A stretch of 64,000 nt of DNA from Macrostomum lignano. Its lineage: Eukaryota. The stretch's first letter is position 1; each line of letters opens with the position of its first letter. The stretch is taken from the NCBI GenBank assembly GCA_002269645.1, contig NIVC01001799.1, positions 1-64,000 of the forward strand. The letters are read 5' to 3'. The translations under genes were made by a program, and so were the position numbers. Below, piece by piece: positions 1 through 64,000 of the stretch. The notes under the pieces were generated by a model that saw only the letters and a program-made list of their open reading frames with translations, ran no database searches and was not told the DNA's origin.

Positions 1-483
1 TATCAATAAAACCGGTTTGAAGCTCAAGGTCGAATGAAATCGTGTATAAATACGAGCGTACAAGCGAAAAGTCCGAGCTGAAACCTCAGACTCGGAGCAG
101 CCTTAATAAATCTTGGGCTTAGCCAAAGCTACCAAGCAAGGCTATATCTCTGAGAGGGACAAACACCAATTGGTAAGCCTTGTTAGAGTCTTTGTTATTT
201 GAGTCTTTGTTATTCGATTATTGAGAGCTGTCATTGCCGGCCGTTACTGATCAGTCGATTTATAGAGTTATTGAATTTGAGGCCTCCCTATTCCTAAGGG
301 ATTAGATAGGATCTGCGGACCGATTCCGATACTCTTAGTCGATTACTGATTGATTGATTTTGGTACCCTAGAGTAACCGATAGGAGCACACGACTCAGAT
401 TCCTTCTTTATTTCTAGAAGAAGATGCCCTTTCGGAGGACCTCGTTATTGTTATAGAGTTGACATTGTTATTAGGGCGCATCT

Positions 484-568
484 CTGCACTCGAGGAATAT
501 ATTGATTCTGCACTCGAGGAATATATCGATTTCTGCACTCGAGGAATATATTGATTTCTGCACTCGAG
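484..568. repeat. Short tandem repeat, 24-25 bp unit (CTGCACTCGAGGAATATATTGATT) x~3.5
   Basis: Unit starts seen at 484, 508, 533 and 558. Confidence 0.9.
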
Positions 569-829
569 TATAAACGTCGACGGACTAAGTTATTGAGCTC
601 TCATGTTCGGCCGATTCTAGAATTCAAGAAGACTACTCCGGAGGAGGAAGATTTGAAGAGTCGAGCTCGGAAAACCTGCCCGACAAAGAAGAGGAGCCCG
701 CACCAGTAAGTGAACACTGAACTTGTTCCCAGGCTTGAGGTCTGGAAGTGGGAGTTCGTGCGTTTAGACACTAGATTAAATTCTCTCTCTCTTCTCTTTC
801 TCTCTCTCTCCCTTTCCCTCTCTCTAGTG

Positions 830-1990
830 TGATAAAGCGAACTCTTCAGTAGAAATCTTTCGATCGTGGCACGAAAGGAAGAAGAATCAATAAGGTAAGG
901 CAGAACATGGACCGAGTTTGATGGTGTTGGCCGATCTATCCGTGATGAGCAAGCACGATCGCAACTACGTTCTTAAGTGATTTATCTTAGAGGTACGAAA
1001 TAAGCATGGTGATCGCTATGGCGCTTCTACATTGAATGATTTTTTCAGCATGCTGCAATACTATACTTAGTCAACGAATGCGGAAAGCTATGGAGCCTCT
1101 GGAAGGACGTCGAATTCAATGAGAGCCGACGTGTGCTGGATGCTTCGATGAAGATGAGTACCCGTGACGGAAAGGGTAGTGGATTGCGTCATGCAGGACC
1201 TGTACCATCTAGTATCGAAGAGAAGCTCTGGTCTGAAGGTGTGCTTGGTAGTGATAGTCCACGACAGCTGGTGAGTTCCGCGGTTTGGGGTGTGGGAAAA
1301 CATTTCGCACTACGCGGTGGTTCGGAGTTGCGAGACCTGGAGTACAATCGACAGATCCAGCTAGAAGCGATTGATGATGAGGTCTGTTTAGTCTATAGGG
1401 ACAACAGCGGATAGAAGACCAACCAGGGTGGTTTAGACCGCCTTCGACGGGAACAGAAGATCGTCAGAGCCTTCCACATTGAAGATGATTCTAAGTGCAT
1501 TGTCGGTCTCTACACCGACTACGTTTCGCACCGGCCGAGCGGGTGTTGCGAGGCTCTTTTCTTGTCATGCAACAGGCGGTGGAAGCCTGATGGTCGCTCG
1601 GAATGGTCTACAAGGATTCCGATTCGACGGCACACGTTGGCCTCAACTGTAAAGTCGCTTGTGACGAAGGTGGCTCCAAACGACAGCACACGCTACACTA
1701 ACTAGTCGTTGCACAAAACCTGTGCAACCGTTTTACGCGATGCTGGTGTACCGCGCGAGGATATTGGACGTATCACGGGCGCAGTTGCTCCGCTCTAGAG
1801 CGATACATTGACGCTTCAATGATGCAGCAGAAGCGCTTCAGCACCATTCTATCCGGTTCTGTCCAGGCGAAGGAAAGCAAATCAACTGATTACTGATCAG
1901 AGTCACTACGCGTGGCAACTGCTAGAACCTCTGCAGTGGTGATATCTGGAGACGTTCAGTTGCCTGGAGAGGTGCTAAGTACCTGCTAAG
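830..1990 (+). pseudogene. Degenerate Crypton-type tyrosine recombinase, relative of the 21.7-23.1 kb copy (family B), 5'-truncated
   Basis: Translation across stops gives GPSLMVLADL, DRYGASTLND, EEKLWSEGVLG, GKHFALRGGSELRDL, KTNQGGL and RYTN*SLHKTCAT..ITG. These are colinear with GPSLMVLAEL, ERYSAPTLKD, GKHFALRGGQELRDL, KTHQGGL and RYSNQSLRKSCAT in the 21729-23130 copy. Confidence 0.9.
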
Positions 1991-3989
1991 AAAACCTGCT
2001 AAGTTTTTCTGCTAAGTTTTTCTAAGTTTTTCTGCTTTTTCTGCTAGAAAACCTGCTAAGTACAACAACACGACGGTGCTATGTCTGTGACGAAGGTCTT
2101 TGCAGATCGCACACGGCACGCGAAGTGCATGACACCCGTTATTTTTGCTCCGACTGCTCGTAAGTGTACCGTTATAATCTGTAAACTTTTAGTGTCACTT
2201 TCTCTTACTCACTCAGACTTTTACACCAAAAGATGTACCCAGTTTTGTCCAAATTAACATTCCCAAGAAAAAAATCGGTTTAGCTGAATCGAAATGCAGA
2301 ATCGATATGGAAATTAAAAGAGGATCATAACAGTGGAAATTATGCTGAGAAAGTAGCGGATAAAAAGCAGAAATAATAGTAATCATGTTTTACTGGAAAG
2401 CTTTATGCTTAAAACTGCCGACATAAATTTGCAGTAGAAATTCGAAATGCTCTTATAACGGTTATGGTCTAATTTCGGACTGAAATTTTGATTGTTGTCA
2501 CAGTGGAAACAATTCTTTTACTGTGAAACTTGCACATTTAATGACAGGCACAAAGGCAGGTTTATGAGTTTCGGTGGGACAAGACATGGCAGTGAATGAA
2601 AAAAGTGGAGGCCTTGCTGTGTACACTTTTGGTTCATGCGTCGATTGCATGCTGTTTATTGTAGATCATTGCAGACTGTTTATAGTGAGTGAGTATAGTG
2701 AGTGCGACAGGGAGTCTCACGTTGCTCATTGGTGAGGCTTGATCAAGAATTTCTAGCCAAAGTATATGCTAGACTGCCAGAAGTCCGATGGACACATCCG
2801 TTGAAGGTCCCGACGTTCGTCCAGACGGTCGGGATGGTGCAGGAAGTAGGTTGAATGCAAGAAGGAGTCGTAGGTTGCTCATTGACAAGATTTCATAATA
2901 AATATTGACCGAAATTTGTTTCGGATCTCGAATTCCAATGATGTCAGAATGTGCTCGTTGAATGTCCTGACGATGGTCGACGGTGGCCACGGGCATTGTT
3001 GTAGCGCACTACAAGTGTTCTGGGTTACCTCACCAATGGCTGAAATGAGGTTTGGGATCATTTTGGGCACCTTTCTGCCTGGTGTCAAGACCTAGCCACT
3101 GAATTCGACGGTTTGCCTTCAAAAACAGGGGGACCTCCTTGAGAATCGCTGAATATCTCGACGATCTCGACGTCGGAGAGAGTCGGCGATGGCTTCATCA
3201 GATTCCTCGATAAATTTTTGCCCATACTGTGAATTTTCAGACGAATCCATCGTCGGGTTCAAGAGTTATGGCGTGGATAACTTTTGGGTATTTGAAATAC
3301 CCCCCCCATCGGCATCCACCTGTTAAAGGCTTTCTGGTTCATGCTCCCTAATCACTGCCGAGTTTCTAAATGGTCTTCCTGTCTGGTACAAGTATATCAC
3401 GTTCCCATTTGGCCATTTTATAGTTTGAAATTTTACATTTTACACCATTTGATATAGGTGCAAACCATCGAAAATAAACATGCAAGAGTGCGTTCATTTT
3501 GTGTCGCTTGAGTTCAATATAGTGAGTTAGTTTTGTCTTTCTTAGCATACTTGATATGAGCCGGTTCTTTCCAGGTTTCCATAACTATTGATGGTTAGAC
3601 GTCAAATAAACACAATGCTTCATCAGTTTCCTCTGCACTACTTCAGCGCATTCACCGAAAAAGTAGTGTGCACGCGCATGCATTTCGGAGTCATAGACAG
3701 ACTTATTGAGCATTCTGTGTAATTTCTGTGGTTACAATCGTATCGCTATGATCCATAAGCCAATCAATTCGAAAGTTTAATTAGTAATCATATCTTATTT
3801 GAAACGAAAGTTAAATGTCTAAGGCAAGTTACATGCTGTGTACACGAGTTGAGAACGGGCAGTCAATGAAGGGCAGCCTTCTCGGCGCGTTCGTCAACTT
3901 TACCGCTTTGTTTTATCAACTTAGCGCGATCGCAATTTCGTTCGTATCTTTAGTTGTAGCAACCGCTACACTCTACCTATACTGCACAT

Positions 3990-5260
3990 CCCATGTCTGG
4001 ACCTATCAGTAGACACTACTAATGACTTCAATTCCTGGAGAGCAACCCTGGAAGCATATATTTCGGCGCTGTCAACATCCACTGCGAAGCGTCAAATGTT
4101 TTTAAATGCATTCACATCTGCAACATTCTCCGAATATCTCAAGGTACGAGTATAAGAACCTGCCACTGACTGAAATTAGAATTCAAGGACCCACAGCATG
4201 TCATAGAAGCTATTAGAGAGTACATGCCAGGACAGACTGACATCATTTTGGAAAGGAACAGATTCTGGAGAAGCAGCTAAGCGACGGATAAAGTTTGAAT
4301 GAATACGTTATGCAGCGGAGAGACTTGATGCGGTCGTGTAAATTTTGCGAATCGTTCTAATCGTCGCAGTGGCTATAGCTTTAAAAAACAGCCGAGACTC
4401 TCTACCTTGGTTATTACGTTGGAATTGTAGCATATGTTGTATTTGTGCTTGTGTTTTATGGCTTTTTTTCTACGAGCGTACTGTATTGATTTGGCAGCGG
4501 CTAAAGACAGGTGCGGCAAAGAGGAAAAAATAAAGCATATCGTAAATATCGGCAAGCAAGAGAGCCGAGACTTTCAGATCTATTTTCTCTGGAACCTACA
4601 ACCCCAAATATAACAGTTTTAGGAAACAATGAGCAGCTGAAAATGATGCCCGATACGGGTTATTCCGAATATCGACACAATCCGAGAGTACAGTTGCAGG
4701 AGCTGCACGTCACTGTTTCACAATTGAGGCATGACACAACTGTGCCGCAATCAGCCTATGGACGGTTCATCAGAACAAACAGTAACTTCCCCGCTACAAT
4801 AGCCCTAAACGGGAAGCGCGCAACAACAAGGATTCACGTACTAAAGAACTTGATTGCACCTGACAGATATGGAAAAATTGGGTATTGTTCCCTATGACTT
4901 TTTATTTCAGCTTTCGACGAATGGTGCCGAAGAAAAGTCACGGAACTGGATTTAATCCAAGAGTTCCCAATGGTCTTCGACGAAGAAATCCGACCCATAA
5001 ATATTGAGAGATTTCAGATTGCGATAAAGGACGATGGGATCCCATTTTCTGTGAAAGTTTCACGCTGATTACCACTGCCCCTCCAAGAAAAAATCAAGAT
5101 CGAGCTAGATTCTTTAGAAAGGCAGCAAGAAATTTGCAGTGACGGAGCCCCGACTACTCCCAGGTGCGCCTCGATCGTTGTAGCTCCAAAGAAAGGAGAT
5201 GAAAAGAAGTTTTCCAAATTTTCTGGATTCCTGGGTGGATTTCAAGAAGCCACTTGTCAG
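3990..5260 (+). mobile_element. Degenerate Ty3/Gypsy LTR retrotransposon fragment (gag, protease, start of RT)
   Basis: Gag-like IILERNRFW...EYV...LMRSCKF at ~4240-4350. Aspartic protease motif LKMMPDTG in ORF 4511-4897. RT N-terminal motif LPLPLQEKIKIELDSLE...SIVVAPKK at ~5060-5200. Many stops and frameshifts; no LTRs found. Confidence 0.75.
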
Positions 5261-5533
5261 ACAAATTAAAAGTTACAAGTGATAAGTGACAGCGATCTCA
5301 GTTTCATGAGAATTTAGCAACCACTTGTCAAGTTTAAAAATAGGACCCTATAGTTGCGCAGTCCAAGGGTCAACCTAGGTCTTACAATCATTCTTCCAAG
5401 GCCATAAACTTTGGCTTTGAACCATAGAATTTTTAACTGTGAGCTTTTGCTTATAAATAATTTGTGTCTAAATGATACGAGCTAAGTGGTATTTTATTTG
5501 GTTTCTTTCATTCTGTATCTCTTTAAGCCTAAA

Positions 5534-5750
5534 ATGAAAGATACTTGTGAGGACAAACTATTTCTTCTAGAAAAAAATGAAGAAAACAGGAATATCCTTT
5601 TTGGAAAATTTAGTCCTTCACTGAGTGACAAAATGAAACAGGATTAATGGAATGAGATTCTGAGCGCTTGCCTGTCAATGGGCTACCGGTTGGTACCCGA
5701 AGGCTTGTCTGGGCTGCCAACTTAAAGAGAAGAACACTGGTAAGTGTGTA
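5534..5750 (+). pseudogene. Myb/SANT-like DNA-binding domain remnant (type often found as the Harbinger second ORF)
   Basis: Translation MKDTCEDKLFLLEKNEENRNILFGKFSPSLSDKMKQD*WNEI resembles the ILFGKF...K...W.EI pattern. Recognised from memory only; no partner transposase seen. Confidence 0.45.
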
Positions 5751-5959
5751 GAGAGAGAAGCTGTATATTTCATGTCAAATCAGAATTTAACAAACAAATG
5801 AGCAACATATGTGAGTAATTATGTTTACTTTTGAAATTAAAAAACTTCAACAAAAAAATCCTTTCTAGGTTACAGAGAGATAAGGAAAACTCTCTTATCT
5901 CTCTGTTTGTCAATATATTTTGATTCAGCAAAAGCTTCGGATGCTTCGCGTGCAAGTTA

Positions 5960-6410
5960 CGACGTAGAAAGTTTCACAAAGAAGGTGGCGACGTCCAGCA
6001 GCAATACGAGCCGAATGAAGAGGGCGACATGCTGAAACTGTCTGCCTACTTCCAAGGCGGAACCGCGAACGCTGAACAGGATTGATTTCTGTTCTATCTT
6101 CTCTTCAGTCTCGGTGAGCGCGGGCAGGGACATTTGAAATATCTGAAGAAACGCGAAATTCTCCAGCTTCACATTGATGCTAATGGTAAAGAACTACTTG
6201 TTGCCGAAGCTTTCATCAAAGAACAAACCGGTTGATCCAGTGATGGCGAAATCACGTGGCGACAACAAGCAGGCCATGAGACCGCCAACGTACGAAGGTA
6301 TCTGGATCTACTGCCTCAACGAACTAAGGACAATCATCTTTTTTTGGCTACTAGCGACGGAAACGTTACGTTCTCCGTGAAACAAAACCACGGTGATAAC
6401 TACCTAAGTT
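5960..6410 (+). pseudogene. Degenerate Crypton YR fragment related to family A (19.1/28.1 kb copies)
   Basis: KEGGDVQQQYEPNEEGDMLKLSAYF...LFSLGERG...GDNKQAM aligns with KSGGRVQHYEAIESDDLVKLASYF...YFGNRG...DDNKQAL. Confidence 0.8.
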
Positions 6411-6452
6411 TAGTAAAAAACTAAGTTTAGTTTTCACGGGAACGATTTAGTA

Positions 6453-7756
6453 CGAGGGAAAGTAAAAAAGTAATGATAATTTTGTTCTCACGAGTGTCAA
6501 ACTTAAAATTAGAATCTACTTTTCTACATAGTCCCCTTCAAGGGTCAGACACTTCTCCATGCGGTGTCGCCATCTCTCCAGGCCGTTCGCGTAGAACTCA
6601 GGAGGCTGTGCAGCAAGCCACTGTACAGTAGCCTTTTTGGCAGCCTCTTTGTCCTCATGTTGGACTCCTTTGATTGCTTCCTTCAGCTTGGGAACCAAAA
6701 AAGTCTTGGGAGACAAATCAGGGCTATATGGAGGATGCCGGAGGATTTCCCAGTGGAAATCTCGCAGGGCTTCACGCAGAGCCGAGAAGTGTGGGCTGGT
6801 GCATTGTCGTGGTGAAAGCGAATTCCACGGTGCAGCTTTCCGGGTCGCTTTTTGGCCAATTCGGAGTGGAACCTTTGCAGAAGCGACTCATATTAGGTTG
6901 CATTGATGGTCTTCTGGCTTTCCAAGAAGTCCACCATCACCACTCCCTCAACATCCAGAAGATGGTCGCCAAGACCTTCGCTGCAGACCCTTCCGCACGG
7001 AACTTCTTAGGGCCCGCTGAACATCGTGGCAGCCACTCCTTGGATTGGACCTTGGACACGGGATTGTACTGAAATATTCATGTTTCATCCTCAGTCACTA
7101 AGCGCTGGTAAAAGTTTTCTGAATCAGCGTCCAAGCAGTTCAGCAGGTTGATGGCGCACTCAGTGCGCTGAACCCAGTCTTCAGGCCGCAACAGCCGCGG
7201 GACCCAGCGGGCACTCAGCTTGCTCAGACCAAGACAGTCAATCACAATGGGAGCATCGCCATGAGAGATGGCCACTTGGTCAGCAATATTGTCTATGGTC
7301 ACGCACCGATCCTGCTCAAGTACCTGCTGCACAGCTGCCACATTTTCCTCTGTGCGCGATGTTGTGGGCCTTCCCGACCACTGGGCGTCTTCCATGGCCT
7401 CTCAGCCTTCCTTAAAAGCCTAAATCCAGCAGTAAATGGTTGGATCTGGTGGAGCAGTGTCCATATAGACCTTCTATGCGTCAATGATTTCGGCTGGCTT
7501 CCAACCAAGTTTTACAGAAAATTTCAACTTAGTGCGAGCTTCGATTTTTTAATTTTCCGTTGCTGAAAGGGTATACTGTATTAGAGCGGAAGGGTATTAG
7601 AGCGTCACCATGCAGAAATCAATCACTCTAGAAGAACCAAAACTCTGTCAAATTAAGAACAAAAGATGCTTTTTTAAACGAAACCAGTTGCATTTCAATA
7701 CCTCCTATATTTTAGGCGTTACAACAAAATTATCATTACTTTTTGACTTCCCCTCG
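6453..7756 (-). mobile_element. Full-length but inactivated mariner (Tc1/mariner) DNA transposon, 1304 bp
   Basis: TIRs CGAGGGAAAGTAAAAAAGTAATGATAATTTTGTT and its near-perfect reverse complement. TA at 6451-6452 and 7757-7758. Minus-strand transposase motifs WVPRLL, HHDNA and YSPDL, broken by stops and frameshifts. Confidence 0.95.
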
Positions 7757-8399
7757 TAAATGAGACTCTGAGAGACGCTTTGATTACATTTTTTTGTCAA
7801 ATATTTTTAAACGTATGTTAAAATGTTGTAAAAATACACATAATGACGGGTCATTATCTGAGTGTCATTATCTGGAAGTAATTTACCATAGACGTTTCGG
7901 ACAATGGTCTTCGGCTCTATGCCAAATTCCCCATATTGATACTGCGCTATTACTTATCCATAGCGCATATCTTTAGTTGTTGGTGTTTGCTGTTATGTTC
8001 TAAAATTCATCCGTTATCCCGAGTTCAAAACCTCTATCCCGAAGTTTAAGTGAAGAAATAAATTGAATGTGTTTATGGTTTAACCATAGAAAATACGATT
8101 ACCCGTCCATTATCCCAACGACTGAAGGGCCACTTCGTGATAATAAAAGGTTGTTCGTAAGTTAGACTTTTTGATAATCGCCCGACTCACAAGTTCTCGC
8201 AGAAAATAAAAATTAAAATAAATGAATATCCACATTTTCTAATTTCAGTGTATAGCTATGCACATAAAATATAAGAGTACAGCACACAGCCCAGCACAAA
8301 ATTGAAACAGGCAGGGTGTTGAGTATGTTAAGAGAAAAGAAGAGAGGAAATATTGACTACATACGAGCGTATGCTATATAGCTTGATATGAAGTACGAG

Positions 8400-8760
8400 A
8401 AATATTTTTCGATCAAGTAGGGCAAATCTGCCTGTCTCAAAAGCTTAGCCAACGTAACTAGCAGCAAACTCCATCGGATCTCGCGACTCTGTACATCCGA
8501 GAAGGGCAAGAATACACCGATCACAGCATCTGGTGAGTTTAGTGGGTGGATGAAATTATATTTCACTTTCCCGATGTGTTTTTATGATTGAAAATAATTT
8601 GAATTTCCCTGATCTTGTTTCCTGTTCCGTGCCATAGTTAGCAGAGTGCGCGACCGGAATCGGAAGGGCATTCAATGAGCGAGATCTTGGCTATTGTGGG
8701 TCAACAGTCCGAGAGCACCGTCTGGCGCTACCTGGCGATTAAATGGGACAGTCCTTGCAA
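8400..8760 (+). pseudogene. Crypton YR C-terminal fragment with a probable intron after the HxxR motif
   Basis: EYTDHSI followed by GTGAGT at ~8533, then GHSMSEILAIVGQQSESTVWRYL. This is similar to GQTIQEILLITGRRCERTVKCYL at 17.43 kb. Confidence 0.6.
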
Positions 8761-9148
8761 AAATTCCAAGAACTTAGAATGAGCAAGGCGTGAGCGATGG
8801 AGCAAGGACTCCAAGCTCAATCGTGCAAAAAGCGGTGAATGTGTCTGACGGTCTGCAGATGAACGGCCGGGTATTTTCATAATGATCAATAGTATTTTTT
8901 TAACAATTTCCAACTGAAATGGGTACTGTGACAATTGTGTCGTACTTATGGAGACTAATTCTCCCCATTAATATTAATTGATATATGCTTTCTAATTCGG
9001 GTTTGTTCTTTCTGTTCTAAAAATAACCCACCGTTCTCTCGAGGTCAACACCATTGACGAGGTCAACACATCCAAAGGTTTCAAATGAAGGGTGTGGATC
9101 AGGCTTGACCATAGACACTTCCATTATCCTAAAGACTGATTTTTTGAC

Positions 9149-9400
9149 AATGGGTGGAGGCGCGAGTGTGCTAGGGGAAGCAACACCTAGATTACGAGTG
9201 CGCGTAGTGTCCATCCATGGCGTTGCTCCACCTAGAAACCCTCGCGCCTCCACCCATTATCCTGAACTGGGACCTTAGAATAGCTTTACTGTCGCTCGGA
9301 AGATACCATAGACAAAATCTTAGACTGATCTCCAGAGAACAAAAAGGGATGTTGAGGTCAAGCAAGCCAGAATATAGATAAAATTCTTGATTTTGTAATG
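9149..9400 (+). mobile_element. Candidate non-autonomous AATG-bounded mini-element
   Basis: AATGGGTGGAGGCGCGAG (9149) is inverted as CTCGCGCCTCCACCCATT (9241-9258). A tail containing CCATAGAC (9306) follows, then AATG at 9397-9400. The right end is tentative. Confidence 0.45.
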
Positions 9401-9545
9401 TGTTTGAATTTGATTTGACAACCACAGTTATTTGTAATAAAGGCAGAACGCATGCCACTGAGGAGTTCCTCACGCTTATTTTCTTGCTCACACCAACCCA
9501 CGGTCTTACAATGTTTTCACGAGTGGCGAAGCCATGAATTCATAT

Positions 9546-9630
<85 letters not shown>

Positions 9631-9666
9631 ATCTTTCTCTCTCTCTCTCTCGCTCTCTCTCTCTCT
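9546..9666. repeat. (CT)n microsatellite
   Basis: About 120 bp of CT dinucleotide with few interruptions. Confidence 0.99.
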
Positions 9667-9799
9667 TGCTGGGTGATAAGCTATGCCATAGACTACAACT
9701 CTACGAAGTCAGAATAAGTCGAGAAGGAGAGGAAGAAAACGAAGGCTAGCTCAGTATTTTCTTCGATTTAAACTTTCACTGAGCCTTGATCAAGTACGA

Positions 9800-11090
9800 C
9801 GGAATAGTGGAGGGGAGATTGTATGCTTGTCGACTGATGAATTGCAATTCGTCACTGGTCAGTCGGTCAACCGCTCCGGAGACATTGCGATCTCTTTAAT
9901 TTACCGAACTCGTGACTCTTGACGCAAGCTTCGTCGAGCTTGACTTACTTGACTTAGCTGCAGGGGGCGTCCGGTGGATGCAGCGAGGAGGCGGAGGAGA
10001 CCGCCCATTTCGCTAGCCCCTGGCGACCAATGACTTCCATCGAAGTGATGTCGCTCAGGGGACCCGTCGGTCTCGCCTGCAGCGCAGTACTCCTCACCGG
10101 CGGTGGGGAAGAAGTCAGCTCGTCCCGTGTCCCTGATGTACCGGGCGAGCAGCGGGATGCTCTCGGGCCTGCAAAGGTCGGAGAGAACCGGGTTTGGCCC
10201 GAGGTGAGTGAGCCTGGCCCTGGTGAAAACCGGGCTGTGGCAGATAAAGTGCTCGGAGTTTTCACTGCCTGAGCGGCAGAAGGGGCACCGCTCCTCGGGT
10301 ACCTGGCCCTGAAGGAAGCGGTGGCGAGAGAAGCAGCCATGCCCGGAGAGGGCCATACTGACAGCTCTGAGGTCTCTGCGGTTGACCCTGAGGAGGGCTC
10401 TACGCAGGAGAGGGGCAGGGGACGGCAGCACGGGATTGCCTGCAATTCCGGGTGTCGTACCACCTGCGGAGCTTCGTCTAGCAGTTTATACAGGGATTGT
10501 CAGAGTATCCGGAGTTAAGCGAGAGCGACGTACAGGAGATTCCGAAATTTGTGAAGGATTGCGCTGTGCGATCTATCGCGAAGCAGACCTAGATCTACTC
10601 TGAGAGAGTGAAGGCCTTTCTATCTGAGCGAGGGTTGTCAAGTGACCTCGAGATTATGCCGCCAAGATACGTGTCACTATCTCCGTTGTTTCTCTCTACC
10701 GTCAAGAAGCCCGATGGCACTGCCTACAATTGTAGCACACTTGTGTGCATAAACAGGCTGAAATGCATCGTTTCCTACTGGAAAATTGAGGCATGCCGCT
10801 CATTGGAAATCCGGATTTTGTTGAGCTGGAGAAGACCTTCAAGGCCGCCGCAGACAGTAACCGAGGTCTGTTGTTGACGGTGAGGTCTGATTTCCGGCAA
10901 TAAACAGTGAGGAAATGTCTAAACTGCACGCATACTTCACCATAGCAGATACGAAGAGGCTCCAGTATGAGGTGCTTTTTCTCATTGTGTTCCATTTCGG
11001 CTTTAGAGGTCAGCAAGGTGTAGCGCTCGTGTCTATGGCCATTAACTGAAATCTCAATTCCAGAAAACAACCCATTGTTTGGTGACTAAA
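9800..11090 (+). pseudogene. Degenerate Crypton YR (family D), N-terminal half, interrupted by a LINE fragment
   Basis: VKAFLSERGLSSDL, VKKPDGTAYNCSTLVCI and KRLQYEVLFLIVFHFGFRG (first catalytic Arg) are colinear with the other YR copies. Confidence 0.8.
9940..10469 (-). mobile_element. 5'-truncated non-LTR retrotransposon (R1/I/Ingi-like C-terminal CCHC region), ~530 bp
   Basis: LSGHGCFSRH...CPFC...ENSEHFIC motif. 3' tail (TAAGTCAAG)2 on the minus strand. Flanking 13-bp direct repeat AGCTTCGTC(G/T)AGC at 9927-9939 and 10470-10482. Confidence 0.85.
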
Positions 11091-14000
11091 ATGTCTTGCC
11101 TATCCTTTTTTCTTGTCAATATATTCCAGAATGCCATGTAGACCATTTGCGAACATTATTCTCTTATGTCAGTTAATAAATGCATAGTTAACTAATCGTC
11201 TATGATTCAAACGCCTGCTAAAAAGCTGAAATAATGGCCAGTTCAGTTTGTCATTACGCCAGGCTGCGTCTTATGAACAATAATTGATTTTTTCACGATA
11301 GATTTGAATCTGTCACCATCTGCAATACAACAATGCACAGTAACAAAAAGGTGACAAGAAACACTAGGAAATACAGTCTAATTTCAAGAAGGCTAAAGTC
11401 TCTTGAAATATTTTGGCTTGTCAATTTTGTCAGTTGCATATGGATTCTCACAGACTGCATCGGTTGAACATGCAGTTTTGCATGACGAAGATGTTCTCGC
11501 CATTTGGATGAGCGTTTGCGAAGTTGCCCGCCTCCTGGACCGTTGAGCTCTGGATATTGACTGGGCAGACGCTTGTGTTGACTATTGGGCTATCTGACTG
11601 GCTGATGGGCCCGCGCTTGTAATAACATGGCCATTTGAATATACACATACCGCACGCGAAATACCGCCGATATTGTCGTTTGAGTAACTTTAAAAATTAC
11701 ACTTTCTGACGCATAGCATCCTAAAATTTCAAGTCTAACACAATTACTTGATGCTCCCACCATCTCGTTCTACGTAGTCCCTCATCCCAACTGTTCCTTT
11801 TGTTCGATGTTTAATGCTTGACATGAAATGCTTGTCAATGAATATTACACCCAGTTTTATCCTGCGAAATTTTCTATGGCACTTGAAACTGGATGTCAAT
11901 GCTACATTGTTTTGTAACCTTTGTAAGCTTGTACTCTCTTATATGCAGCTATAATTGCCGAGCATATCCATGAGCACGTACTCATACGAGCGTAGACTGC
12001 TATTTGCACTAGCTAGCTAAGTAAATTTACTCACTAAAGCAAGTGGGGAGGGAGCTGGCCTAGTCTTGCAGATAAGCCGCCGGCTTTTGGTACTGCCAGG
12101 CGCTGTTATCTTTAGTTCAACTTAGAGGCACCCTGGCACTGCTAAAGAAGACTCTTGAATGTCAGTGAATATAGCAAAATATCAAGTCATATTCATTTAA
12201 ATTTACTACTGAAACAGTAATACTGTACGTCAGTACATGTTTGCGTCCAGCAATTATCTGCTTTCATTTTAGTATTTTTTGTCGAATTCGTTTAAGCTTT
12301 TCATTTGGAGGACAAACAGTGAGACAACCCGTCTCGAATCTGAGTTACCTGATAGGGCTGGCTATCAAGCCAGCCGACTTGAGCCGTTTTGTACTGATTT
12401 AAGCGAAAAAGCTGCTGTCAAGCTGCTGTCATGCTGTGTCTGCATGAACTGCCCTCTTAACAGCCTACGAGGGCATTTCTGAGACGAGTACAGTTTATAG
12501 TGTACGGTCTCCGAATTCTGAGTCCCGACTCATGCTCGGCTCTCTCTGTTGTAATCTTTCCCCAGGCTGTAACTGCCGCTTAGCAGTCTATTCCGTAATT
12601 TTATTGCTCAGCCCAAGCCTATTTCCTTCTAGTCTTCTTCTCTCACTTCCGAAAGAAGACTATACTCGTAGCTAATTAAATAGTGTACCAAGAACTTTAA
12701 AAGAATAGACGTGAATTGTATAAACACATTCACTAATCATTAAGGGCCGATCGGTTTTTCATATGCAAATTCGTATTTAAGCCTGCATACGCAGGCTTTG
12801 ATAAACCGGGTAAATGAAATAACATAAAATTGTTTTCGTTTTCGCCATGAGTCCGAATTCGAATTAGCACAATAGGGTTGAAGTGCATGCTGCATTGAAA
12901 ATTGACCACCTAGTCTAGTCCAGACAATCGCAGAAAATGCCCTTCGGCTGCTATTTACTAAATAGCTGAAATTTTACAATGTCTCAAAATCTAGGTACGA
13001 GTATAAAGGCCGCGTCGGCAGTATCAGCTCTGCGCAGAGCAAATATGGGGCTGCTTTTATTGCAATTTTTGTCAATAGACGCTCTCCGCCGTCTTTTATA
13101 TAGCCCCACAAGCACCCAAAGCGTGATTGCTTCTATCGGAAGCGAAGCGCAAATTCTGTTTTTAGATTTATGAGCAACAATAGTGTACCATCTGGAGGTC
13201 ATTCGCGTTTGACTCATACGATTCAATTGACTCGCACAGGCTTACTTTTTAGCGTTGAGCTTAAACCCAGTTGACCTGTGGAGCCAATTTATTGTGAGCA
13301 AAAATAGTGGAAATGATTAAAAAAATCTTTTTTAAAGTATTGGTTGATACAGAAACACATTGGCATCGATGTTCTAGCAGTGGGGGACATGATTACGAGC
13401 CTTAGTTATGAGTTGCAGCACTATCCTATAGATGTACGTAATGCAAATTCAGCGGCATAGTGCATTGCTTTGTGCCGACGCAAGATTGATGGAAAAGTTT
13501 TTTTTCAAAGAAATTCAATGCATTGTATGCAATGGAACACCGCAGCACCGTTTTGATGCTCGGGTGTTGCATCGCTTTACCTATTCCACTTAACTCCCGC
13601 TGCCTCATGCAGTTTCTTTATTTCTCGTATTTTCTTCGAAAAGCATCAGAATGTCACTGACAGTCTTCATTTGCCTCTCTATACCAGTCTCTCTTTCTCC
13701 GCTTCTTTTCTTATTATTATTCACTATAAATATTTTTGTGTAAAATTTAGCTTTTCTAAGGTTTCATTGGGTTTGCAACACTTTAATGCAAACTGCAGGA
13801 TAGATAGGGTGGAGGAGAAAGAAAGAAAAAAAGAGGGTAAGAGAGAAACGGTGCGCACAGACAGGCAAGGTAGTGGCGGTCTCGCCCCTGGGTAGGGTTA
13901 GAGTTTCTCGAGACCCCTGCGCTGGGCTTTGACTGGCTAGTTGTCGCCAGCGTGAGAGAGATAAAAAGACAAATTCAACTGACTGGCTGCTATAGCCATG

Positions 14001-14155
14001 CAAGTCCCTTAGTTTTCATTTCGAGACTGTCAAAATTCAATATCGCCACATGAAATAGGAGTAAAACGTAAAACATATTTTGCAGAAGATTTGGACAATA
14101 GTTTGCTTTAGCAATGAAAATCGCCAAATAGAATCCTGATAAAAAGCCCTAATTA

Positions 14156-15142
14156 ATGGCTTATAGTCTGCTGCCGCTGCTGTTGCTGCCGATCCTGTTT
14201 CTGACAATCGTGTCGGCGGATTGCGACTTCTTCCCCTGGAAGAATCATGATGACCTTCTGATTGTCTACTCAAGCCAGCAGGAAAAGGATCTGCGCACCT
14301 GGCAGACGGAGCTCTTGGCGCAGTACTCGCCGGCCACCTCCCAGCTGGTCGTCCTGTTCCGAACGCCGCCATCAAGGGAAAGGCTTGGCCAAGTGAAGCT
14401 TTTGTTCGACGCTACCTGTAACTTAAACAAAGCATACTATCACCTGCTGTCGCTGAACGATACGGAGTCAATAAGCGAGAATGTCACCCTAGCAACAGTG
14501 GACAAACTCGATCTACCCCAATTGAGCGAGTTCTGCCTCCTCTTAGAGGTGTACACCTACCAAAATGGAGACAGTGTAAAGCAGCGAGCATTTAGCCCCA
14601 TGGCCAGAGGCTGTCACGTGAATCTTTATGCAACCGATGCTGCTCACTTCAGCAACCGATCGGCTCTGCCTTTGCCAGTTGCTCAACTGTTGAAGCACCG
14701 ATACGATCTGTTCGTAACTGACAACTGCTGCCTGCAGTACGCCGGATCTTCAAACCACCAGATGCAGCCATCGCAAGCGTCTCCGCTAACATCGAAGACG
14801 CTGACTTCAATGCGAGTTTCGCCGCAGTTGCTAACTGGGCTATACGCTCTGGTTGCTGTGCTCAGCCTGCTGAGTCTGATGCTGCTCATCTGGCTGGCTC
14901 GATATCTAGTTGCTTCGTTAAAAAAGTTCAAAGCCGCTTGCAAAGCGCAATACAGAGAGCTGGCGCTACGGCAGCGTCTGCGAGCTGCACAAATGCCAGT
15001 CTGCCGAGCGCAGGAGCTGCTCCCTGCTGACCTGGCCGGACCTCCGTACCACCACCTGCTGACCCACTGTAAGTCGGTGCGCACCCGGCAGAGAATCGCA
15101 ACAATGGTACCTCCTAAGCATGAACGCCTGCCGAATGTTTAA
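14156..15142 (+). CDS. Intronless 328-aa predicted type I single-pass membrane protein of unknown family
   Basis: Signal-peptide-like MAYSLLPLLLLPILFLTIVSA. Cys-containing ectodomain with NDT/NVT/NRS sequons. Hydrophobic segment LLTGLYALVAVLSLLSLMLLIWLA followed by a basic stop-transfer stretch. Uninterrupted ORF, GC-rich relative to its flanks. Confidence 0.8.
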   Translation: MAYSLLPLLLLPILFLTIVSADCDFFPWKNHDDLLIVYSSQQEKDLRTWQTELLAQYSPATSQLVVLFRTPPSRERLGQVKLLFDATCNLNKAYYHLLSLNDTESISENVTLATVDKLDLPQLSEFCLLLEVYTYQNGDSVKQRAFSPMARGCHVNLYATDAAHFSNRSALPLPVAQLLKHRYDLFVTDNCCLQYAGSSNHQMQPSQASPLTSKTLTSMRVSPQLLTGLYALVAVLSLLSLMLLIWLARYLVASLKKFKAACKAQYRELALRQRLRAAQMPVCRAQELLPADLAGPPYHHLLTHCKSVRTRQRIATMVPPKHERLPNV

Positions 15143-17394
15143 ACACTATACGCGTATGAGGTTGAGCACAGTATGATTCGTAACAACTTTTAATTCAGCT
15201 CAATCAAGAGCATTCGAAGCTGTTGCGCTTTTCTTTCAGGTAGACTATACCGAAAACTTTTCGTCAGGGAAAGGAGACAAAAGATTTTGCGTGGCTTGTT
15301 TTAACGGACGATTTAGTAAAGTAATGCTGCTTGTAATTTAGGAATTTGTAAATGGAATTCGTATTCTAGTGATGTTTTTATCCAAAAATTCAGGCGAAGG
15401 TTGTTGTTTATTATTAATAAAATGACCAACACCAACTAACCAACCAAACCTAAAACCAACTAAAAAGGAGCGGTATATTTAGTTGGGGAAAAGAAATACG
15501 CTGTTTAAATTTTAATTAATAAAGAACTACTTGCACACCTCACAACGAATTCAATGCTTGAATGTATATCTAAAATCATTATCAGTACATGTCAGTTCGC
15601 GAATCTATATTGTTGCTTTGTAAAAGTAGAAAAAGCTTTCTTGTAAAATATAACAAATCTTAGTGTTCACTAAATAATTAAGTTATTATTTTGTTATTCC
15701 TGATAAGTAATGGTTTTAGCTTTAGCTTAAAGTTGAGTCATCTGTAAATTATTAACTGGTGGATTGTGCTGGGTCACTACCCAATATCAGTTCGATATCA
15801 ATCAATATAAACTGATCTGCACTCTGCACATGACTGACAGTTTATTTGATTCAGCAATAAAAGCTGGTCTCGTAAGAAGGTCGAAGAACTGCTGTTTGCA
15901 GATTAAAAATTCAAACTTTAAAAGGTTATGGCTTTTTAAACTAAGATAAAAATTTCTTATGATAGAACTGAAAGCGCACAGTAACTTTCCTGAATTGTCA
16001 GCAACTTTAAATTAATTTTCGAATGTAAAAATAAGAGTGGCTGAAAATTTGATAAAAGTTAAACGATTTGTCCTAGGGGGCACGGGTATATCAGTTTAGG
16101 AGATCTTGGCGCGGTTCCAAAAAGGGCCGGGACAGAAACTTGTGCTTTTGCAGAAACTGTCAGTAGCGGGGGGGACTGTTGGATGTTTCTTACAAATTGT
16201 TTATTCAGGCGATGTGAAATTCAAGTGTGTGTTGGAATTTTATCTAGTGAAATGCTTTTAATGCACGCACGGAACTTACCATTATCATTATTATTCCGTT
16301 GGATGACTAGATCACATGATTCGTTTGGTGAAATAATGGTGGTGCCGACTGTGAAGTGCCCATTGTGGGACAGTCAAGTGCTGTCTGGGAGTTTCACTAT
16401 GCAAGCATATTTGTACTATTTATATCTGTTGTATTCGAATACTATTGGAGAAGCTGAGCGGTGTAGAAACTGTAAAAGTACAGCGTTTCAGTTCGCTTGC
16501 ACCAACAAGATGCCCAATGTAACTGAGAGGCATCAGGTGCAAATAGATATTAGTTTAGCTGTCACATCAATCCGAGTTTACATTCAAATGATAGGTTCAT
16601 TGGCTTCAAGCAAAATAGCTGGTCTAACAGTTGACAGCAGAAAGGCAAGTTTAAATAAAAACGTTTATCAATGCTTGCGCTTTCCTTTTTATTGGGAATT
16701 TTCAACAAACAAGTGTCCCAAAATTTTGCGAAATTCTCCTCCTTTACTCTTAAATGTAAAATCGATTTTCCGGAGATACGGGGGCTAATTACAACATCGG
16801 AAATTCAAAACAGAACTGCAAATTTAATTTGGTCAAGACAGGCCATTGAAAACAAGTTGTCAGTCTAAATGGAACGAAAGCAACGCTTGAATGTTTAATA
16901 CAAACGAGCGTTTCTGTATTAAATCAACTAAAAGTCATCAATCAAAGTCAATCTTTTTTCTTTCTAACTCCTTCTATTCTGTCCGCTGCTCATTTAAAAG
17001 CGACCGCTTTTAGACAAAACAAACAACTGTTTTCATATCTATTTAATGAAGAGATAGTGCACGGCTTGAGATTATTGCAAGATCAAGTCGTGCATCTATC
17101 ACATTACCGACTGGTATAGCCAACTGTGGAGAAGAATTCAAATTTACCAATATCACTTAGCGTGCATTAATGCGCGATTGTCTGCACGCCGATTGACGCT
17201 TTAGTCGATCAGCTTGAAATAATGATATATTCTTCTGCACTATTTTTGAGTGTTATTGTTATTAGCGCGCGAGCGCGATACCGACCGCTGCATATGGTAG
17301 GTAGTTTGACCTGTACTTTTGCCCACCATATTCGTGTCTCTGTGAACACATTTGATTCTAGAAAATCAGTTGCCAACTTTTCTTAAACTGTAGA

Positions 17395-17767
17395 GTAACT
17401 AGAGCGTGCCACCTGGATACCTGTGGCCAGACTATCCAGGAGATCTTGCTCATCACTGGGCGAAGGTGTGAGCGAACTGTTAAGTGCTACTTATCGAGGC
17501 GACGTGATCGCAGTTTGTATAGGGCATCTCTGGCTGTGGATCAGGCGCTGAATCATACAGTTTCGGAAACTAATGTCAATAAGATCGTTAAGCTAGCTCG
17601 TCCAAAATCCAATCACAATAAGCGAGGCTATGATGGAGGAATGTGCGGATGTTTATCAAGAGCCTGTCCAGACCGACGGCGCACTACGTGTGCAGGCTGC
17701 TCCATCAAAGAAGATGAAAGTGACCATTGGCGGCAGTCGCAATCTGATCGATATTCTTTTTGAGTGA
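17395..17767 (+). pseudogene. Crypton YR C-terminal fragment (family E)
   Basis: GQTIQEILLITGRRCERTVKCYL, then in a shifted frame VQAAPSKKMKVTIGGSRNLIDILFE*, matching the C-termini of families A and B. Confidence 0.75.
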
Positions 17768-17961
17768 CGTTTCTGTGTAGGCCTGGTATTAACTGATTAA
17801 CATACGATTTCTTTGTTTAACAGTTTTTGATGTTTTTCTAACATAAAAAAATAAAATTTACCCTTTGTTATTGTTTAAATTGCCGTTGCGTGTTAATGTC
17901 CAAAATGAAATTAACACGCATCCCACGCGCGTGTTATTGTCACCAAAAGTGCATAGCAATG

Positions 17962-18486
17962 GATAAATAATCAGCGGTCCCAGTGCGTGACAACGATTGT
18001 CTAGCGAGCACGCACTGTAGGCCGGTAGGCGCTGTGCGACTGTGACTGAGACTGCGCACTCTATCATTTTATTTTCGACTCTAGCCTCAAGGTTAGCAGT
18101 CAAGCAAAGACTGTATGTGTGCGTGTTTCTGTCTATGTCATAGAATGCGATATATTTTGTATTCACTGTATTTTCTTTCATGCTGAGAGCCAAGCCCGCA
18201 ACTGAGAAATATAAGAGCCTGGAACAGAGGAATCCCAGACAAGACTAACGCAGGCAGACTTGCTGCTACAATATGGAAGACCCGATCTCTTTGCCTTCCG
18301 ATAGCTGAATCACAGCCCGCTTCATAGGCAACAGGCGTGAGCCAGAAAATCGTTGTCACGCACTTGGACCGCTGATTATTTGCATTGTTTTTCTATTTGA
18401 CGATCCTACAGACAATGCATTGCTTGTAGTAATAGATTGTTCTGCATTAAAAATGTGAATAATGATCGTCAAATTGCTAGACAATG
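17962..18486 (+). mobile_element. Non-autonomous AATG-bounded element, copy 1 (525 bp)
   Basis: AATG at 17958-17961 and 18483-18486. The left end GATAAATAATCAGCGGTCCCAGTGCGTGACAACGATT is inverted internally at ~18327-18367, ending in CATT. A paralogous empty site with a single AATG lies at 17162-17197. Confidence 0.85.
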
Positions 18487-18602
18487 CGCGATTGTCTGCA
18501 CACTGATTGATCTGCCAAGTATTTTTGTTCAAAGTATTTTAACGTCTATGGTAAAAACCATGATTATCTGCATTCACTTGTTGGCTCTACCATTCGGCAA
18601 TG

Positions 18603-18868
18603 GATAAATAATCTTCGGTCCCAGTGCGTGACAACGATTGTCTGGCGAGCGCCGGTAGGCACGCACTGTAGGCCGGTATGGCACTGTATGGCGCGAGCCA
18701 TCGGCACTGTATGGCGCGAGCCATAGACAAATCGTTGTCACGTGCTGCGACCGCTGATTCTTTACATTGTTTTTCTGTTTGACGATCCTACAGACAATAA
18801 ATTGTTTGTAGTAATGGGTTGTTCTGCATTAAAAATGTGAATAATGATCGTCAAATTGCTAAACAATG
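18603..18868 (+). mobile_element. Non-autonomous AATG-bounded element, copy 2 (266 bp)
   Basis: Same left end and same ~125-bp right tail as 17962-18486 but a different, shorter interior. AATG at 18599-18602 and 18865-18868. Confidence 0.85.
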
Positions 18869-18979
18869 GAGAGAATCTGTCGTTGAGTTGCACTGTTGGC
18901 TAGTCAATATGACAATGTGATAGAAGCACGTCTTGCAAGTGCAATAATGCCTAGACCACGGGTGCGAGTTTCTATGGAT

Positions 18980-21012
18980 TTTGCCATAGACGTACGAGTT
19001 TGCGTGTAGGAAAATCATTGTCTTTTGACCATAGACAAAGTCATTCCTGCACGGTTTTCGAGAAACGTTAAGAAGAGATGAAAATTGAGTGGAGAGTTTA
19101 TAGAAAAGTGTATAAAGCTTATTGACTATGGCGTCTGTAATCGACTCGGCTCTGAATCCTCCATTAATTGATTTTCGCTACGCTACGGTGTCTGGATTAA
19201 GTGGCGACGAAATGTTTATTGAAAGTGTGTCCAGCAACTTTGAGAGGACGGGCGACGATTTGACTGCACTGATAGCGGATTGCACGTTCAGCGAGGAATT
19301 AGAGAAACTTTTCAGCTCTGATCCGGAAACCTTGTGTAACCTTGACGAATTGGAAAGTCTTGCCGCTCAACTGGAACGCGACAACGAATCTCATTCGACT
19401 GTCTCTAAGGAGAAAGCTGTGATCAACCGCTTGACGGCCTGGTTGGCGGAGAATAATTTAAAAGTGGATTACGCGACTGCTTCGGTGGAAGAAATTGCCA
19501 AATGGGTCCGCTACTTCTATGCGACTCTGCGTAAGTCAGACGGCAGCTTCTATTCGCCGAATACAATCGTAGGAATTCGAGCCGCACTGTTCAGGTACTT
19601 TATGAAATTACGTGGCCTCAATATCATCGCTCACGAGGCTTTTCATAGCGCGAATTTGATGGTGAAGAATGTTTGCAATGCGTATTTGAAGTCCGGTGGT
19701 CGAGTGCAGCATTACGAAGCCATTGAGTCGGACGACCTTGTCAAGCTTGCTTCTTACTTCGACAGAAGCACTCCAACACGTTTGCAAGAAGAGGTATATT
19801 TCAATGTGTTATTTTATTTCGGCAATCGCGGCAGAGAATGGCTACGAGGTCTCACTGTTCGTTCATTCCGAGAGAAGGCCCTATCAAACGGAGCTATGGC
19901 GATCGAGTTGCAAGGCAGCACCTCAAAGAATGTAAAAGGCTCGAGTGACATGCGACTCTGCGACGACAATAAACAGGCCTTGATGGTGGCCAAGCCGGAG
20001 TCAAGGCACTGTCCAGTTCAGGCCTTCCAGCTTTATTTGTCGAAAATTACTGCAGGAATTTTCGCATTCGCATCCGCATTCCTCCTGGTTGGAATCAGGA
20101 GGACTTCTTTCTGCGTCCGAAACCACGAGTGAATGCGGATGGCATCTGGTACACCAAAGTACCAGTTGGAATCAACACTTTGGGGCCGTTGCTCAAGAAG
20201 ATCTCTTCGAATGCTAACCTGTCCAAGCTGTACACTCCGCATTGTGTGCGACCTACAGTTGTTACGGAGCTGCATGAAGCTGGCTTTTCTGTCGAAAAAA
20301 TTGCGAAGGTGACAGGTCACAAGGTGAGCAATTCTTTATTCTTAGTAAGTTTATTGACACATGGACAAGGAATTTATTAAACACCACCTCTATTCACAGA
20401 ATAGCGCGTCGGTAGAACGATACATCCGGAGAGGCAAGAAGAGGGACTCGATCATGGCAGGGATGAGTGATCAGCTGACAGTCGCTCTAGCTGGAACTAT
20501 GCCGGCACCAAGTTCTACATTGAGCGAAGCTCCTGCAAGGGCTGTTACAACTACCGACCCGTGCGCCCTGAGCGACGCTCCTACAAGGGCTGTTGCGACT
20601 ACCGACCCGTGCGGATCAGCGTCAATGTCAACTGTCAAGAAGTCACTGGTTGTTGAAGAATTGACCACCACACTTGTAGCAGCCCCCACTAAGCGGATGA
20701 AGATTTTGGCAAACGGCGAAACGAATGTTGTGCAGTTTATTTTCGAGTAAATGCCGAGAGGGGTGTGAGTAGGTCTATAGACTCATTAACTGTTTCCCTA
20801 GTTCCACTTATTATCCTTTTTGTTCTTCCATATTGTTATTGATTACATATTCAGTTGCTTCTAAAAATAAATTGTTAAATCGTGCAGGAATGAAGTCATT
20901 CCTGCACGATAAGCTAACGTATGTCAAGTGATTTCTACCATAGACACAGACATTCCTGCACGATAATAAAAAAAAAAAAATCATTCCTGCACGCTGTGGT
21001 CAAACGACAATG
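18980..21012 (+). mobile_element. Crypton family A, copy A1 (left ~50 bp missing or replaced)
   Basis: Near-identical to 27869-29911 from TTTTGCCATAGACG onward. Right end ...GGTCAAACGACAATG at 21012. Confidence 0.9.
19122..20750 (+). pseudogene. Tyrosine recombinase gene of A1 (2 exons, intron 20324-20399), frameshifted at 20054-20086
   Basis: Catalytic motifs FGNRG, YTPHCVR and TGHK|NSASVERY after splicing a 76-nt GT..AG intron. Confidence 0.9.
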
Positions 21013-21473
21013 CTGACTCGGTCATAGACAGTTGTGGGCGTAAATTTATTTAACAAAGCAACGGTAAAATATTAAGCGCGACAACAGTTTAGAGTTTTTT
21101 ATTTAAAGCAGTAAGTTTGAATTTCAGATGCCGGTGAACAATCACTTAGAAAAAGTAAAAGAGCAGTTCTCGAACTTGCACTCTATGAATATATGGAACT
21201 CGTGACACCGATTGATCGATTGGATATCAATTGGATTGCTGCCGGCGTAGCAACCACAGGTTCAAGTGATTCGCCGTAGGTAGGCTCAATTGCCGATGCT
21301 GAAGTTGACGACGGACCAGCACGCTTGCAGACTTCACGAGAGCCTGGCCGATGGACGATGACGCCTCCCGTACGACATTGTCACGTTTCCGTGATAGGTA
21401 GCGTCGCATAGTTGCTTCGTTTTGCATTTATCATTTTCAGTTTTTTGCTTGACAAGAAAAAATAATGTCAATG

Positions 21474-23402
21474 GTGTCTGTCTGTCTGTTATCGTATAAA
21501 TAGTACACACAGGCTCTTACAAGCTTCGATCTGACCAAGAAAAAACTTGTCTATGGCCTCAAGAAACCGAAATTTCTCGTATTTTTAGCGTTGAACAATC
21601 AGATTCGCTTTATCGTTGAACAATGATGGATTGCAGCTTTCGCAGTGTGTCTTCATTCAATACCATGCTTAATTTTTTCAATTCCCCGACAACTGTATTA
21701 CTAGCTTGACTGAAGCAGAAATTGCAGCATGCTAAACGTTATACCTATCGTCATTTTTGAGTTGCATGAACCTGGCTTTCGCTTGGAGCAGATATCAAAA
21801 ATCAAAAACTGTCCACCAGTAAATGGTGGACTGGATTTCATCCTGAAGCCTGGGGATAACGCTGGACCTATTGAAGCCGCTCTCACTGGCCGGTTCGAGC
21901 AACTTTCGGAAAATGAAATTGCCAGACACATTGAAGAGACCGTGCCGAAGACTACCAAGAAAAAGGCGCAGTGGGCCTTTTCCGTCTTCCGCGAGTGGCA
22001 TGACGAGAAGAAGCGTGCCTGGGCGATGGGTGAAGGCCCGTCACTTATGGTTCTCGCTGAGCTGGAGGATGCTAGCAAATGTGACCTGAATTACCTGCTG
22101 AAATTTTTTGTTATGGAGGCCCGGAACAAAGATGGTGAGCGCTACTCTGCGCCGACGCTGAAGGATCTGTATTCAATGCTACAGTATCACTGGCAAAACA
22201 CGTTCAAGAAGAATTGGAGCTTCTGGCTTGACAAAGAGTTCGCCGACAGTAAACGTGCTCTAGATGCAGCCATGAAAATCTCGACCAAGGCTGGAAATGG
22301 TGCAGGATTGCGGAAGGCAGATGTGATCCCCGAGTCTATTGAAGAGAAGCTTTGGATCGAAGGTGTGCTTGGAGGGAAGGAACCCAAGATGCTGGTGATC
22401 ACGCTTGTTTGGCTCGTTGGCAAACACTTTGCATTGCGTGGTGGCCAGGAGTTACGAGATCTGCTGTTCGATCGCCAAATCAAGCTTGAGACGGTTGACG
22501 ATGAAGTGTCTGAAGTATGTGGACAATGCCGTGACCAAAACTCATCAGGGCGGCTTACAAGGACTACGAAGGGACCCCAAAGTCGTTCCTGCTTTCCACA
22601 CTGAGAATCACCAAAAATGCATTGTGTGCGTCTACAAGCAGTACGTCTCTGTGCGTCCTAATGAGTGCAACGAGGCGCTGTTTCTGGGATGGAATCGAAA
22701 CTGGAATGGCCAGTCTGGATCTGCCTGGTTGACAAGGGCACCGATTGAACGTCATTCATTGGCAACCGTCGTCAAGGACGCCGTGGCCGTGGTTGCTCCC
22801 TCTGACACGGGACGCTACTCGAATCAGAGTCTCCGTAAGAGTTGCGCAACCCGCCTCCGCGAGGCTGGTATAGAACGGGCGGATATCTGCCGTGTGACTG
22901 GCCACAGCTCCAGTGCAGTGGAAAAGTACATCGGTACCTCGGTGACCATGGAGAAACGCACGAGTGCACTGTTGAGTGGTTCCTCAACCGGCCAACCGGT
23001 GAGTGAGTCTCGGGTGACTGCAGCGCAGGTGCAAGTGCCCTTGCCTCCTCTGGAGGTGCAGGCTCCTACGAAGAAAATGCGCATAGAGGCTTTTGGAGAC
23101 AGCAACAGAGTGGTGTTCCACTTTGATTAGTTTCATCCTCCCTCCTTCGCTGACTCCCTCTGACACCATCTGATACAAGACTGCTTATAACTGTTCGTTG
23201 TTAGATTTTTCACTTTCGATCCCCATTTGTTGCTATTCAGTGTTGTGAAACCGGTCTTGTTTCAAAAGTATAACAGCATCTTTGAGTTTCTACCATAGAC
23301 AATTATTTCTTGGCCTCCAAGAAACGCCTGATGGGAGTCTCAACTCATTTGAAAGAATGTTTTTTTTGCCATAGACAATTATTTCTTGGAGTCCAAGAAA
23401 TG
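21474..23402 (+). mobile_element. Crypton family B, near-intact copy (~1.93 kb; ends tentative)
   Basis: AATG at 21470-21473 and 23399-23402. Subterminal inverted repeat GACCAAGAAAAAACTTGTCTATGG (~21533-21556) vs CCATAGACAATTATTTCTTGGCC (23293-23315, repeated at 23369). Confidence 0.65.
21729..23130 (+). CDS. Crypton-type tyrosine recombinase (DUF3504-like), one apparent 2-nt deletion at ~22505
   Basis: GKHFALRGGQELR, KTHQGG, NQSLRKSCAT and TGHSSSAVEKY. Overlapping ORFs 21729-22604 and 22405-23130 join if GTGTCTG is restored to GTGTGTCTG (compare EVCLVY in the 1.4 kb copy). Confidence 0.85.
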
Positions 23403-23449
23403 AAAATACACAGAGGAGATAGGCAGCTGGCCGGGCCAAAGCGGGGATT

Positions 23450-24946
23450 AAATAGATGCGCGCTCACACTACTTTGTCGATGAAGAGGGAATGAGTAGCC
23501 ATAGGTTTGTCTTTAGCCACTCGGGGTTTTCGCGAGCTCCTATGAGGCGAAAGCTTAGTATGTTGCGAGAGTCTAAAGTTACCCATCTAGATAATATAAA
23601 ATCTGTGCTTTGGACTGCGTGGTTTTGAGTTTGAAGAGAGGAAGAAGAATTTTTGCTAAGCAAAATGCAGAGAAGCTAGCTCGTAATTGCTTTATGACAT
23701 CTGCAAAATCACGGACACAGTGATTGGAATCACGGTCTACGACTGCCCAAACTACGCTTTTGAATGTCCACCTGGAACAGATTCCACAGGTTTCCATCAG
23801 ACCGTGATCGGTGGGTTGCAGATTACTAAATGACCAACTTCGTCATTCTCTCTATAGAAGCCTTCGTACCTTTCGTACTTTTATCTACATTTAGCATCTG
23901 CGACTGAAATAATTAACATTACAGGTGTGAAGATTAAGCTTGCCGGATATTCCGAGCTGATCTTATGCGCAAGAAGTTCGAGCACAAATGGGCGAATGCT
24001 GTTGTATGCAGTCAGCACTTCGAGGACCACATGTACATGTGTCCGAAAAATCGTCACGAGGCTGACAGTCGACTTGCTTGGAATGCAATTCCTACGCTAA
24101 AGCTCTACGAGCAAGCCGTAACAAAGCAAATACATCGGCCGCCTCCAAAGCAGAGAACTGATTCTCCAGCATCTCTGAATCAAACTCGCGTAAGTGGCAA
24201 AGTGCAAAACGAAAACGAAGTTCCTAGTTTTGCCGAGACTGCAAGTGAGCGGCATGATAAGCCAAAGGGAAGGAAACCCGTTCCAAGAGCAACTTTGAGG
24301 TTCGCCTGCTAAAAAAGCCGGAATAATGAAAAAACTAAAGCGGCGAGTTTCTAAGCTGGAGCTTCGCTCCCGCAAGATGAAATCTGCATAGGTGGCTTCC
24401 AGTCGCAATTCTGCAAAAATTTCTAAATTCTCCGGCTTCAATCATTTGGTACAGGATTTCATCGAAGATCAAAAGAAAAATGCTAAAAGGCTTCGTCCAA
24501 GTTGGTCACGGTCTTCACTCCGAATTGCAACAGGTCTACTGCACTTCAGTCCTAGATGCCACCGTTTCCTCAGAGATTGGATTTAAACTTCCAAGCCGCG
24601 TCACGATTCGGCGAAAGATCGGATGCTGTCTACGCCAACCTGGCGTACTTGCCTGTACTTGCTTTCACCGTTTTCTTGTATTGCATTGCCTCCATTGTTC
24701 TTATGACGGACTTTATCAAAGTATGTTTTCCTTTTATGAGCATGCATACTTGCATCATTTTTATAAAAAACGTACATTTAAACCGTTTAAAGCATTATAA
24801 TACATAGAAAGATATGATACCTTGAATTAGTATTTTTTGTACTGAAAAATCGACAATCGTATAGCAGTTTTATCGCAAATCACAGCTATAGTCGATGGCT
24901 ACTCATTCCTCTTCATCGACAAAGTAGTGTGAGCGCGCATCTATTT
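23450..24946 (+). mobile_element. Internally deleted THAP-domain P-like element with ~55-bp TIRs
   Basis: TIR AAATAGATGCGCGCTCACACTACTTTGTCGATGAAGAGGGAATGAGTAGCCAT and its near-perfect reverse complement. THAP motifs FHRFP|(intron)..W..VVCSQHF..NAIPTL. Downstream LLHFSPRCHRFLR..LPSRVTIRR resembles the P-transposase N-terminus. No TSD found. Confidence 0.75.
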
Positions 24947-27868
24947 CTACTCAGTTCTATTCTTAAAAAACGCTGACTGAGAATTCTGTGTAAGTTCTGT
25001 GCATTATTCCCCACTGGTTTTTATTTATTTTGACGACCTGAGAAGGCGTATGTTCCAAATAAAGGCGTCCAAGCGTTTTTAATTGAAAACGAGCTCTCGT
25101 CCGATCTGATTTGAGTGCCACCAACTATTTTAAAAACTATTTGCGCCTTTTCTAATCAACACTGAGAACCCAGGGGGTCTGTTCTGTGCACTCCCAACAT
25201 TGATTTGCATTCGAGCTGGGCTGAATTGGTTCTTCAACCTTAACCGTCCAGGTGTAAACATTATTGGAGACACCGTGTTTACTGCTGCCAATCGAATGCT
25301 ACGGTCTATGGAGCAAAAATTAAAACATGTCAACCATCTAATCAACCAAAGACTCGAGATGAGTTTTCTGCTATCGAGAATAACGATCTGGTCAAAATCA
25401 TGGGCTACTTTGTTTGGGAAAATGGCGATGTACTTCAGCAGGAGGTGATATTCCACCTTATCTACTACAATTAGGACTACGTGGAGGAGAGACGTTGCCA
25501 TTGCTAACCAAGACAAGCTTCGTCTTTCTGCGAGTAGAAGACTCGAAAGGCAAAGAGTATGTGGTCATAAATTATGACATCATCAGGAAAAATTCGAAGG
25601 CTTCGTTGAAATCGAGCGAGTTCAAGGATGCCAAGAAAGCACGCATGTATACAACCGAGGGCTCGACGAATTGTCCTGTGTCGGCTCTGCGTATGTATAT
25701 TCACGCTTGAATTGAACATCGATACTCTCCTTCCAAAGCCGTGCATGAACATTTCTAACGGCCTGGCCAATCAACGCTGGTACTGTGGTACACGTCATCT
25801 GGGCAAAAATTCAATCGATCAACTGATGAGTAATTTGTCTACTAAACTTGCCCTCTCTAAGCGTTATACCAACCCAGGGACTACTCAATTCTCGGGACGG
25901 GAAACGGCCAAATCATGCAGAAAAAAGATGGAGGCCGATTTTCTCTGTTCTCTGCTGATCTTATGTTTTATCTCAAGAGCTTCAGCTTTTCACTATGTAC
26001 ACAAAATTTATCCCTCTTCAACTTCCTGTAGCCTGTTTCTACTCAAGTAATTTCGGATGAATGCTAGGAGACATTTTATACAGTACCCCTTTAATACACA
26101 AACTCGATGCTTGATAAGCCAAGTGCATCTGTTGTAGAAGTCTATGGGAAACATTGAAGCAAGAAGTGAAAGCCTGTATTATGTGATGGCCTATAAGGAC
26201 TGATACCATAGAATGCAAATAAATAGTCAACATTGGACTCCTCTGTGAGTTAACTTGGCTGGGTAGCCACGACACGACAGAAATTTTCATTTGCTCTTCC
26301 TAATTTTGCTTTGCGTTTTTTCGCATTCATGCCAAGGAAATGCTGTGTGCAATCATGCAAGTCGAACTATTTGAACGAAAAAACTTCTGTTAAAGTCTTT
26401 ACTTTCCCAAACGATCCTATAGAGAAGGAAAAATGGCGACTGGCTCTACCAAATGTCATCAAGGTGAGTCGAGTAGTAAACTGGTAATAGTGAAATTCGT
26501 GATTTTACTCTCTACTGGGCAAGTTGGAGAGACAGTGCATTGTCTCTCTTGTTCGGAAGGACAAGTTTTGCGAGGTATTGTTTCTGTAGCACACCGCTCA
26601 TAATTCTTTCATTCGCCGGTTCCGCTGAGAGATCTGCTAGGATTCCAGCCTACATTGAAGTATTTTTCACAACTCGATGCCATTATCGTTCGATGCATGA
26701 ATTTTCAACTTGAGTTGAAAGCGATGTCGTCGTCATTTCTTCAAGTGTTGGAATAAGAAAATACTGTCATCACGAATCCATCGATACAGTTTTTAATTTC
26801 ACAACTACAGCTAATTTCTACAAGTCCAGTGAGTCGTCGGTACGACATTGCCACACTGAGGCAGTCAGCTCTTATCTATTTAATCAGCAGTTCGGCTTAC
26901 TCTCAACTTCGCACTCTGTTGCCACTGCCACATCAAAGAACTCTCCGTACAAATTTGGCCGGTCTTGGAGAGATTGGAACTGCAGCCGATTCTGATGAAA
27001 CTATTCGAACAGTTTTTTCTGCACTTCGCGGCACCCAGCTGAACTGCGTTTTACTATTTGACGATTCCACGATACTGCAAAGTTTGTAGAATCTATTGTT
27101 AAGTTTTGGAAAACAGTTAATTGCCGCAACCCTTATTTGCACATACGACTGAACGATCCTGATCGAAAGCCAATTTCCTCGATTTCGGACGAACGTTTAG
27201 TATTCTTAAGTGCCTTGGCGCAGGCTGTGTCTGAACGTGGCGGTGGTAGAGGACGAAGTCGACATCAATGCCTTACGACCGAGACCAAAAACGCATTATG
27301 TAACAGTCTGTTCGGTGTGGTAGAAATATGTCACCAACTGCTGGAAACCGGTGCTATGCAGTATGTTCTGCTATCTGAATTCAACACATCCTTTAGAAGG
27401 TGAATTCGGAGTCTATAGCCAAATGAGTGGAGGCAACTATTTTATTTCAGTCGAACAAGTTTTTCTTAGCGCCCGACTGAGACGAATGAAGCTCTTTACA
27501 TCGCTTGAATTGTCCGACTTCAGTCACCAACAGAGCCACTGCTGCGACAGTCAACTATCAGATGAGGAATTAGGGACAGTCGACAGTTGCTGCATTTCTG
27601 CGGAGAATTTGACATCGCATGAGAATGCTGCCCTATATTACATTTCAGGTAAGTTTCAAATTGCTTCTTCAAGCAATTTTGTATTCTTGCACGAGTATAA
27701 TAATATTCGTATATATATATCTACTTTCATTTATCTTTTTGGTTTTAACTACCTAGGCTACGTTGCAGCAAAGGAAGGAATTCCCGCTGACGCAGAAGCA
27801 GCACGAAATGAACCATGCGAATTTACGGAGCTTGTTTCCCGTGGAAAGCTAGCGCATCCACCAGAATG

Positions 27869-29911
27869 TAATATTCCTGCACGAAAACGAGTGCGTCAAT
27901 GGCAAAAGCACGAGTGCATTTTGCCATAGACGCACGAGTTTGCGTGTAGGAAAATCATTGTCTTTTGACCATAGACAAAGTCATTCCTGCACGGTTTTCG
28001 AGAAACGTTAAGAAGAGATGAAAATTGAGTGGAGAGTTTATAGAAAAGTGTATAAAGCTTATTGACTATGGCGTCTGTAATCGACTCGGCTCTGAATCCT
28101 CCATTAATTGATTTTCGCTACGCTACTGGATTAAGTGGCGACGAAATGTTTATTGAAAGTGTGTCCAGCAACTTTGAGAGGACGGGCGACGATTTGACTG
28201 CACTGATAGCGGATTGCACGTTCAGCGAGGAATTAGAGAAACTTTTCAGCTCGGATCCGGAAACCTTGTGTAACCTTGACGAATTGGAAAGTCTGGCCGC
28301 TCAACTGGAACGCGACAACGAATGTCATTCGACTGTCTCTAAGGAGAAAGCTGTGATCAACCGCTTGACGGCCTGGTTGGCGGAGAATAATTTAAAAGTG
28401 GATTACGCGACTGCTTCGGTGGAGGAAATTTCCAAATGGGTCCGCTACTTTATCCGTTATCCTTTCTACGATTATACGATTGTAGAATACAATCGTAGGA
28501 ATTCGAGCCGCACTGTTCAGGTACTTTATGAAATTACGTGGCCTCAATATCACCGCTCACGAGGCTTTTCATAGCGCGAATTTGATGGTGAAGAATGTTT
28601 GCAATGCGTATTTGAAGTCCGGTGGTCGAGTGCAGCATTACGAAGCCATTGAGTCGGACGACCTTGTCAAGCTTACTTCTTACTTCGACAGAAGCACTCC
28701 AACACGTTTGCAAGAAGAGGTATATTTCAATGTGTTATTTTATTTCGGCAATCGCGGCAGAGAATGGCTACGAGGTCTCACTGTTCGTTCATTCCGAGAG
28801 AAGGCCCTATCAAACGGAGCTATGGCGATCGAGTTGCAAGGCAGCACCTCAAAGAATGTAAAAGGCTCGAGTGACATGCGACTCTGCGACGACAATAAAC
28901 AGGCCTTGATGGTGGCCAAGCCGGAGTCAAGGCACTGTCCAGTTCAGGCCTTCCAGCTTTATTTGTCGAAAATTACTGCCGTGCCGGGTTGGAATCAGGA
29001 GGACTTCTTTCTGCGTCCGAAACCACGAGTGAATGCGGATGGCATCTGGTACACCAAAGTACCAGTTGGAATCAACACTTTGGGGCCGTTGCTCAAGAAG
29101 ATCTCTTCGAATGCTAACCTGTCCAAGCTGTACACTCCGCATTGTGTGCGACCTACAGTTGTTACGGAGCTGCATGAAGCTGGCTTTTCTGTCGAAAAAA
29201 TTGCGAAGGTGACAGGTCACAAGGTGAGCAATTCTTTATTCTTAGTAAGTTTATTGACACATGGACAAGGAATTTATTAAACACCACCTCTATTCACAGA
29301 ATAGCACGTCGGTAGAACGATACATCCGGAGAGGCAAGAAGAGGGACTCGATCATGGCAGGGATGAGTGATCAGCTGACAGTCGCTCTAGCTGGAACTAT
29401 GCCGGCACCAAGTTCTACATTGAGCGAAGCTCCTGCAAGGGCTGTTACAACTACCGACCCGTGCGCCCTGAGCGACGCTCCTACAAGGGCTGTTGCGACT
29501 ACCGACCCGTGCGGATCAGCGTCAATGTCAACTGTCAAGAAGTCACTGGTTGTTGAAGAATTGACCACCACACTTGTAGCAGCCCCCACTAAGCGGATGA
29601 AGATTTTGGCAAACGGCGAAACGAATGTTGTGCAGTTTATTTTCGAGTAAATGCCGAGAGGGGTGTGAGTAGGTCTATAGACTCATTAACTGTTTCCCTA
29701 GTTCCACTTATTATCCTTTTTGTTCTTCCATATTGTTATTGATTACATATTCAGTTGCTTCTAAAAATAAATTGTTAAATCGTGCAGGAATGAAGTCATT
29801 CCTGCACGATAAGCTAACGTATGTCAAGTGATTTCTACCATAGACACAGACATTCCTGCACGATAATAAATCGAAAAAATCATTCCTGCACGCTGTGGTC
29901 AAACGACAATG
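27869..29911 (+). mobile_element. Crypton family A, copy A2, both ends defined (2043 bp)
   Basis: AATG at 27865-27868 and 29908-29911. Removing the element restores the host transposase frame HPPE-W-LFKFSRLCY. Confidence 0.93.
28062..29650 (+). pseudogene. Tyrosine recombinase gene of A2, frameshifted at 28451-28484
   Basis: Near-identical to A1, with the same intron after TGHK. The 3' half is intact (ITAVPGWNQEDFFLRPK). Confidence 0.9.
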
Positions 29912-31258
29912 GCTTTTCAAATTCTCACGCCTTTGTTATGCTAGCTTCACATCATATTCACCAAGCTGTGCAACCCGTGTGCAATAGATATTCAATGCTA
30001 TCGCCGAATATTTCTTTCAAGATAGGGACATTCATACCACTTCGGTGACTCGTCGCCTATCAAACTGCTTTTTCAAAGGACTTGTGCGAAACTGCAAAAC
30101 TGCAGAACAAACACCAGACGCAAGTGATCGTAAAATCACAAAGCTACGCAGTTCGTCTCGTTTATAAGCGCGATTGATACCGACTGAGACTACTGGATTA
30201 CGAATTCGATTTGTCGCATTGCTTATATTTGCTTACTACTATTGGGATACTTTGTTATGCTTACTTTGTTTGTTCTGGTTCATGTGCGTTTTGCACTTGC
30301 TTGTGGTTCTCTTGCCTTTTGCTCTTATCGTGTTTATTGTTCTTTATATGCTTGTTGTGAATGTTCTGTTTCTTGTGCTTATGCATTTGGTGTTGTTAAA
30401 TAATTCTAGTGCACAATAGTGTGTATTCTAGCGCGATCGTTTTCCAAATCTTGGTATACATGTATTGACTATGTACAACAGTTTTTTTAATCTTATATCT
30501 TATGTTGCATAACTTCTCGTATAATACAAGCTTTCACTTCTTGCTTCAATGTTTCCCATAGACTTCTAAAACAGATGCACTTGGCTTATCAAGCATCGAG
30601 TTTGTGTATTAAAGGGGTACTGCATAAAATGTCTCCTAGCATTTATCCGAAATTATTTGAGTAGAAACAGGCTACAGGAAGTTGAAGAGGGATAAATTTT
30701 GTGTACTCGTACATAGTGAAATGCTGAAGCTCTTGCGATAAAACATAAGATCAGCAGAGAACAGAGAAAATCGGCCGCCATCTTTTTTCTGCATGATTTG
30801 GCCGTTTCCCGTCCCGAGAATTGAGTAGTCCCTGTACCAACCACTGCATTAGAGTTACGCACGTGACGATACTGAAGGAGAATGGTTTCTCAAACACTGT
30901 TATCGCGTCTAATACTGGCCACAAGAATCCGGAAAGCATAGAGGGCTACACACGAGTGAGGCGCGATGCCGACTTCCAATGTCCTCAGCACTGAGCGTGG
31001 TCTTTCCAGGTCTGTGTTCACGCACTAACGCGCACTTGTGGTCTAGGCATTATTGCACGCGCAAAACGTGCTTCTATCACATTGTCACATTGACTAGCCA
31101 ACAGTGCAACGCAACAACAGCAAGCATTATGGTGCACGCTGACGAATCGATAAGCATCCATGATTAATTAGTCTATGGTTCTATCTATCGTCCAGTACAA
31201 TGGTTTTAAGAAAGTTGAGGGACTGTTGAAAGAGCTGAGCTGCAAAGCTGTCTCAGTG

Positions 31259-33033
31259 GGGTACCTCTCATTTCGCCAATTCTCGTTTCGCCGATTCTCG
31301 TTTCGCCGAATCTCATTTTGCCGATTCTCCTTTCGCCGACATTCTCATTTCGCCTAAATTAATTTCATAACCATCTGGACATTAGACCATAGACAACTAC
31401 ACTAATGCAAGTGTGATTTAGATGTCTATGGCTTGAAAATAAATTTAAAATTAAGAATTCTTTCTTCTGCATAGTCTATGGTAAAAAGTCTATAGCCAGT
31501 AGTATATATGTATGGTAGGAGGTTAGGAATAACATCCAACTTTCAAGCAAATATTCACTCAAACGCACCATGGCTCAAGCAGCACTACAATTAACTACTT
31601 TAGTTCAAAGTTCGCGTGGAGGGCAGGTGCTTCACATTATGTGATATTTGTACCGGCTCGATAAGAAGACTGAAGCAAAAGCATTTTACAAGTGTCGCCG
31701 CGAAGGTTGCAATGCCGGGGCCATCGTCGAGGGTGGATATATTTCGCATAAGAGTGGACAGCATCGTCATGCGACTGATGAAACTGAAGCCCAGAGGATG
31801 AAATTTGTGCAGCATATCAAGAACGAATATACCAACAACAACGCTCCAATGCCTCAAGTATACCGGCAGGCCATTGCTATGGACGCCTTTCAAGCAAACC
31901 CGGCGACATTGCCGACATTCGGTAGTATCAAGGATGCAGCATACCGTGCTCGGCACAAGAACTTGCCCCTCTTCCGGCCACTCGAGCTGATTATATCGTT
32001 GATCCAGAGACTCAACAAACTCTGTGGGTTTTCGACATCAATGGAGGCACACCGAATCGCATCGTTGGGTTTTTATCGAGCCAGCTGATCCGCGCACTCG
32101 CAGAAACTGATCGCCTTCAAATTGACGGTACCTTCAACTGTGTTCCGAATATATTTGAGATGCTGACAATCATCCATGGCAAGGTGCTTGGAGCGTGGGA
32201 ACCCTTGGCTTTTTTAAGGTTAGAATAATTCCTGAACACTTGGTTGCAGCCAAACGCTCGCTATAACCGACAAATGTGGAACCATTTTAATGAAGATGCA
32301 GACAGAACTATCAATGCCGCGGAGAGCCGACACCATGCGCTAAATTCGATAAGTCGCAACCATCGGCTCAATGTCCACGAATTCGTAAAGGAGTTGCGAG
32401 TTGTAATTGTCAATGCAGAGACGCGCATTCAGCAGCGAGCCGCGGGGACTGTACCACCGCAGCCGAGGCTCCGAACCCGGCAACTAGCGAATGCTCTAGC
32501 GACCTTCAGAGGGCAGTTTCTCAGCGGCGAAAGAAATCCACGGGACTACGTGGATGCTTGCAGCTACACTTTGCACGACGCAGTTGTCTAAGTTTCAACT
32601 GAACTCAACTCGTAATGATATTAACAGTTTAAAGTTTATTGTTAAAATGTCTGCTTCTGTGGTCTGTTATTCGGCTTCTTACTGTTTGTGTTAGGTCCAG
32701 TATGAATGAAAAATAGAATAAAATTGATTGCGAATGTGAAATACAGAAATGCCGATTGAAATCGTTTCTGGTGGTTTTTCTGGTAAAATAAATAATTGAT
32801 TTTATTGCAATGATTTCTGAGTTGATTTCTGTGTTCGTAATGCTGGTAAGCTAACGAAATTAAGCTGCAAAAAGGCTATGGTAGGTAAATACTCGTGCAA
32901 TATTACTAATACAATACTTTATTTTTCAAGCCATAGACATCTAAATCACACTTGCACTAGTGTAGTTGTCTATGGTCTAATGTCCAGATGGTCAGTGTCG
33001 GCGAAACGAGAATCGGCGAAATTAGAGATACCC
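31259..33033 (+). mobile_element. Internally deleted MULE/Mutator element
   Basis: Long TIRs GGGTACCTCTCATTTCGCC...; 9-bp TSD GTCTCAGTG at 31250-31258 and 33034-33042. FLYWCH/WRKY-like SSRGG..YKC..C..H.H, then IDGTF and RTINAAES motifs. Confidence 0.92.
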
Positions 33034-33315
33034 GTCTCAGTGTGTCTTCATTCAACACCATACTTCATTTCGCTACTGGGCCATAGACAATGAAAAACAG
33101 TCTTCTATAGCTTGATTTTCCCAATAAGGATTAAATTGCTTGTTCCTATGCCCAATTGGCTTGGAAAATGCTGTAATATACTTGTTTTTTACACTGCTTG
33201 GTGCTGAGCTGAGCAAAAAGAGGGGAGTTACCATAGACAGTGGAAACTTCGAGACGAAATTTCAATCCTTGTCACTCTGAAAAGGGACAATAGAATCGGA
33301 ATTTGCAGCCCAACT

Positions 33316-33874
33316 CATAGATCTTATATACACTAGATAGGCCACTCAGTGGCACCCAGCCAAACCATTGAGTCTATGGGAAGCACTCCAAGAAGCGGTG
33401 ATTTTCAGTTACGCTCGTAGTTTTCAGTAGTTTGTGCGCATATTTATCAGTAGCTGAAACGAGCATTAAATTACCTTTTTATTTAGCTGTGTCAGCGTCA
33501 GACTTAGGATGCCTTTGCATGACCAGTGTAAGGTTATAATCAGCAGAGTGAGTTCAGAGAGAAAGAAATCGTCTATACATTTTTCTGGGTCAGTAGGCTG
33601 GTGGACAGCGGTGTATTTTTTTAAAGAAAACTAAAAGAAGTTGGCTCAAATGAGCGGATCCACCCCTCTACACAGTTCTGCGGCAGAGCCCCTCCCCGGG
33701 CTGATCCGTGTCTAGCCTGCTAAAAATTTTAAGCTGCGTCATTTTATTGCGATTCAATATATTTCTTCGTCCATTACCATAGACTATATTGACGATTAGT
33801 TTTCAGCAGTGCAAGCGAACATTTTTTCGTTAGCTGAATGGGGAGTGGCCTATCTAGTGTATATAAGATCTATG
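33316..33874. mobile_element. MITE with 32-bp perfect TIRs and 8-bp TSD (P-like or hAT-like)
   Basis: CATAGATCTTATATACACTAGATAGGCCACTC at 33316 and its reverse complement ending at 33874. Flanks GCCCAACT and GCCCAATT. Confidence 0.88.
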
Positions 33875-36062
33875 GCCCAATTAGCCAGGCTATTTTAGTC
33901 TGTGTGTGAAAGGATGGAGAAAAGTTTTTTATCAATACTTGTAGATCCAAAAAGCAAGGTCAGAATAAGCTGATTTTGCACAGATCACTTCAGCACCGTT
34001 CAGGCTTTCATTGGATTACTTTGTTACCGAATTATCCCAGGAGTAGTTGACTAAACGGGCATTGTCAAAATTGAAACAGAGTTTGGCAAAGTTGAAGCTC
34101 GATCTGTCAATATTGATTGCAGATTTTGAGTGCCCGGCCATAGAGTGTCAATATTGAAGAGGAGTTTGTCAACTTCAAAGTTCTCCTTGTTCAAGATCGA
34201 GGGTAAAATGGTGTAAAGCAATCGTATTTTCAGCTTATTTAGCTGTAGAAATTCAGAAATAAAGCTAAATAAACTTTGGTTTTATAGCCTAGTCTGCAAT
34301 TATTTAAATTAGCTAGTAGGTTGACATAATTAGATAAAGCTGGTATATAGCATTTCACATATAACAAAAAATAATAGGACTTCATACTTACCCTGTAAGT
34401 TCGTAGCTCAATCCAATTAACAAGTTAATTCTTAGTTTCACTTTCAGCCCCCGACCGCGTGTTGTGAGACCGACTTCTGTCTACTCTATTATATAATTTT
34501 ATTTTATCTGTATGCCTCAACCCCGGGCCAAAGTGTTGGATGTAAAAACGATCAATCGATAATTCTACGTCAGCAGGGGGGGGGGGGGGTCCAAAACTGT
34601 CGGAGCAAGCTTATTGGCTGGGAGGAGGGCTGCCCCCATTCTTGACATAGACATAAGACTAGTTCGCCAAACTCCCCACGCCTAAGGGGCAACGCACTGT
34701 TGTACTCGTAAGCAGCTTGTTTATCAGACTACATAGGCCATAGACAGCCTGCTTGGGCCGGGTTTAGTACAGAACAGCAACGTTAAAATCTGGTAATGTT
34801 AGAGATAGGAGAAATGATAGGCAAGGAAATTAATAAAAGTGAAAAAAAGAAGACGAGAGGGGAGGGGAGGAGAGGAGAGAAAAGAGAGGAAAGAGAAGAT
34901 TAGAGAGAATGGAGCTGAGAAAAGACACAAACCTTGAGCAGGCCGGATTGTCATTGTAAAATTTCAAAGGACCCGAGAGCCGGATAAAGTCAAGTGTGGC
35001 TTGCGAGCCGGGCGACTTTAGCCGACCCCTGCAAGGAGATGTCAATATTTCTATGTTAATTTTATTGGCTCTGCTAAAATAAAAAGTCCAAATTTAAATT
35101 AATTAAATTACAAATGTTTGTCGATTTCAGTAACCTCAGCTAAATCCGATATTTATTTAGTAGATAATATTCGACTAGCACCTTGGGAAGCAAGCTCACG
35201 CAGACCATTAGTTAGTAACCTATTAGTGTACAAGCGAAGCAGAGTGAAACATCAGTAGGTTGTTTAGTAGGTACTCGTAAGCTGAATTATGGTTAAACGA
35301 AAGCTTCAACACATTTGTAGCCATTATTTCCCACATACCCTCGTACACATTTTACACTAATGCAAAAGATAAGCAAGGTAGATAGATAAAAAACGTGGGA
35401 AAGCATAAGCAGTCACGTGATGAAATGATGAAGTTTGAAATTTATACCGAGGAGCAATCTGTAGAATACGTGTGAAGTGTAGCTCGTATATACAATGGCA
35501 GGTGTTCATTGAAGAGTGCACCTATTATTTGCTTATAGTGAGTTTTTCTAATTAATTGCTAGTGCATAAATATTATCAGCCTATAGATAGTGAGTCAAGT
35601 TTCACATCAGTAGTGATAACGCGCATGAACGTACTAATTCACTGATCAGATTTACAAGAAAATCAGCACACTGTCGAAAGGAAATATTTACAAGAAAATT
35701 TATTTTTTTGTTATCAAGGCGCTATAAGGCACTAATATCATACTATATAATCGTTTTGACTTGAATGATTTTTGTCTTAAAGGAATATTAAGCTACACAT
35801 CCGGTGAAAAATATAAACTAGGCATCTATGAATGCAGTTACTTATTTGATTATCGGAAAATGATCTACCTTTAATAGGCTTGCTTGCTAAAGTAACATTT
35901 AACTGCTTCATAAGAATTGCCATAACCTTGCTTGCATCATAACTTAGTCCGCTTACAAAATCAAAGTAATCCGGCTAATCAAAGTTAACTTTAAATAGTT
36001 TAAATAGTTTGAAGCAAGCAAGAGATTGGGCAGTGTCGCACAGTTCAAGCAAAGCACGTCAA

Positions 36063-39000
36063 TTAAAAATCAGATTTTCGTTTTCCGCCCGAAGCAGGCG
36101 AACACTTCACTCCCACACGGTTCATTGCGTATCGATAAGGCGAATGCTGCAACAGGTGGAACTCGCGTCCCGGATGCGCCAGCATGTGATGCCGGAACAC
36201 GTGACGCCTAAGGCCGTATAACCGGCCGCACAGGGTGCACTTGTGCCCTGGGATGCTTAGGTGATGACGGACAATGTGACCGCGAATCAGGCCGGCCGAA
36301 GTGGCCGTGAGACTGCAGAGACTGCATCTGTAGGTATCCTCGGCACTTGCACCATCGACTGCCGAGGCGACGAATTTTATTACGTGGTGACTCTCGGGTA
36401 TTGGAGGTCTGTCTCGGGTCGGTTTCATCTCGACTGGCTCTCCATCGCTGTCACCTTCTGGCTGTTCGGCAGCTTCAGCGCACGCAGGCGTCGGTGACTT
36501 CCCCGGAGTCGAACAGCCCTGTCGCTGTTTCCGATCAGGCTTAGACGATTCGACCAATAGGAAACCAGAGCTGCGACTGAAGGCGGGCGGAACAAATGTC
36601 AGTAAACTTGATATAATTTCATCTCCACTGTTTCAGAAATAACCAAATCACTGGGCTTACTACTTTGAGTAGCTTCTTAAGCTGTATTCTGAGCTAAATA
36701 AAGCTAAATAATAATGATTGATTACACCTGCCCTAATGGGCAGATGTGCAATCGACAGCTCAGCCGCAGCCATTGCGCGGCGCATCTGAAGGCTGCGTAC
36801 GGCTGTTCAGTCCAAGGACTGGGGGGTCGCCACACACACCCTCAATTACCCCAGCTAATGCTGGCACCCTCGGCCATTTTACAGCTGGGTGAGCTGGAGC
36901 AATGCAGAGTTAAATGTCTTGCTCAAGGACACAAATTGTTCCGAGTGAGTCAAGAATCGAACCCCCGACCTTCAACTCGTGAGTCCGACGCTCTCACTAC
37001 TAGGCGACAACCCCCCGACTAAAACCCACGCTAAAACCTACCGACCCAAGGCTAAAACCTACGAGTAGCAAGAATAGAGCGTGAAGCTAATCTCTTATAG
37101 GAAGCGCTAAAATCCTCTGTTAACTTAATTCGATGCGTCTTGTCACCTATTATTAGCAGTCTGTCTGTCAGTCTTTCTTCGAGTAGTTGAAGTGGTGCCC
37201 TTCCACTTCAGCCTCGCCAGATGTAGAAGCAGTTGATCCGGCAATAATCGGTTGTCGTCTCTACTTAACCTGCTCGCGTGCATGCAAGTCGTCTTGTAGC
37301 GGTCAGGCACCTTGGCATGGACTCCCAGGATGTGCTTGCGAATGTCGCCCATGCCGTGCGGACTGATGGCCGAGCAGCCGGAGCAGCGGAATGCTCGCCG
37401 ATTGGAATGCCGCGTCACCGCCACTTTGTAAGTGCTATAGTAGTCCATTTTGGTGCGCAGGACAGCCAGGGTATTCTGGAATTCGTAGAATTGCTAACCA
37501 TATGCAAAACAGTTGAAGCAAATCTCATTCAACAAAAGCCATTTTTTTAATTTCGGCTTTCAAATTGATTTCTCTTAAATTCAAATTTCTGCGATAGACA
37601 GGTGTAGCCTCGCCAGGCAATCTGGTCGTTGAAGCTACATCTCACTTTGTCAAAGTTAAATCTCACTTCTTCCAAGCTACATCTCAACTGTTCAAAAGCT
37701 AAATCTCAGACCTGCTCAAAAGCTACCGGTAAACCTTACCTGGTCACAAATTCCATTCATCAAAGTCTGCAGTGCACTCCAAGAATACGGCAAATCAATG
37801 ACTCGCTCAAGCTCGCTCTCAGTCAGAGACATCAGTGTAGACAGTCGCTGCTCCTCAGTGGCCTCTTCGTGCGGCTGAATGGGCAGCTGCGGAAGCGGCA
37901 TCACTGATGCCGGAGATGCCGGACTGTACAGCAGCGAAGGAAACTCGGCGCCGCTGTCTTCGCCATCGAAGCTCCTCAAAATGGCGGCGACTCTGCCAGG
38001 CCGTTCAGTAGCCAGCCGGAGCAGCATTTGGTCTGGGTAGAGCCGCCAGTTATTCTCCCTGGAGATTCTGCTGGCCTGACAGCAGACCGTCAGCAAGTCG
38101 TGACCGATGCGGGCGTGCACGCCCATCACGTGACGCCTAGCGTCGGCTAGAGTGCTTGGTCGGACGGTTGCATTCGGACGTCGGATGGTGTGGAACACGC
38201 GGCCGCACTGGCATTTGTACGCCACCGTCCGTCCGCGGCGCATCTGCCGGACAAGACGGTAGTCGGAGTAGGCTCGCATCTTTTGCATGAGCTCGGCCCG
38301 CTGCTCAGGCTCGTTGCACTGATCTTTGAGCAGCAGAACCAGCGCAGACTCAGAGAATGGCAAGCTGATCTCCTCTTCCTCGTCGACACCTTCCGCTGCT
38401 TCGAAGTGGCTGGCGTTCTGACCGAAGTGCAGCTGGCTGGTTGCCGCGCTGTCCAGCTGCCGAATCTGCTGCTGGCTGCCGATGCCGGTTCGAGAAGTTT
38501 TGTGTGCTACACTCGCGTCCGCTCTGCCGCTGCTCGGTCGCTTCTGAGGCTCACGCAATATTTGGGACAGAGCGGAGCAGGCCGGCTTCGAACGGCTCCG
38601 CAGAACTTTTGGCACCTTAACCGACTCGTCGATAGGAGTCACGACCCGACTGCTCGTCACTTCTTCGTGGATGCGAATCGCCTGAATATTTTTATTGACA
38701 ATATTTAAACCACGCTCGTATTTCGGAGAGTACAGACGCAATAAAAAAGGTTGAGGATCTGGTAGGATGGAAGACCAACTGAGGCATCTTTACAAGACCA
38801 ACGTGTCTCGAGCAGCAAGTTCAGGGCTGGGGGTATACAAAAACGTCGAAGTTACCCGAATATTATTCGTTCATTCAAACACAGTCCCTACAGGGCGCAT
38901 TGCATGCAAGCTGCAGACCCAACGAAGCTTTTCGGAGATTTGTGAAACGAAACACACCGTGCTGCATGGTCCAGGCCCTGTGGAGCGGCCCGGGCAAGCG

Positions 39001-42000
39001 GCAGTCAACCACTTGTTCGTCTTGGCTTGCCTTGTTTCATTTCTACTAAGCGCAGCACGAGCCATAGGCGGCATTGACGGGTGGGCCCTTGCCGTCCTGG
39101 CGAACTGATAAAACAATATCGCCCCCCGCCCCGGCCGCGCTGCACTGCAGAGAGGCATAGTAGCCAGGCGTTGAGCTGCATGAAAGCCATACAGTCAAAG
39201 CCGAACGGATTTGTTTGTCCATGGGGCAGCTGTTCCTTCGTTCAGCACTGATTCAGAGACGCGCACGCAGCGAAGAAGGCGTGGGGGGGGGGTTGGCTAC
39301 AGCCCCTTAGCCCTGGGGGTCTCTTCTCCACAGGGCTAGTTTGTCGCGTCGAGACTGGCGACTTTGTGATTTCCTGATATTTCTGCTTTTACCCGGCGGT
39401 ACCGCCGGCCGCTACGCCACCCCTGAAACCCCCCACAACCGAAATTAGTGAGGCTTCTGCGCAGGGGAGGATCGCGAACACTTCGAAATCTCGCACCAAG
39501 GTCTGTTTAGGTTCGCTCGTTGAAATTGGAGTGAATTGAGTGCTATATGCGCACTAATTTGCCACCTTGTGTGCGTGTGGAGACAAGAGGTATTGGCTGC
39601 CAGCCACCGCAACAAAATCCGCAACACACAGGTTTGAGTCGGGACTGTTTCTAAATGCTTCATTGCATCCATATACTCCAATTGTTTTATTCCCAGTGGA
39701 AAATGCGATGGCGGATGTGCAGCTTCCCTTATGCTAGCTTGATTCTCAGAAGAGGAAGTGCAGATTCCCTTATGCTTTTCGAGTCCAGCTACGAGCGCTC
39801 TGTGAGAGGAGCTTCAGAAGCACTTTCAAATGGATTAATTCTCAAAATGGACTACTCAGCCTAAGAATGCAGCTTCTGTTCTAATCTAGGTAATTATTAC
39901 TGCATAACAGGGGAGGATACAGGGGGACAGGGACTTCGATTGTTTTCGTTTGTTTCTGGTCTCTGCTGATTATATTCCGTCAGCTATTGCAGTTCATAGG
40001 CTTTGCAATGGCAAACAGGTATGCATGCCTCGGGGCTTGATCGATCAGGATTGCCTTTCAAAGCCCCTTACGAACAGTCAAAGATTTTTTCTCGTTGTTT
40101 GTTGTCTTTTCGTTGCTTTTCCGTTTCTATTATCGAACTCGCAAAATTCAGGTTTCCATCTTCTGTGCTCTGAAATCCCCGCGAATTAGAATCTGAAATC
40201 CCCGCCCATTAGAATCCGAAATCCCCGCCAATTGGACTCTGAAATCCCTGCCAATTAGACTGTGAAATCCCTGCCAGTTAGACTCTGAAATGCCTGCCAA
40301 TTAGACTCTGAAATCCCTGTCAATTAGAATCCGGAATCCCCGCCAATTAGAATCCAGAATCCCCGCCAATTAGAAACTGAAATCCCCGCCAATTAGAATT
40401 CGGAATCCCCGCCAATTAGAATCCGGAATCCCCGCCAATTAGAATCCGAAGCCTTAGTAATGAGAATCAGAAATGAAAAAGCATATCGTTAGCTGTCCAG
40501 CTTGTTAACCTAAAAGCTTAATAAACATCCAGCAACTACAAAACCACAGTGCAACGCACCCATAAGTCAAAGCAGAAACGAGAAAGGCAGGTAGTGAGGG
40601 CCAAGCAACAGCTCAGAAAGATGAGATCTGTGTATAGACCTATGCTACGGAAGCAGGCGAGGACTATAAAGCCAGAGGGTCCGAGCGACTGGGAGTGTCA
40701 CCGACCGTGTGTGTGACAGGAAATCAGAGAGACCGGGCTCGCTTGTTGGTACGCACGCCAGGGGGGGGGAGGGGCGATCCAGCTGTACCCGCCTGACTGC
40801 CTCACCCACCCGAGAGCTGACTGCATGCTTGTATCGTCGAGGTGAGAGAGAGACAGGCAGACCGACGGAGAATCAGAATTAAGAGCGCGAGGGTTTGCTT
40901 GGGCTGTTGGGTTGTGAATAGGCCAGGGGTCACAGCTTGAGAGCCTGGCCAAATGGCCTAGCGCACTCAGCTCTGCACAACCTGCTATTGACTACTGAGT
41001 CAGTCAGTCAGTCAGTCAGTCAGTCAGTCAGTCAGTCAGTCAGTCAGTCAGTCAGTCAGTCAGTCAGTCAGTCAGTCAGTCAGTCAGTCAGTCAGTCAGT
41101 CAGTCAGTCAGTCAGTCAGTCAGTCAGTCAGTCAGTCAGTCAGTCAGTCAGTCAGTCAGTCAGTCAGTCAGTCAGTCAGTCAGTCAGTCAGTCAGTCAGT
41201 CAGTCAGTCAGTCAGTCAGTCAGTCAGTCAGTCAGTCAGTCAGTCAGTCAGTCAGTCAGTCAGTCAGTCAGTCAGTCAGTCAGTCAGTCAGTCAGTCAGT
41301 CAGTCAGTCAGTCAGTCAGTCAGTCAGTCAGTCAGTCAGTCAGTCAGTCAGTCAGTCAGTCAGTCAGTCAGTCAGTCAGTCAGTCAGTCAGTCAGTCAGT
41401 CAGTCAGTCAGTCAGTCAGTCAGTCAGTCAGTCAGTCAGTCAGTCAGTCAGTCAGTCAGTCAGTCAGTCAGTCAGTCAGTCAGTCAGTCAGTCTCAGACT
41501 CACCCCACTCAGGGGATGCTCAGAAACAATATGCTCATCAATTCTGGCGGCGTCAGTGGACGCCAAGCCGCACTCTGAGCAGTGGTTCAGCCCGAATCTT
41601 AGACAGCCTTCCTCGCCGTCCTTGCCGCTGCATTCAGCCTGATGACTGACAAAGGCCTTCCAGCTCATCGCGCAGAACTGGCAGTTTGGACAGGTGAGCG
41701 ATGAAGCGCCCGAGTGGCGGTTGGCGCTGACTAATAAGCCGCTGGCGAAGCTGTCCGCATCGCTGTGGCATCGGTCGACATGCTGCTGAACAGCCAGCTG
41801 GGAGGGACTCTTTACTAGGCAGCCGGGCACTCGGCAGTGGTGCAGCAGCCCAGATGAAGCCGACGAGTCAGTTGAGAAATGTCCAACTAGATGTGCTGCT
41901 ATGTCGGAGAGCGCTAGGTCAGCGAAACAGTAGGGGCAGGGCATTGGCACCGCCTCCGGGCCTTCGCTGTGGTGCTGCGATTTCAAGTGCTGGATGAGTT

Positions 42001-42154
42001 GATCCGGCTGCCAGGCGGAGAAGGCCAAGCAGTGTCCGCAGACGAAGCAGCCGCTAGCGGATTCGAGAGCGCAGACTGTGTTGAAAAGGCGGGTCTGACG
42101 TTCCTGCTGCGAGAGCAAGATGGCGCGGTGGCGCCTCAGTTTGGCTATGAGGAC
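36063..42154 (-). CDS. Multi-exon C2H2 zinc-finger protein (partial model; exons ~41504-42154, 37740-38758, ~37147-37493, ~36063-36557)
   Basis: Repeated CxxC...HxxxH motifs in each segment, with GT/AG boundaries found at 41502/42155, 37738 and 37494. 5' exons not identified. Confidence 0.7.
36700..37015 (-). mobile_element. tRNA-derived SINE in a zinc-finger gene intron
   Basis: Minus-strand head with A-box-like TAGTAGTGAGAGC and B-box GGTTCGATTC, central GTGTCCTTGAGCAAGACATTTAAC, and an (ATT)n-like tail. Confidence 0.7.
40170..40450. repeat. Minisatellite, ~22-bp unit (GAAATCCCCGCCAATTAGAATCC)
   Basis: About 12 diverged tandem units. Confidence 0.9.
40998..41492. repeat. (CAGT)n microsatellite, ~495 bp, uninterrupted
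   Basis: Directly visible; lies a few bases from the splice donor at 41502-41503. Confidence 0.99.
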
Positions 42155-45049
42155 CTGCAATTAGGATAAGAATGTTGCATAGCGCAGATTTTATTAAAGA
42201 CAAATAAACTTTCACAAATTAAAAAAATGCACGTCATTTTCTTGTCACATCAAAAAACACATTGTATACACATGCTGCAGTACAGAATAATCTAGCTAAA
42301 ATGTTTCAAAATTCTTAGTGTGTAAAAATATTTTTAGCTGATCACATACTACTATTTATATAGTCCTATATAACAAAAGTCTTATAAATAATAATATATT
42401 ATAAACACAGATAAATATGAATATTGCTTTCTCACAAGCAAAAATTTAATTAATTTAGTGGTATGTAAAACTTAATAACTTAATATAAAATATTTTAAGC
42501 ACAATTAAAAAGCTTAAAAAAACATCTAAAATTTTAGAAGACAACTGTAAAGTAAAACTGATTTAAAAATCAAATAATTTAAAAAACTAATAATATGTTG
42601 TAAAAAGACTTACAATAGCTGATAATGTATCGACTTGTTTGGTTTGAGAAGAAGTGCAGTTTAATTCACTTAAACCTTTAATAGTCTGGTAATTCATGTT
42701 TGTAGAAAATAGCAAACCAGATAGAACTACGAACTAATATTAAAGTAGCACTAGCTATCTATAAGCCAGATTTCTCATAGCTGAAACAGCGTATTAAAAC
42801 GGTTCCACCGAAGCATGCTCAAATCTGCGCAAGCTTTATTTCCACAACAATATTAACAAATATACACGAGCTTTATGTATAAAATAAATCTCACCATTAA
42901 ATATTGTTACCCAGAAGATTATCTTAAGCTATTGTGTTTATGCCCTCTTAACTGAGCAATAAAAAGTAGTTAGGCGTTATTTTAATATTATATAGTTCTT
43001 TCCGCCCAGCTTACCATTTTCAGGAAGTTACATTTACACTTAATAGAGATGAGAATATTAATAAAAACCCTAATTAGAATGTTCGTTTTTTCTAGCATGC
43101 TTTTCTTTGCTCCATTGAATTTTTAAAAGCCTTGCTGGCAAAGTAAGAAATCCGATCGTGTTATAAAATGCGAATTAACAGAGCCGTCAACATGCAGACT
43201 CCGTCAAACTGATTTATGTGTACAGTACTTTTTGGTTACTATATTCGAATTCGTTGACATTTTCCAGCAATCCATTTAGTTAACTGTTGGGATTTGTATT
43301 ATATGGCATGTAGTATTCGTTATGATTACTTTCCAAATAATTACTTGACTTTTTCGTTCCAAAATTAAAAAAATATATTATAAATTTTGTAACTATAATA
43401 ATTTGTTAGAATGTTATTCCTTTGCATGTAAATACTGTTGAAACATGGTAGAACCCTCTGTAATTGGATATTAAAAATATTTGTTCGTTGGACTCAATTG
43501 GAGTGATACGCGTTGCTATGCCACTGCCGCTGTGAGTTAGCATCGCAAATTCGTCCTATAGCTCCTGTATTTCTAAAGTGCGGCCATCCCCGTTTTTTCT
43601 CGTGTTTTGATCAAAAACATTTAAAGTGCATTTATCGCGTGCTTCTTCTTCAGAATATATATTTGCATCGCACGTCACACACTATCCATTTTAATGTGAC
43701 GTGCGATCACCACTAGCTATTGCTCAACATTTTTCCAATATTCATTCTTAATCTATCTCACCGTAATAAAATCAACCGAACTATTAATACAAAGTTCAGA
43801 GCATTAGCCATTCAAATCTCTGTCTGCCTCTGCCTATTTTCTCATTTGCCATGAACCGTGGCATGAATTAAGTGTGAAATAGAGAGTGCGCCTGTCGCAG
43901 GGAATGGATAGAAGCTGAGGACCCTCGTACACCGAGTATGAGGCGAATCCAACCTAATAATCATAGCACCATGAGCTCTCTCTGGGACCTGCACTTCCCC
44001 ATCCGAGCCCATCTAGGAGGAATTGTAGCCTAAGGCCTAGCATCACCAACCAACTAAAGATCCCCCTATTCAAAAGTCCTCGTTTCCAGCACTGACTAGA
44101 CTGTCCCTTGTATGCCTCGCATAGAGTCCCTTAATCGGCCATTTCTAGCACAGTTGTTGGGGTCAAGAACCTTATAGTCTGCTACAGACCGGGATTCCCG
44201 TCTCGATTCCCGTGGGATTTTAATTTCACCGGGTGTACTCCTGCACAGGTGACTGGTGGCGGCCACGCGCCTTTGGCATGTTACTTCAAACAACCCGGGC
44301 TCGCGCTGTCTAGATAAATGGGATCTTGGCCGCAACGTCATCTACCACACCATCCAGAGGCGGACAAAAAGTCTAGGGGACGAGGTCTGGCGGCTGTAAC
44401 TTTCAGCGCCAGAGCTCAGGGGTTTGCAGAGGTATTCTCAGCATGCAACCCAGCAGGTTACGTCAAAAAAAGTAATTTTGAACTTTGAAAACATTCAGAA
44501 TATTAATGATTAGTTTTATTAAACTTTTCTACTAAGACTACTGCGGACTTTCCTTCCGCAGTAGTATTCAGGGTGTATATGTCTTAGTTTTGTTTATTTA
44601 TTTGTCTCATTTGGATAACTTTTAATTTTCTTGAAAATAAGTGAAAAACTTGCAGCATGAGTTGACCGTTCATGGGGTTGCAAAAGAAATCAAAAGTTGT
44701 TAGTTAGTTCTGAGCTTTTTTTAGCCACCCGAGAGATACTGTCTGTGGTAAATCCTTCACTTCACGCCACAGAATATAGACAGAATGGCCGATCAGCCCT
44801 CTCGCAGAAAAATCTGCCGCAAAAAGTATTTGCATATTTAGCTACTTTTGTGGTGAAGAAAGATAGTAGTCACTTATACTTACTCGTATGCGGCTCGGAA
44901 AGGTTCTGCCATAGACGACTGAGACTGCGAGAAGCAGCAGCCGATGCCATAGAATATACAGTATATTCTGTGGCAGCGGCTGCTGCTACTGACATTAATA
45001 AGGCAGTGATTGGCAGCAACGAAGGCATTAACAGAGACAACTTTAACAT

Positions 45050-45445
45050 TATGACAGCATAAAGAAGGCAATGCGCGCTGCTTATGGCTGCCAGAATTAC
45101 ACAAACAAATGTCCTGCACAAACGAGATTTCATCGTTTCCCAGAAAACCGTGAAAGGTATGTTCATGTACATGCGTGACTTGCCTGCTATTGCCACACAG
45201 TCATTCACTGAAACCTAACTACTGTAGGTGTGAAGATTGGGCTCGGCGCATTTTCCGATCAGACCTCTTGGGCAAGAAAAACGAAGCGAGGTGGAAGAAC
45301 GCTGTCGTGTGCAGCCACCATTTTCCCGACAGCATGTACGTGTGTCCTGACCAGAGACATGAGCCTGGGGTCAGACTGATGCCCACGGCATACCCGACGC
45401 TCCAGCTGTACAAAGAAACAGCAGAACCTTACCGCTGCAGTTAAC
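45050..45445 (+). pseudogene. THAP domain remnant, homologue of the 23.7-24.1 kb THAP
   Basis: YGCQNY..CPAQTRFHRFPENRER|(intron)CEDWARRIFRSDL..VVCSHHF..AYPTLQL, with the same intron position as the 23.8 kb copy. Confidence 0.8.
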
Positions 45446-46154
45446 AGAATGGGACTCACGCTTTCCGGCATCGTGTGTGACCAGGAGTCTACTCAGTGGC
45501 AGTGCTTGCGACAGTTAGGGGCGAATCCTGATCGCCCTTCCGTGTGCATCGAAGTAGACGGAGTTCAGTCACTGATTCCAGCTTAAATCGATGTTCCTCA
45601 TTGCTTAAAGAACATGCGAAATGCTCTGCATAAACATTGCATTGAATTTGATTATAGAGGCACTCGAAAAACTGCAAACTGGGCAGATATCGTTGCTGTG
45701 GCTCAAGTAGAACTAGGAAAGCCTGGAATCAATCATTAATCAGCCTAGGCACTGCCAAACCTGTTAATTTTAAATTCTGAAGCAGTATCTAAGTTTATAG
45801 AATCATACGCAGAGTCAACATATATTATAAATATATATATGCATATCGAATTTTCATAACTACTGCTCCGCTTCACCACAAAAGTAGTTTGTTTGCATAT
45901 TAATTTCCAAACATCCCGCGACAGCCGATCGGGCATTCTGTCTATATTCTGTGCTTCACGCTGTGCCAACTGCATTGCAGCTTTGCCTTAATGGCCATAG
46001 ACTGTCAATTGCCACAGACAGCCAGCGACATTCTTTTTCTATAGTTTATATCTTATCTGCAAAGTTTAATTCGTTCAAGAATAAAATAGTCTATGGTAAA
46101 AACCCAAACTCTAGCTTCCCTTTTCAACCCCTACTAGACTGGCATTAAACTAAA

Positions 46155-46755
46155 CTGTCCGTCAAAAGTTCCGGAACCCTTGCTACGATGTCTTCTAGCG
46201 GACATAATTTCAGTCCGTTTCAATTGTAACTTGATTCAAATGAAAGCTGCGGATCTCAGCTCCATGATGTGGTCAAGAAAAAGTTTATTCGAAGGAGCGC
46301 GTGTGAACAGGCCAGTGTTATGTACATAAAGGTTAGAGAAAAAAAGTGAGGAAAAGACAGACAAGCAATTGTTTTTTACTCTTTTACTCTCCCATGAAAG
46401 CCGACTGCACAAGAATCCATAAGAGCCTGTTGATTTCAACACAAGTTTTGGCCATAGACTAATGTTAGCCAGGCTGAACACTGCGCGCAAACCGATTCCT
46501 TCCCATGTGTGTTTGCTCCATAGACTCAGCAACCATAGACAATTGCTTGTTTGTCTTTTCCTCACTTTTTTCTCTAACCTTTATGTACATAACACTGGCC
46601 TGTTCACACGCGCTCCTTCGAATAAACTTTTTCTTGACCACATCATGGAGCTGAGCTCCACAGCTTTCATTTGAATCAAGTTACAATTGAAACGGACTGA
46701 AATTATGTCCGCTAGAAGACATCGTAGCAAGGGTTCCGGAACTTTTGACGGACAG
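46155..46755. mobile_element. Foldback MITE, 601 bp with ~217-bp TIRs (Tc1/mariner-like TA ends)
   Basis: 46155-46371 is the near-perfect reverse complement of 46540-46755. Right flank TA, left flank AA. Confidence 0.88.
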
Positions 46756-48344
46756 TATAGGATTAGGATTTTAAATACCATTATTTACAAATTTGAAGTT
46801 CAGAAGATAAAAAATATACAGGGTATACAAAGTCTTAGCGCTGGCATAACAGGCATATTACGGATTCCTATCTGTGCATTTTTGCATTTTTGCATTTTGC
46901 AGTGCATTTTGAAACGAAAGTATATATCAAATATATACAAGCGGTCCTTGCTGGAGTATGAATACAATTTCCTGTGCTAATCCAGTCCAGATGTCAACTT
47001 TAAATGTCCACGGTTATGTACCAGTGAGTTGTGGATTTTCTTTTATCAACTACATGTATTATGATGTGCATTTGCATATCGAAGTGCTGGGGTGGCATCA
47101 TGGTCTTACTGCGACTGTACAATGCACACTGCAGAAGAACACCCATGGCACAGAAGTTAAGCAACGTCACTTCATTGATACACAGTGATTGCATTTTAGT
47201 GGGCGCTAGCGTCTTGGGCGCTGGCACCAGAGGCGCAAAGCACCGAACAATTTGAAGCAATCGATGTCGCAGTATTCCACAATATACAGGCAAAGGTTGA
47301 AATTCTTACACAGAAGAAGAGAGTTTGAGGCTTCCAAGCTTTCGGAGGCTTTGGGTAAGAGACAGACAGGCAGACAGAACCGGGGGACCCTCAAGTCATG
47401 TGATTCGGTTCTGCACGCTCACGCGCTCTCCCCGTGACTTGGCTCGGCGATACGAGCTCCCTACTGCCTGCCTGTTAGTCATAGTTAGTGATTACGCAAT
47501 AACTCTCAAGGTCAACCTGTCTGGGCCACCAGTGCCCACCACACACACTCTCTCTCTTCTCTAGCTTCGTCCTTTCCTCCGATTGCGAAGTTCTTTCATT
47601 ATTTTCCATCGCAATAGGGGGGGTCTGACAGTCGGTTATGCAACAGCTCTCTGCGCACACGTCACAGATGGACAGTCTGGGTAAGAGAGACAGAAAAGGT
47701 CATGCCAACCAATGAGATTCGCCTATACGAATATGACAAAACGAATGGCCCCAACCTCAGCCTCCACCGCCCAACTCCAAGCTTATATTCGAGGGCCCCA
47801 GGAAGAAAATGGGTCCCTCCAAGCAGAGCCCCCACTCGCACCGACCTCTCTTTCTGTGCTTTCCCTGTTCGCGCCCTCTGCCACGGTCTTCTTTTTGTCT
47901 GTTTTATTTTCCAAATTCTCGCAGGCGCTTCAAATGTCCACGATGGATTGATCAATATGCATTATTGACACGATCGGCACTTTTTAAGCTGACGCATCAT
48001 CGTGGCCAGATGGAGCACCAGCAGAGAGTTGGAATCAGCATCGACTGTCAAATATGCCCTACAGTCCAAGACTTGTGTGTTGTATTTGATATTATCCATT
48101 TATCTTTGACTATTATTTCTGTATATAACCGGTCGTGTAGACTCGAGGGACCTTCACGTGTTCACTGCAAGATACGCAGTGAGCTGCTGCCGCTGCCGCC
48201 ACTGCTGCTGTGTACACGTGAAGCGCCCTAACCGATCTACGATAATCAGCTGCTAATCCGAATTAGTGTATTTTATTAATCTTACCTATTTTTAATAAGG
48301 ACTTATTTTAATGCGATTGTGATTTAATGTCTGCAGTTTGCTAG

Positions 48345-48935
48345 TTAGTGCACCAGGTGGCGCCAGCAAGGGTACCGGAGTGGCGCCAGTAAGGGTGCCG
48401 AGGGGGCGCCAGTAGGGTACCAGGGGCCCCAGTAAGGTACCAGGGGGCGCCAGTAAGGGTACCAGGGGTCGCCATTAAAGGCACCAGGGGGCGCCAGTAA
48501 GGGTACCAGGGGTCGCCATTAAAGGCACCAGGGGGCCCGAGTAGGGTACCAGGGGTCGCCATTAAAGGCACCAGGGGGCGCCAGTAGGGTACCAGGGGTC
48601 GCAATAAAGGCACCAGGGGGCGCCAGTAGGGTACCAGGGGTCGCCATTAAAGGCACCAGGGGGCGCCAGTAAGGGTACCAGGGGTCGCCATTAAAGGCAC
48701 CAGGGGGCGCCAGTAAGGGTACCAGGGGTCGCCATTAAAGGCACCAGGGGGCGCCAGTAAGGGTACCAGGGGTCGCCATTAAAGGCACCAGGGGGCCCGA
48801 GTAGGGTACCAGGGGTCGCCAATAAAGGCACCAGGGGGCGCCAGTAGGGTACCAGGGGTCGCAATAAAGGCACCAGGGGGCGCCAGTAGGGTACCAGGGG
48901 TCGCAATAAAGGTATCAGGGGGCGCCAGTAAGGGC
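48345..48935. repeat. GC-rich minisatellite, ~40-bp unit (GGGTACCAGGGGTCGCCATTAAAGGCACCAGGGGGCGCCAGTAA)
   Basis: Directly visible tandem array. Confidence 0.92.
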
Positions 48936-49145
48936 ATGGGGGCCGTTTTATTGGCTTGGATGGATTAAGCTGTTACGTTGAATATTTAGCTTAAAATAAA
49001 ACATGAAACTCATCGTATCGCTAGTCAAATAAGATATAAAGAAACTTTCTTATAATCCATTCTTGGTTATTATAAGATTTTTTTTTAAATTAGAGTTCTG
49101 AAAAAGAAATCAGTGATCTAAACTAGATAGACAATGTGAATTCAG

Positions 49146-50245
49146 CTATATTCCAACAAAACGATAGGGCAGAGTTGCTCCAGCGAAGGACATGGCGATA
49201 GCGTCGAGCCAAGGACCTCTGGCCACCGAGTTGACGCAGTCACACGAATCGATGTACGAGGAGGCGAAGACCGCCAGCAAAATGATGTAGCACAGTACTG
49301 GAAATATAATAAACGAAAATATAAGTTCGTGATGTCCTTTTTAGCTACTGTTAGTAGAAATGCATGCAAATCAACGTATAAAGTAAATGTAAATTATAAA
49401 AACGGTTTTATCACCGGCGATGAGGACGGAGACGCTGGCGCTCAGAATCACTGGGCGACTTCTTGCCGCACCGAGAACGAGAGCTGCGACATCTGCGGCC
49501 GCGGCAACCACCAAAGACAGGCAGGCAATGACAGTCAGGGCAGTCATAGCGTTGAACTTCGTCTCTGGATTTGGGGTGGAATGGGGTTGGTTCTTGTGAA
49601 ATTGAGTGGCTAACAGAATTTCAATGGCGTTGTTTTGGTTTAGCAAATTTGTGATGTGAGGAGAGCTGCATGAGTGTCAGGAGAGCTGCATGAGTGTCAG
49701 GAGAGCTGCATGAGTGTCAGGAGAGCTGCATGAGTGTCAGGAGAGCTGCATGAGTGTCAGGAGAGCTGCATGAGTGTCAGGAGAGCTGCATGAGTGTCAG
49801 GAGAGCTGCATGAGTGTCAGGAGAGCTGCATGAGTGTCAGGAGAGCTGCATGAGTGTCAGGAGAGCTGCATGAGTGTCAGGAGAGCTGCATGAGTGTCAG
49901 GAGAGCCAGATGAGTGTCAGGAGAGCCAGATGAGTGTCAGGAGAGCTTAAATGAGTGTATCCAGGTTGGCAGAAATATAAAATTTTCTTTATCCCTTTTC
50001 ACTACTCAGAAAAACAATGTTGAGTAGTAACTTACGGCCGTAAACGTTCTTCATTTCTGAGAATCGATCTGTAAAGTTATACAGGATTTTATTGAAAACT
50101 AACATTTTGTTTCGATTGACAATTGACAACTGTTATAATTGGAGCACTCACTGGGCCAAATAGTGAAACAGGGTGACGCAATGCTAAGCAGCAGGGCCAG
50201 GAAGGTGAAGAAAGCGATTGACGTTGCTGTTAGGTTGAACTGCAT
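49146..50245 (-). CDS. Small four-hydrophobic-segment protein, claudin/PMP22-like (~143 aa); exons 50245-50152, 50068-50036, 49564-49415, 49297-49146
   Basis: All three introns are GT..AG and phase 1, and the spliced frame stays open: MQFNLTATSIAFFTFLALLLSIASPCFTIWP-N-RFSEMKNVYG-Q-TKFNAMTALTVIACL...-V-LCYIILLAVFASSY...GI*. The family call rests on topology only. Confidence 0.7.
49665..49945. repeat. 20-bp minisatellite (GAGAGCTGCATGAGTGTCAG) x~14, intronic
   Basis: Directly visible. Confidence 0.97.
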
Positions 50246-50514
50246 TTTGGTTTCAGAAAAATAAATCCAGTACATCTGTGGCCTGTTTAACTGGATTTTA
50301 TACTGGGCATTTTCAGACTTTGTTATTACGAAGTTTTGGACAATTCTCAGCAAATAAATCAGTTGAAATTCCGCATATGTTGGACCGAAATTGTCGGCAT
50401 AAAAAATGAAGGCAGTGAAGAAGGACTTTTGCTTGATTTGTGCTTTGACAGGAAATTCGCTGTTTGGCATGAATGACCATTCACTTCAGATGTTTTTTAA
50501 AGGAGTTTAGTGCT

Positions 50515-51070
50515 GCATTGTTGGCGCCTCTGTTTTGGCGCCTTTGTTTTGGCGCCTCTGTTTTGGCGCCTTTGTTTTGGCGTCTCTGTTTTGGCGCCTC
50601 TGGTGCTTCATTTTAGCGCCTTTAATGCTTCAGTTTTTGGCGCCTTTTTTGCTTAATTATTGGCGCCTTTAATGCTTCACTTTTGGCGCCTTTTTTGCTT
50701 AATTATTGGCGCCTTTAATGCTTCACTTTTGGCGCCTTTTTTGCTTAATTATTGGCGCCTTTAATGCTTCACTTTTGGCGCCTTTTTTGTGCTTCATTTT
50801 TGGCACCTTTGTTTTGGCGCCTTTGTTTTGGCGCCTTTGTTTTGGCGCCTTTTGTGCTTTATTTTTAGCGCCTTTTGTGCTTCATTTTTGGCGCCTCTTG
50901 TGCTTCATTTTTGGCACCTTTGTTTTGGCGCCTTTGTTTTGGCGCCTTTTGTGCTTTATTTTTAGCGCCTTTTGTGCTTCATTTTTGGCGCCTCTTGTGC
51001 TTCATTTTTAGTGCCTCTGGTGTTTCATTTTTTGCGCCTTTAATGCTTCATTTTTGGCGCCTCTTGTGCC
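50515..51070. repeat. Degenerate TTTTGGCGCC-based tandem/low-complexity array
   Basis: Recurrent TTTTGGCGCC with variable spacers. Confidence 0.9.
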
Positions 51071-51508
51071 TCATTTCTTGGCTTTTCATTTTACTTCCGC
51101 GCGAGTTCAAAGTATTCCAGATTTTTCATGCTTAAAAAATGAATTCAAAGCCTCCCAGCTTGAAGAAATCTCCAATTCCGTGTGCCGTTTATTTACTCTA
51201 TCGATAGACCGAGAGCTCCCAGTAATGCCCAGCCATGCATTAACATTTATAAGTTATGGCCTGTTTTTGGTCCTCTGATAAAGAGGTTTTTTGATTCAAT
51301 AATTTTTTTGCCAGTAGGTAACAAATTTATGTAAAAAAGTTAAAATATAAAATTAGCATTTGAAAAAATTACAAATTACTTCAAGACGTGTAATTTTGCA
51401 ATTTTTTTAGAAAACAAACTTTGTTATAAAAATAGACTTTTTGTTAAAAATATTAGGCGTAGTTGAAGGTTAAGCAAAAATATGGGGCAGCCGAGCCACG
51501 CTGATTGT

Positions 51509-53764
51509 TCAGGAGCGGCAGTCGCGGTGCGGCGGTGCGGAGTCCACATCGGAGCAGATGGACGGCAGGCTCTCGGTCGGCTGCAGCAGGTGGTGCACCG
51601 CGGCCTCCCGACGGGCGCTTCCGCCGGCTCGGCCGGTGCCGCCGCTGCAGTCCCAGTTCAGCACCCGGTTGATGCTGCAGCGGATCCTGTGGTGTCCTCG
51701 GTGCCGGCCTGACGAGTTGCAATTGGCGAAGTTCGACTGTTGCTGCTGCTGCTGCTGCTGCTGCTGTTGTCGCTTTTTCGATTTCTGACACCTGCGCGAT
51801 GCCGAGGTTGCGCAATTCGACTTCGCGCCAATTCGTTGGGCCTTTGAGCAGAACTGAACCTGCGGCTGACAGGAGGTTATCAAAGCGTTCTGCGTCAGGC
51901 AGGCCGTTGTCACTGACGCTGCTGCTGCTGCAGCGGACGCTGAGGCGGCGGAAACGGCGGCTACGGACTGTTGAAGCAGCACGAGCACCGACTGCACCGG
52001 GACCGGGTTGACGCACTGGCACTGACCGGGCGGAATCTCCGCTGCCGGCTTGTGCTGCGACTCGTTCTTCGGCCCCGAATGCAACTGCTGCTTCTTCTGG
52101 TCGGCCGCGGCGGCGTGGAAGATCCGGCTCTGCGCCGAGGTCAGGCTGTCGTAGGAGCCGATGCGGACCATCACGGACTCGGCCGTGGACGAGGTGACGG
52201 TCGATGAATCACACAGCGCCGCCTCCTCCGGATCGGCGGCGCTCGGGCCAGTTTGATTGATGAACTGCTTCAAATCTGTTTCCTTCGGGCCGTGCGAGTC
52301 GTCTTGGCTGCCGGCACCGTCAGTGAGAATTGTGGCCGCCGTGGTTGGGGTCGTCACTTCCCAGTATTTTTCCGATTCATGCGGCTGCGACGGCATGCTT
52401 GTGTGGTTTTTTAGCGTGGCGCCTTTTGCCCGGCTTGTATCCTCTGCTTTCTGCTGCTGCTGCTGGACTGGGGATTCCACAATCTGATAATTGACCGAGT
52501 AAATCTCGTTGAAGGGGTACTGCTGATAAACCACTGCCACTGCCGGCTGGTGCAGCTGCCGGGCCCTGCAGTCTGAGCGGCCCGTGGCGCTGTTCTGGCT
52601 GCTGTCGAACTCGCCGCCGCCTTCGCCGAAGTCCTTCATCCGGTCCCTCTCCGGCGAGCCGTCCTCGGTCATCTTGTCGCTGTTCGAGTCAGCCAGTTCC
52701 AGGCTGCTGTACTCCCGCTTCGCTCGCTCCTCCACCGCCTTCACCGCCGCCTCAGCTTCGGCAGCGTCGTCAGACTGAGGCGCTCCGCCAGCCCCGGCTG
52801 GTTCGCTCCCGCTCTGCTTCACCTGATTTGAGCCGGTCTGCTGCGCCTCCACTGCAGTGCTGTCCGCGTCTACCTGCTGCCCGGTCTCCAGCTCGATGGC
52901 CTGCTCCGACATCCCCCGCTGCTGGCATGGATCATGGCGGTAGAGCAGCTGCTGGGCTGGCTTCACCGAGCCGCTGCTCAAATCATCATCATCGTCTTCC
53001 TCCTCCTGCTTCGCTTCCTCGGGTTCCGGCGGCAGGGCCGCGTCCTGCGGCTGTTCACTGGCCGGCTCAGCGTTCTGGCCGTCCTGCGGCCTCTCGCTGG
53101 GCGGCTCGGCGTTCTGGCCGCTGTCCTCGTCGCTGTGCGAGTCTACCACTAGCGGCATCGCCGTATCCTTCCGGCTGACGGTTCCCTGGCCCGGTTCCTC
53201 TTGCAGAACGTTGCGCAGACTTTCGCTGGTCATGGAGACGCCGAGGCCGTGCACGCCGAAGTTGAAGTAGGAATTGGCCGGGCTGGCCTCGCTGCCCGAA
53301 ATCGTGGTGGCGTCGCTGTTGGAATCGGCCAGCGAGATGGCCGGTTCGGAGCCCAGTTCCAGCGGCTCCATCTCCAGCTTCTTGCCCCATGCCGAAGTAT
53401 CTGGCTCTTGGACGCCGTCTTGACTGCTCGCATCATCGACTGTGGTGAGTTTCGGCCGATCGTCGCGGTTCGGCTTTGCATCCGAGTTGAGCACGTCGCC
53501 TATCAGGGAGTCGTCAGCGCAGCTGCGCAGCTCGCCGGCACCGCAGCTGAACTCGCCAACAGCCTCGTGCGTCGCGCCGCAGTGGCAGACGACGACCAGC
53601 TTGACTCGACGACCGGCGCAGCCCGAGCGGCCGCCGCGGCTCAGGACGATCGGGCAGAACGTGAACACTCGGATTCGCTGAGCTGGCGAATTCGGCTCGT
53701 TGTTCCTGGCGTGTTGCTGACGGCATTCGACGACAAGGCAGGGCAGCGGTGCCGCCTGCGTCAT
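51509..53764 (-). CDS. 751-aa largely disordered acidic, Q/A-rich protein of unknown function (single long ORF)
   Basis: 2.25-kb open frame with GC-rich codon usage like the neighbouring host exons, poly-Q/poly-A tracts and a Cys/His-rich N-terminus. No family recognised. Confidence 0.7.
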   Translation of the reverse strand: MTQAAPLPCLVVECRQQHARNNEPNSPAQRIRVFTFCPIVLSRGGRSGCAGRRVKLVVVCHCGATHEAVGEFSCGAGELRSCADDSLIGDVLNSDAKPNRDDRPKLTTVDDASSQDGVQEPDTSAWGKKLEMEPLELGSEPAISLADSNSDATTISGSEASPANSYFNFGVHGLGVSMTSESLRNVLQEEPGQGTVSRKDTAMPLVVDSHSDEDSGQNAEPPSERPQDGQNAEPASEQPQDAALPPEPEEAKQEEEDDDDDLSSGSVKPAQQLLYRHDPCQQRGMSEQAIELETGQQVDADSTAVEAQQTGSNQVKQSGSEPAGAGGAPQSDDAAEAEAAVKAVEERAKREYSSLELADSNSDKMTEDGSPERDRMKDFGEGGGEFDSSQNSATGRSDCRARQLHQPAVAVVYQQYPFNEIYSVNYQIVESPVQQQQQKAEDTSRAKGATLKNHTSMPSQPHESEKYWEVTTPTTAATILTDGAGSQDDSHGPKETDLKQFINQTGPSAADPEEAALCDSSTVTSSTAESVMVRIGSYDSLTSAQSRIFHAAAADQKKQQLHSGPKNESQHKPAAEIPPGQCQCVNPVPVQSVLVLLQQSVAAVSAASASAAAAAASVTTACLTQNALITSCQPQVQFCSKAQRIGAKSNCATSASRRCQKSKKRQQQQQQQQQQQSNFANCNSSGRHRGHHRIRCSINRVLNWDCSGGTGRAGGSARREAAVHHLLQPTESLPSICSDVDSAPPHRDCRS

Positions 53765-54224
53765 TGCTGCGGAGGTGCAGTAGGTCGCGGTTCCCTGGTG
53801 CTCGAACTCCCGGCTGAATTTGCCTGCCCAGCAGCCGGTTGCGAGATTTTATTTTGAACGTCTCAATCAAGTCAAAGCAGACTTGCGCGCGCTTTGATGA
53901 CTTTTTAGCGTTTCAATTTATCAACTTCTCTATTTAACGATTTTAGTCTATGGCTCCGTCCTCTGCGGCTGCCTAGTTTCTCAGTGGCGTGCTCAAGGGG
54001 TCAGCGGAATGGGCACGATCCTGCTCGCCTCCGTCAAATGGGTCTGCATCAGTCTTGTGATTTGTGGGCCTATGACTGATTTTGGTGTGAACAAAAACCA
54101 GTGTGATGGACCTCCGTTCTCTTCACTGCAAACTGCTAAGTTTAAAACTCTTGAGAGAAAATTGGCACCGGACATTGGATACATAAAATCGATCTTTTCA
54201 AGGGGTTCCAACTGCTAGGTACGC

Positions 54225-54995
54225 GTGACTTTCCATCACCAGCTGGTAGCTGCACCTCACGGGTGAGTGATTTTCCAACACCAACTGGTAACTGCACCTC
54301 ACGGGTGAGTGACTTTCCAACACCAGCTGGTAACTGCACCTCACGGGTGAGTGACTTTCCAACACCAACTGGTAACTGCACCTCACGGGTGAGTGACTTT
54401 CCAACACCAGCTGGTAACAGCACCTCACGGGTGAGTGACTTTCCAACACCAGCTGGTAACTGCACCTCACGGGTGAGTGATTTTCCAACAACAACTGGTA
54501 ACTGCACCTCACGGGTGAGTGACTTTCCAACACCAGCTGGTAACAGCACCTCACGGGTGAGTGACTTTCCAACACCAGCTGGTAACAGCACCTCACGGGT
54601 GAGTGACTTTCCATCACCAAATGGTAGCTGCACCTCACGGGTGAGTGACTTTCCATCACCAGCTGGTAACAGCACCTCACGGGTGAGTGACTTTCCAACA
54701 CCAGCTGGTAACAGCACCTCACGGGTGAGTGACTTTCCATCACCAATTGGTAGCTGCACCTCACGGGTGAGTGACTTTCCATCACCAAATGGTAGCTGCA
54801 CCTCACGGGTGAGTGACTTTCCATCACCAGCTGGTAGCTGCACCTCACGGGTGAGTGACTTTCCAACACCAGCTGGTAACTGCACCTCACGGGTGAGTGA
54901 CTTTCCATCACCAACTGGTAACTGCACCTCACGGGTGAGTGACTTTCCATCACCAAATGGTAGCTGCACCTCACGGGTGAGTGACTTTCCAACTC
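54225..54995. repeat. 42-bp minisatellite (CTGCACCTCACGGGTGAGTGACTTTCCAACACCAGCTGGTAA) x~18
   Basis: Directly visible; explains three overlapping repetitive ORFs. Confidence 0.97.
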
Positions 54996-56094
54996 CAACA
55001 ATAAACAAAGAGCTGACACCAGAGGATTTGAATGCCTGTAAGCGGAGACAATGCCAGCCACTGGTCTAGATCGACATCAAGAGTCTAACGTAGATTATAT
55101 CGCTTTATATTTGTCAACAACTAGTCGAGTAAAGTCGAATCACAATAATAACAATGGAACTCCCAGTAGACAATAATTAGTAATAATTATAAGGACCACA
55201 AAAATTTTATATTCGTTTCAACAAGACAGACACGAAAGCAGCGAAGCAAAAACGCGGATTAAAAAACTTCAGACAAAATTCAAAAAGCGGATTAAAAGGT
55301 CGTAATCTGCAAAATAGTAATAAATTAATAATATAATAGAAAGAATTCCGTAAAAACTGGTGCAACAATGTTTATGTATTACTAACAGTAGCAGTATATA
55401 TAATATCAACGATAATAAAATGGGTAAACACGGGTACACAAAATATTCTAAGTAAATGAAATAAAAATAAACACACTCTTCGAAACACGAGCTGCGAGCT
55501 GCTTGGACAAAAGACGGGCACACGCGCGAACACAAAATGCCAACAAAAGAAATTCGCATGATTTTGATTCAATGGCTGGCTTGAGAGACAGCGGCGTGAC
55601 GAAGGTAGAGAAGTAGATTAGTGAAGAAGTGTCTTAATCGGGTGAATCTTCCGATATGTATCGAAAATAACTTTCCGAAAGAGAAATAAACCATTGAATT
55701 AATTGGAATAGAGGAAGTTGGAGAGGCTTAAAAGATGAATAATACAACACCTGGTTAAAAATGCCAATTAAACTAAGAGACACAAAAATTTATTAATATT
55801 GAAGTATGCATTAGCTAACATATTCTTAGTTCTCACTTTCACAATAATATTTATACATACGGTTCAAACAACAGCACAGAATAATGGTGGTGGACGTTGA
55901 AAAGTTCTCACAACAGGAAATAAAACTGCCAATACAAGCGTAACTAGTTTCATAATTCGGTAAATTGTTTCAATAATTGTTTCTTTATGAACTAGCTTCG
56001 TTTGAGACAAAAAAGTCGAAAAAGGAACAACTGTCTATCAAGATTTGTCTTTAACATATTCAGACTCGCTTAGGAAATTGCAAGAATGGACTCG

Positions 56095-56795
56095 CCGAAT
56101 CACTCGCTAAATCCCTCGCTGAATCTCTCGCTAAATGACTCGCTAAATCACTCTCTAAATGACTCGCTAAATGACTCGCTAAATGACTCGCTAAATGACT
56201 CACTAAATCACTCTCTAAATGACTCGCTAAATGACTCGCTGAATCACTCGCGAAAATCACTCGCTAAATGACTCGCTAAATCACTCTCTAAATGACTCGC
56301 TGAATCACTCGCTAAATGACTCGCTGAATCACTCGCTAAATCCCTCGCTGAATCTCTCGCTAAATGACTCGCTAAATCACTTCCTAAATGACTCGCTGAA
56401 TCACTCGCTAAATGACTCGCTAAATCACTCGCTGAATCACTCCCTAAATGACTCGCTGAATCACTCGCTAAATGACTCGCTGAATCTCTCGCTAAATGAC
56501 TCGCTGAATCTCCCACTAAATGACTCGCTAAATCACTCCCTAAATGACTCGCTGAATCACTCCCTAAATGACTCGCTGAATCACTCGCTAAATGACTCGC
56601 TGAATCACTCGCTAGATGACTCGCTGAATCACTCGCTAAATGACTCGCTGAATCACTCGCTAAATGACTCGCTGAATCACTCGCTAAATGACTCGCTAAA
56701 CGACTCGCTAAATCACTCGCTGAATCACTCCCTAAATGACTGGCTAAATCACACGCAAAATCGCTCGCTAAATCCCTGTCTAGATCACTCGCTAA
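56095..56795. repeat. 12-bp-based minisatellite (AATGACTCGCTA/AATCACTCGCTG)
   Basis: Directly visible. Confidence 0.95.
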
Positions 56796-56970
56796 ATCCC
56801 TCTCTTTAAAAGAACTCATTAAAATGCTGGATAAAACTTGCTTATTGAATGCCCTTAAAAATCATTTAAAACTCGCTTAAAAGTTTCTTTTAAACTTGTA
56901 ATAAGATTTCTGTGAATTGCAGAGCTTCTCTTATAATCAAATCGCAGCTATCTTCCCTCTCCGCCGATCC

Positions 56971-59900
56971 TCAGCCAGTCTTCTCCTCATCCGTGGGCTG
57001 CTGCAGGGTCATCTCTTCGTCCGGTTCGGCCGGCGGCTCCACCCGCTGGTACTCGGCGCGGCGAACAATGTACACCACCAGGATGCAGAAGATGCCAAGG
57101 ACAAAGCCCAGAGTGTTGCTCAGCTTCTCCCAAGCCGGCAGTTTCGAAGCGTCGCTGTTGGGATTAAAAGGATAAAAATCACAAATCGGATTAGACAGCC
57201 AACAGGAATTTGAATCATTGGGATAAATATCCCAAACCAACCAGAGATCCCGCTAGTGCGGATCAATGGGATCAATGGGATAAATATCCCAAACCAACCA
57301 GACAACCCGCTAGTGAGGATCAATGGTAAAAATAGCCCAAACCAACCAGACAACCCACTAGTGAGGATCAATGGGATCAATGGGATCAATGGGATAAATA
57401 TCCCAAACCAATCAGACAAACCGCTAGTGAGGATCAATGGAAAAAATATCCCAAACCAACCAGACAAACCGCTAGTGAGGATCAATGGGATCAATGGGAT
57501 AAATATCCCAAACCAATCAGACAACCCACTAGTGCGGATCAATGGGATCAATGGGATAAATATCCCAAACCAACCAGACAAACCGCTAGTGCGGATCAAT
57601 GGGATAAATATCCCAAACCAACCAGACAACCCGCTAGTGAGGATCAATGGGATCAATGGGATCAATGGGATAAATATCCCAAACCAACCAGACAACCCAC
57701 TAGTGAGGATCAATGGGATCAATGGGATCAATGGGATAAATATCCCAAACCAATCAGACAAACCGCTAGTGAGGATCAATGGAAAAAATATCCCAAACCA
57801 ACTAGACAACCCGCTAGTGAGGATCAATGGAAAAAATATCCCAAACCAACCAGACAAACCGCTAGTGAGGATCAATGGGATAAATATCCCAAACCAACCA
57901 GACAACCCGCTAGTGAGGATCAATGGGATAAATATCCCAAACCAACTAGACAAACCGCTAGTGAGGATCAATGGGATAAATATCCCAAACCAACTAGACA
58001 ACCCGCTAGTGAGGATCAATGGGATAAATATCCCGAACCAACCAGACAACCCGCTAGTGAGGATCAATGGAAAAAATATCCCAAACCAACTAGACAACCC
58101 GCTAGTGAGGATCAATGGGATAAATATCCCACGAAAAAGAATGCAAGGAAAATGATCCCAACTCACTCGTGGAACGCGTTCTTCTCAGTGATGCCGGTGA
58201 TGGCGGTGACGGTGGTCATGCAGAACAGGATGACGCCCCAGTGCTGGTGAATAGGCAGGTACATCTTGCGGTAGCTCTGCGGAGTCTGCGGCAGCAGGAA
58301 GTGGATCAAGCCGCCGACCCACTGCAGGCAGAACAGCAGGACGCAGGTGAGGCCCAGCCAGGAGTGCAGACTCCACATGTTCGGCTTGGGGGGCTTGCTC
58401 AGGTTATGCGAGTCGAAGACGGCCTTCAGGCCGACGATGGCAAAAATGAGGGCCAAGATGTGCAACGAGGCGTGGATGACCTTGACGCGGAACTTCTTGA
58501 CGCTGCGGAACACGCGGTAGACTAGGATTCCTGCGGGGATGGAGTGCCATGGGGATCATTGGGGATGAGTGCCATGGGGATCATTGGGGATGGAGTGCCA
58601 TGGGGATTATTGGGGATGGAGTGCCATGGTGATCATTGGGGATGAGTGCCATAGGGATTATTGGAGATGGAGTGCCATGGTGATCATTGGGGATTGAGTG
58701 CCATGGGGATCATTGGAGATGGAGTGCCATGGTGATCATTGGGGATGGATAGAGGCCATGGGGATCATTGGGGATGGAGTGCCATGGGGATCATTGGGGA
58801 TGGATTCCAGAAATGCAGAGGTCCCCAGCTCCCCGCCAAGTCCCCAAGCCTCACCGTCAGCATAGAGAAACACCAGCCCGATCACCATGAACAACGGGTG
58901 GAAGTTGAAAACTCTCTCGGGCACCCAGCTGAAGCCGCCGTGGTAGACGGACATCCACACCGCAGTGAGGATCACGGCTAGAAGGCCGACCGCCTGAGGA
59001 AAATGTTGGATGGGAGATTTGAGGTGATGCTTTGCTGCCGTAGTGCTTCCGGCTGGTTGACTGAGATTGGGATATTTCTGGGACTGCAGATGAGGAATGT
59101 GAAATTTCATGAGCTGGTTTAGTGGTGTGGGATCTGAGATGGTATGGGATTTGATATTGTATGGGATCTGATATGGTATGGGATCTGATATGGTGTTGGA
59201 TCTGATATGGTGTGGGATCTGATATGGTGTGGGATCTGATATGGTGTGGGATCTGATATGGTGTGGGATCTCTGATATGGTGTGGGATCTGATATGGTAT
59301 GGGATCTGATATGGTGTGGGATCTCTGATATGGTGTGGGATCTGATATGGTGTGGGATCTGATATGGTGTGGGATCTGATATGGTGTGGGATCTGATATG
59401 GTGTGGGATCTGATATGGTGTGGGATCTCTGATATGGTGTGGGATCTGATATGGTGTGGGATCTCTGATATGGTGTGGGATCTGATATGGTGTGGGATCT
59501 GATATGGTGTGGGATCTGATATGGTGTGGGATCTGATATGGTGTGGGATCTGATATGGTGTGGGATCTGATATGGTGTTGGATCTGATATGGTGTGGGAT
59601 CTCTGATATGGTGTGGGATCTGATATGGTGTGGGATCTGATATGGTGTGGGATCTGATATGGTGTGGGATCTGATATGGTGTGGGATCTGATATGGTGTG
59701 GGATCTGATATGGTGTGGGATCTCTGATATGGTGTGGGATCTGATATGGTGTGGGATCTGATATGGTGTGGGATCTGATATGGTGTTGGATCTGATATGG
59801 TGTGGGATCTGATATGGTGTGGGATCTGATATGGTGTGGGATCTCTGATATGGTGTGGGATCTGATATGGTGTTGGATCTGATATGGTGTTGGATCTGAT

Positions 59901-60567
59901 ATGGTGTTGGATCTGATATGGTGTTGGATCTGATATGGTGTGGGATCTGATATGGTGTGGGATCTGATATGGTGTGGGATCTGATATGGTGTGGGATCTG
60001 ATATGGTGTGGGATCTCTGATATGGTGTGGGATCTGATATGGTATGGGATCTGATATGGTGTGGGATCTGATATGCTATGGGATCTGATATGGTGTGGGA
60101 TCTGATATGGGATCTGATATGGTGTGGGATCTGATATGGTGTAGGATCTGATATGGTGTGGGATCTCTGATATGGTGTGGGATTGAGGCAGAAGCTGGCT
60201 TGGGATCTGGTTTTGGGATTGAGGCAGAAGCTGGCTTGGGATCTGGCTAAGGAACTGATAATTAAAGACGGATCAGGAAGGGGGAGTGAGAGGCAGCCGT
60301 CTCACTGGAGACTGTAACCTCATTTCACGCTGTGCTGCCGGTGCTTCAAAAAAGCAATCTAAGCTGGTTGATTTTTCAAGCTTAACCGAAAAAATCAAAT
60401 CACTTTATAATCCAAAAAAGCACAAAAATTTGCATTCAAAACAGAAGTTCAATGCTTCACATTACCTGAGCAATCAGCACCCAGATGGTGAACATCTTCA
60501 TCGATGGCTCTCCGGTGTTGCTGCTACCGCCAGAGGCGCCCGGGTGGTCAAGATTCTCGTAGGGCAT
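56971..60567 (-). CDS. CYB561: Cytochrome b561 family protein, 262 aa; exons 60567-60466, 58993-58855, 58530-58167, 57154-56971
   Basis: Motifs FNFHPLFM, KVIHASLH, SLHSWLG and PIHQHWG (four heme His). Exon lengths 102+139+364+184 = 789 nt in frame, with GT/AG introns. Paralog assignment not determined. Confidence 0.93.
57215..58130. repeat. Intronic minisatellite, ~48-bp unit with variable (GGATCAATG)n, intron 3 of cytochrome b561
   Basis: Directly visible. Confidence 0.95.
58535..58805. repeat. Intronic ~26-bp minisatellite (GGGGATGGAGTGCCATGGGGATCATT), intron 2 of cytochrome b561
   Basis: Directly visible. Confidence 0.93.
59130..60185. repeat. Intronic 17-bp minisatellite (TGATATGGTGTGGGATC), intron 1 of cytochrome b561
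   Basis: About 60 units with occasional 19-bp variants. Confidence 0.97.
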
Positions 60568-61419
60568 CGCGGCTTGAACGGAGAAGAATAATGGGGATTA
60601 TAGTGATATCTGAGGATAACCTGGCTGTGTCTGCTGCCTGAGTATGGATGCAGCTCACACTCGCCTCTTCAAACTCCAAGAATGCTAAGCTGCAGCACGC
60701 CTCTTCCGTGCTAAAAAAAGAGACAGACAGGGGGAAGACAGAGAGGGGAGGAGAGGAGACACTGTATGTAAGGGCCTGATGTCAGTGTACAGCTGCACCA
60801 GCCTCTCTCCTTCATCATTAGGAGAGAGGAGAAGAAAAGGTCAGTCGATTTCTCCGCCTCGTCTCCCACTCTCTCCACCCCCGCAGTTGCTATGCCGACC
60901 AATGCCAGGAACGACCGAGCGAGCAGAGAAGAGGAATATGGAGAAGGGGGAGAGGCTGAGAGTGCAATTCTGACGCGAGGAGAGCTCAGCCTCCAGTCTC
61001 TCTCTCTCTCTCTCCGCATTTGCTCTTTCCATCCTAAAAAATCCCAAATCCCAGATAGGCTGCAGGATTGAGGTCAGTTCTGCTTCTGGGAGAGAGGTTG
61101 CAGAAATTTCAGCCAATGTCGGAAAAAGAAAGAATAATTAGCAGAGCCGAAAGAAGACTTGCTGCCAGTGGCAGGTTGTATCAAACTCTGCATCTGGCCA
61201 CAGTAGGTTTCCCTCAAGGCCTGTCCGTTTTCCACAGGAAATCAATGTAAAGTGAAGAGATGAAGTCAGGAGACTGCAGGGGAGGGGCTGAGAGTGGGAA
61301 TAATTGATGGGGATTCAATGCTTAGATGTGCTTGGGTGGCGCGTGAAAGTCAGATGTCGTTCACGTGATATCTGCAGTTATTATTCACAGAATAGCCATT
61401 CACACGATACAACTTGATA

Positions 61420-61810
61420 ACCATTCAATGGATATTTTATGGTCATTCACTGGATATTGGATGGTCATTCACTGGATATTGGATGGTCATTCACCGGATA
61501 TCTGATGGTCATTCACAGGATATTCTATGGTCATTCACTGGATATTTTATGGTCATTCACTGGATATTTTATGGTCATTCACTGGATATTGGATGGTCAT
61601 TCACTGGATATTGGATGGTAATTCGCTGGATATTGGATGGTCATTCACTGGATATTGGATGGTCATTCACTGGATATTTGATGGTCATTCACTGGATATT
61701 GGATGGTCATTCACTGGATATTGGATGGTCATTCACAGGATATTTAATAGTCATTAACTGGATATTTGATAGTCATTCACAGGATATTTGATAGTCATTC
61801 ACAGGATATA
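61420..61810. repeat. ~21-bp minisatellite (TGGTCATTCACTGGATATTGGA)
   Basis: Directly visible. Confidence 0.95.
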
Positions 61811-61954
61811 TATATATATGTTTTAAAATTTGCACTGTTTAAATCAAACGGAACGGCTGAGGCAATAAAAGAATTTAGAAATTATGAATGACCAGATCCG
61901 TATTCGGTAAATGGACTCGTTGATCAGAAATTCTGGATGAACTGTAACTAAAAT

Positions 61955-63065
61955 TTGGGAGGCTGACCTAGCAACTGAGGATCTGGGAGGCTGGCCCAGC
62001 AACTGACACTCTGGGAGGCTGGCCCAGCAACTGAGGATCTCGGAGACTGGCATGGCAACTGAGGATCTGGGAGGCTGGCCCAGCAACTGAGGATCTCGGA
62101 GACTGGCATAGCAACTGAGGATCTGGGAGGCTGGGATAGCAACTGAGGATTTGGGAGGCTAGCCCAACAACTGAGGATCTGAGAGGCTGGCCCAGCAACT
62201 GACACTCTGGGAGGCTGGCCCAGCAACTGAGGATCTCGGAGACTGGCATGGCAACTGAGGATCTGGGAGGCTGGGATAGCAACTGAGGTTCTGGCATAGC
62301 AACTGAGGATTTGGGAGGCTGGCCCAGCAACTGAGGATCTCGGAGACTGGCATAGCAACTGAGGATCTGGGAGGCTGGGATAGCAACTGAGGATTTGGGA
62401 GGCTAGCCCAACAACTGAGGATCTGAGAGGCTGGCCCAGCAACTGAGGATCTAGAAGGCTGGCCCAGCAACTGAGGATCTGGGAGGCTGGCCTAGCAACT
62501 GAGGATCTGGGAGTCTGGCCCAGCAATTGAGGATGAGAGGCTGACCCAGCAACTGAGGATCTGGGAATCTGGCCCAGCAATTGAGGATCTGGGAGTCTGG
62601 CCCAGCAATTGAGGATCTGAGACGCTGGCCCAGCAACTGAGGATCTGAGAGGCTGGCCCAGCAACTGAGGATCTGAGAGGCTGGCCCAGCAACTGAGGAT
62701 CTGAGAGGCTGGCCCAGCAACTGAGAATCTGAGAGGCTGGCCCAGCAACTGAGGATCTGGGAGGCTGGCCTAGCAACTGAGGATCTGGGAGTCTGGCCCA
62801 GCAATTGAGGATGAGAGGCTGACCCAGCAACTGAGGATCTGGGAATCTGGCCCAGCAATTGAGGATCTGGGAGTCTGGCCCAGCAATTGAGGATCTGAGA
62901 CGCTGGCCCAGCAACTGAGGATCTGAGAGGCTGGCCCAGCAACTGAGGATCTGAGAGGCTGGCCCAGCAACTGAGGATCTGAGAGGCTGGCCCAGCAACT
63001 GAGGATCTGGGAGTCTGGCCCAGCAATTGAGGATCTGGGAGGCTGGCATAGCAACTGAGGATCCA
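61955..63065. repeat. 30-bp minisatellite (GGCTGGCCCAGCAACTGAGGATCTGGGA-like) with higher-order duplications
   Basis: Directly visible. Confidence 0.95.
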
Positions 63066-63547
63066 AGGGGTTTGTGAAATGTAAGTCCCTATGCTTATAA
63101 TTTTTTAAGCTAATCACCCTAAGCAAATTGAAGAGTGAGAGCAGATGTCATAGGTGAGCCAATTAGACATGTAAAACAGCGACAGCAAAGACGCAGTCAG
63201 TAATGTATTTATTCAATAAATTTAAACCCAGGAACAAAATGAAAAAAACACACAACATCTTCATCATCTCTCTGGCATGATAGAGATTTTTCTCAGTCAA
63301 CAAAAGTCGATGGATATGACGGTTAGGGAAAGATTGGATATTAAACAGGAAAATTTCTAATCTCTGATCGAGTTGCAACAGTTGCCAGGCAAAAATTGAA
63401 GATAAAAAAATCATGATAAAATCCATCAGCCTAAACAACGGCTTGCCAAAGGCTAAAGATTTTCAAACAGACTAAAAACAATGAAAAACAACACGATTGT
63501 TTTAAGTGGAATCTCTTGATAGCAGAAATTAGTCCAATAGACCACAT

Positions 63548-64000
63548 TAGCAATCCATTCTATTCCTTCATCAGTGATGCTGGCTAGATTAGCAATCCAT
63601 TCTATTCCTTCATCAGTGATGTTGGCTAGATTAGCAATCCATTCTATTCCTTCATCAGTGATGCTGGCTAGATTAGCAATCCATTCTATTCCTTCATCAG
63701 TGATGCTGGCTAGATTAGCAATCCATTCTATTCCTTCATCAGTGATGTTGGCTAGATTAGCAATCCATTCTATTCCTTCATCAGTGATGTTGGCTAGATT
63801 AGCAATCCATTCTATTCCTTCATCAGTGATGCTGGCTAGATTAGCAATCCATTCTATTCCTTCATCAGTGATGTTGGCTAGATTAGCAATCCATTCTATT
63901 CCTTCATCAGTGATGCTGGCTAGATTAGCAATCCATTCTATTCCTTCATCAGTGATGCTGGCTAGATTAGCAATCCATTCTATTCCTTCATCAGTGATGT
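63548..64000. repeat. 42-bp near-perfect tandem repeat (TTAGCAATCCATTCTATTCCTTCATCAGTGATG(C/T)TGGCTAGA), runs off the window end
   Basis: Period 42; units differ only at one C/T position. Confidence 0.97.

Follow-up and report, generated by a model that had tools for sequence, protein, structure and literature searches.

Background

In C. elegans, the MITEs CERP2 and CELE2 have spread pairs of motifs (m1m2), to which the THAP-domain factor HIM-17 binds (PMC9757741). Transposition has carried these motifs to thousands of sites, most of them in non-promoter repeats and some at gene promoters. The likeness to the octamer CCATAGAC described here lies in short motifs which match no known regulatory motif and are found in MITE inverted repeats. 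The two cases differ in that m1m2 is a two-motif pair with fixed spacing, belongs to two related MITE families and has demonstrated binding and function, whereas the octamer is a single word present across Cryptons, elements with 8-bp TSD and a MITE with TA TSD, and is a putative binding site.

A second related case comes from Macrostomum lignano itself, where LTR retrotransposons contain functional sites for the host's HSF, one to four copies in the regulatory region; ONSEN in Arabidopsis is cited as a like case (PMC12801592). Here too, in the same species, transposons carry the site of a host transcription factor. That motif, however, is known, degenerate and conserved, has a known factor and occurs in few LTR families, whereas the octamer is exact and resides in DNA transposons.

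Ac/Ds, En/Spm and P elements contain multiple short repeats bound by transposase, located subterminally, at most a few hundred bp from the ends, and in either orientation. These repeats are family-specific, whereas the octamer crosses families with unrelated termini and integration chemistry. Another parallel is the Ruby motif (CTGTTTCA) of the C. elegans 21U-RNA genes, which precedes each piRNA by a constant distance and is found in two large domains of the chromosomes. The octamer shares its main traits, being an exact 8-mer with A/T-rich flanks, present on both strands and densely clustered in certain regions; unlike the Ruby motif, it is transposon cargo.

Our present analysis concerns the first 64 kb of M. 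lignano contig NIVC01001799.1 (the window, to which all coordinates refer), and the evidence on the octamer covers this window and near-identical duplicates of it. No published description of the octamer was found. Our tentative proposal is that a single DNA-binding protein of the host recognises it, and that it would serve many transposon families as a cis-regulatory or accessibility module.

Results

The window contains 38 exact copies of CCATAGAC, 26 on the plus and 12 on the minus strand, against a chance level of 1.31 (maximum 6) in 100 dinucleotide-preserving shuffles. The original prediction, which had counted about 37 copies versus about 2 expected and had missed the copy at 7291(-), shortly before its stated start, thus understated the enrichment; all octamer positions it named are correct, the roughly 25 copies it placed in 18.5-34.8 kb number exactly 25, and the stretches it described as octamer-free hold no copy (11.04-18.54 kb and 34.75-44.9 kb). 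When tandem arrays are left out, no other 8-mer in the window is as frequent as CCATAGAC, the next unrelated words being A/T-rich and reaching at most 23 copies. Its 24 one-mismatch neighbours total about 50 occurrences, near background.

After removal of obvious duplicates (Crypton A1/A2, TIR mirrors) 32 copies remain, which a sensitive test comparing flanks in register reduces to 28 independent contexts (Poisson P(>=28 | 1.31) ~2e-27). Collapsing of homologous copies, on which the prediction had made itself depend, therefore leaves the enrichment standing in 28-32 contexts. The prediction had also allowed that all copies might trace to one small repeat. Their mean in-register flank identity is 11.5/40 and that of controls 10.1/40; being so near to controls, the copies are not one repeat, and a single dispersed small repeat or micro-MITE was rejected, because the sequences around the octamer are not homologous and form 28 clusters. 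No TSDs were seen in the inspected flanks of candidate inverted octamer pairs. A structured RNA gene or tRNA-derived SINE was rejected as well, as the window yielded neither tRNAs nor Rfam hits at gathering score. Between duplicated copies, no octamer change was found versus ~1.6 expected (P~0.2, estimated from identities), a comparison uninformative on conservation.

The recognisable unit exceeds 8 nt and spans about 15 nt, consisting of a T-rich stretch (-6 to -2), R (-1), CCATAGAC and W (+1). Thymine occupies 82 of the 160 flanking positions at -6 to -2 (p=1e-10), and among the 32 non-redundant copies R is found at -1 in 28 and W at +1 in 27. All eight octamer positions are essentially invariant, the flank preferences being weaker but significant. 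Ordinary transcription-factor sites seldom show such total mismatch intolerance, which is a point against our preferred reading. Non-redundant copies are orientated 20 plus to 12 minus (p=0.2). Outside Cryptons, palindromes next to the octamer show no general association with it (5% vs 3.4% in controls); the best inverted partner within 0-12 nt matches on average 4.7/8 upstream and 4.1/8 downstream, with 4.1/8 in controls, and 18984 is the only copy with a 7/8 inverted partner. A classical tyrosine-recombinase core site was rejected, as the octamers lack two inverted arms around a 6-8-bp spacer.

Transposon-rich sequence amounting to 21.9 kb harbours 37 of the 38 copies (1.7 per kb), versus one in 42 kb elsewhere, and 25 of the 38 lie inside delimited elements. 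CCATAGAC owes its rank as the commonest non-tandem word to the non-coding copies borne by many unrelated DNA transposons with recent activity. The original prediction had it shared by the ends of unrelated transposons: the element types are indeed unrelated, but the copies are mostly subterminal or internal and not at the very ends. They also occur in 3' ends, in the centre of a MITE and in either orientation, unlike a simple promoter, which speaks against the regulatory reading.

Carriers A and B are Cryptons, equipped with tyrosine recombinase/DUF3504 and without DDE transposase: PF12012 and PF00589 (and QRICH1) were matched on ORFs 21729-23130 and 28528-29280, and the relatives found carry DUF3504 domains. 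Crypton A1 (18975..21012, plus strand), whose ORF is annotated as a 334-aa gene (19128-20132), has octamers at 18984(+) and 19029(+) upstream of the ORF and at 20938(+) in its 3' non-coding end. Crypton A2 (27915..29911, plus strand) is 96.6% identical to A1, is nested in element a (see below) and contains duplicates of the A1 copies at 27924, 27969 and 29838. In Crypton B (21549..23376, plus strand; ORFs 21729-23130 with DUF3504 and Phage_integrase), one octamer, 21549(-), is located 180 nt upstream of the ORF and two, 23293(+) and 23369(+), downstream. Octamers occur 90-180 nt upstream of the ORF in both families. A family-specific word, CATTCCTGCACG, follows 5 nt after octamers 19029 and 20938 of A1, and TTTCTTGG follows 5-6 nt after each octamer of Crypton B, being palindromic (TTTCTTGGnnnCCAAGAAA) at the two 3' copies.

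The left junctions of A1 and A2 lie 9 nt from an octamer; the right junctions (21012 and 29911) are without one. At the left junction of A1, TCTATGG-ATTTTG-CCATAGA forms a 7-nt inverted pair with a 6-nt spacer, whose left arm is missing from the A2 junction. CryptonS elements have terminal TATGG, and animal Cryptons were reported to be without terminal repeats (PMC3212892). TATGG is contained in the reverse complement of the octamer; unlike in CryptonS or at recombinase core sites, however, the other octamers have no inverted partner and the right Crypton junctions carry no motif.

The remaining delimited carriers have TIRs. Element a (25875..30834) has 308-nt TIRs starting CAGGGACTAC and a perfect 8-bp TSD, TACCAACC; its octamers 26140(-) and 30556(+) are mirror images in the TIR pair, point outward and lie ~265-271 nt from the ends. 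Its 'P-element' label rests on the 8-bp TSD and a sub-threshold P-transposase HTH match (E=0.0025), and its CAGGG termini would presumably also fit hAT. Element b (31370..32992), called 'MULE' on a faint FLYWCH match in an internal ORF (E=0.0075), has 75-nt TIRs with one palindromic pair, CCATAGAC-N29-GTCTATGG, in each; octamers 31387(+) and 31424(-) mirror 32968(-) and 32931(+), and a fifth copy is at 31474(-). Element d (33316..33874) is a 559-bp MITE with perfect 32-nt TIRs (CATAGATC...), an 8-bp TSD (GCCCAACT/GCCCAATT) and outward-pointing octamers 33372(-) and 33777(+), 56 and 90 nt from the ends. Element g (17071..18948), with imperfect 58-nt TIRs (74%), contains octamers 18544(-) and 18721(+). 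Element h (44768..45953; 1186 bp, ~30-nt TIRs CACAGAATATAGACAGAATG..., perfect 8-bp TSD CTTCACGC) holds octamer 44909(+) and, at 44947, the variant CCATAGAA.

MITE c (46153..46757; 605 bp, ~223-nt TIRs) is Tc1/mariner-like by its TA TSD. Its octamers, 46452(+), 46518(+) and 46533(+), are situated in the element centre, whereas elements a, b and d have several near both ends. A homeologous contig (L002) lacks both MITE c, with the empty site CATTAAAC-TA-GGATTA, and element h, likewise with an empty site. Four copies (44909, 46452, 46518 and 46533) therefore arrived inside two unrelated recent insertions. An older inverted octamer pair, 45995(+)/46089(-) (45995..46096), is present in both homeologous contigs and is flanked by the insertions of h and c, at distances of 40 and 54 nt respectively.

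The octamer is not confined to one family or to a group sharing termini: the carrier termini CAGGGACT, CATAGATC, CACAGAAT, ACTGTCCG and ACCATCTG are unrelated, the first three of them belonging to 8-bp-TSD TIR families. Integration signatures comprise tyrosine recombinase (two Crypton families), 8-bp TSD and TA TSD. That the carriers use different enzymes, as the prediction had stated, is borne out by Cryptons A and B, the three 8-bp-TSD TIR families and the TA-TSD MITE; such differences in integration chemistry make the site of one transposase unlikely.

Other copies remain. The copy at 7291..7298 (minus strand) lies in a mariner-type transposase pseudogene (Mos1 transposase, E=1.7e-7), in codons V-T-I-D-N; among copies in delimited elements it is the sole one in recognisable, former coding sequence, and it fits the ~1.3 expected by chance. 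The first cluster (7886..11038), comprising 7886(+), 9109(+), 9306(+), 9686(+) and 11031(-), is non-coding, its carrier is not delimited, and every copy is present in a ~99.5%-identical duplicate contig. Unclassified sequence contains the copies 25304..25311 (minus strand; non-coding, between the THAP element and element a), 31171..31178 (minus strand), just outside the inverted-repeat arm 31027-31120, 33081(+) and 33231(+) (33081..33238; non-coding, between elements b and d) and 34738..34745 (plus strand; non-coding). The THAP-bearing element e (23450-24946), alone in having a clear THAP ORF, contains no octamer copy.

As predicted (~180 bp), one octamer (53946..53953, minus strand) precedes the 751-aa orphan ORF (51509-53764, minus strand), 182 nt upstream of its ATG and on the same strand. 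A/T-rich sequence follows this copy, which is kept in a 98%-identical paralogous locus (on L002). Among the five called genes of the window, this ORF, a putative host gene, is the only one with an upstream octamer; such a low share, and the lack of octamers in element e, do not favour the host-protein reading.

Discussion

That many unrelated transposons share the octamer points to a putative binding site of one common protein. In the reading we favour, with due reserve, the ~15-nt unit (T-rich, R, CCATAGAC, W) would be recognised by one sequence-specific M. lignano protein, host or long-domesticated, and probably of other origin than the elements themselves. The original prediction had suggested a host-factor site too, and this is the best reading at hand. 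Many DNA-transposon families, unrelated and active in recent times, each carry 1-5 octamers in non-coding 5', 3' or subterminal regions. The HSF sites of M. lignano LTR retrotransposons and the m1m2 sites spread by C. elegans MITEs are precedents. Through an effect on transcription or accessibility, the module may keep the element transcribed or accessible where transposition is inherited (germline or neoblasts). Selection would then retain the octamer in each family, and every insertion would spread it.

The strongest competing explanation, though an unlikely one, is that the protein is encoded by transposons: the octamer would be the site of a DNA-binding domain (THAP-type or other N-terminal), spread by modular exchange or cross-mobilisation, in the manner of subterminal repeats bound by transposases or recombinases. 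The symmetric, outward-pointing octamers 17-270 nt from both ends of elements a, b and d agree with this, as do the THAP and P-transposase-like remnants in the nest and, in both Cryptons, the spacing of 5-6 nt between octamers and a repeated word peculiar to the family; moreover, the three carriers with 8-bp TSD could be one superfamily. Carrier termini are nevertheless unrelated, with three integration signatures, the octamers of MITE c are central and not terminal, those of Crypton A all have the same orientation, no inverted octamer partner occurs at recombinase-like spacing, and element e, the sole one with a clear THAP ORF, is devoid of octamers.

The fixed 5-6-nt offset from the octamer to CATTCCTGCACG in Crypton A and TTTCTTGGnnnCCAAGAAA in Crypton B, together with its subterminal position in TIR elements, could also be expected of a host architectural cofactor of transposition, a eukaryotic equivalent of bacterial IHF that bends or organises DNA beside element-specific sites and is used by unrelated elements. 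IHF sites have a T-rich flank on one side, and so does the octamer. We nonetheless hold this decidedly doubtful, as adjacent palindromes are not general outside Cryptons and three octamers occupy the centre of MITE c; to our knowledge, eukaryotic DNA transposons have no known sequence-specific factor of the sort.

Still less probable is a host genome-defence mark, licensing transposon-rich loci as piRNA sources or heterochromatin and comparable to the Ruby motif or to zinc-finger-guided cluster definition. The exact 8-mer, its A/T-rich flank and its presence on both strands would suit such a mark, and the 16-kb transposon nest with its 25 octamers is within the size range reported for piRNA clusters in M. 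lignano, with a median of 9.7 kb and a maximum of 93.7 kb (PMC4604429). However, no motif was reported for these clusters (PMC4604429), the octamers are cargo of individual young elements that also insert elsewhere, and selection would favour elements losing a silencing mark.

Least probable of all is a functionless hitch-hiker, either a remnant of shared ancestry, such as old CATAG-type termini, or exchanged sequence, sharp only because its copies are young: the elements are indeed very young (TIRs 95-100% identical, A1/A2 96.6%), leaving little time for octamer decay, and CATAGA or ATAGAC strings occur in the TIRs of d and h, but flanks are unrelated across contexts, single families hold several octamers with different flanks, and the significant flank preferences without enriched variants argue for a constrained site. 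The original prediction's relic of CATAG-ended termini is not supported either, as the copies lie away from termini, the leading C hardly varies and mismatch variants show no enrichment.

A bolder reading, which we consider a long shot, is that one protein reads the exact octamer and matters to many unrelated DNA transposons of this flatworm, both tyrosine-recombinase and DDE, for their mobility or expression. Its occupied sites would become preferred landing places, so that octamer-bearing elements draw in more insertions and give rise to self-growing nests. If true, eukaryotes would have a counterpart to a host integration cofactor shared among elements, or else a beacon defining transposon-rich loci.

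Abundance and independence of the octamer

The exact octamer CCATAGAC is present in 38 copies in the window, 26 of them on the forward strand and 12, read as the inverted word GTCTATGG, on the reverse strand. One hundred dinucleotide-preserving shuffles of this sequence, whose GC content is about 45%, gave an expected count of 1.31 and a largest count of 6, so the strong enrichment proposed by the original prediction is borne out. The octamer is also the commonest 8-mer of the window outside tandem arrays. The next ranks are occupied by CATAGACA, ACCATAGA and GCCATAGA, which are overlaps of CCATAGAC itself, and then by unrelated A/T-rich 8-mers that do not exceed 23 copies each outside such arrays. 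All positions listed in the prediction are correct, the sole omission being the reverse-strand copy at 7291; the concentration of 25 copies in 18.5-34.8 kb and the emptiness of two stretches (11.1-18.5 kb and 35-44.8 kb) are likewise confirmed.

Self-comparison of the window revealed few interspersed duplications: Cryptons A1 and A2 (18975-21012 and 27915-29911, 96.6% identity), a 308-nt pair of terminal inverted repeats (TIRs; 25875-26182/30521-30834), a 75-nt TIR pair (31370-31443/32918-32992) and the arms of a MITE at 46.2-46.8 kb. After dropping the six copies explained by these duplications, 32 remained. A deliberately sensitive flank test, in which in-register identity over 20 nt on each side was compared with that of 300 random window positions and the 99.9th percentile was taken as threshold, left 28 clusters. 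The Poisson probability of at least 28 copies, given 1.31, is about 2e-27. Chance or base composition as a source of the excess is thus ruled out by the shuffles, the Poisson probability and the 8-mer ranking. It had been anticipated that the enrichment could vanish once homologous copies were collapsed, or that all copies could trace to one small repeat nested in every element. Neither is the case, because 28-32 independent copies persist and their flanks are unrelated, with mean identity of 11.5/40 versus 10.1/40 in controls.

Structure of the octamer unit

The 24 one-mismatch neighbours of the octamer occur 0-7 times each, about 50 times when summed, and their flanks do not resemble those typical of the octamer itself: the fraction of T at positions -6 to -2 is 0.33 in the neighbours versus 0.54 in the exact word. 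Around exact copies T occupies 82/160 of these positions (p=1e-10), a purine is found at -1 in 28/32 copies (p=1e-5), A or T at +1 in 27/32 (p=4e-4), and A is favoured at +2. These preferences are significant and softer than the core; the octamer unit is therefore about 15 nt long with an invariant 8-nt core.

No strand bias was detected among non-redundant copies (20:12, p=0.2), nor local homotypic clustering beyond the effect of the zones described below (14 neighbour pairs within 200 nt versus 10.4 expected, P=0.09). Origin from an RNA gene or SINE is ruled out, as no Rfam or tRNA matches were obtained. The octamer as terminus of a tiny MITE is ruled out as well: the candidate CCATAGAC...GTCTATGG inverted pairs show no target site duplications (TSDs) in their flanks, and the conserved block at the inverted pair 45995/46089 reaches about 50 nt past it.

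Transposons carrying the octamer

All copies but one (37/38) fall in three transposon-rich zones of 21.9 kb in all (1.7 per kb), while the remaining 42 kb of the window contain a single copy. Its density in transposon sequence, about 1.7 per kb, makes the octamer a simple marker of young DNA-transposon sequence in this genome. Elements delimited in the window harbour 25 of the copies; the others lie in non-coding sequence assigned to no delimited element, including a cluster at 7.6-11.1 kb. The copy at 7291 falls within the reading frame of a pseudogene derived from a mariner-type transposase (Mos1, E=1.7e-7) and is the sole one that chance expectation could explain.

Element a (25875-30834) ends in CAGGGACTAC, is flanked by a perfect 8-bp TSD, TACCAACC, and contains a remnant of the P-transposase HTH domain that scores below threshold (E=0.0025); its octamers are placed about 265-271 nt in from each end. 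Element d (33316-33874), whose 32-nt TIRs (CATAGATC...) are perfect and whose 8-bp TSD agrees at 7/8 positions, has octamers 56 and 90 nt from its ends. Element h (44768-45953; TIRs CACAGAATATAGACAG..., perfect 8-bp TSD CTTCACGC) contains the copy at 44909 and, 38 nt off, the variant CCATAGAA. In MITE c (46153-46757), which has a TA TSD, three octamers are located at the centre, and element g (17071-18948) carries two copies. Each TIR of element b (31370-32992) contains the pair CCATAGAC-N29-GTCTATGG; the only match of its internal ORF is a faint one to FLYWCH. Tandem copies of TCTCGTTTCGCCGA(TTC) at 31252-31341 and 32996-33040 lie beyond the 75-nt TIRs on either side of element b, inverted relative to each other, so the element proper may be bigger, with subterminal repeats of its own. 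Element e (23450-24946, 1.5 kb) has perfect 39-nt TIRs, no evident TSD at the boundaries as drawn, and an ORF with THAP domain (E=1.9e-5).

Octamers in Cryptons

ORFs at 21729-23130 and 28528-29280 code for the DUF3504 and Phage_integrase domains, the former additionally for a QRICH1 domain, and the ORF of Crypton A1 corresponds to an annotated 334-aa gene. No match was found in look-ups of either the Crypton B ORF or the THAP ORF, and one Crypton relative was traced to a TARA ocean metagenome. Crypton A has two octamers 5' of the ORF and one in the 3' end of the element, all on the forward strand; Crypton B has one upstream (-) and two downstream (+).

In both Cryptons the octamer stands at a fixed short distance from a repeated word of the family's own. 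The arrangement in Crypton A is CCATAGAC-N5-CATTCCTGCACG (19029 and 20938), where CATTCCTGCACG occurs five times per element and is absent from the rest of the window. The same word builds a 32-nt palindrome, ATCGTGCAGGAATGAAGTCATTCCTGCACGAT, 94% complementary, at 20879-20910 and 29779-29810, a candidate site of recombinase binding or of recombination in an animal Crypton, a group with no described terminal structure. In Crypton B we found CCATAGAC-N5/6-TTTCTTGG at 21549, 23293 and 23369, and the two downstream occurrences are palindromic. Outside the Cryptons adjacent palindromes show no general association with the octamer, and a general pairing of the two is ruled out except in Crypton B. 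The fixed offset in both Cryptons, together with the lack of such association elsewhere, suggests a composite site made of the shared word and a family-specific word, the latter possibly being where the recombinase acts.

A classical tyrosine-recombinase core site as a general account is ruled out by missing inverted partners: when every copy is considered, the best-matching inverted word within 12 nt scarcely exceeds the control level. The only good pair, found at the A1 left junction (18966-18991), is TCTATGG-ATTTTG-CCATAGA, with 7-nt inverted arms and a 6-nt spacer. The A1/A2 homology begins 3 nt ahead of this spacer (TGG/TGC-ATTTTG); the A2 left junction has no left arm, and both right junctions lack an inverted pair. 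Stramenopile CryptonS elements end in TATGG and animal Cryptons have no terminal repeats, as reported by Kojima and Jurka (PMC3212892). TATGG does occur within the reverse complement of the octamer, but we do not find this likeness persuasive.

Insertion history

Homology searches yielded only near-identical paralogues or proteins without contigs; the octamer statistics refer to this window. Two homeologous or duplicate contigs were compared: NIVC01000150.1 (L002), about 98% identical across 41.5-63.7 kb of the window, and NIVC01001415.1 (L004), about 99.5% identical across 4.2-17.8 kb and then ending in an assembly gap. L004 retains the first cluster in full (six copies), and L002 the copy at 53946 together with the inverted pair 45995/46089. 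Since homeologs 98-99.5% identical give no power to read purifying selection, this conservation of sites says nothing on selection. At about 13650-13990 of L004, exactly where the transposon nest of the window would start, there is a run of N followed by an unrelated tandem repeat, which makes the assembly join doubtful.

Four octamers of the window are absent from L002, where the insertion sites of MITE c (CATTAAAC-TA-GGATTA) and of element h are cleanly empty in the alignment; these four were demonstrably carried in by two recent insertions that are unrelated to each other. Element h and MITE c inserted 40 and 54 nt either side of the older pair 45995/46089, and a pre-existing octamer lies 74-78 nt from elements d and e. 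Altogether 4/7 junctions are within 80 nt of an octamer versus about 24% expected at local density (rough P about 0.07), and insertion may prefer the vicinity of octamers, although in so small a sample this is suggestive only.

Possible function of the octamer

The carriers integrate by different chemistries, their termini are unrelated, and each family contains several exact copies with varied flanks in non-coding sequence. The simplest account, which we infer beyond these statistics and the anatomy of the carriers, is that one sequence-specific DNA-binding protein, encoded by no single element, would read the octamer, and that the site would benefit the elements carrying it.

A cis-regulatory or accessibility role is the reading that we tentatively favour, because both Crypton ORFs and a 751-aa ORF have octamers upstream, and because comparable cases exist: LTR retrotransposons of M. 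lignano carry working host HSF sites (PMC12801592) and MITEs of C. elegans have spread sites bound by the THAP factor HIM-17 (PMC9757741). A simple promoter element is harder to reconcile with octamers in 3' ends, at the centre of a MITE and in both orientations, and with their position upstream of just 1/5 called genes. The reader could instead be a transposon-encoded or shared DNA-binding domain, which we consider unlikely; element e, with the clearest THAP ORF, has zero octamer copies. An architectural cofactor of transposition, to which the composite sites of Cryptons would lend some weight, is rather improbable. We give little credence to a mark of defence or piRNA licensing, and least of all to a functionless hitch-hiker.

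We know of no convincing match of the octamer to known transcription-factor motifs. In full-text literature the octamer was found only as primers, never linked to Macrostomum, and papers on the M. lignano genome, piRNAs and transposons report no such motif. Transposon-borne factor sites are of a known kind; this case differs in that one exact word, highly intolerant of mismatches, recurs across unrelated transposon classes. About three-quarters of the M. lignano genome are repeats. If one factor reads the octamer, a large part of the mobile DNA in this genome would share a dependence on that factor or could be controlled through it, and host genes would find regulatory sites already made. Transgenesis works in M. 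lignano (PMC5730564) and a single-nucleus ATAC/RNA atlas exists (PMC11398382).

The 751-aa ORF and tandem repeats

The 751-aa ORF (51509-53764, reverse strand) has the same coordinates on NIVC01001799.1 of assembly GCA_002269645.1, a 159-kb contig of which the window is the first 64 kb. It has no introns and no Pfam domain, and no relatives were found but a 98%-identical M. lignano paralogue. It may be a host gene, or else a lineage-specific ORF or one derived from an element. On its flanks are minisatellites, arrays of which make up most of the 3' third of the window: at least 12 different ones follow in a run and fill much of 48-64 kb. One of this run, at 48350-48934, has a 22/44-nt unit containing CCAGGGGGCGCC. 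Another, at 50506-51082, is composed of about 20 copies of the 23-nt unit TTTTGGCGCCTTTTGTGCTTCAT, in which TTTGGCGCC presumably resembles an E2F-type site. A perfect (AGTC)124 microsatellite at 40998-41493, 100% identical over 496 nt, lies inside a called 839-aa C2H2-type gene (about 37.7-42.7 kb, reverse strand).

Follow-up and report, generated by a model that had tools for sequence, protein, structure and literature searches.

The 64,000-nucleotide stretch of DNA from the flatworm Macrostomum lignano analysed here (referred to as the window) harbours a nest of Crypton DNA transposons, which encode a tyrosine recombinase and were active recently, and of miniature elements derived from them. 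On the plus strand, a P-like (THAP) element with inverted ends of ~310 bp (25875-30834) splits a third recombinase gene, fragments of which are located at 25364-25468 and 30821-30973, and is the host of a family A element (A2; 27865-29911). Another family A copy on the same strand (A1; 18975-21012) has lost its first ~50 bp, and retains the internal complementary region described below (19001-19037) and the ACAATG right end. Mini-element 1 (17958-18486), mini-element 2 (18599-18868), and a second recombinase family, B (21830-23453), are found on the plus strand too.

The original prediction had placed AATG at both sides of A2, and this was borne out at single-base resolution: the BLAST boundaries of ~30 other genomic copies coincided with those of A2 base for base. 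Removal of A2 restored the P-like reading frame (...HPPEWLFKF...), as had also been proposed, and at least 12 other P-like copies, several of exactly the same length, agreed with the one-AATG reconstruction across the A2 junction (97-99%). From left to right, all on the plus strand, A2 contains the left 4-mer AATG (27865-27868), which is target-derived and reads ANTG in other copies; the left terminus, L (TAATATTCCTGCACGAAAAC; 27869-27888), including the first ATTCCTGCACG motif; an internal complementary region (GTTTGCGTGTAGGAAAAT-CATT-GTCTTTTGACCATAG; 27938-27974), found by local alignment as an inverted copy of the right and left ends joined together; the tyrosine recombinase gene (28068-29650), mapped by tblastn, with exon 1 (28068-29223), an intron (29224-29299), and exon 2 (29300-29650); a perfect palindrome (CGTGCAGGAAT-GAAGTC-ATTCCTGCACG; 29781-29808) with an 11-6-11 geometry, with direct 12-mers farther to the right, at 29851 and 29881; and the right terminus, T' (CTGTGGTCAAACGAC), with the element-borne AATG (29893-29911). 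The right terminus was the same at all 30 loci compared, apart from the one AATT given below, and the T half of the internal region is the complement of T'. The short repeat of family A and its palindrome, both noted previously, were confirmed: CATTCCTGCACG occurred eight times in the forward and twice in the reverse orientation within the window, against an expectation of ~0.

The gene of A2 is defective, with the frame broken at ~28452-28485. An intact version was found in L003 and other loci, and encodes a 506-amino acid recombinase once the single intron is spliced, with 99% identity to a protein annotated in M. lignano. Pfam matches were obtained for DUF3504 (8e-10, 39.4 bits; cutoff, 29.7) and Phage_integrase (4e-8, 33.8 bits; cutoff, 27.1). 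The catalytic R-K-H-R-H-Y residues (R234/R236, K267, H363, R366, H389, and Y398) were invariant among 10 aligned relatives, and the HxxR...GH...Y block was alignable to XerA and to Tn1549 Int, a weak PDB match; the best PDB match was QRICH1, and a QRICH1 domain (Pfam) was present in family B. The 13 full-length family A copies examined, which were 96-98% identical, all contained the intron, and nine of them kept the 408-amino acid frame of exon 1. The element is 2.05 kb long with one spliced ORF; its Pfam domains were only DUF3504, QRICH1, and Phage_integrase, and no reverse transcriptase, RNase H, or methyltransferase was detected by the ORF and Pfam search. The assignment to Crypton-type tyrosine-recombinase DNA transposons was thus upheld by the two integrase-type domains, the invariant catalytic residues, and the single intron-containing ORF. 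The catalytic residues place the protein in the tyrosine recombinase superfamily, and the presence of this recombinase together with the absence of a reverse transcriptase or DDE transposase places the element among Crypton DNA transposons; by domain content, the DUF3504 domain and QRICH1/ZMYM-like features point to the CryptonA group.

Both mini-elements were flanked by AATG as predicted, and the same was true of 16 independent copies in the fetched loci. Their family comprises ~339 genomic copies, most often 215 bp long, and the 215-bp form has little beyond L, the internal region, and T'. Two long copies with the ends of this family, at C217:300310-302373 and C355:7051-9690, are candidate autonomous partners. 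The internal complementary region lies at 18361-18405 in mini-element 1 and 18745-18787 in mini-element 2. Mini-element 1 also contains an unrelated 310-bp insert (18024-18333), an independent repeat that is arrayed in tandem in contig C952, with a period of 2003 bp; no AATG ends were seen for this insert. A further non-autonomous derivative, of 267 bp, is referred to as mini-A'. The proposed amplification of non-autonomous derivatives was well supported, by identical internal deletions at different insertion sites as well as by the ~339 minis and mini-A', and we infer that the deletion derivatives and the 215- and 267-bp minis were moved in trans. Head-to-tail arrays were found in which one AATG is common to each pair, namely A then mini-A' (L005) and mini-A' then A (L024), and A was directly joined to a related family with one AATG between them in L009; the tail-AATG-left-end junction is therefore present between abutting elements.

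Right ends reading ACAATG were recovered, in agreement with the original prediction, for A, mini-A', the mini family, and C. The right 4-mer of family A was AATG at all 30 loci except one (AATT). On the other hand, the 27 genomic left ends of this family comprised 15 AATG, 9 ATTG, 2 ACTG, and 1 AGTG, position 2 alone being variable. Among the first 100 of 339 left ends of the mini family, 92 were AATG, against 99/100 of the right ends, and single copies with a variant left 4-mer had AATG on the right. The difference between left and right was significant (Fisher's exact test) for family A (p = 0.0014; independent sites) and for the minis (p = 0.017). The claim that AATG flanks every element on both sides was therefore correct for the right side, where AATG belongs to the element, and incorrect for the left, where the 4-mer is ANTG. 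One insertion (L028) was informative about the origin of the left 4-mer: ACTG was found on its left and AATG on its right, and ~120 empty paralogues of the site read GGG-ACTG-AGC, with AATG in none of the matches listed. Since the left ACTG agreed with the empty paralogues while the right 4-mer was AATG, the left 4-mer is derived from the target.

Empty sites, every one a paralogue or homeologue inside a single assembly, were matched over 204/204 bases (100% identity) for L004 and L027, and at exact length for L047, L055, and L012. At these five sites and at A2, one 4-mer, rather than zero or two, was present, as the first reading required; unlike this expectation, the empty paralogues of L002 had 4 extra bases. 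The segment 17162-17197, previously regarded as an empty mini-element 1 site, indeed resembled it, but only over 37 nt (17162-17196). A better control is 17030-17180 (minus strand), an unoccupied paralogue of the site of another mini insertion (L045), with a single AATG (CATT at 17102-17105 on the plus strand). Because unoccupied paralogues hold exactly one 4-mer, AATG is not a target-site duplication. The view of AATG as a strand-exchange core instead of a staggered-cut duplication thus held in its negative part, whereas a core common to both sides did not, the target providing ANTG and the element AATG. Retention of the element AATG on the right and of the target ANTG on the left locates the effective crossover beyond position 2. 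The single copy in the empty site corresponds to the microhomology with the target that characterises Cryptons, and the termini, with a short similar direct repeat and no long terminal or terminal inverted repeats, likewise fit this order; L and T' were unrelated in sequence. The one-sided pattern may be caused by a mismatch repair bias or by post-insertion processes. Inverted recombinase-binding arms were sought on both sides of the AATG at the junction; a right arm could be recognised (ATTCCTGCACG, 4 nt from AATG) but no left one, and a classical core site is for this reason only a possibility.

Families B and C lend no support to the AATG generalisation. The ends proposed for B (21470/23399) were not reproduced: at least 15 genomic copies start at 21830 and stop at 23452-23457, and with these boundaries neither an AATG pair nor an internal complementary region above shuffles was found. 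Element C (18865/31199) had been based on a 94-nt inverted repeat (I3) alone. Its left repeat (18865-18975, plus strand), the candidate end of a 12-kb element, abuts mini-element 2 via one common AATG and is joined to A1, and its right region (31027-31202, plus strand) contains an inverted copy of 18877-18970 followed by CATT, a tail, and AATG. Related right-end copies did not back this boundary and overran the proposed end by 36-57 bp, and C as delimited was not confirmed. A reconstruction of C with the nested inserts removed was contiguous in no other copy when the genome was searched, and 21013-21426, considered as part of C, belongs to a different, larger repeat. Family C has half of the internal-region pattern only. 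The AATG observation was therefore partly confirmed, its core being upheld for two families (family A and the mini-elements), and the original interpretation as a whole was partly supported.

The internal complementary region is the second feature shared by these families. It had been described as the inverted left end, ending in CATT, near the right end and followed by a unique tail. In the minis, the tail is not unique, its start being complementary to its end. In A2, the left terminus recurs in inverted form 74-110 bp in from the left end (27938-27974), and the feature near the right end is one of the 12-mer repeats. The whole is an inverted copy of the joined ends, L'-CATT-T, and was present in every well-defined family. 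The local alignment score in A2 was 42, against 17.5±1.9 for shuffles, and the reverse-complemented junction scored 39-53 against the interior (shuffle means, 14-18; sd, ~2) in A2, mini-element 1, mini-element 2, a 214-bp mini, and mini-A'. Beside the core, the internal copy was 2 nt shorter than the junction, with an identical gap in all five. The region was conserved across family A copies, L/L' and T/T' covaried between A and mini-A', and neither of the mini families nor any amplified deletion derivative had lost the region. It was found in three M. lignano families whose L and T sequences are unrelated. Hairpins were predicted for the internal regions (z = -8 to -13), and for the left ~100 bp of A2 (-35.5 kcal/mol; z = -8.1). 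Conservation and covariation, the sole basis for assigning a role, suggest that the region acts in cis, either in end-joining or as a component of the recombination site.

Relatives with 33-39% amino-acid identity were found in marine metagenome elements that also end in ACAAT(G), the ends of each being defined by one to three contigs. L077 and L078, one of them from a TARA metagenome, diverged directly 3' of ...AAACAAT, with an internal-region score of 60 (18.5±2.4 for the null). Contig L081 begins with ACAATG-L and finishes with T'-ACAATA, L082 terminates in ...TTACAATG, and significant T/T' pairing was observed in L073 and L076. The internal-region arrangement was present in at least three metagenome families; in L075, L080, L083, L084, and L085, scores were at the null level or the flanks were too short for the internal-region search.

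We consider it probable (roughly 0.8) that the window is a CryptonA-type nest mobilised by the DUF3504 recombinase, in which elements of the form L...T'-(AC)AATG recombined 3' of a target A-N-T-G without duplication. The element would be inserted by site-specific recombination immediately 3' of the target, leaving the target 4-mer at the left junction and the element AATG at the right, with no duplication. The effective crossover would follow position 2 of the 4-mer (AA^TG or AAT^G, the exact cleavage positions being predicted). Tyrosine recombinases normally cut 6-8 bp apart, and a crossover of 1-2 nt is unusual. The ends would be joined as T'-AATG-L in a putative circular intermediate, with a predicted junction of ...GGTCAAACGACAATGTAATATTCCTGCACG... 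in family A and ...GCTAAACAATGGATAAATAATCAGCGG... in the 215-bp mini; joined ends were seen only as the junction-like head-to-tail arrays and as the internal inverted copy. L may form a long hairpin with L', and T may pair with the distant T'. In the integration of CTX phage by XerCD and in integron attC sites, the recombination site is a hairpin formed by one strand that carries two half-sites in inverted orientation, and replication completes the reaction after a single strand exchange. More tentatively, and as a possibility rather than an expectation, CryptonA elements may use a DIRS1-type internal region in which single-strand L/L' and T'/T pairing aligns the ends on CATT, so that excision or insertion would take just one strand exchange, at AA^TG, with replication finishing the process as for CTX phage. 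Such an exchange would make it understandable that the mismatched base is resolved in one direction only, the target base always being on the left, and would also explain why minimal derivatives consist of L, the internal region, and T', and how Cryptons gain copies. If this is true, the internal region and AAT junction would be ancestral to eukaryotic tyrosine-recombinase transposons, and DIRS retrotransposons would have inherited both from a Crypton-like ancestor.

That the minis, and perhaps A, are cut-and-paste DDE elements or MITEs duplicating a preferred 4-bp target is hardly credible. Most copies are flanked by AATG on both sides, and the minis, with their small size, high number, and long inverted repeats, look like such elements; however, the empty sites contain one 4-mer instead of zero, variation is limited to the left side, and the insertion with ACTG on the left, AATG on the right, and ACTG in its empty paralogues refutes a duplication. 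Moreover, the two termini are not inverted copies of each other, the inverted repeats do not reach the right end, and the sole encoded protein is a tyrosine recombinase; the combination of identical duplications on both sides with terminal inverted repeats, by which a DDE-type MITE is recognised, was not found.

A very unlikely origin, in spite of a DIRS1-like signature (an internal region complementary to both termini, an overlap on an AAT/ATT core, and duplication-free insertion), is from DIRS1-like retrotransposons that lost the reverse transcriptase and move by an RNA/cDNA route with this enzyme supplied in trans, the internal region acting as in the DIRS1 model. At 2.05 kb, family A has one ORF and none of the three DIRS1 enzymes detected, lacks inverted terminal repeats (L and T' being unrelated), encodes a recombinase of the DUF3504/CryptonA type, and kept its intron in 13/13 full-length copies. 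It is also unlikely, if slightly less so, that the internal inverted copy and hairpins are incidental (relics of head-to-head insertion, promoters, or small-RNA sources) and that the terminal AATG alone matters. Palindromes arise easily in repeats, family C has the half-pattern only, and the role of the region is read from sequence; nevertheless, the same arrangement and 2-nt shortening in three M. lignano families with unrelated L/T, its presence in the metagenome families, the covariation of both pairs, and its retention by all deletion derivatives that were amplified, as well as by both mini families, including a 215-bp mini with little else, argue against coincidence.

The CryptonA reading bears on a poorly characterised group. 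To our knowledge, no order of eukaryotic DNA transposons is less well understood than the Cryptons. The vertebrate genes ZMYM, QRICH1, and KCTD1 come from animal CryptonA elements, which have been hard to annotate and impossible to test because their ends could not be defined in published surveys. The M. lignano locus and its copies give exact ends, an ANTG target rule, a crossover position, and a minimal 215-bp substrate, with intact recombinase genes available in a flatworm tractable to transgenesis. The inverted copy of the joined ends links Cryptons structurally to DIRS1 retrotransposons, and would be a concrete, testable cis element for how eukaryotic tyrosine-recombinase elements make and use the junction. 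Members of this clade may be sought in other genomes by their ACAAT(G) terminus and internal region.

Among known systems, the integrases of Tn916/Tn1549 and CTnDOT are tyrosine recombinases that use many sites with non-identical crossovers and need 0-2 bp of identity; flanking "coupling" bases are carried between sites there, whereas the junctions of the M. lignano elements are exact. CTX phage and attC are bacterial and depend on host or integron recombinases, and for the present elements a single-stranded intermediate would be hypothetical. In DIRS1-like elements, the 5' half of the internal region complements the element start and the 3' half the element end, the core is mostly AAT, and insertion occurs by recombination at the core without duplication (PMC3266345; PMC8969392). 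The M. lignano elements share an internal region that matches both termini and overlaps on an AAT/ATT-containing core, but differ in that family A has no reverse transcriptase, RNase H, or methyltransferase and retains an intron, inverted terminal repeats are absent (the inverted partners being internal only), the internal copy is 2 nt shorter than the junction, and the region in family A and its marine relatives lies just 3' of the 5' hairpin instead of at the 3' end. For animal Cryptons, no terminal repeats were found ("n.d."; Kojima and Jurka 2011, PMC3212892), and the boundaries of Glomhoppers could not be defined (PMC13465315). The present elements resemble animal CryptonA in their DUF3504-type recombinase, size of ~2 kb, lack of a C-terminal DNA-binding domain, and many non-autonomous derivatives, and differ from CryptonA and Glomhoppers in that ends, target, and internal structure are defined. 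The recombination logic of Cryptons was proposed by Goodwin 2003 and observed directly for CryptonF-1_cRei of Chlamydomonas reinhardtii, with a CACCG end and a CAYCG target (bioRxiv 10.1101/2022.05.23.493040). That element is likewise a recombinase-only DNA element with a terminal motif similar to the target motif, no duplication, and an empty site consisting of the target motif only; however, it is a CryptonF with a GCR1_C domain and a different motif, its activity was observed rather than inferred as here, and no internal complementary region was reported. The recombination logic is therefore not new; what appears to be new is the definition of ends for an animal CryptonA and an internal complementary region previously reported for DIRS1 alone.

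The genome searched was a 764-Mb assembly (5269 contigs), in which the window belongs to contig C1799. Positions 17958-31202 form a stack of repeats, some nested and some abutting. A tblastn search with the protein of family A, represented by the Crypton-like elements A1 (18975-21012) and A2 (27865-29911), detected recombinase-like segments at 10891-11016, 19128-20747 (A1), 22618-23127 (family B), 25364-25468 together with 30821-30973 (C, a proposed 12-kb outer element), and 28068-29647 (A2). The host of A2 is a P-like THAP element (25875-30834) with inverted ends of ~310 bp (97-98% identical) and at least 12 genomic copies; its THAP domain was found from 26333 on, the match to the P-transposase HTH was weak, and the element interrupts a third Crypton recombinase gene. 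In the homeologous contig C150, the corresponding interval is ~10 kb, versus 5 kb in the window, and lacks A2.

The family A protein shared 99% identity across its entire length with an annotated protein of Macrostomum lignano, which identifies this free-living flatworm as the host. Intact copies at other genomic loci encode 506 amino acids once the single intron is spliced (GHK-gtgagc…cacag-NS). DUF3504 and Phage_integrase both exceeded the curated Pfam cut-offs; the catalytic residues (R, K, H-x-x-R, H, and Y) were invariant in ten relatives with identities down to 29%; the C-terminal block aligned to Tn1549 Int and XerA; and the top match among solved structures was human QRICH1. The recombinase is of the CryptonA type. 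The long exon-1 frame was retained in nine of the 13 full-length copies, and copies were 96-98% identical to one another, sequence features that point to recent activity of the family.

Boundaries were determined by a BLAST search of A2 plus its flanks against the genome, and matches to other copies started and stopped at identical bases, confirming the predicted ends at 27865 and 29911. The right end, …GGTCAAACGACAATG, was found in all 30 fetched family A loci (with AATT in one), while the left end, …TAATATTCCTGCACG…, was constant and preceded by a variable 4-mer. Among 27 left ends detected by a genome-wide pattern search (one mismatch allowed), this 4-mer was AATG in 15, ATTG in nine, ACTG in two, and AGTG in one, all deviations being at position 2; a further copy (L008) has ACTG on the left and a variant hairpin. 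As for the mini family, 16 independent copies from fetched loci read (C)AATG at the left and AACAATG at the right boundary. Genome-wide, 339 left (ANTG followed by the left terminus, L) and 331 right ends were counted, and the first 100 per side contained eight and one position-2 deviations, respectively. Individual minis with ATTG, AGTG, or ACTG on the left had AATG on the right. The left/right asymmetry was significant: p = 0.0014 for family A (independent sites) and p = 0.017 for the minis.

Empty sites were searched for in the genome with the reconstructed left flank, one 4-mer, and the right flank. Across the A2 junction, no fewer than 12 further copies of the P-like element matched (97-99%), several at identical length (647/647 and 377/377), and contig C150 was among them. 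Two further sites (L004 and L027) matched at 100% identity (204/204 each), three (L047, L055, and L012) at exact length, with at least 25 paralogues of L055 and ATTG as the left 4-mer of L012, and five (L002, L007, L029, L041, and L057) with small indels. An unoccupied paralogue of the L045 mini site lies in the window at 17030-17180 (reverse strand) with a single AATG; the unoccupied paralogue of the mini-1 site at 17162-17196, a control in the original prediction, is real but short. The empty paralogues of the family A site L002 (C1476, locus ~920-1090; C3336:55761-55968) read AAAAAC-AGAC-AATG, four bases over the reconstruction. This AGAC resembles the CGAC directly before the AATG of the element, and the extra bases do not fit the recombination scheme proposed below.

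The L028 insertion, located in a high-copy repeat, has ACTG on the left and AATG on the right. Approximately 120 empty copies, found by a pattern search with the reconstructed site, read GGG-ACTG-AGCTGC, with no AATG among the matches listed. Therefore, the target was ACTG, which stayed on the left, and the AATG of the element went to the right. AATG had been predicted to be a strand-exchange core and not a target site duplication (TSD); the L028 site refutes a TSD, but equally refutes a symmetrically copied core. Exchange must occur after position 2 of the 4-mer. AATT or AATA at three right ends (AATG on the left where known) hints that position 4 is target-derived there; if so, the crossover would be confined to the vicinity of the T. 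Mutation is a possible source of these bases as well.

The reverse complement of the joined-end sequence, T'-AATG-L (T', right terminus), was aligned to the interior of each element and compared with shuffles. Scores for A2 (27938-27974), mini-1 (18361-18405), mini-2 (18745-18787), a 214-bp mini, and mini-A' (a 267-bp A-like mini) were 42, 53, 39, 48, and 40, versus shuffle means of 17.5±1.9, 15.8, 14.3, 14.1, and 13.5, respectively. All five matches covered both sides of CATT and were 2 nt shorter than the junction beside the core. The mini tail described earlier as unique is thus not so, because its start is the complement of its own end. The internal region is conserved in other family A copies and lies just 3' of a 5' hairpin (-35.5 kcal/mol, z = -8.1); the predicted fold of a 215-bp mini consists of two adjoining hairpins (-72.9 kcal/mol, z = -13). 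The paired segments differ between A and mini-A' yet remain complementary: GAAAAC/GTTTGC and GGTCAC/GTGAAC for L/L', and GGTCAAACGAC/GTCTTTTGACC and AATCAGCCGAC/GTCGGATGATT for T'/T, respectively. We infer a role for this region in transposition. The centre of the L/L' palindrome varied in length in nearly every mini copy, as expected of an unstable hairpin.

Site-specific recombination between a joined-end site and ANTG targets, leaving the AATG of the element at the right end with a crossover after position 2, is the probable mechanism (probability of approximately 0.8): joining of the ends would give T'-AATG-L, which would recombine with the target ANTG. In an alternative version, the site would be a folded single strand, and replication would complete a single strand exchange. 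This version, which we regard as unlikely, would account for why the mismatched base ends up on one side only.

The modal length of the mini family, calculated from paired left/right end coordinates, was 215 bp. Several internally deleted forms of family A each occurred at multiple sites differing in flanks and left 4-mer (for example, query 371 joined to query 1337 at six loci), indicating movement after the deletion arose. Mini-A' adjoins A copies, and head-to-tail neighbours had one AATG in common: A followed by mini-A' at L005, the reverse order at L024, A followed by a related family at L009, and, within the window, mini-2 (18599-18868) followed by the C-left repeat (18865) and A1 followed by the adjacent repeat (21009). 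The 310-bp insert (18024-18333) of mini-1 (17958-18486) is an independent repeat, with three tandem occurrences at a 2003-bp period in C952:595599-599902; the L045 mini (C2341, ~1337-1646) has its L' arm in three tandem copies. Mini-family ends 2064 bp (C217:300310-302373) and 2640 bp (C355:7051-9690) apart could be a candidate autonomous partner of the 215-bp minis. At L039 and L040 (C3253 and C1989), the mini lies inside a ~16-bp satellite (GGGCTGTGTGAGCAAT) with CAATG in every unit, which makes the satellite a naturally repeated set of candidate targets. In the 64-kb window, the 8-mer CCATAGAC, counted together with its complement, occurred 38 times versus ~2 expected (e.g., 7291-11031, 18544-34738, and 44909-46533), within T/T' segments and adjoining family A 12-mers, and also in many flanks at other loci; it looks like a motif common to M. 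lignano Crypton-like repeats.

The original observation is real, the idea of an AATG-core Crypton system was largely right, and AATG-ended Crypton elements are of clear interest to transposon biologists; the end architecture is reinterpreted here, and two of the five elements cited for it gave no support. Ends of B had been tentatively placed at 21470/23399; family B copies instead extend from 21830 to near 23453, with neither an AATG pair nor an internal complementary region at these copy-defined ends. C as an AATG-bounded element (18865/31199) was unconfirmed by the genome search; in the joined-end alignment it gave a match to the L' half alone, which was no better than the shuffles. Directly adjoining the end of family B, a 1.5-kb element at 23450-24946 is bounded by terminal inverted repeats that match perfectly over 39 bp (AAATAGATGCGCGCTCACAC...); contig C150 contains 1682 extra bp (355467-357148) exactly at the AATG preceding family B (window 21822-21830), and a short tandem array of TCTCATTTCGCC / TCTCGTTTCGCC units (31262-31345) lies just past the proposed right end of C.

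Homologues with 33-39% amino-acid identity were found in marine and other metagenomes. L077 and L078, contigs of separate samples (one from TARA), were 99.9% identical and diverged right after …GCTAATAAACAAT; their internal region scored 60 versus 18.5±2.4, with the 2-nt gap of the M. lignano elements. L081 has ACAATG-L at its start and T'-ACAATA at its end, L082 ends in …TTATTACAATG, and ATTG-T is located 3' of the 5' hairpin. T and T' of L073 matched at 15/15 positions (reached by 0/500 shuffles), and T' of L076 was …CTCGTTTGAATG. Judged from these relatives, the ACAAT(G) terminus and internal region are features of the clade, not a peculiarity of the locus. L076 (JGI metagenome contig, 4.9 kb) also contains two different Crypton recombinase genes in the same orientation (464-1771 and 3221-4669), with a junction-like T'-CAATG-L sequence directly 5' of the second.

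Kojima and Jurka detected no terminal repeats in animal Cryptons (PMC3212892), the boundaries of CryptonA could not be defined in a 2026 Glomhopper study (PMC13465315), and a curation guide gives a short terminal direct repeat as the sole distinguishing structure of Cryptons. No account of such a region turned up in literature searches pairing Crypton with hairpin, subterminal, or internal complementary region. An element motif paired with a near-identical target is a logic already reported for CryptonF-1_cRei, whose terminal motif is CACCG and whose target is CAYCG (bioRxiv 10.1101/2022.05.23.493040). In DIRS1-like retrotransposons, two internal regions are complementary to the two termini and share a 3-bp overlap at the junction, most commonly AAT, and integration leaves no duplication (PMC3266345; PMC8969392). 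Family A has the same internal complementary device; however, it differs from DIRS1 in the absence of RT and inverted terminal repeats and in the retention of an intron, and is therefore classified here as a CryptonA whose internal complementary region is DIRS1-like.
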